The translations under genes were made by a program, and so were the position numbers. Positions 1 through 64,000 of a stretch of DNA of 64,000 nucleotides are shown in pieces. The DNA is from Acidobacteriota bacterium (GTDB lineage Bacteria; Acidobacteriota; Thermoanaerobaculia; Multivoradales; UBA5704). Positions within the stretch are counted from its first letter, which is position 1; each line of letters opens with the position of its first letter. The notes under the pieces are model-generated. The model was not told where the DNA came from. It worked only from the letters and a program-made list of their open reading frames with translations, and did not search any database. The stretch covers positions 131,452 to 195,451 of the forward strand of contig JAXDKG010000058.1 of assembly GCA_034667225.1 (NCBI GenBank), read 5' to 3'.

Positions 1-660
1 GATTCAGTAAAGCAACTGAGCTCCGTCGACCTCATAGCAGGCGACTTTGGATGCGGGCCGGGAAGATATCTCCCTCTGCTGAGTCGAAGTTTCTCCACGG
101 TCTATGCAGTAGACTTTTGCAAGGATTTCTTAGCGGCTGCTCAAGAAGCGGCAACCAGGCTCCAGAACATTATATTCATAGAAGCCGATTTAGCGGACCC
201 GCAAGCCAGGCTACAGAAGGTCAATGTAGCTCTGTGTGTCAATGTGCTCCTCGCGCCGTCGCTGCCGAAGATCAACTCGATGCTCAACGTAATTTGGCGG
301 GCCTTACATAGAGGCGGACACCTTTTGCTGGTGGTCCCTTCGCTTGAGTCAGTCTTGTATACAAGATTCAGGCTACGCGAATGGACTTGGCGCAATGCGT
401 CTCTGGGGTCTTCGCAAAGGAGTCTCATGCCTAACCAGCGTTTCAGCGCGTCAATTTGCGATGGGGTCGTCAAACGCGGAACAGCTCCGACCAAACATTA
501 CCTTCGCGAAGAACTTCTTGTCTTGTTGAAAGGAGCGGGGTTCGATGTCCTATCTATAAACAAGGTTGAATACCCTTGGAGTACGGAGTTTTACGATCCG
601 CCCCGAAAATTGCGCGATCCCTATCCCTGGGATTGGCTGCTAATCTGTCAGCGAAAGTAA
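1..660 (+). CDS. class I SAM-dependent methyltransferase (5' partial, runs off window start)
   Basis: Frame 1 is open from base 1 to the stop at 658-660. The translation DSVKQLSSVDLIAGDFGCGPGRYL... carries SAM-binding motif I (DFGCGPG), then VNVLL and LHRGGHLLLVVP. ORF-track entry 244..660 is only the part after an internal Met. G+C looks lower than in the rest of the window. Confidence 0.75.
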   Translation, partial: DSVKQLSSVDLIAGDFGCGPGRYLPLLSRSFSTVYAVDFCKDFLAAAQEAATRLQNIIFIEADLADPQARLQKVNVALCVNVLLAPSLPKINSMLNVIWRALHRGGHLLLVVPSLESVLYTRFRLREWTWRNASLGSSQRSLMPNQRFSASICDGVVKRGTAPTKHYLREELLVLLKGAGFDVLSINKVEYPWSTEFYDPPRKLRDPYPWDWLLICQRK

Positions 661-986
661 CCTCCCTGAATCCAGCCAAGCCACCGAATAGGCTCCGGGC
701 CGAAAGGGTAGAGTCGGCGGCGGGCGCGTTGGCTGTAGGTCGAGGGAGTAGTTGTTACTGGCAGCTTTCACCTGACGCCGGTGCCTCAGTCTCGAAGGGC
801 GCGGGTTGAGTCCCTACGAAGTCGAGATCCTGGGGGCCTGATGCTATCGGCATCCGAGGCCTGCTCTCGCCCCGCCGTCGTCGTCGGATGATCCTCACCT
901 CAAGTCCGGACCTCGAACAGGTTCCAGGCGAGTGTAGAAGCAGGGCCGAGAGGCTCGCGCCTCGTGAGCTTCCGTTCTGCCGCGGC

Positions 987-1035
987 GGTTGACCACAAGC
1001 GTTGGGATTACGTAACCTTGGTCAAGGTTGGTCAA
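987..1035 (+). promoter_or_regulatory. putative promoter/operator of the Phd-type antitoxin gene
   Basis: TTGACC (989-994) and TAACCT (1013-1018) with about an 18-nt spacer. Two direct TTGGTCAA repeats (1018-1025, 1028-1035) have an inverted partner GGTTGACCA (987-995). All lie just upstream of the RBS gggagga (1040-1046) and ATG 1054. Confidence 0.3.
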
Positions 1036-1053
1036 CCACGGGAGGACCCATCC

Positions 1054-1347
1054 ATGTCGGAGATCATCTACGACTTGTACGAGGCCAAGGCGTCCCTCTC
1101 TCGACTGGTCGACCGCGCCGCAAATGGTGAGGAGATCATCCTCTCCAAGGCCGGCAAGCCGCTCGCCAAACTCGTGCCGTACCAGCGGAGTTCCAAGCCT
1201 CGCCAGCCGGGAGGGTGGGAGGGTCAGGTGCGCATTTCGGAGGACTTCGACGCTCCCTTGCCTTTAGAGATCCAAGCCGCTTTGGAGGGCGTGGATGAGG
1301 AGATTCCAGCCCCCACCCGGGAGGGGACAAGCCCCTCCCCTACATAG
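1054..1347 (+). CDS. type II antitoxin, Phd/YefM family (no cognate toxin downstream)
   Basis: MSEIIYDLYEAKASLSRLVDRAANGEEIILSKAGKPLAKLVPY... is a typical Phd/YefM N-terminus. The RBS precedes ATG 1054; the GTG 964 start in the ORF track is probably too long. The last codons and the stop overlap a perfect GC hairpin (1319-1339). Confidence 0.7.
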   Translation: MSEIIYDLYEAKASLSRLVDRAANGEEIILSKAGKPLAKLVPYQRSSKPRQPGGWEGQVRISEDFDAPLPLEIQAALEGVDEEIPAPTREGTSPSPT

Positions 1348-1389
1348 GTATGGGGCGAGCGCCGCCTTGCATAGAGTGGTGCTCTAAGA

Positions 1390-1797
1390 TCAAGCCCCGG
1401 GCGCCAGAACCTTCAACCCACAGGCGACTGCGGCCGCCGCAAAGCTTCCGTCATAGATCACAATCGCCCCGAGGTCATCACCCAAAGACAGCGCCGAGGC
1501 CAGATGGATTGCGTCGAGGGAGCGCAGCACCCTGGGCTCCAGCCGGGCTGCGAGGTCGAGGATGTCGCTGTCGATCTTCAACAGATGAAGGCCTGCCATC
1601 ACCTCTTCGGCGCGCTGCTCGATTGCGGGCTCAGTAGAGGCCCGGCGCGCGGCGCGCACCACCTCGACGCGGGCCAGCTCGCTGGTGACGCAGGCCGGCC
1701 AGGCCGCGAGGCTCTCCAGCAGAGCGACGCTCTCCGCTTCTGACAGGACCAGCTTGACCAGGGCGGAGGAATCCAGGTAGAGCAGCTCGCCGCTCAC
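1390..1797 (-). CDS. vapC: PIN-domain ribonuclease toxin, VapC family
   Basis: LYLDSSALVKLV... (N-terminal acidic Asp) and ...LRSLDAIHLASA... (conserved PIN Asp). 135 aa, placed 1 nt downstream of an antitoxin gene. Confidence 0.8.
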   Translation of the reverse strand: MSGELLYLDSSALVKLVLSEAESVALLESLAAWPACVTSELARVEVVRAARRASTEPAIEQRAEEVMAGLHLLKIDSDILDLAARLEPRVLRSLDAIHLASALSLGDDLGAIVIYDGSFAAAAVACGLKVLAPGA

Positions 1798-1798
1798 C

Positions 1799-2074
1799 TC
1801 AACGTTCCCGGCGCTGCTCTGCGAGCGCCTCCGAGATGGAGATCTCGTGAGACCGGTCCGGCGGCGGGCCCAATTCGGCGAGGTCGAGCCGGGCTGGTAT
1901 CACCCGGCCGGAGGAAACCAATCGCGACAGCACCGAGCTGCCCGGCAAGGGCGCCAGGATGGCGACCGGCAGGTTCCGCTCCGTGACCTCGAAGTGCTCT
2001 CCGGCAGTGACTCTCCGAAGATACTGGCTGAGGTTCTGCCGCAGCTCACGGACACCGACACGTTGAGTTTTCAT
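1799..2074 (-). CDS. type II antitoxin (Phd/YefM-like) paired with VapC
   Basis: MKTQRVGVRELRQNLSQYLRRVTAGEHFEVTERNLPVAILAPL is an antitoxin N-terminal fold. Its stop is adjacent to the vapC start, and an aggagg RBS lies upstream. Confidence 0.75.
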   Translation of the reverse strand: MKTQRVGVRELRQNLSQYLRRVTAGEHFEVTERNLPVAILAPLPGSSVLSRLVSSGRVIPARLDLAELGPPPDRSHEISISEALAEQRRER

Positions 2075-2088
2075 CCTCGCCTCCTATC

Positions 2089-2108
2089 ATGTAGCACAAT
2101 GTAGCACA
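2089..2108. promoter_or_regulatory. perfect tandem 10-bp repeat (ATGTAGCACA x2), candidate VapB operator
   Basis: ATGTAGCACA occurs at 2089-2098 and again at 2099-2108. The repeat starts 15 nt upstream of the antitoxin start codon (2072-2074, minus strand), in the divergent promoter gap shared with the M23 peptidase gene. Confidence 0.4.
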
Positions 2109-2198
2109 CTGGGTGGCTCTCTCCCGCCACAGGAGGAGGTGGTAAAGGTTCGAGGCCACGGACTTGTTATAATCGTGCCCAATCTGAAGGAGGGACCG

Positions 2199-3614
2199 AT
2201 GCACGCTCTGGGAAGAACCTTCCTGCTCGCCGCACTGCTGGCCATTCCCGGTGCCGCCTTTGCCGGCCCGGTAACCGTCGAATTGGTGGAGCTGCCGCTG
2301 CCCCAGGATTCGATCTCCCCGGCGCAGATCGCACGTATCGAGGCGGCCATCGCGGCCCATCAGAAGCGGCAAGGGGCGGCGGCACGGACGGAGATGGATG
2401 ACGCTCCGTTCCTCTTTCCGTTCTTCCCTCAGGCCGGCCTTCCCGGCAAGGACCTGTTCCTCACCAACTTCACCGACCAGGACTCGCTCCCGGGCCTGAT
2501 CCGGGACTGGGACTGCTCCGATTACACCTATGACGGCCACCAGGGCCACGACTCCGTGATCCGGAGCTTTCGCGAGCAGGCCATCGGCGTGCCGGTCTTT
2601 GCCGTGCGCGACGGCGTGGTCGTGGACGCTCACGACGGGGAGCCGGACATGAACACGGAGTGGCGAAACGGCGCCCTCGCCAACTACGTGGTCGTCGATC
2701 ATGGAGGTGGCTACACGGCCTGGTACCTCCACTTCAAGCTGGGCAGCGTGGCGGTGGCGCCCGGGCAGCACGTGACCGCCGGAACACAGCTCGGTTTGAC
2801 CGGCAGCAGTGGCTTCAGCAACTGGCCACACCTCCATTTCGAGACGCGGAAGGACGGCCGCTGGGTTGAGCCGTCCGCCGGCCCGTGCCGCTCGGGAGAC
2901 AGCCTCTGGGAATCCCAGCCGCCCGTCGTGCGGGACTTCTACGTGGCCGACTTCCTGCTGACACCGGGCAGGCTGTCGATCCCGGACAAAGACACCTGGC
3001 TCCTCGACGAGGCGGCGCGGACGGGAACGTTCGTCAAAGGGCTGCAGACGTTGAGCGCGCGCCTGGACCTGCGAAATCTGCCCGCGAGGTCCACCTACCG
3101 CGTTTCGATCGTGAACCCCCGCGGCAAGGTGGCCATGGAGCTATCGGATGCGTTCGATAATCCCGGCCCCTTCTACCTTGGCCTGGGATTGTTCTGGTTC
3201 GACGTCAATCTGGATGTCCCGGGGAAATGGCGTCTTCGTGCCGACATCAACGGCGGCAGAGCCGTCGACGTACCGTTCACGGTGGTCGCCAACTCCAAGC
3301 AGGTGAAGAACCGCCCGCCGAACAAGGTCACGTCGCGGCTGTCGCCGAAGAGCCCGGTAGAGGGGGAGGTCATGGTCTGCGAGGTCCAGACTTCCCTCGT
3401 CTCGGAGGATCCGGACTTCGACGTCGTGCGTTACCGCTACGAGTGGAGGGTCAACGGGCGGATGGTGCGATCGGTCACGAGCGCGGCGCTGACGGACCTC
3501 CTGTCCGCCGGTACCGCGCGGGCGAAGGACAGAGTCACCTGCAAGGTCACCCCTTCGGACGGCCGGAGGAACGGTCCTGCGTCCACAGCGGGCCGTGCCG
3601 TCGAAGAACCGTAG
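2199..3614 (+). CDS. secreted M23 family metallopeptidase with C-terminal beta-rich extension
   Basis: HQGHDSVIRSF ... VVDHGGGYTAWYLHF ... GSSGFSNWPHLHFE are M23 (HxxxD, HxH) motifs. Signal peptide MHALGRTFLLAALLAIPGAAFA. RBS gaaggaggg precedes ATG 2199. Confidence 0.8.
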   Translation: MHALGRTFLLAALLAIPGAAFAGPVTVELVELPLPQDSISPAQIARIEAAIAAHQKRQGAAARTEMDDAPFLFPFFPQAGLPGKDLFLTNFTDQDSLPGLIRDWDCSDYTYDGHQGHDSVIRSFREQAIGVPVFAVRDGVVVDAHDGEPDMNTEWRNGALANYVVVDHGGGYTAWYLHFKLGSVAVAPGQHVTAGTQLGLTGSSGFSNWPHLHFETRKDGRWVEPSAGPCRSGDSLWESQPPVVRDFYVADFLLTPGRLSIPDKDTWLLDEAARTGTFVKGLQTLSARLDLRNLPARSTYRVSIVNPRGKVAMELSDAFDNPGPFYLGLGLFWFDVNLDVPGKWRLRADINGGRAVDVPFTVVANSKQVKNRPPNKVTSRLSPKSPVEGEVMVCEVQTSLVSEDPDFDVVRYRYEWRVNGRMVRSVTSAALTDLLSAGTARAKDRVTCKVTPSDGRRNGPASTAGRAVEEP

Positions 3615-3702
3615 GTCTCCCATGCTGCGATGAAATAGGACCCTCTTCCAGGACACTGACTACTGAACGCTTAACCGGGATGACATCCCAGGAGCTGCAA
3701 GC

Positions 3703-4623
3703 ATGCGCTTCAACCCGCTGACCTCCCGCTCGACCTGGAATCGGCTTGCCATCGGGTGGCTCTCTGTCGTCACAAGCCTGCTCGTCGCCTTACCGATCCT
3801 GGCCCAGGCTGGAGCTCCGGGCACGACGAAGATGATCGACGTGGGCGGACTCAAGCTGCGGGCGCAGATCGACGGGCCGGCTCGCGAGGGTCAACCCACG
3901 GTTGTGCTCGTCAGCGCATTTGGCGACAGTCTGGAAACCTGGAAGCTCGTGCAGCCGGCGGTGGCCCAATTCGCGCGCGTCGTGGCCTATGACCGTGCGG
4001 GCCTCGGACAGTCCGAAGCGGATGACGCTCCGCCGACGCCGCAACGGATCGCGACTCAGCTCCATACTCTCCTCCAGAACGCCGGGATCAAACCGCCTTA
4101 TGTGCTGGTGGGACATTCGATCGGGGGACCGTACGTCCGCATGTTCGCGGGTCTGTATCCGAGCGAGGTTGCGGGACTGGTCTATGTCGATCCTAGCGAC
4201 TTCACCCAGACCCGGGCCGACCAACTGGCCATCTGGACCGAGCTCGGCGCTGGCGAAGCAGGTATGCTCGCCGCAGAGAAAGCCCAGTGGCAGCAGTTTG
4301 CGGAAGCGCCGCCGGCTATGCGCGCCGAGGCGCAGGTCGCAGAGCAACTGTACAAGAATGGATGGGCGGACTTCTTTTCCCTTCCACCCGTGCCTGACGT
4401 CCCCGTCGTCATCCTCATGGCGACCAAGGTCGACATGCCGCCTGAAGTGAAGGCCGTCTTCGGGAAGCAGCGGATCATGCACCTCGCCAAGTGGGCCGTC
4501 GACGTTTCCGACGGGATGCTCGTCATGACGGGCCGCAGCGGTCACTACATCCAGCAATCCGAGCCGGATCTGGTCACCTGGGCGGTCCGGAGAGCGCTCA
4601 AGCTGGATTCCGGCCAACCTTAG
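3703..4623 (+). CDS. secreted alpha/beta-fold hydrolase
   Basis: Nucleophile elbow VLVGHSIGGPY, an N-terminal signal peptide ending AQA, and a C-terminal GHYIQQSEPD (catalytic His region). Confidence 0.8.
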   Translation: MRFNPLTSRSTWNRLAIGWLSVVTSLLVALPILAQAGAPGTTKMIDVGGLKLRAQIDGPAREGQPTVVLVSAFGDSLETWKLVQPAVAQFARVVAYDRAGLGQSEADDAPPTPQRIATQLHTLLQNAGIKPPYVLVGHSIGGPYVRMFAGLYPSEVAGLVYVDPSDFTQTRADQLAIWTELGAGEAGMLAAEKAQWQQFAEAPPAMRAEAQVAEQLYKNGWADFFSLPPVPDVPVVILMATKVDMPPEVKAVFGKQRIMHLAKWAVDVSDGMLVMTGRSGHYIQQSEPDLVTWAVRRALKLDSGQP

Positions 4624-4734
4624 GCCCCGGGCGACAGGACCCCTCCCGCTTCTCTCCCTGCTATGGTTCGCCTCGCGGCATCACTACCAACAGTATTGGA
4701 GCCATACTCACAGAGGTCATAGGAGGTGCGAGCG

Positions 4735-5217
4735 ATGACGTTCGAGGAATTCGCCGTAGAAGAGCTCGAGAAGCCAGGCATGTCGATGCTGCTCACGTGC
4801 ATCGACTACCGCTACGCCAACCGGATCGTGGATACGATGCAGCGGTTATCCTTGAGCGGGTCCTACGACCAGTTCATTCTTGCAGGTGCCTCGCTCGGAG
4901 CCTGCCGGCTGGATTGGCAGAAGGTGCTCGTGGAGCACATCGAAGGCGCGATCGCTCTCGGGCACGACATCAGGCGGATCGTCATTCTCGACCACCGCGA
5001 TTGCGGCGCGTATAAAAATCCGGGAAAGCTCAAGATCCCCAAAGAGATTCTCGAGCACGGGCTGCCTTCGGATGTCCTGCCCAGCGTGGAGAAAGCGTGC
5101 CACCAGGACGTGCTGTCGAAGCTGATCCCCATGCTCAAGAGGCACCCTGTGATCGCCAGAATGGAGTTCCGAGCCTTGCTGCTGACGCGCGATGAGGATG
5201 ATGAGTTGAAGGCATGA
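4735..5217 (+). CDS. small protein with beta-carbonic-anhydrase-like metal-site motifs (function unknown)
   Basis: LLTCIDYR (CxDxR) and ILDHRDCGAYK (HxxC) are spaced as in beta-class carbonic anhydrases. AGGAGG lies 8 nt upstream of ATG 4735. Confidence 0.5.
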   Translation: MTFEEFAVEELEKPGMSMLLTCIDYRYANRIVDTMQRLSLSGSYDQFILAGASLGACRLDWQKVLVEHIEGAIALGHDIRRIVILDHRDCGAYKNPGKLKIPKEILEHGLPSDVLPSVEKACHQDVLSKLIPMLKRHPVIARMEFRALLLTRDEDDELKA

Positions 5218-5261
5218 GGCTCGGCTTCTGGGCCGGCCAGCGGCCGGCCCAGAAGCACACA

Positions 5262-6491
5262 CTATTTCTTCGGTATCGGGCTGAAACCCGGCTCGCTCGT
5301 CGGAGGCACGATGTCCTTCAGCCGCATGTAGGTGACGAGGTTCTCGTAGTGCCCCGCATTGTGCAGGTTGTTGACGTTCAGCACGCCCAGTTTCGGGGTG
5401 TCGCGTCCGAAAAACTTCACCATCTGAGAAGCGGACGCGTCGGTCAGTCCGCCATAGGCCTTGTCGCAGTAGGCAAAGGCTTCCTTGAGCGCGGCGATCA
5501 GATCGGTTTTCGCGGTTTTGGTCTTCTCGACATTCGGGGCGGGATTCTTCTCGCCGAGCATGATGGAGCAAAACCTGTACTGCGAGTCGGCGATGTGTCC
5601 AACGATCTGGCCGTAGCTGCGGACAACCTCCGTCGGCTTGAAGCCATAAAACTCCTCAGGCACTTTTTCGGCCGAGCGGAGCAGGACGTCCTTCGTTCCT
5701 CCGTATAGCATCTTGTTGTGCTCGCTGAGTGGATTTCCCTGGGCCAGGGCGGCGGCTGGCGCAAGAAGACAGATCAGAAGTGCCGGCAGAAGTGTTCGCA
5801 TTTTTTCTCCGATGCTGTTAAGGGCGGGCGCGGGCGAGGTCCGCCTGGTACGGACGCGCCACAGCCAATAAAACATGACCAGGAGCGGTAGAAATGCTGG
5901 AATCGCGAGCAGACCGGGAATCTGGAGGGCCTTCGGAAATTCATCTGCCTGCCCGAGAAAGAATGATGAAGCCGCAATCCACAGCGCGAAGCACATGCGC
6001 CACAGATGCCTTGCAAGCCGAGGCGCGCCCTGAAGGCCGCTCGACCGCATCATCCGCAGATCGCCTACGCTCGCCAGCAGTGCGACTGCACCAAAGATGA
6101 AAAACATCACAGGCGGGACCCCGTCCCTTTTGCCATTTTCATTGCCACCGGTGAGCGCCTCGTACCCCAGCGTGACACTTGTCAGGCCTAGTGCCAGCGC
6201 CATGAGCATGGCACCGAGATCCAGCCGGCGTGACCCTGAAGAGGCGGGCCGCATTGTGGTCAGCGCGGTGATCACCAGATAGGCCGTCAGCAACCCCGCG
6301 ATCACCGAGCTCTCCACGCCGCGCAAAGCCGCGATCACCGCCCCGGTGATCCCCATCGTGACCATCGCATAGACAAACAGCATCCCGCTCTTGCGATGCA
6401 GCCTCGCCCCCTTCGCTGCGTAGAGCGCAACAAAGCCAAAAATCAGTCCCAGCCCACCTGCGACGATATGTACGAGCAACGTCATGCGCAC
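5262..6491 (-). CDS. single ORF: N-terminal polytopic membrane domain (DUF2306-like) fused in frame to a DinB-family domain
   Basis: The N-terminal 230 aa contain several hydrophobic helices (MRMTLLVHIVAGGLGLIFGFVALYAAKGARLHRKSG...). The C-terminal 179 aa start with their own signal-peptide-like MRTLLPALLICLLAPAAALA (Met at 5799-5801) and carry DinB-like motifs (YGQIVGHIADSQY, NAGHYENLVTYMR). No stop codon separates the two parts. Confidence 0.6.
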   Translation of the reverse strand: MRMTLLVHIVAGGLGLIFGFVALYAAKGARLHRKSGMLFVYAMVTMGITGAVIAALRGVESSVIAGLLTAYLVITALTTMRPASSGSRRLDLGAMLMALALGLTSVTLGYEALTGGNENGKRDGVPPVMFFIFGAVALLASVGDLRMMRSSGLQGAPRLARHLWRMCFALWIAASSFFLGQADEFPKALQIPGLLAIPAFLPLLVMFYWLWRVRTRRTSPAPALNSIGEKMRTLLPALLICLLAPAAALAQGNPLSEHNKMLYGGTKDVLLRSAEKVPEEFYGFKPTEVVRSYGQIVGHIADSQYRFCSIMLGEKNPAPNVEKTKTAKTDLIAALKEAFAYCDKAYGGLTDASASQMVKFFGRDTPKLGVLNVNNLHNAGHYENLVTYMRLKDIVPPTSEPGFSPIPKK

Positions 6492-6568
6492 GGATATCCT
6501 CCCGACACGAGATGTGTGTCAGCCAGCGATTGAGTCGAGCTGTACGGCGAATCAGGCGTGCAGGAAAA

Positions 6569-7396
6569 TCAGGCCGGTTCGCGGCTACGTCGCAGCCGCA
6601 CCGCCGCGGCGAGGCACGCCGCAGCGAACACCAGACCGGCCCAGAGACCGGGACTGCTCAGGAATCTCACCGGATCGAGTTGCGAGAGCCGAAGGATCGG
6701 GACCTTGACCGGGTCGGCGGCGAAAGCCTCCACCATGGCGCCCTGTACGCGGTACTTAAGCAGGGAGGCGAAATGCGAAGTGCCGAACGCAAGCCGTTCG
6801 ACGATAAGGATCGCGAAAAAGGGGAGCACGGCCCATAAGAATGACGCGCGCCGGGCCCATGCGGATACCAGCAGCAGCCAGCCGTAGATAGGCGCAAACC
6901 AGAGCACATGCGCGGCCAGGCCGTAGAACATCACCAGCGGCATCTGGAGCAAAGGCAACCGGCTCCAGAGCGTCGCGGGATTCACTCCGTTCACCAGCAG
7001 GACTGCGGTGCTCAGCAGCAGCATGACCAACTGCGTGGCAAGAGCAATCGCGAAGGTGAGCAGCGGCTGGACGGCAAGGGGGATGCTCGCCTTTGAAAGG
7101 ACGGTTGTGCGATCCGAAACCGGCAGCGACTTCCAGAACAGGATGCTGCGGTCGCGCCGCTCGCTGTTCAGCGCGTCGAGACAGTAGAACACCGCGACGA
7201 TGAACCCGGCCATGAGGATCGCGGATGCAGCGGCGCTGTATGGCAAGGCGGCCGAGATGTGCCGGCGCGACAGGCGGATCGTGCTGATCAGGAAGGCGAA
7301 CAGAGAGAGGCCGGCGACAGCCAGCGGTGCGATGTAGACCGAACGGTTCTCCCACAATTCACGCCGGACAGACCAATACATCGGCCGGGGATTCAT
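6569..7396 (-). CDS. integral membrane protein, putative ABC-2 type permease partner
   Basis: Start MNPRPMYWSVRRELWENRSVYIAPLAVAGLSLFAF. Six or so hydrophobic segments. Its ATG overlaps the stop of the upstream ABC ATPase gene (ATGA, 7393-7396). Confidence 0.65.
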   Translation of the reverse strand: MNPRPMYWSVRRELWENRSVYIAPLAVAGLSLFAFLISTIRLSRRHISAALPYSAAASAILMAGFIVAVFYCLDALNSERRDRSILFWKSLPVSDRTTVLSKASIPLAVQPLLTFAIALATQLVMLLLSTAVLLVNGVNPATLWSRLPLLQMPLVMFYGLAAHVLWFAPIYGWLLLVSAWARRASFLWAVLPFFAILIVERLAFGTSHFASLLKYRVQGAMVEAFAADPVKVPILRLSQLDPVRFLSSPGLWAGLVFAAACLAAAVRLRRSREPA

Positions 7397-8244
7397 CGAC
7401 CCTCTCCAATCACGGCGACGAACACGTCGGCGATGCTGGGCGTGCGCACGTCGCCGAGCGCGGCGAGTTGATGACGATCGGCCCCATCGAACAGCAGGAT
7501 GCTGCGGCCGAACACCTGGCGCTCGTGAATCGGCCCCAGTGCCCGCGCCGCGGCGGCATTGTCGGGATGCACCATCACCTGCGCATAGCGCGACTCGACG
7601 TCTTCCATGCTGCAACCGAGCACGATGCGGCCGCGGTCGATGAACAGGATATCGGTGAGGACGTCCTGGATCTCCTCCACCTGATGTGTCGTCACCACGA
7701 TGGTGCGGCTCCGATCGAAGTAGTCGTTCAGAAGTGAGTCGTAGAACTGTTTGCGGTACAGGAGGTCCAGGCCGATCGTCGGCTCGTCGAGCACCAGCAA
7801 TCTCGCGTCGATGGCCATGACCAGAGCGAGGTGCAACTGGGTCACCATGCCTTTTGACAACTCTCTGACCCTGCTGGCGTGCTTGATGGCGGTCTTCGCA
7901 AGGAAACCTTCCGCCTTCGCCCGATCGAATCGCGGATGCACGCCGGCGACGTAGTCGAGCACCTGCGAGACCCGTATCCAGCGCGGCAGCACGGCGACAT
8001 CGGCAATGAAGGCGACATCGCGCATGAGGTGATCGCGCTCGGTCCAGGGGTCGCGTCCGAGCACCTTGAGCTCTCCCTGGTAGGGAGTGAGGCCGAGGAT
8101 CGCGTTGAGGGCGGTGGTCTTGCCTGCGCCGTTGGGGCCGATGAGCCCGAGGACACGGCCCTCTTCCACGCGCAGATCGATGCCGTCGAGCGCTATGGAT
8201 GTGCCGAAGGCCTTGCGCAGGCCTCGTGCTTCTATGGCTACCAT
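7393..8244 (-). CDS. ABC transporter ATP-binding protein
   Basis: Walker A GPNGAGKTT, signature LSKGMVTQL, Walker B LLVLDEPT. Start MVAIEARGLRKAF at 8244, 2 nt after the GntR stop. The ORF-track 401-aa version is over-extended. Confidence 0.85.
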   Translation of the reverse strand: MVAIEARGLRKAFGTSIALDGIDLRVEEGRVLGLIGPNGAGKTTALNAILGLTPYQGELKVLGRDPWTERDHLMRDVAFIADVAVLPRWIRVSQVLDYVAGVHPRFDRAKAEGFLAKTAIKHASRVRELSKGMVTQLHLALVMAIDARLLVLDEPTIGLDLLYRKQFYDSLLNDYFDRSRTIVVTTHQVEEIQDVLTDILFIDRGRIVLGCSMEDVESRYAQVMVHPDNAAAARALGPIHERQVFGRSILLFDGADRHQLAALGDVRTPSIADVFVAVIGEGR

Positions 8245-8246
8245 CT

Positions 8247-8609
8247 TCAGCGCTCCTCCTCTGGAGGTTTCAGCAGCTCTTCCGGCGTCAGGCCGAGCCG
8301 CTGGATGGTTGCGTAAATCCTGGGCCACTGCTCGGCAAGAAACTTCTGACGTTCGCCATCCAGCAGCAGATTGCGCGCCCCGGGTTTGATGAACATGCCG
8401 AGGCCTCGCTTCTTCTCGACAAGCTGCTCGTCGACCAGTTGTTGATAGCCCTTCATGACCGTGATCGGATTCACCCGATATTCGGCCGCGACATTGCGCA
8501 CGGACGGCAGCGGATCGCCTTCCTTGAGCACGCCGTCGAGGATCAGCTCGACGATACGGTCCCGAAGCTGGCGGTAAATCGGCTGACTGTCGTTCCATTC
8601 GCGATCCAT
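8247..8609 (-). CDS. GntR family transcriptional regulator, YtrA-like (short C-terminus)
   Basis: IYRQLRDRIVELILDGVLKEGDPLPSVRNVAAEYRVNPITVMKGYQQL is a GntR winged-HTH. At 120 aa and first gene of a GntR-ABC-permease operon, it fits the YtrA subfamily. Confidence 0.85.
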   Translation of the reverse strand: MDREWNDSQPIYRQLRDRIVELILDGVLKEGDPLPSVRNVAAEYRVNPITVMKGYQQLVDEQLVEKKRGLGMFIKPGARNLLLDGERQKFLAEQWPRIYATIQRLGLTPEELLKPPEEER

Positions 8610-8637
8610 CCTGTGTTTCCTGCGCCCCCTCTAGTGG

Positions 8638-8651
8638 TGTAGTTAACTACA
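8638..8651. promoter_or_regulatory. perfect 14-bp palindrome TGTAGTTAACTACA, candidate YtrA-type operator
   Basis: Self-complementary over all 14 nt, starting 29 nt upstream of the GntR start (8609). It has the GT...AC core typical of GntR-family operators. Confidence 0.5.
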
Positions 8652-8698
8652 ACACCATCTCACATGTCAAGCGGCGGTCTGCTAGGATCGGCCGCATC

Positions 8699-10249
8699 GT
8701 GCCCTCCCTTCGCCGAGCCATCGCCTTCGTCCTCGCGCTGCTCGTCCCTGCCCTCGCCGCAGCCGAGCCCGCGCCGACGCTCCGGATCGTGAACGCGCGC
8801 CTGATCGACGGCACCGGGGCACCGGCGCGCATGGGGAGCCTGCGCATCGCCGGCGACCGCATCGCCGCCATGGGAGAGGTAGAGCCGATCCCGGGTGAGC
8901 CGGTCTTCGATGCCCAAGGCCTCTCCCTCGCGCCCGGGTTCATCGACACGCACTCGCACGCCACGGGGGACCTGCTCGAGATGCCGGACGCGCTCGGCGC
9001 GGTGAGCCAGGGGATCACCACCGTCATCGGCGGACAGGATGGGGAATCGACGTTCCCTTTGAGCGATCTCTTCGCAAAGCTGGAGCGCGCGCCCGCGGCC
9101 GTCAACGTGGCCTCGTACTCGGGGCACGGCACGCTGCGCGACAAAGTGATGGGCAAGGACTTCCGCCGCGCTGCAACCGCGGCCGAGACCGCCCAGATGT
9201 CGCGCCTGCTCGAGCGCGACCTCGAGGCGGGAGCCCTCGGACTCTCGACCGGCCTTGAATACGATCCGGGGATCAATTCGAGCCGCGCCGAGCTGATGGA
9301 CCTGGCGCGGGTCACCGCGCGGCACGGTGGCCGTTACATCAGCCACATCCGCAGCGAGGACCGGAAGTTCTGGGAGGCGATCGACGAGATCCTCGCAATC
9401 GGCCGGGAAGCGAAGCTCCCCGTGCAGATCTCACACATCAAGCTCGCGATGCGATCGCTCTGGGGCGAGGCGCCCCGGCTGCTCGCGCTCCTCGAGCGTG
9501 CCAGATCGCAGGGGATCGACGTCACGGCCGACATCTATCCATACCTCTACTGGCACTCGACGCTCACGGTGCTCTTCCCGGAGCGCGATTTCGAGAACCT
9601 GGAGACCGCCCGGCAGGTGCTCGCCGAGATCGCGCCGGCCGATGGATTGCTGCTCGGCCGCTACCTTCCGAATCCCGCCTACGCGGGACGCACCGTGGCC
9701 GACATCGCCAAGGAGCGCGGCGAAGCGCCGGAGAAAACGCTGATCGCGCTCATCCGGGACGCCGAGGCGCTCCGCCGCCAGGGAAAAGAGGGCGTCGAAA
9801 GCGTCATCGCCACGAGCATGATCGAAAGCGATCTCGAAAAGCTCCTCGCCTGGCCGCATACCAACCTCTGCACCGACGGCGAGCTCGACGGCCGGCATCC
9901 GCGGGGGTTCGGCGCCTTTCCGCGCGTCCTTGGCCTCTATGTGCGCGAGCGCGGCGTGCTGCCGCTCGAAGAGGCGGTGCGCAAGATGACTTCCCTCGCC
10001 GCCGATCACGTCGGGCTGAGGGACCGCGGCCGGCTCGCGCCCGGCGCCTATGCCGATCTCGTGCTCTTCGATCCGGCAAAAGTGATCGATCGCGCGACGA
10101 CGAGCGACCCGCACGCGCTCGCGACCGGCATCGAGCGCGTCTGGGTCAACGGTCAGACCGTCTACGCAGGCGGCAAGGGGAGCGGGCTCAAGCCTGGACG
10201 GGTGCTGCGCAGGAGGCAGAATGCGAGCGAAAGCCTGCTCCATCATTGA
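8699..10249 (+). CDS. N-acyl-D-amino-acid deacylase (D-aminoacylase) family amidohydrolase
   Basis: Signal peptide, FIDTHSH metal motif, and a length and C-terminal pattern (ADLVLFDP..., DRATT) typical of the D-aminoacylase subfamily. Confidence 0.8.
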   Translation: MPSLRRAIAFVLALLVPALAAAEPAPTLRIVNARLIDGTGAPARMGSLRIAGDRIAAMGEVEPIPGEPVFDAQGLSLAPGFIDTHSHATGDLLEMPDALGAVSQGITTVIGGQDGESTFPLSDLFAKLERAPAAVNVASYSGHGTLRDKVMGKDFRRAATAAETAQMSRLLERDLEAGALGLSTGLEYDPGINSSRAELMDLARVTARHGGRYISHIRSEDRKFWEAIDEILAIGREAKLPVQISHIKLAMRSLWGEAPRLLALLERARSQGIDVTADIYPYLYWHSTLTVLFPERDFENLETARQVLAEIAPADGLLLGRYLPNPAYAGRTVADIAKERGEAPEKTLIALIRDAEALRRQGKEGVESVIATSMIESDLEKLLAWPHTNLCTDGELDGRHPRGFGAFPRVLGLYVRERGVLPLEEAVRKMTSLAADHVGLRDRGRLAPGAYADLVLFDPAKVIDRATTSDPHALATGIERVWVNGQTVYAGGKGSGLKPGRVLRRRQNASESLLHH

Positions 10250-11120
10250 TGCGCCATCCGACCTTGGTCTCCGCCGCACCGGAGTTGACGGGCTCCCGGA
10301 TGCTCTCCGTGCAGCTGGCCTCCTCGAAGGGCTGCCGGATGCGCGGTACGCGGGCCGCCTGCGCGTTCCGCCCTACGTTCCTCTGCGCGACGCATCCGCC
10401 AACGTCCTCAACCCCGACGGCATTCGCACGTTCAGCTTCGCCCTCGCCGAGCGCGTGGCCTTCACCCTCGACCTTGGGAGATTTCCCGTCGTCCTGGGTG
10501 GCGATTGCAGCATTCTTCTCGGAGCCATGCTCGCCCTCCGGCGCCGCGGCCGATTCGGACTGTTCTTCTTAGACGGGCACGCCGACTTCTACCCTCCTTC
10601 AGCCGAACCGAACGGCGAGGTCGCATCGATGGAGTTGGCGATCGTGACAGGCCGGGAGCCGGAGGTGCTCGCCGATCTCGATGGCCGGCGTCCGCTTGTG
10701 CGGGAGGAGGACGTGGTGGTGTTCGGCTTCCGGGACGCCGAGTCGGCGGCGGAGTACGGGAGCCCGGACGTGCGCCAGACGGCAATGCACGCCTTCGATC
10801 TCGCTCAGGTGCGCCGGATGGGGCCGGCAGCGGCGGCCCGGCAGGGACTGGCGGCGCTCGAAGCGAATGGTGTGGAGGGATTCTGGATCCACCTCGATGC
10901 CGACGTGCTCAACGATGAAGTGATGCCGGCGGTGGACTACCGGATGCCGGACGGGCTCTGGCCCGAGGAGCTGAGCGAAGCGCTGGCAGTAGTGCTCGCG
11001 TCGCCGCTCGCGGTGGGAATGGAGATGACGATCTACAACCCCACGTTCGACGACGCGGAGCGCTCGGCGGCGCGGGCACTCGCGCGGGCCGTCACGGCTG
11101 CGTTTCCTGCTCCCTGCTAA
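10221..11120 (+). CDS. arginase/agmatinase/formiminoglutamase family protein
   Basis: GGDCSILLG, FFLDGHADF and HLDADVLND are ureohydrolase Mn-binding motifs. Confidence 0.8.
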   Translation: MRAKACSIIDAPSDLGLRRTGVDGLPDALRAAGLLEGLPDARYAGRLRVPPYVPLRDASANVLNPDGIRTFSFALAERVAFTLDLGRFPVVLGGDCSILLGAMLALRRRGRFGLFFLDGHADFYPPSAEPNGEVASMELAIVTGREPEVLADLDGRRPLVREEDVVVFGFRDAESAAEYGSPDVRQTAMHAFDLAQVRRMGPAAAARQGLAALEANGVEGFWIHLDADVLNDEVMPAVDYRMPDGLWPEELSEALAVVLASPLAVGMEMTIYNPTFDDAERSAARALARAVTAAFPAPC

Positions 11121-12535
11121 GGGCAGGAGAAAGCTTCGACGTCGCGCACCGGCGTGGGCACGCTCCCCCCCGGATTGAAGTAAGCCCAGGTGCGGCCAGT
11201 CAGGGTATCTCGGACCCTTACCGTGTGCTCGACGTCGGTGACAGCCGCGAAGTAGAGCCAGTAGTGGCCGTTGACGTTGCAGCCGTCAAGCATGTTCACC
11301 AGGAGCTGCGGATCGGAGGAGCGGGAGGAGGAGAAGAGGCCCGACCTGGAAGCCTCCGGCAGCATCATCCGCCTTGGCCCGTCGGCCTCGGCCGATGGAC
11401 GGCCCCACTCGACACTCGCTTCGAACCTGCCGCCGTCGAGGCAGAGGGCATTGGCGTCGTCGCAAGGCGCCACCCCACCGTCCGTGGCTCCGGCTGCGAT
11501 TTCCGAGACGGCTGAGTCACCATCGGCCCCCACGGCACTGATCCGATATTGGAACGTAGCGCCGCCGGACAGGCCGGAGTCGGTGTAACTCTCCACTCCC
11601 GCTGCCAGCGAAGCGATCTCCCGGAAGGTGCCGCCCGGCTGCCGGCGCTCGATCCGGATCTCGCTCGCCGCGATCGATGGGTCGGCCCAGGTGAGATGGA
11701 TCTCGCTTTCCGACTGCCCGCGCGCCTGGAGCTGCGCGGGAGCAGCGAGAGAGGTGCCGCAGCCAGGGCTGTCGTCGTCATTGATCGTCACTGTCGCGCT
11801 GCTCGCGCCGAGCCCGGCGCCGGTGGCCCTGCTGAGCTTGACGGTGAATGTCTCGCTTTTTTCCTTGGCCTTGTCGTTCTTGATCGGTACCTCGATCGTC
11901 TTCGAGTCCTGGTCGCCCGCCGCCCAGCTCAAGGTGCCGGTCCGGGCGGTGAAGTCCTTTTTCGTCTTGGCAGTCCCGCTGGCCGTCTCGAACTTGACCG
12001 TCGCGGCCCCGTCGCTGCCGCCCGTCCGCGCGACGGTCACCGTCAGGGCTCCGATTCCTTCATCCGCCGCGTAGCTGGTGGACAGGAGCTCCAGAGTGCC
12101 GGCTGCCGAGCCCCCTGAGTTGCCCCGGACAACTACGGTGCCGCGCATTCCGCTGGTGGTGGTGCCATGCACCTGGCAGTAGTAGCCGTAGGTGCCCGGA
12201 GCATTGAAAGTGCGCTGGAAGGTGGCGCTCGTGGCTGGCGGGCCGCTGGTGAACGAGCCGTCGTCGCCCTTGACGGTGTGCTCCGTGCTCCCCGACCAGG
12301 TCCAGCAGACCGGCTGCCCCGGGTCGACGGTCACCGAGGCCGGTGAGAAGCTGATGCCGCCGCCGCTGATCGTAATCTTGGCCTGCACTCCCGCGCAGCC
12401 CGACGTCGGATTGGGGTCGCCGCCGCCCGGATCGTCGTCATAATCGTTTCCGACTACAGAGTGATGCTGACCCCAGGCAGAGACGGCGAGCAGAAAGCCC
12501 AGCCCGAGCGCTCGCAGGGTGGGTCGGTGGTTCAT
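11117..12535 (-). CDS. secreted multidomain protein: cupredoxin/plastocyanin-like + Calx-beta + fibronectin III + Cys-containing C-terminal domain
   Basis: Signal peptide. Copper-site-like GTYGYYCQVHGTTTSGMRGTVVV. A Calx-beta-like segment (TVARTGGSDGAATVKFETASGTAKTKKDFTARTGTLSWAAGDQDSKTIEVPIKND...VTINDDD). An FN3-like segment (SEIHLTWADPS...FQYRISAVG). Confidence 0.75.
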   Translation of the reverse strand: MNHRPTLRALGLGFLLAVSAWGQHHSVVGNDYDDDPGGGDPNPTSGCAGVQAKITISGGGISFSPASVTVDPGQPVCWTWSGSTEHTVKGDDGSFTSGPPATSATFQRTFNAPGTYGYYCQVHGTTTSGMRGTVVVRGNSGGSAAGTLELLSTSYAADEGIGALTVTVARTGGSDGAATVKFETASGTAKTKKDFTARTGTLSWAAGDQDSKTIEVPIKNDKAKEKSETFTVKLSRATGAGLGASSATVTINDDDSPGCGTSLAAPAQLQARGQSESEIHLTWADPSIAASEIRIERRQPGGTFREIASLAAGVESYTDSGLSGGATFQYRISAVGADGDSAVSEIAAGATDGGVAPCDDANALCLDGGRFEASVEWGRPSAEADGPRRMMLPEASRSGLFSSSRSSDPQLLVNMLDGCNVNGHYWLYFAAVTDVEHTVRVRDTLTGRTWAYFNPGGSVPTPVRDVEAFSCP

Positions 12536-12608
12536 GGTGTGCCCTCCTTTCCACCAGTGAATCCCCCTGCGAGCCCGGAAGGTTCAATGGCCTGTGTAGA
12601 ATAAAGTT

Positions 12609-13526
12609 ATGGAGCTGAAGGAAACCCAAACTCTGCGTCTCCTCCGCTCCGCCGGGCGGGTCGGGCTCGTGCTGTCCGGCGGGTCGGCCCGGTGCGCGTA
12701 CCAGATCGGGGTGATCGAGGCGCTGGCGGAGCTCGGAATCCGGCCTGCGCTCTGCGTCGGAGTGTCGGGCGGCGCCTGGAACGCCGCGGCCGTGGCCGTA
12801 GGCCAGGCCCATCGGCTCCGCGCCTATTGGCGGGCCTTCAGCCGCATGCCGGAGGTGGACCTGCGCAACCTGCTGCGCGAGCACTCCCCCTACCGCTGGA
12901 ACGAGATCCATCGCCGCACCTTCAGCCGCTATGTGGGTCCCGAGCGGCTGCGCCGGCCGGAGACGCTGCCGGTCTTCGTGGGCGTCACCCGCCTCTCCGA
13001 CCGGCAGGCCATCTACTACGACCTGCGGACGGCCGAGGACCCGCTCAAGGTCCTCCTCGCCTCGAACTACCTTCCGCCCTTCTACACGCACGCGCCGAGG
13101 ATCGACGGCGAGCGCTGCGGCGACGGCGGGATCGCCAACAACATCCCCTATGAGAAGGCTTTCGAGGAGGGGTGCGACGTGGTCGTGCTGGTGACGATGA
13201 AGGGAGAGAGCGAGGGCATGCCCAACCGGAACCCGCGGGAGATCGAGCACACCATCCCGCCCGTCTACCGCGACCGTCTGGTCGTGATCCGGCCGCGGCA
13301 CCGCCTCCCCACATCTTTCCTGGAGCGCCGCTGGCCGGCGCTCGTCCAGGCGATCGAGCTCGGCCGTCTGCGCACCCGCGAGGTGCTGCTGGGCGAGGTC
13401 CATCCGGCGACCGAGGTCCGGATGGACGGGATCGCGCCGACCGTGGTTCTGGCCCGCCTGCTCCTGGGCGGCTGGCTCTCCGGGATCATCAGGAGGCGAT
13501 CGATGGCCTGGCGCCGCAGGCTCTGA
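12609..13526 (+). CDS. patatin-like phospholipase
   Basis: GLVLSGGSARCAYQIGV (oxyanion GGxxR/K region), GVSGGAWNAA (GxSxG) and GDGGIANNIP (catalytic Asp, DGG). Confidence 0.85.
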   Translation: MELKETQTLRLLRSAGRVGLVLSGGSARCAYQIGVIEALAELGIRPALCVGVSGGAWNAAAVAVGQAHRLRAYWRAFSRMPEVDLRNLLREHSPYRWNEIHRRTFSRYVGPERLRRPETLPVFVGVTRLSDRQAIYYDLRTAEDPLKVLLASNYLPPFYTHAPRIDGERCGDGGIANNIPYEKAFEEGCDVVVLVTMKGESEGMPNRNPREIEHTIPPVYRDRLVVIRPRHRLPTSFLERRWPALVQAIELGRLRTREVLLGEVHPATEVRMDGIAPTVVLARLLLGGWLSGIIRRRSMAWRRRL

Positions 13527-13556
13527 GATACTCCCCAACCGGGGAGGTCCAGAGCC

Positions 13557-14894
13557 ATGAGACGAACCGCCTTCGCGATCACCGTCGCTATCTTCACCGT
13601 CCTGCTCACGCGGGCGGCCATCCCCCAAACGTCCGCAGTCACCGCCCTGGTTGGCGGCCGCCTGATCGACGGCTACGGCGGCAAGCCGCTGGAGAACAGC
13701 GTGGTGATCGTCCAGGACGGCCGGATCAAGGAAGTCGGCCGGATCGGCGAGGTGGCGGTGCCGGCAGGCGCGCAGGTGATCTCCACGGAAGGGATGAGCG
13801 TGCTTCCCGGGCTCTGGGACATGCACGTCCACCTGATGATCGTGGGCCACGCCGACTACGATCACTGGGACCGCACCTACCCGCCGCTCTTCCGCTCGAC
13901 AATCATGCCCGCGGCGGCAAAGCAGCTCCTGCTGGCCGGCGTCACCAGCGCCCGCGACCTGGGCGCGCCCCTGGAGGACATCCTGGCGGTGCGCGACGCG
14001 ATCAACCGCGGCGAGATGCCCGGGCCCACGCTCTACGTCTCCGGCCCGTTCCTCCAGCATGAGGCCTACCCCGGCACCGAGTCCTTCCGCTGGGGAATCA
14101 AGGGGGTGGAGGACGCCCGCGCCAAGGTGCGCCGCCTGGCCGAGGCCGGGGTGGACCTGATCAAGCTGATCGACCAGGACCAGATGACCATGGACGAGGT
14201 GCGCGCCGTGGTCGACGAGGCGCACAAGCGCAAGCTCCCGGTGGTCGCCCACGCCCACCGGGCCGAGGAGATCCGCCGCGGTATCCAGGCCGGCGTCGAC
14301 TGCTTCGAGCACACCGGGCTCGGCACCGCGCCGGAGTATCCGGAGGACGTGTTCGCCCTGATGAAGGGACGGGCCAACACCCTCTTCTGGACTCCCACCA
14401 TCGGACCCCTGCTGCTCTTCCAGGAGACCCGCGACGAGTTCCCCGAGCGCATCGACGATCCGCGCTGGCAGGTGGGCCTGCCGCCGGAAGTTGTGGCCGA
14501 CATCCGCCAGTCGCTCGCCAATCCCTCCCGCGTGGCCTACTTCCAGCACGTGCCCCAGCGCCGGCCCACTCTGGCGCGCAAGTTCGAGCAGCTCCGCCAG
14601 TCTGGCGTCATCCTCCTGATCGGCACCGACAGCGGCGTGCCGCTCAACTTCCACAGCGACTCCACCTGGCGGGAGATCGACACCTGGGTCAACACCTTCG
14701 GCGTCGCCCCGATGGATGCGATCCGGGCCGCCACCTACTGGCCGGCGGTCCAGATGAAGGTGGACAAGGACGTGGGCACTCTCTCCCCGGGCAAGTGGGC
14801 TGACATTATCGCCGTCAGGGGTGACGTTTTACGTCACATCGACTTGCTTCAGGATGTCGACGTGGTACTGAAGCGTGGCGTCAGGCACAAGTGA
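13557..14894 (+). CDS. secreted amidohydrolase family protein
   Basis: Signal peptide, LPGLWDMHVHL metal motif, VVAHAHRAEEI, IGTDSG. Paralogous in layout to 17590..18927. Confidence 0.85.
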   Translation: MRRTAFAITVAIFTVLLTRAAIPQTSAVTALVGGRLIDGYGGKPLENSVVIVQDGRIKEVGRIGEVAVPAGAQVISTEGMSVLPGLWDMHVHLMIVGHADYDHWDRTYPPLFRSTIMPAAAKQLLLAGVTSARDLGAPLEDILAVRDAINRGEMPGPTLYVSGPFLQHEAYPGTESFRWGIKGVEDARAKVRRLAEAGVDLIKLIDQDQMTMDEVRAVVDEAHKRKLPVVAHAHRAEEIRRGIQAGVDCFEHTGLGTAPEYPEDVFALMKGRANTLFWTPTIGPLLLFQETRDEFPERIDDPRWQVGLPPEVVADIRQSLANPSRVAYFQHVPQRRPTLARKFEQLRQSGVILLIGTDSGVPLNFHSDSTWREIDTWVNTFGVAPMDAIRAATYWPAVQMKVDKDVGTLSPGKWADIIAVRGDVLRHIDLLQDVDVVLKRGVRHK

Positions 14895-15067
14895 GCCTCC
14901 GCTCTGCGCAAAAAGTAAATGAGACGGGTAGAAGCTGCTCTTAGCTGAGTAGCAATACTGCAAATTCGACACGCGGCTCTTCCCTTTCCGGATCGGACGC
15001 TGCGCGATCGAGTCCTGGTGCTCGCCCTGCCGATCGCCCATCGGCTCCTCTGCTCTCTCCCTTCTCC

Positions 15068-15084
15068 TGGCACGCCCCTTGCTA
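15068..15084 (+). promoter_or_regulatory. sigma-54 (RpoN) -24/-12 promoter
   Basis: TGGCACGCCCCTTGCTA fits the consensus TGGCAC-N5-TTGCW exactly (GG at 15069-70, GC at 15081-82). It lies about 87 nt upstream of ATG 15171, in a lower-G+C intergenic stretch. Confidence 0.55.
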
Positions 15085-15170
15085 CTTACGTTTGGTGTGA
15101 CGAAGCAGGGATACCAGAATTGAAGCTCCTGTCAGCATAGATGATCGACTTGAGGGATGAGGAGAAGAAA

Positions 15171-15458
15171 ATGAAGAGCAAGGTAGGCAAAATTACCATC
15201 AACGCTGTCGCCTTTTCGGTGCTTCTCCTCATGAGCAGCGGCGCTCAGGCAGGCAGCATCTTCGCGCTCGACAGCCATACCGCCCTTTCGGAGCGGCAGA
15301 TCGGGCTCTTCCAGCAGGCAATTCAGTGGCTTGGGGGAACTTGGAATGGACTGGCCTCGGTCTTCGAATTCTCCGAGGAGAAGCCTGCGCCCCCGCCTAT
15401 CCCGGCGTGCACCACGAACTGCGGGGATGCCGGTCCGGGCATCGATCCCATCGGGTGA
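15171..15458 (+). CDS. small secreted protein of unknown function
   Basis: MKSKVGKITINAVAFSVLLLMSSGAQA is a signal peptide. RBS ggatgaggag lies upstream. The mature part is about 69 aa and ends PPPIPACTTNCGDAGPGIDPIG. Confidence 0.5.
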   Translation: MKSKVGKITINAVAFSVLLLMSSGAQAGSIFALDSHTALSERQIGLFQQAIQWLGGTWNGLASVFEFSEEKPAPPPIPACTTNCGDAGPGIDPIG

Positions 15459-15518
15459 GATCCGGGGAAGTCGCTTGAGCGCTGGTACGAAAACTGCAGA
15501 GACTCCGGCGCGGAGGAT

Positions 15519-16607
15519 TTGTACGTGAACCAGGATTTCACATTCGCCAACTTGGAAACATCTCGGGGCTCGGCCCGGGAGATGGATTCCGGTGGCTTCT
15601 CCCTTCCGCGTCCGAGCGCGAACTGGGGCCTTTGCGAGACCTTGCTTTCCCGGAGCCAGTCCTGCCGCTATCAGGATCCGGAGCAGATGGTCCTCCTGGC
15701 CGAGCGGGCCGTAGCCGTGGCCGAGGGGTTGGACCCGATGGAGTACGGGCGCGAGCTCGCCAGCGATTTGCGCGCACGCGCCTTTGCCGAGCTTGCGAAC
15801 GCCTATCGCGTTGCCGACGACTTGGAGGCCGCGGAGCGCATGCTGCGGCGGGCATCCGAGTGGAGCGCCAGGGGTTCCCAGGATCCGCTTCTGCTCGCCC
15901 GGATCATGCGGATAGCCGCCGGCCAGCGCGGAGCGCAGAGACGTTTCCCGGAGGCCTTGGCGCTGCTCGATGCGGCCTACACGATTTATGAGCGGCACGG
16001 CGACCGTTTCAATGCCGGCGGCGCCCTGATCAGCAGGGGGCTCTATACCGGGTACGGCAATGATCCCGAGAAGGCCATTCAGTACTTGATTGCCGGGCTG
16101 GCCATGATCAACCCGGCCAGCGATCCGAAGGTGGTACTGTCCGCCGTTCACAACCTCGTGAACTTCTTGACCGATTGCGGGCGCTTCCACGAGGCGCGCC
16201 GGATCCTGCGGCGCAGCCAGAAGGCCTACTTCGCGGCTGGGGACCGCCTGAACCTAATCAAGCTGCGGTGGGTAGAAGGCAAGATCGCTTTCGGGCTCGG
16301 CGAGCACGACATTGCGGAGGCCGCGTTCCGCGATGCGCAGGCCCGCTTCGAGCAAGCCGGCCTGGCCTACCACGCCGCCCTGGTCGCACTCGACCTGACC
16401 GCGGTTCTGCTGGAGAAGCGGGAGACCGCGGCCGCCCGCCAGCTCGTCGAGCAGACGATCACGATCTTCCGCTCGCGGCGGATCGCCCGCGAGGCGCTGG
16501 CGGCCCTGCTCCTCCTGCAACGCTCTCTGGATACGGACCGTAGCGCCCTCGGGGTGCTCCAGACCGTGCGGGCCTATCTGAAACGTCTGGAGACCCGACC
16601 GGTCTAG
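15519..16607 (+). CDS. TPR-like helical-repeat protein
   Basis: All-helical repeats with TPR-like periodicity (ARAFAELANAYRVADDLEAAERMLRRA; EALALLDAAYTIYERHGD; AEAAFRDAQARFEQAGLAYHAAL). The start is uncertain (TTG 15519 or GTG 15525). Confidence 0.65.
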   Translation: MYVNQDFTFANLETSRGSAREMDSGGFSLPRPSANWGLCETLLSRSQSCRYQDPEQMVLLAERAVAVAEGLDPMEYGRELASDLRARAFAELANAYRVADDLEAAERMLRRASEWSARGSQDPLLLARIMRIAAGQRGAQRRFPEALALLDAAYTIYERHGDRFNAGGALISRGLYTGYGNDPEKAIQYLIAGLAMINPASDPKVVLSAVHNLVNFLTDCGRFHEARRILRRSQKAYFAAGDRLNLIKLRWVEGKIAFGLGEHDIAEAAFRDAQARFEQAGLAYHAALVALDLTAVLLEKRETAAARQLVEQTITIFRSRRIAREALAALLLLQRSLDTDRSALGVLQTVRAYLKRLETRPV

Positions 16608-16615
16608 TCCCCCTC

Positions 16616-17002
16616 TCAATCCTCGTTGCCGAAGGCTTCTCGCAGGATTGCCTGAATCTTCTCCTCCAGCTTCGCGACGTCCAGATCCTCTTCGAGCGCT
16701 TCCATCGGCCGGGCTTCATAGCCCAGGCGATGGAAGCGTTCAAGCAGATTGGTCACGACCTGGGTGTGGCCGTCCTCCCTATCCGCGAGATCAGGTTCTC
16801 CGTCCAGTCCGGGGTCTCCGTTCAGCTCACTCAAGACTCTGATGGCCTCGTCCGGATCGAGATCCTCCTCCCCCTCCAGGATCCGGCTGATGGACCCGGA
16901 GGTCCATCCGAGCCTCAGCTCGAGCTCCTCTTCCGAGAGCCCGGAAACTTGAATGGAGGTCGCCAGCAAATCCGCCATCCACCGGGCTCGATCCTCTGCC
17001 AT
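16616..17002 (-). CDS. acidic hypothetical protein with HTH-like segment
   Basis: SGLSEEELELRLGWTSGSISRILEGEEDL resembles an XRE-type HTH and is followed by a very acidic tail. Convergent with the TPR gene. Confidence 0.55.
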   Translation of the reverse strand: MAEDRARWMADLLATSIQVSGLSEEELELRLGWTSGSISRILEGEEDLDPDEAIRVLSELNGDPGLDGEPDLADREDGHTQVVTNLLERFHRLGYEARPMEALEEDLDVAKLEEKIQAILREAFGNED

Positions 17003-17017
17003 GTCTGGAGTTTATGC

Positions 17018-17593
17018 CTATTTTCGCAGCGGCGTCTCCCAGAGCGGCTCGTCCTCGCCGAAGACCCGGGCCAGGTGGCGGGCGAGGACGAACAGGAAGT
17101 CGGAGAGCCGGTTGAGATAGCGCAGGACCTCGGTCGGCACGTCCTCCTCCCGCGCCAGGCGGAGCACGATCCGTTCGCAGCGCCGGCAGACCGTGCGCGC
17201 CACGTGGCCGAGCGCCGAGTACCGTCCGCCACCGGAGAGCACGAAGGAGCGCAACGGCGGCAGCTCCTCGTTCCAGCGGTCCATGGTTTCTTCCAGCCAG
17301 CCGATGCGCTCCGCCGTGATCGGGTTCTTGACCCGGCCGGCGTGCTGCGGAGGCGTGGAGAGGGTGCTGCCCAGATCGAAGAGGTCCTGCTGCACCCGAT
17401 GGATGTGGCCGACGATTTCACTCATGTTCCCGGATTCGCCGAGAGCGGCGCGCAGCATCCCGAGCACGGACTGCAGCTCGTCCACCGTGCCGTAGCTCTC
17501 GATCCGCAGCGAGTCCTTGGGGACGCGCTCCCCCCCGACCAGGTCGGTCATCCCCTCGTCACCCGTGCGGGTGTAGACCTTGTGAATCCTCAT
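17018..17593 (-). CDS. ATP:cob(I)alamin adenosyltransferase, PduO type
   Basis: MRIHKVYTRTGDEGMTDLVGGERVPKDSLRIESYGTVDELQSVLG is the canonical PduO/MMAB N-terminus. 191 aa. The start overlaps the stop of the upstream gene (ATGA). Confidence 0.85.
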   Translation of the reverse strand: MRIHKVYTRTGDEGMTDLVGGERVPKDSLRIESYGTVDELQSVLGMLRAALGESGNMSEIVGHIHRVQQDLFDLGSTLSTPPQHAGRVKNPITAERIGWLEETMDRWNEELPPLRSFVLSGGGRYSALGHVARTVCRRCERIVLRLAREEDVPTEVLRYLNRLSDFLFVLARHLARVFGEDEPLWETPLRK

Positions 17594-18927
17594 GGGAAGC
17601 CCGTGGCCGTACCACTCAGCTTGTAGATCCTGCCTCTCTTCATGACGAAGGCGACGTGCTCCGTGGCGGTGATGTCGGCGAGGGGATCTCCCGGCACGGC
17701 CACGATGTCCGCCTCCTTGCCGGCTTCCAGGGTGCCGGTCAGCCGCGAGATCCCCAACAGGTCGGCAGCCGAGGCGGTGCCGGCCCGCAGGGCGGCGGCC
17801 GGGGTCATGCCGTGGTCCACCATGAGCTTGAACTCGCGCGCGTTGACGCCGTGCGGGCTCACCCCCGAATCGGTGCCGAAGGCGATCTTGATCCCCATCT
17901 TCACGGCCTTGCGGAACATGTCCGAGCGCTTCGACATGGCGGCCCGGCCCTTCTCGGCAATCTCCGGCGGGTAATGCCGCTCGGGCGCGGTTACATACTC
18001 GCCGGCGAGCAGGGTGGGGACCAGCCAGGTGCCGCGCTCCTTCATCATGCGCAGGGCTTCGTCGTCGAGGAAGGAGCCATGCTCGATGGAGTCGATGCCG
18101 GCGCGGATCGCGACCTTGGCCCCTTCGGCGCCATGGGCATGGGCCGCGGTCTTCTTGCGCAGCCGGTGCGCCTCTTCGACGATCGCGTTCATCTCGTCCT
18201 GGGTGAGCTGCGGGGTGTCCACCTCGTCGGTCAGCGACAGCACGCCGCCGGTGGCGCAGACCTTGATCACATCGGCGCCATACTTGACCTGGAACCGGAC
18301 TGCGTCGCGGAACTGGTCCGGACCGCTGGCGATGCCTTCCGCAATGCCCGACTCGGGGCCGAAGAGCTCATAGGGATAGCCGGTCGAGTCGCAATGCCCG
18401 CCCCGCGCGCCGAGGGAGTGGACCGCCACGAGCATCCGCGGCCCGGCAATGATCTCGTCCCGGGAGGTGTTGCGGAGGCCGACGTCGATCCAGTCTCCCG
18501 AGCCAAGATCGCGGATCGAGGTGAAGCCGGCCAGCAGAAGATTGCGCGCATAGGCCGTGGCCCGGATCGCCGTCTCGGCCATGGTCCGCCGCAGGCCGGC
18601 CACCTCTGCCGCGTTCCAGTCGTCCTCGGACTCGAATGAGACGTGGGTATGGGCGTCGATGAACCCAGGCAGCAGGGTGGCATCGCCGAGGTCGACGACC
18701 CGCGCCCCGGCGGGCACCTGCAGCCCGGAGCCCACGGCCTTGATCTTTCCTCCCTCGACGATCACCACGGCATCGCGGATCGTCGAGTCTCCCTTGCCGG
18801 AGAACAGCCGCGCCGCTTTCAGCGCGACGACCTCGGTTTTCGTAGCGGGTTCCTCGGCCAGCCCGAGAGCGGGCAGCGCGAGCACGGCCAGAGCCAGGAT
18901 GCGGAGCTTCATAGTGGGCCTCCCCAA
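17590..18927 (-). CDS. secreted amidohydrolase family protein
   Basis: Signal peptide, LPGFIDAHTHV, AAHAHGAEG, FGTDSGV. Confidence 0.85.
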   Translation of the reverse strand: MGRPTMKLRILALAVLALPALGLAEEPATKTEVVALKAARLFSGKGDSTIRDAVVIVEGGKIKAVGSGLQVPAGARVVDLGDATLLPGFIDAHTHVSFESEDDWNAAEVAGLRRTMAETAIRATAYARNLLLAGFTSIRDLGSGDWIDVGLRNTSRDEIIAGPRMLVAVHSLGARGGHCDSTGYPYELFGPESGIAEGIASGPDQFRDAVRFQVKYGADVIKVCATGGVLSLTDEVDTPQLTQDEMNAIVEEAHRLRKKTAAHAHGAEGAKVAIRAGIDSIEHGSFLDDEALRMMKERGTWLVPTLLAGEYVTAPERHYPPEIAEKGRAAMSKRSDMFRKAVKMGIKIAFGTDSGVSPHGVNAREFKLMVDHGMTPAAALRAGTASAADLLGISRLTGTLEAGKEADIVAVPGDPLADITATEHVAFVMKRGRIYKLSGTATGFP

Positions 18928-18963
18928 AAGGAAGCTGCATCCTAACGGAAAGGGTCCCTTTCG

Positions 18964-20046
18964 TCAGGGCAGGGTGTCGGAGTTTTGCGACGTCTTCGCC
19001 GCGCCCTGGGTCTCCGGGAGGGTGTCGCCGCCGATCAGGAACCAGCCGGTGGCGATCACGGAGAGCATCAGCAGAAGGGTCACCGCCAGGAGCAGCAGGG
19101 CCCAGCGGCGATCGCGGCGATCGCCGTCCTCGGACTCCTCGGAGCGGGGACGCTGCGCGGACGGGAAGGGGGTCACGGCCGCGATTTCGGGGACGGCTTT
19201 CGGGCCGCGTACAGGAAGTGCCGACACCCCGCGTGCCCGCCCGGCTTGCCGCAGGGCCTCGGCCATCTCCGCCGCGGTCCGGTAGCGCGCCGCCGGGTCC
19301 GGGAACGTCGCCCGCGCCAGCACCTTGAGCAGCGGATCCCGGCCGTTCGTGCCCACCACCCCGCCGCCGCTCTTGAGACGGCTCGCGAACGTTAGACGGC
19401 GCAGCAGCGAGCCCACCGCGTAAAGATCGCTCTGCGGCGTAAACGGCTCGCCCGCGAGCTGCTCCGGCGCCAGCGCCGTGAGCGGATCGAACACGAGCTG
19501 CGTCAATCCGAAGCCGGTCAGTATCACCTGCCCATCGACCTGCCCATCGACCTGCCCTTCCTCCGTCACCAGCACCGAATCCTCCCCGACATGCCGGTGC
19601 AGCAGCCCCTCCGCGTGCGCCTCCGCCAGGATGTCCAGGATCTGGCAGCCCCAGTCGATGAGCTGCCCGCGGTCTGGCCGGGCCCCCTGCGCCAGCAGCT
19701 CGTGCAGGGTCTGCCCCTCCACCGCCTCGAAGGCGATGAGCAGCGAGCCTTCATGCTCGGTCACTTCGAAGAGGGCAGGCAGGCCGCGGTGGTAAATCCG
19801 CGTGAGAGCCGCCGTCTCTTCGAGAAGAATTTCCCAGGGGGTGATCTCCTGGCACAGGCCGGGACGGGACGGAGGAATCACCTTGAGGATGACCGTCCTG
19901 TCGCTCCTCGTGTCGAGCGCGAGGTATGCCATTCCGAACGGAGCCGGGCCAAGGTCTTCGAGCACATCGTAAGGCCCGATGTCCTGGCTGCCCGCGGGGA
20001 CCGACGTCGAGTGCATGGAGTGCATGGTCAGGGCTCGTTCGCTCAC
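18964..20046 (-). CDS. membrane-anchored Ser/Thr protein kinase-like protein, predicted pseudokinase
   Basis: Kinase fold markers are present (VILKV Lys, APE motif, DLYAVGSLL). However HRD-L-K-x-x-N reads HRHVGEDS and DFG reads GFG. A C-terminal TM helix WALLLLAVTLLLMLSVIATGWFLIGG is present. Confidence 0.7.
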   Translation of the reverse strand: MSERALTMHSMHSTSVPAGSQDIGPYDVLEDLGPAPFGMAYLALDTRSDRTVILKVIPPSRPGLCQEITPWEILLEETAALTRIYHRGLPALFEVTEHEGSLLIAFEAVEGQTLHELLAQGARPDRGQLIDWGCQILDILAEAHAEGLLHRHVGEDSVLVTEEGQVDGQVDGQVILTGFGLTQLVFDPLTALAPEQLAGEPFTPQSDLYAVGSLLRRLTFASRLKSGGGVVGTNGRDPLLKVLARATFPDPAARYRTAAEMAEALRQAGRARGVSALPVRGPKAVPEIAAVTPFPSAQRPRSEESEDGDRRDRRWALLLLAVTLLLMLSVIATGWFLIGGDTLPETQGAAKTSQNSDTLP

Positions 20047-20137
20047 GTTGGACGGTCGTGCAAGTTTCGTGCATGCTCGCGCCGTCGGCAGTCTTCATAA
20101 AGAGCAGTGCCGGGAAGACCGGAGAAGAGGACAGGAG

Positions 20138-20590
20138 ATGCGGATCGGAGTCATGTCGGACACGCACAACCTGCTGCGGCCCCGGGTGCTGGAGCTGCTC
20201 GCCGGCTGCGAGAGGATCCTCCACGCGGGGGACGTGGGCGGATTGGAGATCCTGGAGCGGTTGCGCCAGGTCGCTCCCGTGGCCGCCGTGCGGGGCAACA
20301 CGGATACGGGCCCGACCGCGGCGGAGCTGCCGCCGGCCCTGGCGGGCGATCTGGACGGCCTTCCTTTCCGCATGGTCCACAGCCGGGAGGAGATCGATCC
20401 GGCCTGGCCGAGGAAGCTGAGGCTGCTCGTCTTCGGCCACTCGCACCGGCCGGAGCTGGAGTGGCGCGGAGATTGCCTGCTCTTGAACCCCGGTGCGTGC
20501 GGACCGCGGCGCTTCCATCTGCCGCTGACGCTCGCTATCCTCACGGTGGCCGACAACCGCATCGTTCCGGAGATCCTGTCGGTCGAGTAG
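20138..20590 (+). CDS. metallophosphoesterase, YfcE-like
   Basis: MRIGVMSDTHN, HAGDVG, GNTD, FGHSHRP. RBS ggacaggag lies before ATG 20138. Confidence 0.85.
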   Translation: MRIGVMSDTHNLLRPRVLELLAGCERILHAGDVGGLEILERLRQVAPVAAVRGNTDTGPTAAELPPALAGDLDGLPFRMVHSREEIDPAWPRKLRLLVFGHSHRPELEWRGDCLLLNPGACGPRRFHLPLTLAILTVADNRIVPEILSVE

Positions 20591-20611
20591 CAAGCTCATT
20601 CCAGGGAGGGT

Positions 20612-21919
20612 TTGATGCGCCAACGACGCCTTGTTTCGCTGTGCCTCGCCGCCGGACTTGCCGCCGGTCTTGCCAATACCGGGCGCGTTTCCGCTGCCGG
20701 CTTCGGACTTTTCCAGCACGGCGGCCGCGCCCTGGGCCAGGCTGGGGCCTTCACCGCCCGCGCCTCGGAGCCCTCGGCCGTCTACTACAACCCCGCGGCC
20801 ATCACCCAGCTCGAAGGCTTCCAGGTCCAGGCGGGACTCGACTTGTCCAACTCCGAGGACAAGTACCAGAGCGCCACGGGCAGCTTCTCGGCCAGGCACA
20901 TCATCGAATTCCCGCCGGCCGTCTATGCCACGTGGAGCTCCAAGGACGGACCGTGGGCGGTCGGCATCGGGCTCGACTCTCCCTTCTGGTACCGCCTCGA
21001 CTGGGACCCGGTCTTCTTCCCGGCCCGCTTCAAGGCGCGAGTGTTCGAGCTGCGCGTGGCCGAGGTCCACCCCGTGCTCGCCTACGACCTGGGCGACGGC
21101 TGGAGCGTGGGCGGCGGCCTGCGCTACGTCTTCGGCAACCTGGAGCAGGGCAACAACCTGATCCTCACCGCCCTCGTGCCGGCCGCCCCCGGCGGTCCGG
21201 TGGTACCCATCCAACTGGAGGGCGAATTCAACTCCGGCGCCGACGTCGACGCGCTGGCCTGGGACCTCGCGGTCCACTACGCAGACCCGTCCTGGGGCTG
21301 GGGCGCGGTTTATCGGAGCAATGTCGAGCTGAAAGGGTCCGGCGACCTGGATTTCGAGATGCGCCCGATCGGCCACGCGGCCGCCGAGGCCCAGCTTCAG
21401 CAGCGCTTCGGCAGCGGACGGGCCCGCCAGGCCTTCGAGATCCCCCGCGAGCTGCGTGGCGGCGTCTGGTTCGCCCCCTACCCGGAGCTCCGCCTGGAGG
21501 TCGACGCGGCGTGGCAGAGCTGGTCGAGCCTGGAGGCGACCGCCGTCACCTATACATTCTCCTCCCCCACCGACAGCCGTGTCGTCCTGACGCCGCGCGA
21601 CTGGGACGATACGCTCTCGTTGCGCCTGGGGGCGGAGGGCAACATCACGGACCCTCTAATGATCTACGGCGGCGTCGCCTGGGAGCCCTCGCCCGTGTCA
21701 GGGAACACGGTCGAGCCCGGCTTCTCCCGCGGCGACGCCCTGGTCTATGCCGCTGGCATCAGCTACAGCCTGCCGAACATCTCGTTCGACCTCGGCTACT
21801 CGTTCCACGACCACGACCGGCAGGGAGCCTCCGCTCAGGAACTGCTGAACCCGGGCGTGAACGGAAGCTACAACTCGAGCTCGCAGGTCTGGGGATTCTC
21901 GATCCGCAGACGCTGGTAG
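20612..21919 (+). CDS. outer-membrane transport protein, OMPP1/FadL/TodX family
   Basis: Signal peptide, then AAGFGLFQHGGRALGQAGAFTARASEPSAVYYNPAAI (FadL-family N-terminal hatch motif). Beta-barrel-like alternating pattern with a C-terminal aromatic residue. Confidence 0.8.
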   Translation: MMRQRRLVSLCLAAGLAAGLANTGRVSAAGFGLFQHGGRALGQAGAFTARASEPSAVYYNPAAITQLEGFQVQAGLDLSNSEDKYQSATGSFSARHIIEFPPAVYATWSSKDGPWAVGIGLDSPFWYRLDWDPVFFPARFKARVFELRVAEVHPVLAYDLGDGWSVGGGLRYVFGNLEQGNNLILTALVPAAPGGPVVPIQLEGEFNSGADVDALAWDLAVHYADPSWGWGAVYRSNVELKGSGDLDFEMRPIGHAAAEAQLQQRFGSGRARQAFEIPRELRGGVWFAPYPELRLEVDAAWQSWSSLEATAVTYTFSSPTDSRVVLTPRDWDDTLSLRLGAEGNITDPLMIYGGVAWEPSPVSGNTVEPGFSRGDALVYAAGISYSLPNISFDLGYSFHDHDRQGASAQELLNPGVNGSYNSSSQVWGFSIRRRW

Positions 21920-21924
21920 GCGCT

Positions 21925-21975
21925 CTCCGCTCCCTCTCCCCCGGCACGGGGGAGTGGGCTGGGGTGTGGGGGCAT
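21925..21975. repeat. GC-rich palindromic repeat (family B-like), intergenic copy between convergent genes; possible bidirectional terminator
   Basis: CTCCCCCG-gca-CGGGGGAG hairpin (21936-21954) flanked by C-rich and G-rich arms. It resembles the CCCTCCCCCGCTGCGCGGGAGAGGGAG elements found inside the NRPS genes. Confidence 0.5.
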
Positions 21976-21979
21976 GGGA

Positions 21980-23995
21980 TCAAACCGGCGCCAGCTCCGG
22001 CTGGCGCTCGGCCGCCATCCTCGTGAACATCCCCGGCTCGTAGGCCGTGATCTTTCCCATGAAGGCCGAGGCCGCCACGGTCAGCGGCGAGGCGAGCCAG
22101 AGCTTGCCCGGGCCGGAGCGTCCCTTGTAGTTGCGGTTGATCGCGCTCACGGTCACCTGGTCCGTGTCGTCCGACACACCCGGACCGCAGCCGATGCAGG
22201 CTCCGCAGCCGGGATGGATCAGCGTCACGCCCGCTCTCTCGAAGGTGTCGGCGAGGCCATTGCGGCGCACGAAGTCCTCGACCGCCATCGAGCCGCACTG
22301 GATCAGGAACTTCACGCCGGGGGCGACCTCGAACCCGGCGTCGAGCGCCTCCTTCACCACCTGGTGATAGAAGACCAGGTCGTCGATCTTGCCCGCCGTG
22401 CAGCTCCCGCCATAGGCGATGTCGATCGGTACGTCGCCGATCTCGTCGATCCAGGCGCCGTTCGTCGGATCGGATGGGATGCCCTGGTCGGGATCGCCCG
22501 GGTGCGCCACCATCGGCCTGATCTCGGAGAGGTCGATCTCGTACACGCCGCCGGCGTACTCCGCTCCCTCGTCAGGGAAGACCGCCCGGGCGCGGAGCGC
22601 TTCGACGTCGATCCCCGGCCGCCACTCGGCCAGCCAGCGGAAGGTCTCGTCGTCCGCGATCACGATCGCGGTGCGGGCCGAGCACTCGGTGGCCATGTTC
22701 GTCAGGGTGGCGCGCTCGTCCATGGAGAGCGTCGCGACGCCCGGGCCGGTGAACTCCATCACCCGGTTGAGCGTGAATTGCGGCCGGGCATGGTTCAAGA
22801 GGATGTAGAGCATCAGGTCCTTGGCCGTGACCCCCGAGCCGAGCTTGCCCTTCAGCTCGAAGCGGATCGATTCCGGCACTTCCACCTGGGTAAATCCCTG
22901 GTGGACCAGGTCGGCGTACTCGGTGGCGCCCACACCCCAGGTGAGGGCATTGTTGACCCCGCCCATGCAGGTGTGGCTGTCCGTGGCCTGGATGAAATCG
23001 CCCGGATCGATCAGGTACTCGCGTGCCACCTCGTGGCAGATGCCGGGCGAGATGCGATCTTTGGCCGAAAAGTCGCGCACGCCGGTGTGGACCTGGAACT
23101 CGCGCTGCAGCTCGCGCAGGGTCTCGATCTTGTCGAGGAACGGCCGCATCTTCGGCACCTCGTCGGCGTAGACCAGGTGGTCCTCGAAGACCGCGAACTT
23201 GCCCGGGTTCTTGACGGTGTAGTCCTTGCCGTACTCCTGCTCCAGGAAGTAGTGGACTTGGGCGGTGGTGAACTCGTGCGAGTAGCCGCCGTCGACACCC
23301 ACGACCACCGCGTCGCCCGGCTTCACGTACTTGTGACCTTCTCCGAGCATGTGTTTGGCGAGGATCTTCTCGGCCATGGTCATGGGGCGGGGCCCGGTGT
23401 CCGGGCGCGGCATCTCGATCTCGCCCGCGGTGATGGCTTTCGAGAACGGGAACAGGCCGCCCTGCAGGATCACGAGCCTGGTGATCGGGTCGTACCCTCG
23501 GGTGAACTCCTCCAGGGGAATGCCCTCGTTCGCTTGGAGGCGCCGGATCTGGTCGTGGTCGCCCATGAGCACGCCCTGGTTGATGTTGTTGCGGGCGTGA
23601 ATCGGCGCGAAGGAGGCGGCGATGGCGAGCCGGATGCCGGACCATTTCTCCGCCTGCACCGCGGTTTCGCGGGAGCTGCCCACTCCCTTGCGGTAGCCGG
23701 AGACGATCACCTCAAAGTTGCCGTTGATCAGGGCATCGCGCTCGAAAAGGCGCTTGCCGTCCACGATCAGGCCGGCATAGGCGTCGCGGGCCAGGTCCTC
23801 GGGCCGGTGGCTGAAGCAGACCCAGGCCGGGGTCATGGCGTCGGTATTGATGTCGTCGAGCAGGTCCTCGACGGTCAGGTCTTCCATGCGGAGGTCCAGC
23901 TCGCCCGCAAGCTGGCGGCGGATCAGGTCGGGGTCCTTGGTCAGGAAGAGGACCCGCTTGCCGGGGGTCAGACGGATGATCTCGGGGGGTTTCAT
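21980..23995 (-). CDS. aconitase/3-isopropylmalate dehydratase family protein with N-terminal swivel (LeuD-like) domain
   Basis: N-terminal GYRKGVGSSRETAVQAEKWSGIRLAIAASFAPIHARNNINQGVL (LeuD-like GSSRE). It is followed by a large-subunit-like region with Cys ligand motifs (DSHTCMGG, GGSCTAGK, GCGACIGCGPG). Confidence 0.8.
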   Translation of the reverse strand: MKPPEIIRLTPGKRVLFLTKDPDLIRRQLAGELDLRMEDLTVEDLLDDINTDAMTPAWVCFSHRPEDLARDAYAGLIVDGKRLFERDALINGNFEVIVSGYRKGVGSSRETAVQAEKWSGIRLAIAASFAPIHARNNINQGVLMGDHDQIRRLQANEGIPLEEFTRGYDPITRLVILQGGLFPFSKAITAGEIEMPRPDTGPRPMTMAEKILAKHMLGEGHKYVKPGDAVVVGVDGGYSHEFTTAQVHYFLEQEYGKDYTVKNPGKFAVFEDHLVYADEVPKMRPFLDKIETLRELQREFQVHTGVRDFSAKDRISPGICHEVAREYLIDPGDFIQATDSHTCMGGVNNALTWGVGATEYADLVHQGFTQVEVPESIRFELKGKLGSGVTAKDLMLYILLNHARPQFTLNRVMEFTGPGVATLSMDERATLTNMATECSARTAIVIADDETFRWLAEWRPGIDVEALRARAVFPDEGAEYAGGVYEIDLSEIRPMVAHPGDPDQGIPSDPTNGAWIDEIGDVPIDIAYGGSCTAGKIDDLVFYHQVVKEALDAGFEVAPGVKFLIQCGSMAVEDFVRRNGLADTFERAGVTLIHPGCGACIGCGPGVSDDTDQVTVSAINRNYKGRSGPGKLWLASPLTVAASAFMGKITAYEPGMFTRMAAERQPELAPV

Positions 23996-24052
23996 CCTCG
24001 TTCACGCTCCTCTCGTCCGGCACATTGTAACCTCTGATATATAAGGCCGGCC

Positions 24053-25579
24053 ATGGAGGAACAACCCGGAAGCCTGTATGAAAAAGTCCTCCGTCACCAG
24101 GGGGAGACGCCGGTGCGCGCCTCGGCGGCGGTAATCCCATGGCGACGGCGAGGGGAAGGAATCGAGGTTTATTGGGTCCGGCGCGCCGAGACCCTGGCGT
24201 TCATGGGGGGCTGGCACGCCTTTCCCGGCGGCGGGCTCTCCAGGTCGGATGCCGCCATCCCCGTGACCGGCGAGCCCTCGGGCCTGGGCGAGCTGCCGCC
24301 CGCGGCCGGGTTCCCCGAGTCGCTGGTCGACGAGCCCGGGCCGGACATCATCCCCGGGCTGGTCGCCTGCGCGATCCGCGAGCTCCACGAGGAGACCGGT
24401 ATCCTTCTGGAGGATGCCTCGCGCCTGGTCTGGGCCGGCCGCTGGCTGACGCCCCCCTTCGCGCCGATGCGCTTCGACAACCGCTTCTTCCTCCTGGAAT
24501 GGCCGGAGAGCGAGCCGGTCCAGCCCTCGGTCACCCCCGGGGAGCTGGCCGAGGGCGAGTGGATCGATCCGCTGGCGGCGTGGGAGGCTTGGCGGAGCGG
24601 CGCGGTTCTCACCGCTCCGCCGATCCTCCACATCCTGGATGTCCTCGCTCACGATGGTCCGGATCGGGGGCTCGGACGGCTGCGCAACCCCGAGGAGACC
24701 AACCTCGGCCCGTTCCGGCGCATCGAGATGCGCCCCGGGATCCTGATGTTCCCGCTCGCCACCCACACCCTGCCGCCCGCCTCGACCACGAACTGCTATC
24801 TCCTGGGGAACGGAGAGGCAGTGCTGGTCGATCCGGGCTCGCCGATCGACGCGGAGAACGAGCGGCTGGAGCGCGCCCTCGCCGTCGCCCGCGAGCGGCT
24901 CGGCCGGCGGGTCACGGCGATCTGGCTCACCCACCACCACCCGGATCACATCGGCGGGGTCGAGCGGCTGCGGCGCTCCCTCGGCGTGCCCGTTCTGGCC
25001 CATCCCGCTACGGCCGAGCGGCTCGCCGGCCGGGGCATCAAGATCGACGGCGAGCTTCAGGACAAGCAGCGGATCGAGCTGGCCGGGGACCCGCCGATGA
25101 CGATCCTGGTGCTCCACACCCCCGGCCATGCCCGCGGACACCTTTGCTTCCTGGAGGAGGACCAGCGGGCAACGCTGGTGGGCGACCTCGTCGCGGGGCT
25201 CGGCACGATCGTGATCGATCCCCCTGAAGGGGACATGGACGATTACATCGCCTCGCTGGCGCGGCTCGCCGTGATGCACCCGGGCACCCTCTTTCCCGCC
25301 CACGGCCCCGCCATCCTGAACGGCCGCGGCAAGCTGCGGGAGTATGTGGACCACCGGCTGGCGAGAGAAGCCAAGGTGCTGGCGGCCTGGAACGAGGGCT
25401 TGCACGAGCCTTCCGAGATGCTCCCCAAGGTCTATGAGGACACGCCGCGCCCGGCCTGGCCCCTGGCCGAGCGGCAGATCCTCGCCCACCTGGACCGCCT
25501 GCGCCGCACCGGGCGTCTCGGCGAATGGCCGGCCGATCTGCCGGACATGCCGGATGAGGAGCAGGAGCCCAACGCATGA
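24053..25579 (+). CDS. NUDIX hydrolase - MBL-fold metallo-hydrolase fusion protein
   Basis: The N-terminus has the Nudix helix AIRELHEETGILL preceded by GGWHAFPGGG. The C-terminal half has WLTHHHPDHIGG (HxHxDH) and HTPGHARGH. Confidence 0.75.
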   Translation: MEEQPGSLYEKVLRHQGETPVRASAAVIPWRRRGEGIEVYWVRRAETLAFMGGWHAFPGGGLSRSDAAIPVTGEPSGLGELPPAAGFPESLVDEPGPDIIPGLVACAIRELHEETGILLEDASRLVWAGRWLTPPFAPMRFDNRFFLLEWPESEPVQPSVTPGELAEGEWIDPLAAWEAWRSGAVLTAPPILHILDVLAHDGPDRGLGRLRNPEETNLGPFRRIEMRPGILMFPLATHTLPPASTTNCYLLGNGEAVLVDPGSPIDAENERLERALAVARERLGRRVTAIWLTHHHPDHIGGVERLRRSLGVPVLAHPATAERLAGRGIKIDGELQDKQRIELAGDPPMTILVLHTPGHARGHLCFLEEDQRATLVGDLVAGLGTIVIDPPEGDMDDYIASLARLAVMHPGTLFPAHGPAILNGRGKLREYVDHRLAREAKVLAAWNEGLHEPSEMLPKVYEDTPRPAWPLAERQILAHLDRLRRTGRLGEWPADLPDMPDEEQEPNA

Positions 25580-25822
25580 AAGACCCCGACTGGTTCATCC
25601 GTCCCCTCTTCCCGCCGACGAAGCGCCTCCCTCCGCCGGCACTATCTCGCGGAGCCGTACCTCCCCGAGCCATATCTCGCCCAGCCGTAAGCTCCGACCG
25701 GCCTCCGCCGCCGACCCTTCGTCGTTCCGGCGCAGGGAGACGTCCTCCCCAGAGGCCGCCCCTCCCCCGCCGGTCGGGCCTGAAGTCGCCGTTTCACCCT
25801 TGAGACAGGAGACACCGACCTG

Positions 25823-26692
25823 ATGTCCCGACGCTCCCTGCTCGCATTGATCTTCCTGCTGCCCACGCTCGCCGCCGGGCAGGCCGATCCCATGTCGCGC
25901 TCCTGGAACCAGCCAGTCGAGCCGTTCCGGATCGCGGGCAATCTCTACTACGTGGGAGCGAGCGACATCGCCTCTTACCTGATAGCGACGCCCGAGGGGC
26001 ACATCCTCCTCGACGGCGGGTTCGTGGAGACCGTGCCCCTGATCCGCGAGAGCGTGAAGAAGCTCGGGTTCAAGATCGAGGACGTGAAGATCCTCTTGAA
26101 CACCCATGCCCATTACGATCACGCCGCCGGCCTTGCCGAGTTAAAGCAGCTCACCGGCGCCAGGCTCCATGCCAGCGAGGCGGACGCGCCCGCGCTCTCC
26201 CGCGGGGGCAAGGACGATCCGGTCCTCGGCAACCAGGCCCTCTTCCCCCCGGTCCAGGCGGACCGGCTCCTCAAGGACGGCGACACCGTCACCCTCGGCG
26301 GCTCCACCCTGACCGCGCATTTGACTCCGGGCCACACCGCGGGCTGCACCACCTGGACCATGAAGGTTGAAGGCCTGAATGCCGTGATCGTCTGCAGCAC
26401 CAGCGTCCTGCCCACGATGAAGCTCGGCGCGGAGCCGAGCTATCCCGGGATTGCCGACGACTACGCCCGTACCTTCCGTACTCTGCGCGCGCTCCCCTGC
26501 GATCTCTTTCTGGCCGCGCACGGCTCTTTCTACAACCTCAAGGAAAAGGCGGAGCGCCTGAAGAAAGCCAAGGGCGAGAATCCGTTCGTCGATCCCGAGG
26601 GCTACCGCAGCTACCTCGACAGGAACGAAAAGGTCTTCCGGGAGCGTCTCGAGAAGGACCGGAACGCTTCCGCCCCGCCCAAAAACCCGTAG
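25823..26692 (+). CDS. subclass B3 metallo-beta-lactamase-like protein
   Basis: Signal peptide. FRIAGNLYYVG, LLNTHAHYDHAAG (HxHxDH), LTPGHTAGC, LAAHGSF. The pattern and length are typical of B3 MBLs. Confidence 0.8.
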   Translation: MSRRSLLALIFLLPTLAAGQADPMSRSWNQPVEPFRIAGNLYYVGASDIASYLIATPEGHILLDGGFVETVPLIRESVKKLGFKIEDVKILLNTHAHYDHAAGLAELKQLTGARLHASEADAPALSRGGKDDPVLGNQALFPPVQADRLLKDGDTVTLGGSTLTAHLTPGHTAGCTTWTMKVEGLNAVIVCSTSVLPTMKLGAEPSYPGIADDYARTFRTLRALPCDLFLAAHGSFYNLKEKAERLKKAKGENPFVDPEGYRSYLDRNEKVFRERLEKDRNASAPPKNP

Positions 26693-26710
26693 GACCGTCC
26701 AAAACCCTGA

Positions 26711-26970
26711 TGGGCGACGCAGAAAGTTTTCGGGCGGCACAGAAGATCTTTGAGCGACGCAGAAAGTTTTTGGGCGGCACAGAGAATTTCTGAACGGCAC
26801 AGAAACTTTTTGGGCGGCACAGAAAAATTCTGAGTCGCCCATCGACATTTTGGGCGACGCAGAATTTTTCTGTGCCGCCCAAAATTTTGATGGGCGACGC
26901 TAAGAATCTCTGTGTTGCTCAAAAAGATTTTGGGCGACGCAGAAACTTTCTGTGTCGCCCAAAGGCTCAT
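26711..26970. repeat. 13-unit array with exact 20-bp period (TGGGCGRCRCAGAAANTTTY and its inverted form)
   Basis: Units start at 26711, 26731, ... 26951. Units 1-6 are direct copies. Units 6/7, 8/9, 10/11 and 12/13 form hairpin pairs with 40-bp spacing (for example TGGGCGACGCAGAAactTTCTGTGTCGCCCA, 26931-26961). G+C looks much lower than in the flanks. The array lies between convergent stop codons (26692 and 26967). Confidence 0.85.
26915..26961 (-). terminator. candidate intrinsic terminator of the NRPS/PKS-LLM operon
   Basis: On the minus strand the hairpin UGGGCGACACAGAA-AGU-UUCUGCGUCGCCCA (13-bp stem, one mismatch) starts 6 nt after the LLM stop. It is followed by AAAUCUUUUU. Confidence 0.4.
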
Positions 26971-28091
26971 TGATGGACGTAGCGCTGCCGCAGGCGGTCG
27001 AGGGCGGGCAGGGCTTCCAGGATCGACGGCGCGTCGACCCCGAAATCGATCAGGCAGGCGGCTTCGTCCGCGCCTGCCGCGCGCAGGCGGTCGATCAGGC
27101 GCGCTCCCTTGTCGGGATGGCCGAGGAGGGAGAGAGCCGAAAAGTAGCTCTCGAAGGCCGCGGCGAGCAGGGCGTCGACATCGCTTCCGGCCGGGAAGCC
27201 GTGCTGGTCGAAGTAGGTCTTGAGATACGAGGTCATGGGCACGCGCACCTTTTCCCGCACCGCCTCTTCATCCTCTCCCACGAACGCGTGCACCATCACC
27301 GTCACCTGTCCCGCCTCGGGATCGAGGCCGCGCTCCGCCCGGGCCTGCCGGTAGCGGGCGATCCTCTCCGTCAGCGTGGGAAGGGGCTGGACGATGGTCA
27401 GCACATTGGCGCCGATCTCCCCTGCCCGAGTCCAGGTGGCGGCGTTCGTGGAACAGGTCACCCAGACCGGCACGTCGAGCAGATGGCGAACGGTCTCGAT
27501 TCCGCGGAACATGATCTCCCTGCGGTCGGCATAGGCCTCCGGCCGCAGGGCGAAGTCGGTGGGGTGCCATCCCGTGGCGAAGGAGATGCCGGCGCGGCCG
27601 TTGGAGAGGCGGTCGACCACGGCCCACTCGCCCGCCACGCGCTCCGGGTCATGCAGGGGAAGGACCACGCTGCCGGCCCGGATGCCGATCCGCTCGGTGG
27701 CGGCGGCGAGAGCCGCTCCCAGCAGGGACGGGTTCGGGAAGAGGCCGCCGAAGTCCTGGAAGTGCCGCTCCGGCGTCCAGACCGCCGCGAAGCCCTGGCG
27801 GTCCGCGAAGCGGGCGCTTTCGAGAAGCAGCTCGTAGCTCTCTGCCGGGGTCTTCGCGCCGCCGTCCGAAAAGAAAAAGAGGCTGAAGCGGATGGGCCGG
27901 TCGGAGGGCTCGGGCTCCGGTCCGGAGTCGAACGAGAAGGGCGTCTCCTCCTTCGGCTCCTCACCAGGGACGGCCAGGCCCTCGCTTTTCAGGCGGCGAA
28001 GCAGCAGCTCCCGCTGATCCGGGGTCAGCCCGGCGAGGCGTTTCGTGAGATCAGCCACGGAGGCTCTCCAGCAACTCCAGGGCTCCGGCAA
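26967..28091 (-). CDS. luciferase-like (LLM class) FMN-dependent monooxygenase, NRPS/PKS-associated MupA/Atu3671-like type
   Basis: IRFSLFFFSDGG...FAAVWTPERHF...VVLPLHDPERVAGEWAVVDRLSNGRAGISFATGWHP... are LLM motifs. The N-terminal 55 aa (LTKRLAGLTPDQRELLLRRLKSEG) resemble the N-terminal helices of the NRPS subunits in this operon. Confidence 0.8.
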   Translation of the reverse strand: MPEPWSCWRASVADLTKRLAGLTPDQRELLLRRLKSEGLAVPGEEPKEETPFSFDSGPEPEPSDRPIRFSLFFFSDGGAKTPAESYELLLESARFADRQGFAAVWTPERHFQDFGGLFPNPSLLGAALAAATERIGIRAGSVVLPLHDPERVAGEWAVVDRLSNGRAGISFATGWHPTDFALRPEAYADRREIMFRGIETVRHLLDVPVWVTCSTNAATWTRAGEIGANVLTIVQPLPTLTERIARYRQARAERGLDPEAGQVTVMVHAFVGEDEEAVREKVRVPMTSYLKTYFDQHGFPAGSDVDALLAAAFESYFSALSLLGHPDKGARLIDRLRAAGADEAACLIDFGVDAPSILEALPALDRLRQRYVHQ

Positions 28092-28614
28092 GGTCGGTGC
28101 GGAGAGCGGTTTGATCTACAGAGAGAAGCGGCAGCTCGGGCTGGATGGGTCGCGGCAGGATGCGCACCTCGACCTCGCGGCCTTCACCGTCCGGGACCCG
28201 CACCGCCTCTCCCCGCCAGAGCCGGCGGACGGTCTCCACACCGGCTGCATCCTCAACGGCGATTCCCGCCCGGCCGCCGGAGAGGTTGTCCACCAGCGCC
28301 CACTCTTCGGCTACACGGATCGGGTTGTGGAGAGGCAGGGCGAGGCAGCCCCGCAGAAAAATCTTCCGGGTCGCCACGGCTGCCGCGGAGGCCAGGACCG
28401 CGGGATTGAGGAAGAGGCCGGGGCCTTCGGCCAGCCAGATTGCGGAAAGGCCCAGGTCTTCGGCTCGGCGGACGGTTTCCAGGAAGAGGTGGGCGTCGTC
28501 GCCGCCGGTCAGATATAGGCTCGGGGTCAAGAACGACCTCCGCCTGGGGTTGAAACCCCAGGCTAGAAGGGTATCGCCCCCCTCCGGGGGCGAGTCTCCG
28601 GTTAGCGTCAGCAA
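28051..28614 (-). CDS. truncated LLM-class monooxygenase paralogue (possible pseudogene)
   Basis: FLETVRRAEDLGLSAIWLAEGP...LALPLHNPIRVAEEWALVDNLSGGRAGIAV...RRLWRGEAVRV...ILPRPIQPELP covers only about the N-terminal two-thirds of an LLM barrel. Its 5' end lies inside repeat family A, and its 3' end overlaps the next LLM gene by 41 nt. Confidence 0.5.
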   Translation of the reverse strand: MLTLTGDSPPEGGDTLLAWGFNPRRRSFLTPSLYLTGGDDAHLFLETVRRAEDLGLSAIWLAEGPGLFLNPAVLASAAAVATRKIFLRGCLALPLHNPIRVAEEWALVDNLSGGRAGIAVEDAAGVETVRRLWRGEAVRVPDGEGREVEVRILPRPIQPELPLLSVDQTALRTDLAGALELLESLRG

Positions 28615-28664
28615 GCCTCCGGAGGAGGCTGTACTTTTCTAGCCTGGGGTTTCAACCCCAGGCG
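28541..28664. repeat. two inverted units of palindromic repeat family A (CTAG-CCTGGGGTTTCAACCCCAGG-CG plus arm)
   Basis: 28541-28566 CGCCTGGGGTTGAAACCCCAGGCTAG and 28639-28664 CTAGCCTGGGGTTTCAACCCCAGGCG are exact reverse complements. Each has an arm of about 22 nt related to those at 48781 and 48876. Confidence 0.8.
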
Positions 28665-31600
28665 CTGGTGCCCGGTCGACCGCCTCCCGCAGCGCCCTTG
28701 CGAGCGCCTCCACATGGGGCGGCCTCACCATCCGATGGTGATCGCCGGGCACGGTGACCACCTCTACCGCCGCGGCAAGATCCCCCCACCCCCCCGTTCC
28801 ATCCGGGCCAAGCCGGCCACTGCCCTCAGCTCGGAAGACAGTTACCTTGCCGGCATAGGAGCGCGGCTCCCAGGTGCTCGACGCCCGCAGGTTGGCCTTG
28901 AAGACCTCGACCAGGGCGACGGCCCGGCGCTCGTCGAAGTCGGGAGGCAGGTTCGGCATTCTCTGGAGGACCAGAGCGACCTGGGCGCGGGTGTCGAGCC
29001 CCCGCAGCTCGTCCGCGGTCAGAGGCAACTCCTCGTCCAGGCCGCGGAGCAGCAGCTCGGCCTCGTCGGCCGTCTCTTCCTCCTGCGCCGGGACGTCCAG
29101 GATCGCCACCAGCTCCGCCCGATCCCCCAGCCGGCAGGCCATCTCGTAGGCCACGAGCCCGCCGAAGGACCACCCTCCAAGGTGCACGGGACCGTCCGGA
29201 AGAGCGCTGATGTAAAGATCGGCCATGTCTTCGATGCGATCGAGAGGGGGCCGTTCGCCGTCGAGACCCGGGGCCTGCAGGCCGAACAGCGGTTGGTCGT
29301 CTCCCAGAGCGTGGGCCAGATCGGCATAGCAGAGGACGCCGCCGCCGCCGGGGTGGACCATGAAGAGGGGCGGCCGGGTCCCCTGCGGCTGAATGCGAAC
29401 CAGCGGGGAGGAGGCCTGGGGCAAGACAGGCCGGAGCCAGCCTGCAAGGGTTTCGACCGTCCGTCGTTCGAAGAGGGTGGCGATCGGCATCGGTCGGCCG
29501 AAGCGGGCCTCGATCCGCGAGGCCAGCCGCACGGCGAGCAGAGAATGGCCGCCGAGGGCGAAGAAGTCATCCGTCACTCCGACAGAAACACCGAGGAGAT
29601 CCTCCCAGATCGCCGCCAGCTCGCGCTCCACATCGTCCCGGGGCGGGATGGAGCCGGATTCCCTCCGGACTTCCATCCGGGCCAGAGCCTGCCGGTCCAC
29701 CTTGCCGGTCGCCGTGAGAGGCAGGGCCTCCAACCAGACGTAGGCCGAGGGGATCATGTAGGCGGGCAGCTTCAAGTCCGGATTCACAGGCTCGGATTGC
29801 GGCACCAGAAAGGCCAACAACTGGTCGTTGGCCACCACCACCGCCGCCTCCCGCACCGCGGGATCCCGGAGAAGTGCGGCCTCGATCTCCCCGGGCTCGA
29901 TGCGGTAGCCCCTCAGCTTCACCTGGCGGTCGAGGCGGCCCAGATACTCCAAGTTGCCGTCCGCCAGCCAGCGCACCCGGTCTCCCGTGCGGTAGAGGCG
30001 CTCTCCGCCGTCGTGCGGGATGAAGGCCGCGGCGGTGGTATCGGGCCGGCCGAGATACCCGCGCGCCAAGAGATCGCCCAGCCAGAGCTCGCCGGCCACA
30101 CCGATCGGGACCGGCCGGCCGTGCGGGTCCATCACCCGGACGGTGCGCCCCCCGACCGGGCGGCCGATCGGAACGGAGCCGGAGACCGTGTCCGGGATAT
30201 CCCCAGTCACCTCCCAGACCGTGGGCGTGATCACGGCCTCGGTGGGCCCATAGCCGTTGACCAGCCGCGTCCCGGGCGCCACCTGCCGCCAGAGCCGGGC
30301 CACCTCGGCGGGCATGGCCTCGCCTCCGGCCTCGACGAACCTCAGATGAGACGGGAGCGTCCGGCCCGAGGCCGCCAGCTCCGCCACGAGCTGCCGCCAG
30401 TAGGAGGTCGGCATCTGCGCGACCGTGATGCCCCAGCGCCCGATCCGTTCCGCGAGCTCGGAGGCGCTCCAGAGCTCGCCTCCGCGGGTGAAGAGCGCGG
30501 CGCCGCTCATCAGCGCCATCATCGGATCCAGGGAGGCGTCGAAGCCGTCGGCATAGGCTCCGAGCACCCGGTCGTCCGGACCGAGGCCGCAGCGCCGCGC
30601 CAGACCGGCCAGCTGGCGCGCGTAGGCTCCCATCGACACCCCCACTCCCTTGGGAACGCCGGTCGAGCCCGAGGTGTAGATGACATAGGCCAGGGACTCC
30701 GGATGGACCTCGACCCGGGGGAAGGTCTCCGGCCCGAATCGGCTGACCCGGTCGAGACAGACGGTCCGCAGGCCGCCGGCCGGGAGCTTGCCGAGCAGCG
30801 CCTCGTCGGCCAGCAGCACCGAGGCTCCGCTGTCCTCAAGAAGAAGCTCCAGGCGCTCCGCGGGCAGTTGGAGGTCCAGCGGTACGTACGCGGCCCCGGC
30901 CTTGTGCACGGCGAGGAGGGCGAGCGGCCAGCCTTCCGGCCGGTTCGAGGAGACCGCGACCCGCGTCTCGAGCCCGGCGCCCGCGGCGCGCAGGTCCCGC
31001 GCCAGCCGGTTGGCAAGGCGGTCCAGCTCGGCGTAAGTCATACCCTGGATGGCGGGTGCTCCCGGGGAGCGCGCCGCCCATTCCTCGAACCGGCGGTGGA
31101 GCGGGATCGACCCGGGGAGCGGCTCGGGCGCGCTCCAGTCGAGGATCTGGCGCCGTTCGGCCTCTCCCATCACCGGCAGCTCGGAGAGGCGAAGCTCCGG
31201 ATCGCGGAGAATCCCCGCGACGAGCACCCCGAGCCGCTCCAGCAGGCGCTCCGCGGTGACCGCGTCGAACAGGAGGGCGTCGTACTCCAGCGCCGCCCTC
31301 CCCTCTTCCAGAAAAGTGAGACTGAGGTCGAACTTGGCCGCGCCGGGCGCGAGCGGGACGGGCGACAGGGTGAGCCCGAGCAGCGTCAGCTCCGCGGCGG
31401 GCGCGTTCTGGAGGGCGAGCATTACCTGGAAGACCGGCGTGTGGCGCAGGCTCCGCTCCACGCGCAGCTCCTCCACCAGCCTCTCGAAGGGCAGATCCTG
31501 ATGGGCGTAGGCCTCCAGAGCCGTGGCCCGAGAGGAGGCCAGCATCTCGCGGAAGGACGGATCGCCGTCCAGGCGGCTGCGCAGTGCCAGGGTGTTCACG

Positions 31601-34600
31601 AAGAAGCCGATCAGCCCTTCGAGCCCGGCGTGGGTCCGGTTGGCGATGGGCGTGCCCAAGACGAGGTCGTCCTCCCCGGTCAACCGGTGGAGCAGCGCCT
31701 GGAACGCGGCCAGGAGGACCATGAACAGGGTCGCCCCTTTGCGCCGGCCCAGCTCGCGCAGGGCGGCGGCCGGGAAGTTCGCCTTGGCGACTCCGGCCCG
31801 GCCGGAGCCGGTCGAGCGCGGCCGGTCAAGGGGGAGATCGAGGACCGCCGGAGCGTCCGCCAGCGCTTCGCGCCACCAGGAGATCTGGCCGGCGAGCGCC
31901 TCCCCTTGGAGCCATCCGCGCTGCCAGACCGCGAAGTCGGCGTACTGGACAGGCAGCTCGGGCAGTATTCTCCCTGCGTAGAGCGCGGCCGTCTCCCTCA
32001 CCAGCACGCCGACGGACCAGCCGTCGCTCACCACGTGATGCAGGGAGAAGAGCGCCATCCACTCCCGTTCACCCAGCCGGAGCAGGGAGGCGCGCAGCAG
32101 CGGTCCCTCCCGGAGATCGAAGGGCCGCGACGCCTCTTCCCGGACGAACCGTTCCGCTTCGGCTTCCGTCACATCGATCACCGGCAGCGAGAACGGCCGG
32201 AAAGGGTGGACGCGCTGGCGCGGCTCGCCGTCCGTCTCGGGAAAGGTGGTGCGCAGAATTTCGTGGCGGCGCACGATCTCCTGGAGGACTCTTTCCAGCA
32301 CGGCGGGATCGAGATCGCCGGAGAGACGCAGGGCCGCGGGCATGTTGTAGGCCGGGCTCTTCGGCGCCAGCCGTTGAAGAAACCAGAGCCGCTCCTGGGC
32401 GAAGGAGAGCGGCAGGTCGCCGTCCCGAGGGACCCGCACCAAGGGGGGAGCGACAGGAGCCGATCCGGCGGCCTCCTCGATCCGCGCCGCGAAGCCGGAG
32501 AGGGTCGGGCTTTCGAAGAGGCTGCGCACGGGCAGCTCGACACCGAAGGCGTCCCGCACCCGGGCGAGGACCTGGGTCACCTTGAGTGAATGGCCTCCGA
32601 GCCCGAAGAAGTCGTGGGATGGGCCGATGCGATCGGTCCCGAGCACCTCGCTCCAGATCGCCGCGAGCAGCTCTTCCATTTGGGAAAGAGGGGGAAGCTC
32701 GACCTCCTCCCGGGCCGGCTCGGGCAGCGCCTTGCGGTCGATCTTGCGGTTGGGGGTGAGAGGCAGGGCGTCCAGGAAGACGAACGCGGAAGGGACCATG
32801 TACTCGGGGAGTCGGGCTCGCAGGAAAGTCCGCAAATCGTCCTCAACCGCTGGGACCACGTAGGCGAACAGCCGGCGGTCGTCGCCCTCCCCCCGCGCGA
32901 CGACGACAGTCTCCCGGATGGCGGGATGGCTGGCGAGAGCGGCCTCGACTTCCCCAAGCTCGACGCGGAAGCCCCGGATCTTCACCTGGAGGTCGGCCCG
33001 CCCGAGCGGCTCGACTTCCCCATTTGGCAGATAGCGGCCGAGATCGCCGGTTCGATACAGATCCTGGAACCGTTGCCCGTCCAGATAACCAGCGGCCAGA
33101 TGGGGGCTGCGGACGCAGACTTCGCCAACCTCGCCGATGCCACAAAGCCGGCCCGAGCGGTCGAGAACCAGAAGCTGCACATCCGGCATTCCGCGGCCCA
33201 GGGGATAGCGCTCCTCATCCTCCCTCACCTCGTGGAAACCCACGGCGCGCTGGGTTTCGGTCGAGCCGTAGAGATTGACGACTTTGACATCCGGAGCGAG
33301 GGCGCGCAGGCGCTCCACATCGCGGCGGGTCAGCACGTCTCCCACGAAGAACGCCCGGCGGAGGGCGGGCATCGGACTGGCCGGCGGGCTGGTGAGCAGC
33401 CGACCCATGGCGGGGGTCAGATGAGCGACGGTGACACCCATGCGGGCCATCCAGGCGGAAAGCCAGCCGGGCTCGCCCATGCGGTCGGGGTCGGGGATCA
33501 CGACAGAGGCGCCGAGCCAGAGTGGAGTGAAGACGTCCCGGTGCAGTGGATCGTGAGCCAGGCCGGACAGGAGGCTGAAGCGGTCGTCGGGGCCGAGTTC
33601 GAAGGCCTCGCTCATCCAGGGGTAGAAGTGGGTCAGGGAGCGGTGGAGGCCGAGGACGCCTTTGGGGATGCCGGTCGAGCCGGAGGTGAAGGCGATGTAG
33701 GCCAAAGCATCCGGACCCCCTCCCCTACCCTCCCCCGCTGCGCGGGAGAGGGAGTCCAGAATGGCCTTGTTGCGCTGCTCGGGGTAGGCGGGGTCTAGGA
33801 TTACGAAGGCGGCTCCGGCCTTCATGACTCCGAGGATCTTGGGGACCAAAGGCGCGCTGTGGTGGCCCTGGATAGCCACGACCTCTCCTGCCCGCACCCC
33901 CTCCGCATTCCTCTCCATCTGCTCGGCAAGCTGGGCGTAGGTGAGCTCTCCACCCTCCCAGATCACGGCATTACGGTGGGGCATCTCCTGAGCGTGCTTT
34001 GTCACGGCATCGGAAACCGAGCCCGGCCAGCTCGCATCCAGCGGAGCCTCGGGATCGGGTAGCGCTTTGCGGGCGGCCTCGGTCACCAGCGAGAACGATC
34101 CGATCGGGGTTTCAGGATCGGCGACGGCCTGCTCGAGGACGAGGTGGTACTGGGCGAGCGCCTCCTCCATCCGTGGCGCATCGAAGAGGCCGGCGTTGTA
34201 GATCAGGTCGAGATGGACGGCCCCCCTGTCCTCCATCAGATACAAGGTCATGTCGAACTTGGCCTGCGGCTCGGACGCGCCGAGCCCTTCGATCGTCAGG
34301 CCCGGGAGGCGTACCTCGGTCGAGGGGAAGTTCAGCAGGTTGAAGAAGACCTGGAAGAGCGGCGTGCGCGACAGGTCGCGCTGCGGCTCGATCTCGGCCA
34401 GGAGCTTCTCGAAGGGGAGGTCCTGGTGGGCAAAGGCCCCGACCGCGACCTCGCGCACCCGGGCCAACAACTCCCGGAACGTGGGATCGCCCGACAGGTC
34501 GGTGCGCAGGACCAAGTGGTTCAGGAAAATCCCGATCAGCCCCTCGACCTCGCGCCGGGTGCGGCCCGCGATGGGCGAGCCCACCGGCACATCCTCCTGG

Positions 34601-35435
34601 CCGCTCCATCGAGAGAGAAGAAGCTGGAACCCGGCGAGCAGCACCATGAAGAGGCTCGCCCCCTCGCCGAGCGACCTCAGACGATCAACGAGCGCAGCCG
34701 GCAGGATGCGGACGGCTCGCCCTCCTTGGAAAGTCTGCACCGCCGGACGCGGACGGTCGAAGGGCAGGTCGAGCGAAGGCGGAGAGCCCGCGAGCCGCTC
34801 CCGCCACCAGGCAAGCTCCTCTTCGAGAGCCTCGCCCGTCAGCCTTTCTCTCTGCCACGCCGCGTAATCGGCATACTGGATTGAAAGCTCCGGGAGCGCT
34901 TCCCCGGCGTAGAAAGCCGTCAGCTCGCGCACCAGGATGCCGAGGGACCAGCCGTCGGAAACGATGTGGTGGAGGTCGAGGGAGAGCACATGGTCCTCGT
35001 CCCCCAGGCGCAGCAGCCTCACCCGAAGGAGCGGTCCCTCTTCCAGCCGGATCGGCTCGCGCCGGATCTCCTCGACCACTGGCAGGAGCACGGGAGCGGG
35101 CGGCGCGATCCGCTGGACAGGCCGGCCGCCCTCTTCGTGGAAGGTCGCCCTCAGCACCTCATGCCGGCGAACCACCTCCGTGAGGGCCCGCTCCAGGGCC
35201 GGCACATCCAACTTTCCTTTCAACCGGAGCGAGGAGGGGATGACGTAGGCCGGATTGTCCGGATCGAGCCGGTCGAGGAACCAGAGACGCTCCTGGGCAA
35301 AGGAGAGCGGATGGGCGGATGGGTCCTCCCGGCGCGGGATCGTCTGCCCGCCTTCCATTCCCTCCTCGCGGCGGCGTTCGCGCAGCAGCTCCAACCGCTC
35401 GCGGGAGGCCCGGAAGAATTTCCCAGTCGCCACGG

Positions 35436-35439
<4 letters not shown>
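28639..35439 (-). CDS. NRPS, two modules plus thioesterase: C-A-T-C-A-T-TE (modules 6 and 7)
   Basis: C: LSFAQERLWFLDRL, HHIVSDGWS. A: LAYIAFTSGSTGIPKG, LAHDPLHRD, NLYGSTETQRAV, GRADLQVKIRGFRVELGEVE. T: FFGLGGHSL. C: HHVVSDGWS. A: LAYVIYTSGSTGVPKG, GFDASLDP, NGYGPTE. T: FFALGGHSL. TE: GGWSFGG, PGDHHRM. Confidence 0.95.
33716..33754. repeat. GC-rich palindromic repeat family B2, in-frame copy inside A domain (module 6)
   Basis: CCCCCTCCCCTACCCTCCCCCGCTGCGCGGGAGAGGGAG matches 44338-44376 at 38 of 39 nt, although the flanks are unrelated. It is translated as ...[11 protein letters not shown]... immediately N-terminal to core A3 (LAYIAFTSGSTG). Confidence 0.7.
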
Positions 35440-41590
<6,151 letters not shown>

Positions 41591-41594
<4 letters not shown>

Positions 41595-44500
41595 CGGCCT
41601 TTCCCTCCGACCTTGGCCACCTTGGAGAGGAGCCGGTCGAGCGCCTTCTGGTCCAGGTCCGAGGCCGGGAAGTCGGATGGGGTGTAGCCCCCCGCGTCGG
41701 GCGCCAGGCAGTGGTCGATCAGCTTCCGGAGGGCGGCGAGGAACGTCTCCGCGAGCCGCTCGACCGTCTGGCGCCGGTGGCGCCGCCAGCCGTAGGCGAA
41801 GCTCGCGGTCAGGCGGCCGTCGCGCACCCAGGCGTTCACCTCCAGCCGGTACATGCGCTCGGCGCGCGGGCTGCGGGGCCGGCCGGGCGGTTCCGGGTCC
41901 ACCGCGAAAAGCGCGGAGGTGGCGAGCATCAGGTCAATCTGGCCGAGATAGTTGAAGGCGATCTCCGGCGCAGGCGAGCCCAGCGGCTCTCCCGACAGGT
42001 AACGCAGGACTCCGTAACCGAGCCCCCGGCTCGGCACGCGCCGAAGCTCCTCCTTGACCGCCTTGACGACCTCGCCCGGTGCCTGAGCTCCGCGAAGGTC
42101 GAGCCATGCCGGATGCAGTGAGGTGAACCAGCCGACCGTCCGCGACAGGTCGAGCCCCTCGCCGCCCGCGAAGGCGGGCTCGCGGCCGTGCCCCTCGAGA
42201 TCGACCCACAGCGTCCGCTCGCCCGTCCAGCCGGCCACGGCCTCGGCGAGCGCGGCAAGGAGCAACTCGTCCGGCCGGGTCTGATAGGCGCGGTGGACAT
42301 CCTTGAGAAGCGCCCGGGTCGCCTCCGGGTCGAGGGAGACGGTCACGAGATCGGTCGTGGCCTCGGTGTCCTCGCCCCCTGCACCTCTCTCAATATCGAG
42401 CGGCAGGCGCCGGCCTCCTGAGGCCGACACGGCCTGGGAGCGCCAGAAGGGGAGCTCGCGCGCAATTTCGGGTGCAGGGGGCGAGCCGGCGAGCGCGGCC
42501 AGCCGCTCGGCCCAGCGGCTGAACGGGATGGCCGGAGCGAGCAGGCGCACCTCCGCGCCGCCGAGCCAGGCGCGCTCGAAGTCCTCCAGGAGGACCCGCC
42601 AGGAGACGGCGTCCATCGCCAGGTGATGGACGACGAAGAGCAGCCGCTCCGGAGCTCCCTGAAAGAGCGCCGCGCGGACCATGCCGCGCCCGAGGTCGAG
42701 GCTCCCCTGGAGCGCCTCCGCCGCCGCGGCGAGGGCCGTCTCCCGCACCGGGTCCGGCAGCGCGGAGAGGTCGATCCTCGACAGCGGAGCCGGCTCTCCC
42801 GGCGGCGCCACCCGCTGGGTCCACTCGTTGCCGTCGTGCTCGAAGCGCAGCCGCAGGGCGTCGTGGCGGTCGATCAGCATCCGCAGCGTCCGCTCCAGGC
42901 GCTCCGGATCGAGCGGCTCGCGCGGGGTGAGCGAGACCGGGAAGGTGAAGTGGTGCGGGTCCGCGGGCTGGCGCTCGAAGTAGGAGCGCTGGATGGGGGT
43001 GAGCGGCGCCGGACCTTCGATGGCCGCGGCATCGTCTTCACTGCCGAGTGCCACCGCGACCTCCGCGAGCGCCGCGACCGTGGGGCGGTCGAATACCTGC
43101 CGCGGCGTGACCTGGAGGCCCGCCTCGGCAGCGCGCGCCACCACGCGCAGGCTCAGGATCGAATCACCGCCGAGATCGAAGAAATTGTCCTGCACGCCGA
43201 CGCGGTCGACCTGGAGCACCTCGGCCCAGATGCGCGCGAGGATCTCCTCGGCCGGGCTGCTGGGCGCGGCGACCTCCTCCCCTGCGCGCCGCTCCGGCTC
43301 GGGTTCAATTCGCGCCAGGGCGCGGCGGTCCACCTTGCCGCCGGGCGACAGCGGCAGGGCGTCGAGGAAGACCCAGGCGGCCGGGAGCATGTAGGCCGGA
43401 AGGGACTCGGCCAGGAAGCGCCGCAGCTCGCCGGGCCCGGGCGCCGGGCCGGAGGGGACCACGAACGCCACCAAGCGCCCGTCGCGCCCGATCACAGCCG
43501 TCCGGCGCACGGCGGGATGCCGGCCGAGCGCCGCCTCGACCTCGCCGCATTCGACGCGGTGCCCCCGGATCTTGACCTGCTGATCGATCCGTCCGAGGTA
43601 CTCCAGGTTGCCGTCCGGCCGCCAGCGCACCAAGTCTCCAGTCATGTACAGACGTTCTCCTCGCCCGCCGAACGGGTCGGGGACGAAACGCTCGCCCGTG
43701 AGACCGGGCCGGCCCAGATAGCCGCGTGCCACGCCGATGCCTCCGATCCAGAGCTCCCCCAGCGCTCCGATCGGCACCGGCCGGCCGAGCCGGTCCACGA
43801 CATAGGCGCGGGTGTTGGCCAGCGGACGCCCGATCGGCGGCCCTTCCGGCGGCTCTCCCGGCCCTTCGAACACCGTGGAGAAGATGGTGGCCTCGGTGGG
43901 ACCGTAGCCGTTCAGGAACCTGCGTCCGGCCGACCAGCGGGCCGCGGCTTCCGCGGTGACGCGCTCGCCGCCCAGCACCACGGTCCGCAGGGCCGGAAAG
44001 TCGCCCTCGGGCAGGGTCGCGGCCAGCGACGGCACCGCGGCCATGACGGTGATGCCGAGCCGGCGCAGCTCGTCCGCGAGCCCCGGCCCGGAGACCAGCG
44101 TGTCGCGCGAGAGGAGGAAGAGCGTGGCACCGGCGGCGAGCGTCGCGAAGATCTCCAGCACCGACACGTCGAACGACGGCGAGGCGGTCTCCAACAGCCG
44201 GCTCTGCGGGTCCAGCTCCAGGATCCGGCGCTCCGCGTGCAGGAGGCTGACCACCCCGCGATGGCTGACCACGACCCCCTTGGGTTGGCCGGTCGAGCCG
44301 GAGGTGTAGAGGAAGTAGGCGGGGTTCGCGGGGGAGGCCCCCTCCCCTGCCCTCCCCCGCTGCGCGGGAGAGGGAGCCCCCACCCGCTCCACGAACAAGA
44401 CCTGCCAGCCTTGCGGCACCGGCAGATTTCCGGCCAGCTCCTGCCGCGTCACCAGCACGCGAATCCCTGAGTCCTCCATCAGGAAGCGCAGGCGCTCGGC

Positions 44501-46144
44501 CGGGTAGTCGGGGTCGAGCGGCACGTAGGCGCCGCCGGCCTTCCAGACGCCGATCATCGCGGCGACGAGATCGGTCGAGCGCTCCAGGAGGAGGCCGACC
44601 GGCACCTCGGGGCCGACCCCCAGCTCGCGCAGGCGGCCGGCGAGACGGCCGGCCTGCTCGAACAGCTCGCGATAGGTGAGGCCGATGCCGCCGATACTGT
44701 CCGGTCCCACGACCGCGACCGCGTCGGGCCGCTCCGCTGCGACGCGCTCGAGGAACGCGTCGACCGTGACGTCCGGAACCTCCACCCGGCGACCCTGCCA
44801 GTCGGACAGCAGGCGCCGGCGCTCGGCCCCGTCGAGGAGCGGCAGGTCCTCCAGTGGACGATCCAGGCCCGAGGCCATGCCCTCGAGCAGCGTGCACATG
44901 TTCGCCAGCAGGCGCTCGGCCGCGCCCGCCTCGTAGCGCTGCCGGTCCCAGGTCAGGCGGAGCTGCAGGCCGCCGTGCGGGACGACGGCGATGTTGAGCG
45001 GGTAGTTGGTGCGCTCGGATGTCTCCAGATCGCGCACCTCCAGACCGCCGGCAGGAGTCTGGAGGAGCGACTGGTCCCGCGGGTAGTTCTCGAACGCCAC
45101 CAGAGTTTGGAAGAGCGGCTCGCCGTGCCGCACGCCGCTCCACTTCTGGACCTGCACGAGTGGACTGTGCTCGAAGCGGCGCAGCTCCAAGAGCCGGTCC
45201 TGGAGCCGGCGAAGCCAAGTCCGCAGCTCCTCGCGCTCCTCGATCCGCACCCGCACCGGCAGGGTGTTAATGAACAGGCCGACCATGGACTCGGAGCCCG
45301 CCAGGTGGGGAGGCCGGCCCGAGACCACGCTGCCGAAGACGACGTCCTCCTCCCCCGTCGTCCGCGCCAGGAAGATCGCCCAGGCCGCCTGGACGAAGGT
45401 GCCGACCGTGACCTCGGCGTGCCGCGCCGCCTCGGCCACGGACGCGGAGACGGCGGGCGGCAGCATCTCGACCCGGTCTTCATAGGACGGCGCGCCACGG
45501 GAGGAGGTGGTGGCCAGGGGCAGCGGCGTCGGGGTGGTGAACCCGGCCAGAGCCTCGCGCCAGAACGCCTCGGCCTCAGCCAGGTCCTGCTTCTCCAGCC
45601 AGGCGATGTAGTCCACGTACGGCCGGACCGGCGGCAGAGCCGAATTGCCGTCCAGGGAATAGCCGGCGAAGACCTCCTGCAGGACCCGCCCCAAAGACCA
45701 GCCGTCGAGCAGGAGGTGGTGATGGCTCCAGAGGAAGCGCCAGGCGCGGTCGCCGAGCCGGACCAGGGTCACGCGCATGAGCGGCGGCCGGGCGAGCTCG
45801 AAGCCGAGCCGCTGGTCCGCTTCGAACAGCGCTGCGAAGCGCGCGGTCTGCGCCTCTTCCGGCAGCCCGCGCCAGTCCTCTTCCCGCCAGGGGAGCTCCA
45901 CCTGCCGGTAGACCACCTGCACGGGCCGGTCGACCTCCTCCCAGTGGAATCCGGCGCGCAGCACCGAGTGGCGTTCCAGCACCCCCTCCCACGCCCTGCG
46001 CAATGCAGCAGGGTCGAGGTCGCCCGCCACCGTGCAGGCGGCCTGCTCCACGTATTGACCCGACTCCTGGTCGCTCAGGCTATGAAACAGCATCCCCTCC
46101 TGCATGGGAGAGAGGCGGTAGATATTTTCGACAGGGGCTTTCAT
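41591..46144 (-). CDS. NRPS module with epimerase: C(DCL-type)-A-T-E (module 3)
   Basis: [66 protein letters not shown] (T preceding E). E: [20 protein letters not shown]. Confidence 0.95.
44338..44376. repeat. GC-rich palindromic repeat family B2, in-frame copy inside A domain (module 3)
   Basis: CCCCCTCCCCTGCCCTCCCCCGCTGCGCGGGAGAGGGAG. It is translated as ...[13 protein letters not shown]... just N-terminal to [12 protein letters not shown]. Confidence 0.7.
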
Positions 46145-49100
46145 GGCTGTCTCTCAATCTTTCCCAGCAGCCGCTCGAGCTGCTGCTGCTCCAGGCCGGC
46201 GTGCGGGAAATCCGCTGCGATGTGGCCGGATGTTTCCCCGGACAGGCAGCGGGCGATCAGCGCCCGCAGGCGGTCCATCGTGTCCGCTGCCAGCCGCTCG
46301 ATCGTTTCGCGGCGGTAGCGCCCGCGGTCGTAGATCCAGACCAGACGCAGCTCGCCGTCGAGGACCAGGGCGTCGATCTCCAACGGATGGGGCCGCGGAT
46401 TGTGCGGATCGCTCGCGGCGCCTCCAGGATCGGAAGCGAGCCGCAGCGGACCCGCGCCCGGATCGTCGACCCGGCCGAGATAGTTGAAGGTCGCCTCGGG
46501 CCGCGGCTGGGCGCGCAGCGGCGCGGCGGCCTCGTCGTCCGCGAGGTAGCGGAGCACGCCGTAGCCGACGCCGCGCCGGGGCATCCGCCGCAGCCGCGAC
46601 TTGACCTCCTTGAGCGCATCCCCCTCACGCAGATCCAGCCGCAGCGGGAAGGAGGAGGTGAACCAGCCCACGGTGCGCGACAGGTCCACATCCTCGAAAA
46701 GCGCCTCGCGACCATGCCCCTCGACTCCGATCTCCAGCGTGCCGCGCCCGTCCGCGAGGGTCTCGGCCACTGCCGCCAGCACCACCTCCTCCACTCTCAC
46801 CGGATAGGCCTCCGGCACCTCGCTGAGAAGCTGGCGCGTCTCCTCGGCTCCGAGCGCGGTCTCGACTCGCTCGGCGTTCCCTTCCGTGGTGAGCGAAGAA
46901 GACTCCCCCGCCCTTCCTTCCTTCCAGTGCTCCAGCTCCCGCCGCACCTCCGCGGTCCGCGCGTACTCCCTGAGCCGCTCGGCCCAGCGCCGGAACGAGG
47001 TGGTCTTGGGCGGCAGGGCGAGCCCGTCGTAGGCAGCTCGCAGGTCGGCCAGCAGGACCGGCCAGGACACGGCATCGACAACCAGGTGGTGGACCGCGAG
47101 AAGCAGCCTCTCCGGACGGTCCGGCCCGAGGTCGAAGAGCGCGGCGCGCAGGAGCGGACCCCGATCGAGCCGGAAGCTCGCCTGGACCGCGTCCGCCGCG
47201 GTTCGCATGGCCGTCTCCGGATCTGGCAAGGCGGAGAGGTCGAACAGGATGCAGGGCACCTCACCGCCGGGCAAAGGAATCTCCTGGCGCCAGCCCGAGC
47301 CGGTGCGGATGAAGCGGGCTCGCAATTGATCGTGGTGCTCCACCAGTCGCGCTACCGCCCGGGCCAGCCGGGCGGGATCGAGCGCCGCGCCCTCGGCCAC
47401 TTCCAGCATCAGGGAGAGGTTCCAGTGGTGCGGCGCAGGCGGGTCCAGCTCTTCCAGGAACCAGCGCTGGATCGGGGTCAGGGGGACCAGGCCGGACACC
47501 GGCCCCTGCTCGGCGTCGGTGCGCGGCGCGCCGGAGGCCACTGCCGCCATACCCGCGAGCGTGGGGTGCTCGAAGAGCTGCCGCGGCTCCATGTAGAGTC
47601 CGGCCTCCGCGGCGCGAGCCACCACCTGGATCGCCAGGATCGAGTCGCCGCCGATCTGGAAGAAGTCGTCATGGAGCCCGACGCGCTCCAGCTTGAGCGC
47701 CCTGGCCCAGATGTCCGCCAGCAACCGCTCCTTCTCCGACGCCGGCATTTCGTCGGCCACCGGCGCCTCGGGTTCCAGGCGGGAGAGCGCATGCCGGTCC
47801 AGCTTGCCGGTCGGCGTGAGCGGAAGGTCATCCAGGAAGACGAAGCCGGCCGGGACCATGCCTTCGGGGAGTCGGCCGCGCAGCCATGATTTGAGGTCGG
47901 CCTCCTTGTCCCCTGCCACGCAAGCCAGGAGCCGGCCATCGCGGAGAACGACCGCGGCGTCGCGCACGGACGGATGCTCCCGGAGCACGGCCTCGATCTC
48001 CCCGGGCTCGACGCGGAAGCCGCGCACCTTGATCTGCTCGTCGAGGCGGCCGAGGAAGTCCAGCCGGCCATCGTGCAGGTGGCGGACCCGGTCGCCCGTG
48101 CGATAGAGACGAGCACCCGGCTCGCCGGAATGGGGATCGGGGACGAAGCGCTCGGCCGTCAGGTCGGGCCGGCCGAGATAGCCCCGACCCACCACGACGC
48201 CGCCGACGCAAAGCTCGCCATGCGCGCTGGCCGGCACGAGGTCGAGCCGGCGGTCAAGAACGTAGACGCGCGCTCCCGCCACAGGTCGGCCGATCGAGAG
48301 CTGGCCGGGGATAACTTCGCCGATGGTGGTGCAGACCGCGGCCTCGGTGGGGCCATAGACGTTGAAGAGCCTGCGGCCGGGTGCCCAGCGCTCCACGAGA
48401 CCGGCAGGCCAAGGCTCGCCGCCGAGAACCAGGCAGCGCACGCTCGCCAGCGAGCCCTCCGGCACGCTCGCCAGGGCGGTGGGGGTCAGGATGCCGCAGG
48501 TGGCGCCGCGCTCCTCGGCGAAGGCAGCCAGCTCGGGTCCGGCGAGGAGCGCGCCCGGCGGGGCGATGTGTAGAGCCCTGCCCGTGGAGAGGGCCGCGAC
48601 GATCTCCATGAGCGAGGCGTCGAAGCCGGGGGAGATGAGTTGGAGGAGGCTGTCGCCAGGCGCGTCCCCGAGGCCCAGACCAGTCACCAAGGGCAGGTTG
48701 TCCAGCGCGGCGCGGGAGATCATTACGCCCTTGGGGCGGCCGGTGGAGCCGGAGGTGTAGAAGACGTAGGCGAGGCCCAGCCCCGGGAGGGGCTGTACCC
48801 GTCTAGCCTGGGGTTTCAACCCCAGGCGGTGATCATCCGGCGCCGCGTTCGCCTGGGGTTGAAACCCCAGGCTAGACGGGTGTCGCTCCTCCGGAGCGAG
48901 CGCGTCCATCAGTACCAGCCGCTGCCCAGCAAACCGCTCCACCAGCTCTCCGGTCGTCACCACCACGCCTGCCCCGGAGTCCCGGAGTTGCCATTCCAGG
49001 CGCTCGGCGGGCCTGGGATCGAGCGGCAGGTAGAAGCCTCCCGAGGCGAGCGCTGCCAGGAATGCGATCACCCTCTCGGGCGAGCGCTCCAGGCAGACGG

Positions 49101-50862
49101 CAACCCCCTGCTCGGGACCAACCTGCAGCCGGCCGGCCAGCTCCTCCACTCTGCGGGCCAGCTCGGCGTAGGTGACCGTCCCGGTCTCTCCTACCAGAGC
49201 CGGGGCGTCCGGACGAGTGCGGGCGAAGCCCAGCACGGTGTCCAGAAAGGAGCGCTCCGGCCGGGCCAGCGACGTGGCGCTCCACTCGACCAAGAGCTGG
49301 CGGCGCTCGGCTTCGGAGAGCATGGGCAGCTCCGAGATGCGTCTCCACGGCTCGGTCAGGGCGCCGACGGCAAGCGCCAGGAAGTGGCCGCGCATGCGCA
49401 GGATCGTGGCCTCGTCCCAGAGGTCGGTGTTGTAGTCGAAACCGCCCTGGGGAATGGTGTCCTCCCCCTCCTCCTCGAATACTCCGAGACCGAGATCGAA
49501 ACGGGCGGTGTCGGTGTCGGTCTGCCAGGAGTCCACGAGCCGGATGTCCTTGAACTCGGGCTGCGGGATGTGGACGTTCTGCAGCACGTAGCTGACCTGC
49601 ACCAAGGGCGGATACGAAGGATCCCGGGTTCCTTCCATGACCTCCGTGAGCCGCTCGAAGGGGAAGTCCTGGTGCGCGAGGCTCGCGAGCGCGCTGTCCC
49701 TGACCCGGATCAGCAGCTCCACGAAGGTCGGGTCGCCGTGCATCCGCGTGCGCACCACGGCCATGTTGAGGAAGAAGCCGATCAGGGCATGGGTCTCGGC
49801 TTGCGGCCGGGTCACCACGGGCGAGCCGATCACGATGTCGTCCAGGCCGCTCCAGCGCTGGAGCAGCACGTCGAGCACCGCGAGGAAGGTCATGAAGCTG
49901 GTGACGCCGTGGCGCTCGTTGAAGGCTTTGAGGCCGCGGATCACCTCGGGCGGCAGGGCCATGGGCAGGCGCTTGCCTTTGAAGGTCTGGGAGGGCGGAC
50001 GCGGATGGTCCGTGGGCAGCGCCAGCACCGGCGGCGCTCCCGCGAGGTACTCGCGCCAGAAGCTGAGCTGCTCCTCCAGCACCTCTCCCTGAAGCCAGCC
50101 GCGCTGCCAGATCGCGTAATCGGCCATCTGGACGGGGATCTCCGGCAGCTTGGGAGTCCCTCCGCGTCGCATTGCCTCGTAGATCGCCGGCAGCTCGCGG
50201 AAGAGGATGCCCATGGACCAGGCGTCCGTGATCAGGTGGGGCATGGTGACGAGGAGGGCGTGCTCTTCCTCGCCCTCGCCACCTTCGACGGCTCGGAGCT
50301 GGGAGCGAAGGGTGCCGACGTAATGGGAAGCCGCCCCGCCCGTCCCCAGCTTGACGAGACTTACGCGGACGATCGGACCGCGCTCCAGATCGAATGGACG
50401 CTGCGGCTCCGCCAGGATGATCCGCGCTGCCTCGGCCTCGCGAATATCGGCGGACAGGCCGCTCAGGTCGATCACCGGCAGGCGGACGAAGGGCTCGGGG
50501 TCCACGACCTGGACCGGCTGGCCGTCCTGGAGCAGGAAGCGGGTGCGGAGCACCTCGTGCCGGCGCGCCACCTCACGCAGGCTGCGCTCAAGGATGCCGG
50601 GATCGAGACTGCCGCGCAGCCGTCCGGCGAAGGGGATGTTGTAAGCCGCAGAGCCGGGGTTGAGCTGCTCGATGAACCAGAGCCGCTGCTGGCCGAAGCT
50701 GAGCGGGTATGGGCCGGGATCGTCCGGATCGCGCCTCGGCACCGGGGGCGGACCGGTCTGGCGGCGCTCGGCTGGGATCCCTTCCTTGCGCAGGCGCAGT
50801 TCCAGAAGCTTCCGCTTCTCGGGCGGGAGCGAGGCCAGCCGCTTCTCCAGGTCCAGGCTCAT
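46141..50862 (-). CDS. NRPS module with epimerase: C-A-T-E (module 2, accepts the PKS-extended chain)
   Basis: [14 protein letters not shown]. The C3 motif reads [54 protein letters not shown]: [20 protein letters not shown]. Confidence 0.95.
48781..48894. repeat. complete 114-bp family A palindromic element, in frame inside A domain (module 2)
   Basis: The 48-nt unit 48781-48828 is identical to 58425-58472. A 21-nt spacer follows. The inverted unit 48850-48894 shares 38 identical nt with 57746-57783. It is translated as [37 protein letters not shown] directly N-terminal to [14 protein letters not shown]. Confidence 0.85.
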
Positions 50863-53800
50863 GTGCCCTCCTCTGCCAGATGCGCCTTGACCTCGTCCAG
50901 CGACAGCGCCTCGATCTCGGCCAGGATCTCCTCCAGCCGCTTCTTCTCGAACGCGGCTTTTTCGCGCTCGCGCCCGATCTCCTCGGCCATAGCCGACACG
51001 GTCCGCGCCTCGAAGAAGGCCTTGAGCGGCAGCTCCACGTCGAACTCGGCGCGCATCTTCGAGAGGATCTGGAGCCCGGCGAGCGAGTTGCCGCCGAGCA
51101 GGAAGTAGTCGTCATCCACTCCGACGCGATCGACCCCGAGCAGCTCCTGCCAGATTTCCGCGATCTTCGCTTCCGATGGGTTGCCCGGCGCGCGGTAGGG
51201 GACGCCTGACTCCGGCCGCGCGTGTGCGACGGCCGCGGGTCCGGTGTGCATCACGTCAGTCCACTGCTGCAGGCGGCGGTTGAGGTCGCCGGTAGCCACG
51301 GCGAGCCGCGGCTGGCCGCGCAGAGATAGAACCCGCTCCAGGGTGTCCGCCAGCTCTTCTGGAGTCAGCATCAGCTCGTTCTGCTGCTGCCCGAGAATGC
51401 CCATACCTCCAATCGCCTGCCAGACCTCCCAGTTGACGCTCACCCAGGGAGGACCCCAGGCGCCGAGCAGGGCGTCCAGGGCGGCATCGGCCGCGGCATA
51501 GGCGCCGAGGCTCACGCCTCCGAGGACCGCCGCCAGCGAGGTGGTGGCGACGCAGAAAGCCGGCTCTTCGCCCAGCTCCCGCAGCGCCTCGCGCAGGGCG
51601 ATCGCGCCGCCGACCTTGGGCCGCAGATGGCGCTGGAGGTCCGCGGCGCCCAGTTCCGAGAGCGTCCGGTAATCGTCCGAGGGCTCCCCCGCCGCGTGCA
51701 GCACGCCATCGATCCGGCCGTGACGGGCCACCGCTTCACGCAGGGCGCGAGTTACCGCCGTCCGGTCGGCCACGTCGATCCCATCCTTGAGGTCGAGCTG
51801 CGTGATACGGGCACCGTCCACCATTTGGCCGAAGCGTCCGAGGCCGCCGGTGATCACGTAGTGGCCGTCAGGACGCAGCCCCTCCTTGCGCGCCAGCCGG
51901 AAAGGCTCGAAGACCTGCTCCCAGCGGTGACGGCCCCGCAGGGCGATGACAGGGGGGCCGTCGGTCTCCAACTCGGCCGCCAGGGCTTCTGCCTCTCCGG
52001 ACACGTCGATCAGCCGGCAGCGGAGGTTGGGGTACTCCTGGGGGATCACCTTGGCGAGGCCGGCCAGGGCGCCCTGCTCTCCGGTCGCCTCGCCGCCGGT
52101 CACCTCATACAACCCACGGGTCACCACCACGAGCTGGACAGGCGTGTGGACGCGCCTCCCCAACTCGCGGGAGAGGGAGAGGAGGCCCGGGGCATGGCCC
52201 ATGAACACCACGCGTTTCGGTGCACTGTCTTCCAAGAGACCGGCGACCGTGGCCTCGACGTCCTCTTCAGAAACGGCTTCCCGGAGGATGCCCCGGAGAC
52301 CCTTGGCGATCTCATGACCGTCCGAGATCACCCAGACATCCCCTTCCTCGGCCGCGGTATCCAGGGCACCGGCGGGAAGCGTCCGCTTCCAGGTAGGGAG
52401 ATAAAGCCAGTCCGCCGGGTCCTGCCGCTTGCCCAGGGTGGATGGCTTCGGCGCGCTTGGTTCGATCCAATACCGCTCTCCCTCGAACGGGTAGGTAGGA
52501 AGAGCGACCTTGCGACCCGGCTCCGCGGCGACCAGCGGCACGCCCGCCAGCCAGAGACGGCCGGCAGCGCCGAGGATCGCCTGCGTGTCCGTCTCGGCGT
52601 CCTGGAGGTGCGGCAGCGAGGGGACGATCCGGTCCCGGGCTTCCCCGCCCCGCCGCACCAGCGTGGTCAGGGTGGTGCCGGGGCCGACCTCCAGGAGGAG
52701 CCGGCGGGGCTCGGCGAGCAGGGCCGCCACCGCGGGAGCGAAGCGCACGGGCTGGCGCAGGTGGCGAGCCCAGTAGCCGGGATCGGTGGCCTCTTCGGCC
52801 GTGATCCAGGTCCCGGTCACGTTGGAGAGGAACGGGATCTGCGGAGGCCGGCGCTCGACACGGGCGACCCGCTCGCGGAAGGGAGCCACCGCGGGCTCCA
52901 CCAGGGCCGAGTGAAACGCGTGCGAGGTGTGCAGGCGCCGGCTCGCCGGAAGCTTCTGTTCCAGCCGCTCGATCGCGTCGAAGGGGCCCGAAACAGTACA
53001 AAGACCCGGGCCGTTCACCGCGGCCAGGGACAGCTCGCCGTCGAGCCACTCCGCCAGCTCCTCTTCCCCGAGAGGCACGGAGAGCATCGATCCCGGAGGC
53101 GTCGCCTGGACCAGCCGGCCGCGCTCCGCGACCAGCGCCAGAGCGTCTTCGAGGGAGAAGACCCCGGCCAGGCAGGCGGCCACGAATTCACCCACGGAGT
53201 GGCCAAGCAGAGCCTCGGGCTGGACGCCCCAATCCATCCACAGACGAGCCAGCGAGTACTCGACCGCGAACAGCGCGGGCTGGGCCAGCTCCGTCTGGCG
53301 AACATCTCCGGTAAACAGATCCATACCCAGGATCGCGGCACACCGGTCCATCTCCCGCCTGAACACCGGCCATCGTCCGTACAGCTCCGCGGCCATGCGC
53401 TCGTGCTGCGCCCCCTGGCCGGGGAACAGGAACGCCACGGGGACGAAGCCGGGATCGGGCTGGACAGTCAACCATTGGACGGAGGAGAGGTCCTTCCGGA
53501 CCACCGCGGCCCGGCGGACTTCCAGAGGCTGCCGTCCCGTCTGGAGCGTGAAGGCCACATCTCGTAGGTCGAGGTCCGGATGGGCTTCCAGATGCCGCAC
53601 AAGGTTCGCGGTGACGGCTTCCAGGGCTGAAGGAGTCTTTGCGGAAACCACGAGCAGGTGCTGCCCCTCACCCCCTGACCCCCTCTCCCATCGCACACCC
53701 GCCCGACCGGGAGAGGGGGAACCCTCCGCCAGCGTACCGTTGAGGTTCGGCACGGCGGCTGAGCTACGTCCCCCCCTCTCCCGGGGAAGGGAGGGCGATG

Positions 53801-55055
53801 GGAGAGGGGGATAGGGGGTGAGGGGCGCCTCTTCCAGCACCACATGAGCATTCGTCCCCCCGATCCCGAACGAGCTCACTGCCGCCCGCCGCGGCCCCTC
53901 CGACTTCCACTCCGTCAACCGGTCCACCACCTGGAACGGTCCGAAGTCGATCTCCGGGCTGGGCTGCTTGAAATGCAGCGTCGGCGGGATCTCCCGGTGC
54001 TTGAGCGCGAGCACGGTCTTGATCAGGCCGGCCACGCCCGCGGCGCAGTCGAGATGGCCGATGTTCGTCTTGACCGAGCCGAGCAGGCAGCTCTCGGCCC
54101 CCTCGAAGGCCCGGCGCAGGGCTGCGACCTCGATGGGATCGCCGAGCCGCGTGCCCGTGCCGTGCGCCTCGACATAGGAGACCGTGGCGGGATCCACCTC
54201 GGCCAGCGCGAGCGCTTCCTGGATCACCCCGGCCTGGCCCTCGGTGAGCGGCGCCGTATAGCCGGCCTTGCCGCCGCCGTCGTTGTTGAGCGCCCAGCCG
54301 CGGATCACGGCGCGGACCTCGTCGCCGTCCGTCAGCGCATCCGAGAGCCGCTTCAGGACCACCACGCCCACGCCGCTGCCCGGCACCGTGCCGCGGGCCT
54401 CGGCGTCAAAGGCGCGGCAGTGGCCGTCGGGAGAGAGGATGCCTTCCTCCACGTGGATATAGCCGGAGCGTTGCGGCAGACGCAGGGTCACGCCGCCTGC
54501 CAGGGCCGCATCGCAGTCGCCATTCATCAGGCTCTGGCATGCAAGGCAGACGGCGACCAGCGAGGTCGAGCAGGCGGTCTGCACGGTCAGGCCGGGGCCG
54601 CGAAGGTCGAGCTTGTAGGCCACCCGGGTGGCGAGGAAATCCTTGTCATTGGCCACCGCGGCCTGATAGGCGTCGAGCCTCTCGCGGTTGGGGTAGACAT
54701 GATCCAGCAGGTAGAAGGACATGCCGGTGCCGGCGAACACGCCGATGCGGCCCGGCGGGCGGGCGGGATCGATGCCGGCGTCTTCCAAAGCCTTCCAGGA
54801 CTCCTCCAGGAAGAGCCGTTGCTGCGGGTCCATCAGCTCGGCTTCGCGCGGGCTGTAGCCGAAGAAACGGGCGTCGAAACGCTCGATATCGTCGAGCGCT
54901 CCGGCCCGGGGCACGTATCCGGGCCGCGCCTCGTCGGGGAACGTGGAGATTGATTCGATGCCCTCGCGCAGGCTGCGCCAGTAGGCGCCGACGTTCTCGG
55001 CGCCCGGGAATCGGCCGCTCATGCCGATGATCGCGATGTAATCCGTCATACCCAA
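50859..55055 (-). CDS. type I PKS module: KS-AT(malonyl)-KR-ACP
   Basis: KS: TACSTSLVAV, EAHGTGT, NIGHLDCAAG. AT: GHSVGE and HAFH (malonyl-type). KR: YVITGGLGRFG ... RPKVGG ... LGAYAAADAAL. ACP: LLGGNSLAG. TTG start at 55055. Confidence 0.95.
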   Translation of the reverse strand: MGMTDYIAIIGMSGRFPGAENVGAYWRSLREGIESISTFPDEARPGYVPRAGALDDIERFDARFFGYSPREAELMDPQQRLFLEESWKALEDAGIDPARPPGRIGVFAGTGMSFYLLDHVYPNRERLDAYQAAVANDKDFLATRVAYKLDLRGPGLTVQTACSTSLVAVCLACQSLMNGDCDAALAGGVTLRLPQRSGYIHVEEGILSPDGHCRAFDAEARGTVPGSGVGVVVLKRLSDALTDGDEVRAVIRGWALNNDGGGKAGYTAPLTEGQAGVIQEALALAEVDPATVSYVEAHGTGTRLGDPIEVAALRRAFEGAESCLLGSVKTNIGHLDCAAGVAGLIKTVLALKHREIPPTLHFKQPSPEIDFGPFQVVDRLTEWKSEGPRRAAVSSFGIGGTNAHVVLEEAPLTPYPPLPSPSLPRERGGRSSAAVPNLNGTLAEGSPSPGRAGVRWERGSGGEGQHLLVVSAKTPSALEAVTANLVRHLEAHPDLDLRDVAFTLQTGRQPLEVRRAAVVRKDLSSVQWLTVQPDPGFVPVAFLFPGQGAQHERMAAELYGRWPVFRREMDRCAAILGMDLFTGDVRQTELAQPALFAVEYSLARLWMDWGVQPEALLGHSVGEFVAACLAGVFSLEDALALVAERGRLVQATPPGSMLSVPLGEEELAEWLDGELSLAAVNGPGLCTVSGPFDAIERLEQKLPASRRLHTSHAFHSALVEPAVAPFRERVARVERRPPQIPFLSNVTGTWITAEEATDPGYWARHLRQPVRFAPAVAALLAEPRRLLLEVGPGTTLTTLVRRGGEARDRIVPSLPHLQDAETDTQAILGAAGRLWLAGVPLVAAEPGRKVALPTYPFEGERYWIEPSAPKPSTLGKRQDPADWLYLPTWKRTLPAGALDTAAEEGDVWVISDGHEIAKGLRGILREAVSEEDVEATVAGLLEDSAPKRVVFMGHAPGLLSLSRELGRRVHTPVQLVVVTRGLYEVTGGEATGEQGALAGLAKVIPQEYPNLRCRLIDVSGEAEALAAELETDGPPVIALRGRHRWEQVFEPFRLARKEGLRPDGHYVITGGLGRFGQMVDGARITQLDLKDGIDVADRTAVTRALREAVARHGRIDGVLHAAGEPSDDYRTLSELGAADLQRHLRPKVGGAIALREALRELGEEPAFCVATTSLAAVLGGVSLGAYAAADAALDALLGAWGPPWVSVNWEVWQAIGGMGILGQQQNELMLTPEELADTLERVLSLRGQPRLAVATGDLNRRLQQWTDVMHTGPAAVAHARPESGVPYRAPGNPSEAKIAEIWQELLGVDRVGVDDDYFLLGGNSLAGLQILSKMRAEFDVELPLKAFFEARTVSAMAEEIGREREKAAFEKKRLEEILAEIEALSLDEVKAHLAEEGT
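53664..53827. repeat. two inverted family B1 repeat units forming a ~164-bp composite inverted repeat in the KS-AT linker
   Basis: 53664-53720 (CCCCTCACCCCCTGACCCCCTCTCCCATCGCACACCC...GGGAGAGGGGGA) and its inverted copy at 53770-53827. They are translated as PYPPLPSPSLPRERGG...GSPSPGRAGVRWERGSGGEGQ, right after the KS end GGTNAHVVLEEAP. Confidence 0.75.
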
Positions 55056-55061
55056 AACCTT

Positions 55062-58000
55062 TCAATTCCGCCGGGCCCGCCGCCGGTCCATGGCGGCCCG
55101 CCGGGAGGCGGCCCGGTCGTGAATGTCCTGCGCGGCTTCCGTCCCCCGCTGCTCCGGCTCCCCCGCCAGCCGCGCCGCCAGGGAGCTGATGGTGGTGTTA
55201 CTGAACAGCTCAGCCAGTGGGATCGGCCGCCCGAGCACCTCGCACAGCCGGGCGTGAGCCCGCGCCATCAGCAGCGAGTGCCCGCCCAGCTCGAAGAAGT
55301 TGCGGTCGATGCCGACGCTCTCCACCCCCAGGACCTCGCGCCAGACCGCGGCGATGGTCCTCTCCATTTCGGTGCGAGGCAGAGCCGGAAGGGAGCCCGT
55401 ATTGGCTTCAAGGCTGGCCACTGTCGGCGGCATTGGAAGCGCTTTCAAGTCCACCTTGCCCACCGTGGTCAGCGGCAGCTCGGGGAGCGGCACGAAGGCC
55501 GACGGGATCATGGCTGCCGGAAGACGATCGGTCAGGAAGGCGCGCAGGTCGCCCACCTCTCCTTCGAGCACGACATAAGCCACCAGCACGGGCTCCCCGG
55601 CGGCGCCCGGACGGGCCACTACCACCGCTTCGCGCACCTGTGGATGAGCAGCGAGGGCGGCTTCGATCTCCGCCGGCTCGATGCGCACTCCGCGCAGCTT
55701 GACCTGGGAGTCGATCCTCCCCAGGTACTCCAAGAGGCCGTCCGGCAACAAGCGGACAAGATCGCCGGTGCGATAGAGGCGATGTCCATCCCCCGCGAAA
55801 TCCGGGACCCAGCGTTCGGCCGTGAGGTCCGGGCGGCCGAGATAGCCGCGGGCTGGCGGCACGCCCCCGGCGCACAACTCTCCTGGGACGCCAATCGGCA
55901 GCGGCTCTCTCGACCAGGGGCCGAGCACACTGATGCGGGTATTGATGATGGGCTTGCCGATCGACGGCACCTCGTCGTCCGGCCGAAAGCGGTGGGACGA
56001 GACGTAGACCGTTGCCTCGGCAGGGCCGTAGCAGTTGACCAGGCGCACGCGCCCCGACCAGCGGGCGGCGAGCGCGGCCGGCACGGCCTCGCCGCCCAGG
56101 ATCAGGGTCTCCAGAGAGGGAATCTCCTCCTCGGGCAGAAAGCGGAGGGCCGAGGGCGTCAGCAAGGCCCAAGTGATCTCCCGCTCGCGCATCTCCGCGG
56201 CAAGGCGCGGGCCGGAGAGCCGCGCCTCCTCGCTCGCCAGGCAGAGCGCCGCCCCCGACGTCCAGGCGCCGAAGACCTCCAGCACCGACGCGTCGAAGAC
56301 CGGCGCGGCCAATTGGAGCATGCGCGAGCCGGGGCCGAGCCGGAACTCGCGCCGGGCGTGATGGACCATGTTCGTGAGCGGCCGGTGCGGCACCAACACG
56401 GCCTTGGGCTGACCGGTGGAGCCCGAGGTGTACAGGGCATAGGCGAGGTGGTCCGGAGTGACGGCCACGGCGGGCCGCTCGGGGCTCCAGGAACCGAGGG
56501 CGGCCATGCGCTCGGCCGTCACCACCACTTGCGCGCCGCTCTGGGCGAGGAGCAGATCGATCCGCTCTTGCGGGTGGGATGGATCGACCGGAACGTAGAA
56601 GCCGCCGGCCTTGAGAACGGCGAGGGCTCCGGTCCAGAGATCCGAGCGCTCCAGGAGGAGCGCCACGGGGGTCTCCGGGCCAACTCCGGAGGCCAGGATC
56701 AGCCGGGCGAGCCGGTTCGCCCGTGCCTCCAGCTCACGGTAGGTGGAGACCGAGCCGTCGGCTCCGACCAGGGCCGGAGCGTCGGGGGTCCGGTCCGCCC
56801 AATCCTCGAACAGCTCGTGCACGCAACGCTCGGGCACCGTCTCGGCAGGACCCTCGCCCCAGCTCAGGAGCTGGGCGCGCTCGGCTTCGTCGAGGACAGG
56901 CAGGTCCGAGATGCGCTGCAAGGGGTCGGCACCGCGCAGCAAGGTGAGGAACCGGCCGGCCATGCGCTGGATCGTCGACTCGTCAAAGAGATCCGAGCTG
57001 AAATCGAAGACGGCATCAATGGTATCGCCGGCATGGCCGGTCTCCACGGCCAGCAGCGTCAGGTCGAACGGGGTGGCCCGCCGCGGCAGCTCGACGGGTT
57101 CCAGGGTGAGGCCGCCGATGCGGAGAGGCGCGCCGGCTCGCCCGAGCACGAACGGCGCTGCCGCGGCGCCCCTTTCGAGCCGGTGCGGCTGCTCCAGCGC
57201 GAAAAGGACCTGGACCAGCGGATGGCGCGAAGGGTCCCGAGCTGGATCGAGGCGCTCGACCAGGACGGGGAACGGGAGGTCCTGGCGCTCCAGGGCGCCT
57301 GCGAGAGAGCGCCGGGTGCGGGCCAGCAGCTCCGAAAAGGTCGGGTCGCCGGAGAGGTTGGCGCGCACTGGAAGGAGGTTCACGAAGTGCCCCGCCACCT
57401 CCTCCAGCCCGGGCCGCGTGCGGCCCGCCGCGGGAGCGCCGACCAGCATATCCTCGCGACCGGTATGGCGATGGAGCAGGGCTTCGAACGCCGCGAGGAG
57501 AACTGTGTAGAGCGTCGCCCCCGAAGAGGCGGCCAGAGACCGCACCTGCCCGGACAGCTCCGGGCCAAGGGAGAACGGGTGCGACCCGCCGCGGTGGGTC
57601 GGAACTGGCGGGCGGGGGCGGTCGGCTGGGAGGTCGAGCACCGTGGAGGCGCCGGCGAGGGCGGTGCGCCACTCGGCCCACAGGCGCTCGCCTTCGGGGC
57701 CGGCCAGCATTTCGCGCTGCCAGCGGGCCCAGGCGGCGTAAGCTAGGGGTTGAAACCCCAGGCTAGACGGGTGTCGCTCCTCCAGAGCGGCCAACCCCTC
57801 CAGAATCAACCCCAGCGACCAGAAGTCCGCCGCAATGTGGTGCACCGCCAGCAGCAACACCCCGTTGGAGAAAAGCCGCGCCCGCATCACCGGCCCGCGC
57901 TCCAAGTCGAACGGGCGCCAAGCCTCCTCCTCGATGCTCCCGGAATCGACTACCGCAAAATCAATCGCACCATCACCAATCCGCTGCACGGGCTCGCCAT

Positions 58001-60047
58001 CCACCAAGGGGTAGGTGGTGCGCAGAACCGCATGGCGCTCCGCCAAGCGCGACAAGGCCTCGATGTCGAGGTCACCTGAGACCCGCGCGGCGAGCGCGAG
58101 GTTGTAAACCGGGCTTTCGGGCGCCATCCGCCAGGCGAGCCAGAGAGAGCGCTGGTTGTAGGAGAGAGGATGGTCGGTCCCCTCGACCGCGGGGAGCTCG
58201 AACGGCTGCGCCACCGTCACCTGCTCGGCCAGCCGGCGAGGGCTGATCCCTTCGAGGAGCGCGGTCAGGGAGACACTCACCCCGGCGCCGCTCTCCAGGC
58301 GGTTTTTCAGTTCCAAGGCCAGCAGCGAGTCGAGTGGCAAGGGCGCCTCGGGGTCGAGGCTCTCCGGATCGACCCGAAGCAGGCGGGCAGTCTGGTCGAG
58401 GACGAAATCCTGGAGAGTAGCCAGCCCCGGGAGGGGCTGTACCCGTCTAGCCTGGGGTTTCAACCCCAGGCGGGTGAGCGTCCCCGCCAAAAACTCCTCC
58501 CGGCAAGCCCCCCGCCGCACCTTGCCGCTGGAGGTCTTGGGCAGCGTCCCCGCGCGGATCGGCATCACCTCATGCGGCGAAACCTCGTGCTCTCGCAGCA
58601 CCGCGGCCCGGATGGCCTCTGCTGCCTCTCCGGCCTCGGCCTCGCGGCGGCGCTCCACCTCATGCACGACGACCAGCCGCTCCTCGCCGTCCACCTCGAC
58701 CGAAAACGCCGCCCCGCCTCCGGAGCGCAGTGCCAGATGGCTCTCTTCGGCCGTTCGCTCTATGTCATGGGGATAGAGGTTGCGCCCGCGGACCACGATC
58801 AGATCCTTCAGACGGCCGGTGACGAACAGCTCGCCGTGCTCGTCGAGCCGGCCGAGGTCGCCCGTACGGAGGACACCCCCGAAACTCTCCCCTTCCCAAT
58901 ACCCGTCCGCAACGCTCGGGCCGAATACCTGGATCTCCCCTTCCTCGCCCGCCGGAAGCTCATGCCCCTCGGCATCCACGACCGTGATCCGCTCCCCCGG
59001 CCATGCCCGGCCGCAGCTCACCAAGTTGCCGACCACCTTCGGCGCGGCATCCGGGTCCCCACCGCTGACGAACAGCGTGGCCTCGGCCAGTCCGTAGCAC
59101 GGATAGAACGCCTCGCGCCGGAAGCCGCAGGGCGCGAACGCTTCGGCAAAGGCATCCAGAGTCGCAGCCCGTACCGGCTCGGCGCCGTTGAAGGCCACGC
59201 GCCAGCTCGACAGGTCGAGCCCCTCGCGCTCGGCCGGCGGGATCTTGCGCACGCAGAGCGAATAGGCGAAGTCCGGCCCGCCGCTGGTGGTCCCCTGGAA
59301 GCGGTCGATGGCTTCCAGCCACCGCCGCGGCCTCTGAAGAAAGGAGAGGGGGGACATCAGCACGCACGTGGCCCCGCACCAGAGCGGCTGGAGCACGTTC
59401 CCGATCAACCCCATGTCGTGGTAGAGCGGCAGCCACCCGACCACGACCGACTCCTCCGACTGGCCGAAGGCATGCTGGATGGCCCGCTCGTTGGCAATCA
59501 GGTTGCCGTGAGTGACGCGGACGCCCTTGGGGGTCGAGGTGGAGCCTGAGGTGTACTGGAGGAAGGCCAGGCTGTCAGGACCGACCGCCGGCGGGCGCCA
59601 GTCTTCCGGCACCAGACCCTCGAGGGCGACGGCCCCCTCCACCTCCCGCTCCACGCGGGGAAGCAGCGAGGGCGTGGTCAACGCGAGCCGCGGCTTCGCA
59701 TCCTCCAAGAGACTGCGCAGCCGTCCCGTCCCCCGTCCCGGAGACGGCGGATAGGCCGGCACGGCCACCGCGCCCGCGTACAAGCATCCGAGAAACGCCG
59801 TGACGAAGTCGAGCCCCGGGGGGAACAGCAGGAGCACCCGCTCGCCCGCAGCACCTCGCCGCTGGAGGTCCGCAGCGATGGCGCGAGCCTTCTGGTCGAC
59901 CTCCGCATAGGTGAGCCGCTCGGTAGGAGTATCTCCATCGCGGCCATCCCCCAGGAACGTGAAGGCGCACCTCTCCCCCAGGCGGCCTGCCCGCTCGCGG
60001 ACGACGTCGATGAAGCTCTCCTGGGCCAATACGGTCTCCTTCCCCAT
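55062..60047 (-). CDS. loading + module 1: fatty acyl-AMP ligase (FAAL)-ACP-C-A-T
   Basis: FAAL: FLQYTSGSTSTPKGVRVTHGNLIAN. ACP: LDSLLALELKNRLE. C: LSYNQRSLWLAW, HHIAADFWS. A: [31 protein letters not shown]: FFELGGHSL. Confidence 0.95.
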   Translation of the reverse strand: MGKETVLAQESFIDVVRERAGRLGERCAFTFLGDGRDGDTPTERLTYAEVDQKARAIAADLQRRGAAGERVLLLFPPGLDFVTAFLGCLYAGAVAVPAYPPSPGRGTGRLRSLLEDAKPRLALTTPSLLPRVEREVEGAVALEGLVPEDWRPPAVGPDSLAFLQYTSGSTSTPKGVRVTHGNLIANERAIQHAFGQSEESVVVGWLPLYHDMGLIGNVLQPLWCGATCVLMSPLSFLQRPRRWLEAIDRFQGTTSGGPDFAYSLCVRKIPPAEREGLDLSSWRVAFNGAEPVRAATLDAFAEAFAPCGFRREAFYPCYGLAEATLFVSGGDPDAAPKVVGNLVSCGRAWPGERITVVDAEGHELPAGEEGEIQVFGPSVADGYWEGESFGGVLRTGDLGRLDEHGELFVTGRLKDLIVVRGRNLYPHDIERTAEESHLALRSGGGAAFSVEVDGEERLVVVHEVERRREAEAGEAAEAIRAAVLREHEVSPHEVMPIRAGTLPKTSSGKVRRGACREEFLAGTLTRLGLKPQARRVQPLPGLATLQDFVLDQTARLLRVDPESLDPEAPLPLDSLLALELKNRLESGAGVSVSLTALLEGISPRRLAEQVTVAQPFELPAVEGTDHPLSYNQRSLWLAWRMAPESPVYNLALAARVSGDLDIEALSRLAERHAVLRTTYPLVDGEPVQRIGDGAIDFAVVDSGSIEEEAWRPFDLERGPVMRARLFSNGVLLLAVHHIAADFWSLGLILEGLAALEERHPSSLGFQPLAYAAWARWQREMLAGPEGERLWAEWRTALAGASTVLDLPADRPRPPVPTHRGGSHPFSLGPELSGQVRSLAASSGATLYTVLLAAFEALLHRHTGREDMLVGAPAAGRTRPGLEEVAGHFVNLLPVRANLSGDPTFSELLARTRRSLAGALERQDLPFPVLVERLDPARDPSRHPLVQVLFALEQPHRLERGAAAAPFVLGRAGAPLRIGGLTLEPVELPRRATPFDLTLLAVETGHAGDTIDAVFDFSSDLFDESTIQRMAGRFLTLLRGADPLQRISDLPVLDEAERAQLLSWGEGPAETVPERCVHELFEDWADRTPDAPALVGADGSVSTYRELEARANRLARLILASGVGPETPVALLLERSDLWTGALAVLKAGGFYVPVDPSHPQERIDLLLAQSGAQVVVTAERMAALGSWSPERPAVAVTPDHLAYALYTSGSTGQPKAVLVPHRPLTNMVHHARREFRLGPGSRMLQLAAPVFDASVLEVFGAWTSGAALCLASEEARLSGPRLAAEMREREITWALLTPSALRFLPEEEIPSLETLILGGEAVPAALAARWSGRVRLVNCYGPAEATVYVSSHRFRPDDEVPSIGKPIINTRISVLGPWSREPLPIGVPGELCAGGVPPARGYLGRPDLTAERWVPDFAGDGHRLYRTGDLVRLLPDGLLEYLGRIDSQVKLRGVRIEPAEIEAALAAHPQVREAVVVARPGAAGEPVLVAYVVLEGEVGDLRAFLTDRLPAAMIPSAFVPLPELPLTTVGKVDLKALPMPPTVASLEANTGSLPALPRTEMERTIAAVWREVLGVESVGIDRNFFELGGHSLLMARAHARLCEVLGRPIPLAELFSNTTISSLAARLAGEPEQRGTEAAQDIHDRAASRRAAMDRRRARRN
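57742..57783. repeat. family A repeat unit (half element), in frame inside the module-1 C domain
   Basis: GCTAGGGGTTGAAACCCCAGGCTAGACGGGTGTCGCTCCTCC. It is translated as [14 protein letters not shown], about 20 aa after HHIAADFWS and merging into the YAAWARWQ motif. Confidence 0.8.
58425..58472. repeat. family A repeat unit (half element), in frame in the FAAL-ACP linker
   Basis: Identical over 48 of 48 nt to 48781-48828. It is translated as [16 protein letters not shown], between the end of the FAAL domain and the ACP. Confidence 0.85.
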
Positions 60048-60139
60048 AAGGGGGCATCCATTCTGCCACGCTCATAGATAACAGCGCATAGGCCGAGCCG
60101 ATTCGCGGCGGCAACGAGATGATCGGGCAAGAAAGAAGC

Positions 60140-60242
60140 GGGTAGACCCCTCTACCCACTGGATGGCGCCCGGGAAGGAGCGGGTAGAGCCTCTCTATCC
60201 GGCGCGTAAACTACCCTACCCGATGGATAGCCCCCTCTACCC
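60140..60242. promoter_or_regulatory. three phased operator-like palindromes GGGTAGA-N4/5-TCTACCC in the divergent promoter region
   Basis: 60140-60157 GGGTAGAccccTCTACCC (perfect), 60182-60200 GGGTAGAgcctcTCTATCC, and 60225-60242 GGATAGcccccTCTACCC. Centre-to-centre spacing is about 42-43 bp. They lie between the NRPS start (60047, minus) and the antitoxin start (60281, plus). Confidence 0.4.
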
Positions 60243-60280
60243 GCATGTTTCCGGCTTTAGGGATCTGCTATCCTCATTGC

Positions 60281-60496
60281 ATGACGAAGACGCTCGGCGC
60301 CCTCTACGATGGCAAGGCTTTCCTGCCGGAAGAGCCGCTGGATCTCCAGCCGAACACGCGCGTCCGCATCACCGTCGAGACCGACTCAGCGCCAAGCGCT
60401 GAGCCCTACTCCTTCCTCGATACAGCTCAATCGCTCCGCCTCGAAGGTCCTCCAGACTGGTCTGAGAGGATCGAGGACTACCTCCGGGACAGCTAA
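60281..60496 (+). CDS. antitoxin, AF2212/DUF104-like (PIN-associated)
   Basis: MTKTLGALYDGKAFLPEEPLDLQPNTRVRITVE matches the DUF104 antitoxin pattern. It lies directly upstream of a PIN-domain gene. No obvious RBS, so it is possibly leaderless (TATCCT at 60268-60273). Confidence 0.65.
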   Translation: MTKTLGALYDGKAFLPEEPLDLQPNTRVRITVETDSAPSAEPYSFLDTAQSLRLEGPPDWSERIEDYLRDS

Positions 60497-60507
60497 GCCC
60501 AGAACGC

Positions 60508-60938
60508 GTGTCCGACCTCATATTCCTGGATACGGCGTACGCGATCGCCCTGTCCGCCCCGGCCGACGAGCACTACGAGCGTGCGGTCCAGCTAGCAAGC
60601 TGGATCAAGCAGGAACGAGTCCGGCTGATGACAACTCGCGGGGTTCTGCTGGAATCGGAAATGCCTTGGCCAAGGTCCGCTATCGACACGCGGCGATCCG
60701 CCTCCTCCGGGCGCTGGAAGCCGATCCGGCAGTAGAGATCGTTCCCCTTTCAGAGGAGCTCTATCGCCGGGCGCTGCACCTTTTCTCCGAGCGCGGCGAC
60801 AAGGAGTGGAGCCTCGTCGATTGCCTCTCGTTCGTAATCATGCAGGACCGTGAGGTCCAGGCTGCGCTCACGACGGATGAACACTTCCAGCAGGCGGGCT
60901 TCCGTGCCTTGATGAGGAAGAGCGTTCACAGTCCGTGA
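60508..60938 (+). pseudogene. PIN-domain (VapC-like) toxin gene interrupted by a 1-nt frameshift
   Basis: The N-terminal part is in frame 1 (VSDLIFLDTAYAIALSAPADEHYERAVQLASWIKQERVRLMTTRGVLLE). The continuation IGNALAKVRYRHAAIRLLRALEADPAVEIVPLSEELYRRALHLFSERGDKEWSLVDCLSFVIMQDREVQAALTTDEHFQQAGF is in another frame. The junction at 60652-60656 reads gaatc where gaaatc would restore one ORF. Confidence 0.7.
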
Positions 60939-60954
60939 TGGACTGCGCAGGCCT

Positions 60955-62889
60955 CTACGTCCCCAGCTCCGCGATCTGCTCCTCGATCTTCTCCCACTCG
61001 CCCATGAGCTTCTCGACCTTTTCGGAGAGGGTCTTCTGCTCTCCTTCGAGCTTCTTCACCTGGTCGCGCGAGGTGCGGTCGAAGAAGGTGGGATCGCAGA
61101 ACATCTCGTTGATCGCATGGACGCGGTTCTCGGACTGCTCCACCTGGGCGGTCAGCTCGTCGCGGCGCTTGGTGAGGTCTTTGAGGAGACGCTGGCGCTG
61201 CTTGTCGTCCGGCGCGGTGCCGTTGCTCTTCGCCGTAGCCGTCGCCGCGGCTTTCTTCTTCTGCTCGCGCTTCATGCGCAGCACGGCGTCGGCGTCCAGG
61301 TGGTCGTCGCCCAGCCGCTCCAGGTACTCCTCATAGGTGCCGCGGAAGTCCTGAATCCCCTTGGGCGAGATCTCCAGGATGCGGTTCGCGAGCTGCTGCA
61401 CGAACCAGCGGTCGTGCGAGACGAAGATCAGAGTGCCGTCGTACTCGCGCAGCCCCTCGACCAGCGCCTCGATGGCTTCGAGATCCAGGTGGTTCGTGGG
61501 CTCGTCCAGGATCAGGACGTTCGGCTTGGTCACGGACAGCTTGCAGAAGACCAGGCGGGCCGCCTCGCCTCCGGAGAGGCCTCCCAGCGGCTTCTTCACG
61601 TCGTCGCCCGAGAAGAGCACCATGCCGAGATTGCCGCGCACGAAGCCGATGGGCTGGCCGGGGACGGCTTCCCAGAGCCAAGCCTCGACCGTCTGCTTGC
61701 TCCCCTTGGGAACTTCATTGTGGTCCTGGGAGAAGTAGCCGGGGTAGGTCTCGTACCCCCACTCGATGCGGCCCGCGTCGGGCTCGACCTCGCCCACCGC
61801 GATCTTGAGCAGGGTGGACTTGCCGATGCCGTTGGGGCCGATGATGGCGATGCGGTCGCCGCGCTCGACGCGCAGCGAGACGTCCTTGAGCACCTGGTTG
61901 TCGCCGTAGGACTTGGAGATCCCCTCGATCTCCAGCGCCTGCCGGCCGCTCGGGCGGACCTGCTTGAACTTGAAGGTCGGATAGCGGCGCGAGGTCTGGG
62001 GGAGGCGCTCGATGACGATCTTCTCCATCATCTTCATCTTGCTCTGCGCCTGGCGCGCCTTGGTGGCCTTGGCCTTGAAGCGGTCCACGAACTCCTTGTG
62101 GCGGGCGATCTCCGCCTCCCGCTTCTCGATCTCCGCCTCCTTGCGGTCCCGGTTGCCCACCTTGGCCTCCATGAAGGCCGTGTAGTTGCCGGGGTAGAGG
62201 ATGATCGTCTCGTAGTCCACGTCGACGATGTGGGTGCAGATGTTGTCGAGGAAGCGATGGTCGTGGGAGATGACGACCGCGGTACCCTTGTAGTCCATCA
62301 GGAACTTCTCCAGCCAGCGGATGGAGAGGATGTCCAGGTGGTTCGTGGGCTCGTCGAGGAGGAGGGCGTCGGGATCGGCCGCCAGCACCTGGGCGAGGAG
62401 CACGCGCAGCTTGAAGCCGCCCGAGAGCGTCGACAGGGGATTGCGGTGCACCTCGGTCGGAATGCCGAGGCCTTCCAGGATCTCGCCGGCCCGCGATTCG
62501 AGGGTGTAGCCGTCGTGGCGCAGGATGAGGTCCTCGACGTCGGCATAGCGCTCGGCGTCAAACTCCGTGTCGGAGTTTTCGAGGAGGCGCTCCTTCTCCA
62601 TCATCGCCTCCCAGACCTCGTGGTTGCCCATCATGGCGACCTCGAGGATGGGCATGTGCTCGTAGCGGAAGTGGTCCTGCTTGAGCACGCCCAGCTTGAG
62701 GCGCTTGGGCATGTTGATCGTGCCCTCGCTGGTCAGCTCGTCGCCGGTCAGCATGCGCAGGAACGTGGACTTGCCTGAGCCGTTGGCCCCCACGAGGCCA
62801 TATTTGTTGCCAGGGTTGAATTGCAGCGACACTCCCTCGAAGAGAGTCTGCTGCCCGAAGGACTTGCCAAGGTCTGAAACCGCGATCAT
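60955..62889 (-). CDS. ABC-F family ATPase (two ABC cassettes, C-terminal coiled coil)
   Basis: Start MIAVSDLGKSFG at 62889. Walker A motifs GANGSGKST and GPNGIGKST. Signatures LSGGFKLR and LSGGEAAR. No TM segments. The Lys/Glu-rich helical tail resembles Uup. The ORF-track 769-aa version is over-extended. Confidence 0.85.
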   Translation of the reverse strand: MIAVSDLGKSFGQQTLFEGVSLQFNPGNKYGLVGANGSGKSTFLRMLTGDELTSEGTINMPKRLKLGVLKQDHFRYEHMPILEVAMMGNHEVWEAMMEKERLLENSDTEFDAERYADVEDLILRHDGYTLESRAGEILEGLGIPTEVHRNPLSTLSGGFKLRVLLAQVLAADPDALLLDEPTNHLDILSIRWLEKFLMDYKGTAVVISHDHRFLDNICTHIVDVDYETIILYPGNYTAFMEAKVGNRDRKEAEIEKREAEIARHKEFVDRFKAKATKARQAQSKMKMMEKIVIERLPQTSRRYPTFKFKQVRPSGRQALEIEGISKSYGDNQVLKDVSLRVERGDRIAIIGPNGIGKSTLLKIAVGEVEPDAGRIEWGYETYPGYFSQDHNEVPKGSKQTVEAWLWEAVPGQPIGFVRGNLGMVLFSGDDVKKPLGGLSGGEAARLVFCKLSVTKPNVLILDEPTNHLDLEAIEALVEGLREYDGTLIFVSHDRWFVQQLANRILEISPKGIQDFRGTYEEYLERLGDDHLDADAVLRMKREQKKKAAATATAKSNGTAPDDKQRQRLLKDLTKRRDELTAQVEQSENRVHAINEMFCDPTFFDRTSRDQVKKLEGEQKTLSEKVEKLMGEWEKIEEQIAELGT

Positions 62890-62940
62890 AGAGCCGGGGA
62901 TGATAGCATCGTAGCCAATCTCTGTCCCTGGAGGATAACC

Positions 62941-63081
62941 ATGCGCCGCCCGACGCTCTTCCACATGCTTGCCGTGGCTTGCCTGGCCATGGTGCTTGCC
63001 AGCCCCGCCCGGGCGGGGCTGAACCGCTGGAGCGGATTTGGGAGCACCGAGCAGCACGGAGCTCCTTCGGGAAGACCGTGA
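62941..63081 (+). CDS. possible 46-aa secreted micro-protein (or remnant of a truncated gene)
   Basis: ATG 62941 is preceded by GGAGG (62930-62934). MRRPTLFHMLAVACLAMVLASPARA resembles a signal peptide and is followed by GLNRWSGFGSTEQHGAPSGRP and a stop. It is below the ORF-track length cut-off. Confidence 0.25.
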   Translation: MRRPTLFHMLAVACLAMVLASPARAGLNRWSGFGSTEQHGAPSGRP

Positions 63082-63130
63082 TCGCTGATCCAAACGGATG
63101 GATCGCATCTTGCACCCCCGACCTACCGGA

Positions 63131-64000
63131 ATGCAGTCAGTCCGCACTCGGAACATACCTCCGCCGCCCGCTCGACGGCGGCGGCCCCGGCTGAAATGGG
63201 CCATCGCCGCGCTGGTCCTTTTGGCCGTCGGCGCCTTCGTCATCCGGCCGTTCTGGCAGCTCACGAGCCAGTTCGACGACCTGACGTTCCGCCAGCCGTC
63301 CCGGCTTTATGCCAAGGCGACGCGGATCGCCCCTGGCCGGAGCTATCCGGTGAGCCTGCTGATCTCCGATCTGCGGGCCGAGGGGTATCGGGAGGACACG
63401 GACACCAATCCTCTCCCCGCCGGCCGGTACCGCAAGGTCGGACGCGGCCTCGCCGTCCATCTGCGGAGCTTCCCGCGGCCGGACGGCAGCGAGGGGGGCG
63501 GGCTGGTCGAGATCACCTACCGCGGCAGCCGCATCGCCGGCCTGCGCCAGGACAGCGGAAAAGTCGATTCGGTCATCCTCGAGCCGCCGCTTCTGGCCTC
63601 GTACTACGGGCCCGAGCAGTACGAGCGCCGGCCGATCCGGGTGGACCAGGTCTCCAAGGACCTGATCAATGCCGTGGTCGCGGCCGAGGATGACAACTTC
63701 TTCGACCACTCGGGCTTCTCTTTCAGCGGCATCGCGCGGGCGGTCTGGGTCAACTTCCGGGGCGGCCAGATCCGCCAGGGCGGCAGCACTCTCACCCAGC
63801 AGCTCGTTAAGAACCTCTACCTGACCCACGAGCGCACCTGGGGGCGCAAGGGGCAGGAGCTGATCCTCGCCGTCCTTCTCGAGCTGCGCTATGAGAAGGA
63901 AGAGATCCTGGAGGCCTACCTCAACGAGATCTACCTCGGCGGCAGCGGCGGCGTCTCGCTGATGGGCATGGGCGCCGCCTCCCGCGCCTACTTCGGCAAG
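63131..64000 (+). CDS. class A penicillin-binding protein, PBP1B-like (3' partial, runs off window end)
   Basis: The hand-translated frame is open from ATG 63131 to base 64000. A TM anchor (LKWAIAALVLLAVGAFVI) is followed by an insert of about 130 aa and then GT51 motifs EDDNFFDHSG, RQGGSTLTQQLVKN and EILEAYLNEIYLG. Confidence 0.8.
   Translation, partial: MQSVRTRNIPPPPARRRRPRLKWAIAALVLLAVGAFVIRPFWQLTSQFDDLTFRQPSRLYAKATRIAPGRSYPVSLLISDLRAEGYREDTDTNPLPAGRYRKVGRGLAVHLRSFPRPDGSEGGGLVEITYRGSRIAGLRQDSGKVDSVILEPPLLASYYGPEQYERRPIRVDQVSKDLINAVVAAEDDNFFDHSGFSFSGIARAVWVNFRGGQIRQGGSTLTQQLVKNLYLTHERTWGRKGQELILAVLLELRYEKEEILEAYLNEIYLGGSGGVSLMGMGAASRAYFGK

Follow-up and report, generated by a model that had tools for sequence, protein, structure and literature searches.

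An intact operon of eight genes, probably maintained by selection, was found in an uncultured Thermoanaerobaculia (Acidobacteriota) bacterium; its product is predicted to be a peptide capped by a fatty acid and containing a single oxidised polyketide unit. We favour, with some reserve, an N-acyl hybrid peptide that carries as its second unit a γ-amino-β-keto acid, α-hydroxylated or α-oxidised, and not a β-hydroxy acid of the statine type. The operon spans about 33 kb on the minus strand of the window (the whole 64,000 nt stretch that was analysed, on a JGI metagenome contig whose host is an uncultured soil-type acidobacterium). ORF and Pfam analysis revealed six translationally coupled synthetase genes at 28639–60047 (g1 to g6), followed at the 3′ end of the operon by two luciferase-like (LLM) genes, llmA and llmB.

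The order of the domains, the intact ORFs and the active-site motifs were read directly. All reading frames were uninterrupted and every ORF was intact; recomputation returned the ORF coordinates of the preliminary description, the Pfam scan gave identical domain strings for all six synthetase genes, and both LLM genes placed downstream were recovered. The domain order is FAAL-ACP-C-A-T (g1), KS-AT-KR-like-ACP (g2), C-A-T-E (g3), C-A-T-E (g4), C-A-T-C-A-T (g5) and C-A-T-C-A-T-TE (g6), located as follows.

55062–60047, minus strand: g1, 1661 aa, FAAL-ACP-C1-A1-T1 (Pfam)
58473–59996, minus strand: FAAL of g1 (Pfam, NCBIfam)
58224–58403, minus strand: ACP of g1 (Pfam)
56865–58172, minus strand: C1 of g1, motif HHIAADF (Pfam)
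55455–56810, minus strand: A1 of g1, code DALLIGCVY (Pfam)
55167–55358, minus strand: T1 of g1 (Pfam)
50859–55055, minus strand: g2, 1398 aa from TTG 55055 or 1396 aa from ATG 55049 (Pfam, JGI start)
53784–55040, minus strand: KS of g2, Cys162/His298/His333 (Pfam and sequence)
52557–53432, minus strand: malonyl-AT of g2, GHSVG/HAFH (Pfam and sequence)
51276–52508, minus strand: degenerate KR-like domain of g2 (Pfam, alignments, AF2 model)
50979–51167, minus strand: ACP of g2 (Pfam)
46141–50862, minus strand: g3, 1573 aa, C2-A2-T2-E2, A2 code DAMIVGVVC (Pfam)
41591–46144, minus strand: g4, 1517 aa, C3 (DCL type)-A3-T3-E3, A3 code DVLAVGGIF (Pfam)
35436–41594, minus strand: g5, 2052 aa, C4 (DCL type)-A4-T4-C5-A5-T5 (Pfam)
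28639–35439, minus strand: g6, 2266 aa, C6-A6-T6-C7-A7-T7-TE (Pfam)
32743–34002, minus strand: Lys2-type A6 of g6 (AHDP motif, code DPRHFVLRA)
28687–29373, minus strand: TE of g6, GWSFG and GDHH (Pfam and motif)
28535–28669, no strand assigned: inverted pair of a REP-like palindromic element, core GCCTGGGGTT-GA-AACCCCAGGC, in the g6–llmA spacer
28051–28530, minus strand: llmA, about 159 aa, reduced LLM paralogue (family models and alignment)
26967–28058, minus strand: llmB, 363 aa, FMN-dependent LLM of the MupA/Atu3671 family (TIGR04020)

Start and stop codons overlap by 4 nt at four junctions (ATGA 35436–39, GTGA 41591–94, ATGA 46141–44 and ATGA 50859–62), as a second reading of the sequence confirmed. 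The single 6 nt gap described earlier, between g1 and g2, holds if g2 starts at TTG 55055 and becomes 12 nt with the start called by JGI, ATG 55049. g6 takes its final codons and its stop from the REP-like pair at 28535–28669, and REP-like palindromic elements are also inserted in-frame, in linkers or loops, inside g1, g2, g3 and g5. An all-frame motif search and a check of neighbouring genes agreed that MbtH, PPTase and exporter genes are not adjacent: no MbtH or Sfp-type motif occurred in any frame of the window, which also lacked genes for a flavin reductase, a PPTase and MbtH, and no transporter gene lay next to the operon.

Comparison with orthologues gave dN/dS values of 0.13–0.26 for g1 to g6, 0.24 for llmB and 0.43 for llmA, and the same architecture, including the pair of a short and a long LLM, was retained in orthologous clusters at 80–93 % identity. 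The in-frame deletions from the KR-like domain and llmB, the truncation of llmA and the repeats within four of the synthetase genes could be taken as signs of a pseudogenising, non-producing locus. Such decay is very unlikely given some 33 kb of unbroken reading frames, the constraint on the synthetase genes and on the KR-like region (dN/dS 0.12–0.14), the conserved architecture and the in-frame placement of every repeat in linkers or loops. We predict, almost without reservation, a real and functional assembly line.

The N-terminal domain of g1 is a FAAL: NCBIfam FAAL models scored 340–385 bits (PRK05850 385 bits, FadD32 366 bits) compared with about 170 bits for acyl-CoA ligase models (PRK06187 171 bits), and g1 carries the DIP2/FAAL-type C-terminal subdomain PF23024 with an ACP directly downstream. 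PDB matches of g1 were FAAL structures and PvdL of the pyoverdine pathway, whose N-terminal FAAL-T-C-A-T has a loading architecture identical to that of g1 and matches it across its full length at about 38 % identity; PvdL-type Pseudomonas proteins were also its commonest named relatives. By the logic of PvdL, the acyl group would be a transient handle, cleaved off once export is complete, and the peptide would serve as a siderophore or chromophore precursor. We consider this highly improbable here: all modules after the first differ from those of PvdL, the operon adds a PKS module and LLMs, and no pyoverdine maturation gene was found, with no PvdQ-type acylase, TonB receptor, hydroxamate/catechol or periplasmic maturation gene within the 64 kb.

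The core motifs of modular NRPSs were found across g1 and g3 to g6: the catalytic His of HHxxxDG in the C domains, A3–A10 with Lys517 in the A domains, GGxS in the T domains, HHxxxD with FNYLG in the E domains, and GxSxG with a His in the TE. Pfam order and the malonyl-AT signature bore out a colinear, FAAL-primed line with seven A domains and one malonate after residue 1, and motifs for E domains at modules 2 and 3 and for a terminal TE were present. Both E domains have HHxxxDxxS and FNYLG and follow a GGDSI-type T domain. Each was said to precede a DCL-type C domain starting with LSP(M/L)QEGMLF; these start motifs were found, and the two domains concerned, C3 and C4, clustered together (48 % mutual identity, <30 % to the other C domains). 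Motif variants occur in C1 (HHIAADF) and C5 (HHAVSDE). In C2 of g3, PHLITDA replaces HHxxxDG, with the first His lost and the second kept, and there is an insertion of about 30 aa; both features recur in an orthologue (L089).

Pocket codes were read from a MAFFT alignment to a GrsA fragment. The codes previously read by hand for A1 (DALLIGCVY), A2 (DAMIVGVVC), A3 (DVLAVGGIF), A4 (DARSTGHVN) and A5 (DFWNIGMVH, a Thr code at module 5) were reproduced. For A7, DADAEGGIT had to be corrected to DA(-/D)QEGGIT, position 278 being Q. The pocket-code strings did not occur in the literature searched. The code of A6 is non-canonical (DPRHFVLRA) and its core A4 reads AHDP instead of FDxS (sequence SGLAHDPLHRDVF); it scored 449.5 bits with TIGR03443 against 321.7 bits with the generic A-domain model TIGR01733, falling under the full-length TIGR03443 cut-off because the A domain alone is present. 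A6 is accordingly classed as a Lys2-like adenylation domain, of the α-aminoadipate-reductase type. The seven A domains support the earlier prediction of a peptide of seven amino acids in number, but with a Lys2-type A domain in module 6 a non-standard building block or linkage may be among them.

The module encoded by g2 is a cis-AT type I PKS module, with the KS triad, the malonyl-AT signature and an ACP motif LGGNSL. Its KR-like domain had been listed as a KR, but the alignments show it to be degenerate. The Pfam KR match (71 bits) begins only at profile position 60, and about 30–50 residues of the Rossmann fold, one β-α unit of the NADPH-binding fold, are absent after GGLGRFG (judged against the PksJ KR 4j1q, 6ulw, L071, L007 and P0041/P0050/P0080). 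In the AF2 model of this region, β1 is followed by a 4-residue helix, a strand and then directly αC, with moderate confidence (mean pLDDT 61). The YAAAN motif is changed to YAAAD. Among the top 120 homologues of g2, 41 formed an xAAAD group and 51 others had the canonical Y..AAN. Throughout the xAAAD group the Asn position is Asp, whilst the Tyr position is Tyr in nine, Phe in 24, His in three, Leu in three and Met in two (non-Tyr in 32 of 41); orthologues at about 90 % identity have Phe or His in place of Tyr. The complete Rossmann fold and Lys-Ser-Tyr(-Asn) set of a competent PKS ketoreductase is thus lacking, and the domain is likely to be catalytically inactive. With the fold incomplete and the catalytic Tyr unconserved, β-keto reduction is unlikely and there is no β-hydroxy (statine-like) unit to predict. 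The KR-like region is as constrained as the KS and AT, and must therefore have some function, of whatever kind.

These data bear on a rival reading, in which g2 is a canonical KS-AT-KR-ACP module yielding a γ-amino-β-hydroxy (statine-like) unit and both LLMs are generic late tailoring enzymes. The Pfam match itself agrees with it, as does a fold search that grouped the domain with PKS KRs, the overall KR fold being retained (TM 0.5–0.59). In the window's own g2 the catalytic positions are still occupied by Tyr, Ser and Lys and the Gly-rich motif GGLGRFG is present, so that residual reductase activity is possible on sequence alone; the LLM genes form the 3′ end of the operon and are separated from g2 by about 22 kb. 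We nevertheless think a statine-like unit unlikely, in view of the late start of the match, the β-α unit deleted from the cofactor-binding fold, the substitutions at Tyr and Asn, and the relatives in which an LLM is fused to, or adjoins, such a PKS module.

The LLM genes themselves point the same way. llmB scored 375.4 bits with TIGR04020, above the curated cut-off of 244.45, and its best PDB match was the PuwE oxygenase domain 6ket (291 bits); llmA scored 116 bits and so falls outside the family. All eight LLM-fused PKSs (KS-AT-KR*-ACP-LLM) belonged to the xAAAD group and none to the 51 canonical homologues. A cassette of FAAL-ACP-C-A-T, PKS and LLM genes joined by 4 nt overlaps occurs in two clusters (L090 and L091), another (L088) has a PKS with Tyr changed to Phe that is followed by an LLM gene, and KS-AT-ACP-LLM proteins without any KR match also occur. 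The LLM genes had been noted only as following the synthetase genes; this recurrence of the same LLM family within or directly after such modules makes the LLM probably the partner of the g2 PKS module and not an incidental, generic tailoring gene. We lean towards the intermediate bound to g2 as its substrate. It may instead act on another carrier, for example at the last module, as MtaG-type MOx domains do. llmB has lost a hairpin of about 26 aa that more distant family members retain, and llmA lacks the ERHF region and most of the barrel while retaining the hairpin and N-terminal strands, so the oxygenase could be impaired; the counterpart of llmA in one orthologous cluster (L086) is a conserved ORF of 218 aa. 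[quoted passage not shown] MupA has been demonstrated to α-hydroxylate ACP thioesters in trans (PMC10952193), and the Ox domain of PuwE, which sits in a non-reducing PKS module, has been assigned C-2 hydroxylation (PMC4219810). These precedents, with the gene fusions and adjacency, predict that LlmB would α-hydroxylate a carrier-bound thioester with reduced FMN.

From the domain order and motifs we infer the following route. The FAAL would adenylate a fatty acid and load the adjacent ACP, C1 would N-acylate residue 1, and the KS-AT would add one malonate unit. The KR-like domain, kept as a scaffold, would leave the β-keto group unreduced, and LlmB, a PuwE/MupA-type flavin monooxygenase possibly assisted by its reduced paralogue LlmA, would oxygenate the malonate-derived α-carbon whilst the chain is on the g2 ACP. 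The atypical C2 would then hand the chain to residues 2 and 3, each of which would be epimerised to D, followed by residue 4, Thr5, residue 6 (via the Lys2-type A domain) and residue 7, and the TE would release the product.

The unit could also be one of net one-carbon extension, in which LLM oxidation of the malonate unit and subsequent chain shortening give an α-keto (or α-hydroxy) β-amino acid, that is, an α-ketoamide warhead. Such a unit has been proposed for keramamide/calyxamide-type modules and for CalD/MndB. The operon shares its combination of PKS and Ox with the keramamide and calyxamide modules, for which an unusual C1 extension has been described (PMC12858407); LLM-catalysed chain shortening has been described (PMC8739492), and the downstream C2 is atypical (PHLITDA and insertion). 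The keramamide/calyxamide modules of Entotheonella (PMC12858407) comprise KS, AT, KR and Ox at an NRPS-to-PKS step and modify the carbon added after an amino acid, as here, a likeness drawn from published descriptions of the ker and cth modules. Their lines have a formyl start, heterocyclisation domains and producers from another phylum. As it is not established how the shortening would proceed chemically and no decarboxylase or hydrolase for it was identified in the window, we regard this extension as distinctly improbable, and retain the α-oxygenated β-keto unit.

Orthologues at 68–95 % identity came only from uncultured Thermoanaerobaculia (Acidobacteriota), with more than 20 for g2 at 68–92 % in named Thermoanaerobaculia MAGs. 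Protein searches returned no characterised relative, in keeping with the earlier failure to recognise the product family: the best matches in named or cultured organisms were at or below about 45–47 % identity (g1, g2), and the top LLM matches included no cultured or named producer. A broader suggestion, offered as doubtful, is that the operon belongs to an uncharacterised, Acidobacteriota-centred lipopeptide family built on the FAAL-ACP-C-A-T, KS-AT-KR remnant-ACP and PuwE/MupA-type LLM cassette. Such a cassette may convert an N-acyl amino acid to an electrophilic α-oxygenated β-keto, tricarbonyl or α-ketoamide unit; the dead KR may persist as a docking site for the oxygenase, and LlmA and LlmB may form a LuxA/LuxB-like pair of non-catalytic and catalytic partners, LlmA providing the hairpin that LlmB has lost.

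We know of no natural product tied to Thermoanaerobaculia, and this conserved, selection-maintained lipopeptide line is a concrete target for heterologous expression. For genome mining, an xAAAD-type KR next to a MupA/PuwE-type LLM should be annotated as non-reducing and its module as 'extend plus α-oxidise', a rule that alters the structures predicted automatically for dozens of metagenomic clusters. Should the unit prove to be an α-oxygenated β-keto or α-ketoamide group, the products could be protease-directed electrophiles. Public metagenomes contain an abundance of orphan NRPS/PKS clusters of uncultured Acidobacteriota; the kind is common, and beyond this rule and the expression target the cluster is one more of them.

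Of the known systems, the myxoglucamide (mxg) clusters of Cystobacterineae (PMC13638107) share with the operon a fatty-acid-initiated NRPS/PKS line, a γ-amino acid made from an amino acid and malonate, atypical C domains, an E domain followed by a DCL-type C domain and a TE; in the FAAL-primed myxoglucamides an FMN monooxygenase α-oxidises the γ-amino acid to the α-hydroxy or α-keto form, as proposed here. In contrast, mxg has an active KR and DH, an α-KG dioxygenase domain on its loading NRPS, the C-LLM fusion MxgE, glycosyltransferases and a P450, none of which appeared in Pfam scans of the operon and its flanks, and a much shorter peptide product; the operon is not an mxg-type cluster. llmB falls by its cut-off score in TIGR04020, the family of MupA of mupirocin biosynthesis (PMC10952193, PMC8739492); the α-hydroxylation by MupA, in trans, of an ACP-bound thioester is the role proposed for llmB, although MupA serves a KS0-ACP bimodule of a trans-AT PKS and llmB would serve a cis-AT module within an NRPS line. 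In the puwainaphycin/minutissamide pathway (6ket, PMC4219810), the Ox of PuwE forms a fusion with an aminotransferase and has a fatty acyl chain as its substrate, giving a 3-amino-2-hydroxy acid, whereas the operon has no aminotransferase, would act on an N-acyl-aminoacyl-malonate chain, keeps a KR remnant and encodes its hairpin-less LLM as a separate gene. Both are nonetheless FAAL-primed lipopeptide lines in which a PKS module that elongates without β-keto reduction is combined with an LLM-type flavin monooxygenase.

This cluster is genuine and conserved, an orphan lipopeptide line belonging to uncultured Acidobacteriota. The outline given in the preliminary description was right, and its treatment of the PKS/LLM step and of module 6 required correction. 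Pfam analysis of whole proteins and of module-sized pieces returned the domain order proposed there for the six coupled synthetase genes: FAAL-ACP-C-A-T (g1, with a fatty acyl-AMP ligase domain), KS-AT-KR-ACP (g2), C-A-T-E (g3 and g4), C-A-T-C-A-T (g5) and C-A-T-C-A-T-TE (g6). Motif and alignment checks revealed an active Cys-His-His triad in the KS of g2 and a malonyl-type AT (GHSVG/HAFH), and the TE of g6 possessed GWSFG and GDHH. Both E domains carried HHxxxDxxS and FNYLG, and the T domains preceding them were of the GGDSI type. The C domains following the E domains formed their own cluster (48 % mutual identity, <30 % to the other C domains), as would be expected of DCL domains. Gene order is thus also assembly order, on account of the E-domain motifs and of this clustering, with a member of the DCL cluster next in line to each E domain. 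C2, the acceptor of the PKS-bound chain, possessed PHLITDA and an insertion of ~30 aa, both of which were kept in an orthologue.

Exact look-ups of window proteins matched the window to the 230-kb contig Ga0467042_0000032 of JGI metagenome 3300044739, whose gene calls were in agreement with ours for g1, g3, g4, g5 and g6; no exact-protein match was found for g4 or for g2 with either start option. GC3 frame analysis indicated that the six long minus-strand ORFs and llmB, one of two luciferase-like monooxygenase (LLM) genes at the 3' end of the operon, were coding. The LLM/metallo-β-lactamase end was assembled independently in two Logan runs. The four start/stop overlaps were read directly as ATGA, GTGA, ATGA and ATGA. 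The 6-nt gap reported before g2 would become a 12-nt gap, ATG at 55049, with GAAAGG upstream, being a likelier start than TTG at 55055.

None of the relatives revealed by a GTDB scan with g1 exceeded 53 % identity, none of the 80 loci contained a syntenic cluster, and close orthologues turned up only in the protein database. More than 20 orthologues of g2 (68–92 % identity) were present in a large protein collection, including one on an 8.38-Mb contig (L089) and several with the label 'MAG TPA: Thermoanaerobaculia bacterium'. L089 contained orthologues of g1–g5 (88–93 % identical) with the same order and overlaps, adjoining the same ABC-F gene (98.8 % identical), whilst g5, g6, a short LLM gene and a long LLM gene were found at ~80 % identity in a second cluster (L086/L087). 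Against the orthologues, dN/dS was 0.13–0.26 in the synthetase genes, 0.24 in llmB and 0.43 in llmA; these values speak against pseudogenisation, which the preliminary description had named as a ground for refutation.

The operon is flanked upstream by a PIN/antitoxin pair and an ABC-F ATPase, and downstream by a subclass B3 metallo-β-lactamase, a NUDIX-MBL fusion, an aconitase and a FadL-type porin:

60955–62889, minus strand: ABC-F ATPase upstream of g1, scoring above the threshold set for the 'ribosomal protection-like ABC-F' model, best match a YbiT-type model
60281–60496 and 60666–60938, plus strand: PIN toxin and 71-aa antitoxin-like ORF, between the ABC-F gene and g1
26675–26974: AT-richer tandem array (20/40-nt period, units like TTTTGGGCGGCACAGAAA), filling the gap between the convergent metallo-β-lactamase gene and llmB
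25823–26692, plus strand: subclass B3 metallo-β-lactamase (NCBIfam model, 327 bits, cut-off 240)
24053–25579, plus strand: unusual NUDIX hydrolase-MBL-fold fusion of 508 aa with a C-terminal winged helix

The position of the PIN/antitoxin pair is occupied in L089 by another toxin-antitoxin pair (Rv0078B/AbiEii). In L086 the orthologous cluster is followed, a few genes further downstream, by a copy of the metallo-β-lactamase (84 % identical); this could be no more than synteny, or the gene could be linked to the cluster. The tandem array has an overall 113-nt inverted symmetry (26729–26841/26851–26963) and may be a bidirectional terminator or a binding-site array. Rfam and tRNA scans detected no RNA features in the window. 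As stated previously, no MbtH or Sfp-type motif was present in any frame and no transporter adjoined the operon.

Two families of palindromic repeats were located in the cluster. The first (~45–55 nt, REP/MITE-like) has the core hairpin GCCTGGGGTT-GA-AACCCCAGGC, and all six of its copies in the window fall within the cluster; the second is G-rich (GGGAGAGGGGGATAGGGGGTGAGGGG):

58425–58473: GCCTGGGGTT-GA-AACCCCAGGC element, in-frame, g1 FAAL-ACP linker
57746–57783: GCCTGGGGTT-GA-AACCCCAGGC element, in-frame, g1 C1
48781–48834 and 48850–48892: inverted pair of GCCTGGGGTT-GA-AACCCCAGGC elements, in-frame, g3 A2
28535–28588 and 28624–28669: inverted pair of GCCTGGGGTT-GA-AACCCCAGGC elements, g6-llmA spacer
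53663–53720/53769–53826: inverted pair of GGGAGAGGGGGATAGGGGGTGAGGGG palindromes, encoding a 41-aa stretch inserted into the KS-AT linker of g2
39836–39880: single GGGAGAGGGGGATAGGGGGTGAGGGG arm, g5 A4 loop

The four in-frame copies of the first element (g1 and g3) encode a 12-residue peptide in one orientation and a 15-residue peptide in the other, and the spacer pair supplies the last codons and the stop codon of g6. Orthologous clusters lacked the element and had other insertions at the same sites; likewise, the 41-aa insertion was absent from the 92 %-identical g2 orthologue in L089. Metagenomes contain the first element in high copy number (at least 120 stretches), frequently at stretch ends and mostly outside long open frames. 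It is similar to the in-frame Rickettsia palindromic elements.

Pocket codes were derived by aligning the seven A domains (A1–A7) to a GrsA fragment. Five of the six codes read earlier were reproduced, and that of A7, wrong by one residue at position 278, reads DA(-/D)QEGGIT. The A5 code was again DFWNIGMVH, the Thr code. No match to the seven code strings, or to the Lys2 code (DPRHFVMRA), was found in the searchable literature, so that substrate calls besides Thr are guesses. The codes of A2, A3 and A6 were identical in the orthologues and those of A1 and A7 differed, for which reason the cluster family probably makes congeners. In module 6, A6 is Lys2-like and non-canonical: AHDP replaces FDxS, the code is DPRHFVLRA, and the Lys2 α-aminoadipate-reductase model TIGR03443 scored 449 bits against 322 bits for the generic A-domain model. 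The same A6 occurred in the 80 %-identical cluster in L086 and in one GTDB Thermoanaerobaculia locus. A Gly-type assignment was rejected, the 383-bit PDB match to LgrA being the sum of two ordinary A-domain matches of ~168 bits and AHDP being absent from LgrA. By analogy with Lys2, A6 could load an acidic amino acid via its side-chain carboxyl.

The KR of g2 is not an ordinary one. Its Pfam match starts at profile position 60, and ~30–50 residues are absent straight after GGLGRFG in comparison with the solved KRs PksJ 4j1q and 6ulw, with g2-like PKSs of the GTDB loci and with database relatives. The absent segment corresponds to αA-β2-αB of the cofactor-binding fold. In an AF2 model of moderate quality (mean pLDDT 61, core 70–90), which supports a missing β-α unit, β1 is followed by a four-residue helix and a single strand leading straight into αC; Foldseek grouped the domain with PKS KRs (TM 0.5–0.59). 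Among the 120 best g2 homologues, 41 had xAAAD in place of YAAAN, with Phe (24), Tyr (9), His (3), Leu (3) or Met (2) at the catalytic Tyr position, and 51 others had the canonical Y..AAN. Orthologues resembling the window copy (~90 % identity) showed a Tyr/Phe swap at this position, and dN/dS of the region (0.12–0.14) indicated constraint equal to that on KS and AT. The simplest reading of these sequences is a conserved non-reductive scaffold, although the window copy has kept Tyr and might retain residual reductase activity.

The LLM genes do not appear to be incidental followers of the operon, members of the same family being fused to or adjoining xAAAD PKS modules in relatives. All eight g2 homologues with an LLM domain were ordered KS-AT-KR-ACP-LLM and had the xAAAD form of KR, whereas none of the 51 canonical homologues had an LLM domain (Fisher p ~0.001, descriptive only since the sequences are related). 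Two further xAAAD relatives belonged to operons of the form FAAL-ACP-C-A-T, PKS, LLM with 4-nt overlaps, an LLM gene follows a PKS with Tyr → Phe in the related locus L088, and KS-AT-ACP-LLM proteins without any KR occur as well. The product of llmB was over the curated cut-off of TIGR04020 (MupA/Atu3671 FMN-dependent LLM; 375 vs 244 bits), and its best solved relative by far was the PuwE oxygenase domain (6ket, 291 bits; next match 67 bits).

The LLM family was also found inside NRPS adenylation domains of relatives, as C-A-[LLM]-A-T (L088 512–5263; P0312, P0314, P0316 and P0325), indicating that it serves PKS as well as NRPS carriers in these uncultured lineages; the arrangement is reminiscent of MtaG-type MOx modules. 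A hairpin of ~26 aa (LWRGE...PRPxQP) was lost from LlmB and its orthologues of ≥84 % identity, partly lost at 79–84 % identity and kept in more distant members. LlmA still has this hairpin along with the N-terminal strands; the ERHF region is missing, as is most of the barrel. The llmA ORF is conserved (218 aa in L086). A single frameshifted gene was rejected as the origin of llmA and llmB, since the two match one and the same N-terminal part of the LLM and are kept as two separate ORFs in L086. It may be speculated, by analogy, that LlmA and LlmB form a catalytic/non-catalytic pair like LuxA/LuxB.

The PKS module of PuwE carries out elongation but no reduction, and C-2 hydroxylation has been assigned to the Ox domain of PuwE (PMC4219810). 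For MupA, α-hydroxylation of ACP-bound thioesters in trans has been demonstrated (PMC10952193), and in several PKSs both α-hydroxylation and chain shortening have been attributed to TIGR04020 LLMs (PMC8739492). In the FAAL-primed myxoglucamides an FMN monooxygenase α-oxidises a malonate-extended γ-amino acid (PMC13638107), and keramamide/calyxamide modules with an Ox domain carry out C1 extension (PMC12858407). From this literature and from the fusion or adjacency of LLMs to PKS modules, we infer that LlmB would oxygenate C-2 of the unreduced β-ketoacyl chain while it is held on the g2 ACP. The cluster belongs to a well-known type of system, and for its twist at the level of this module the puwainaphycin, mupirocin and myxoglucamide pathways offer precedents.
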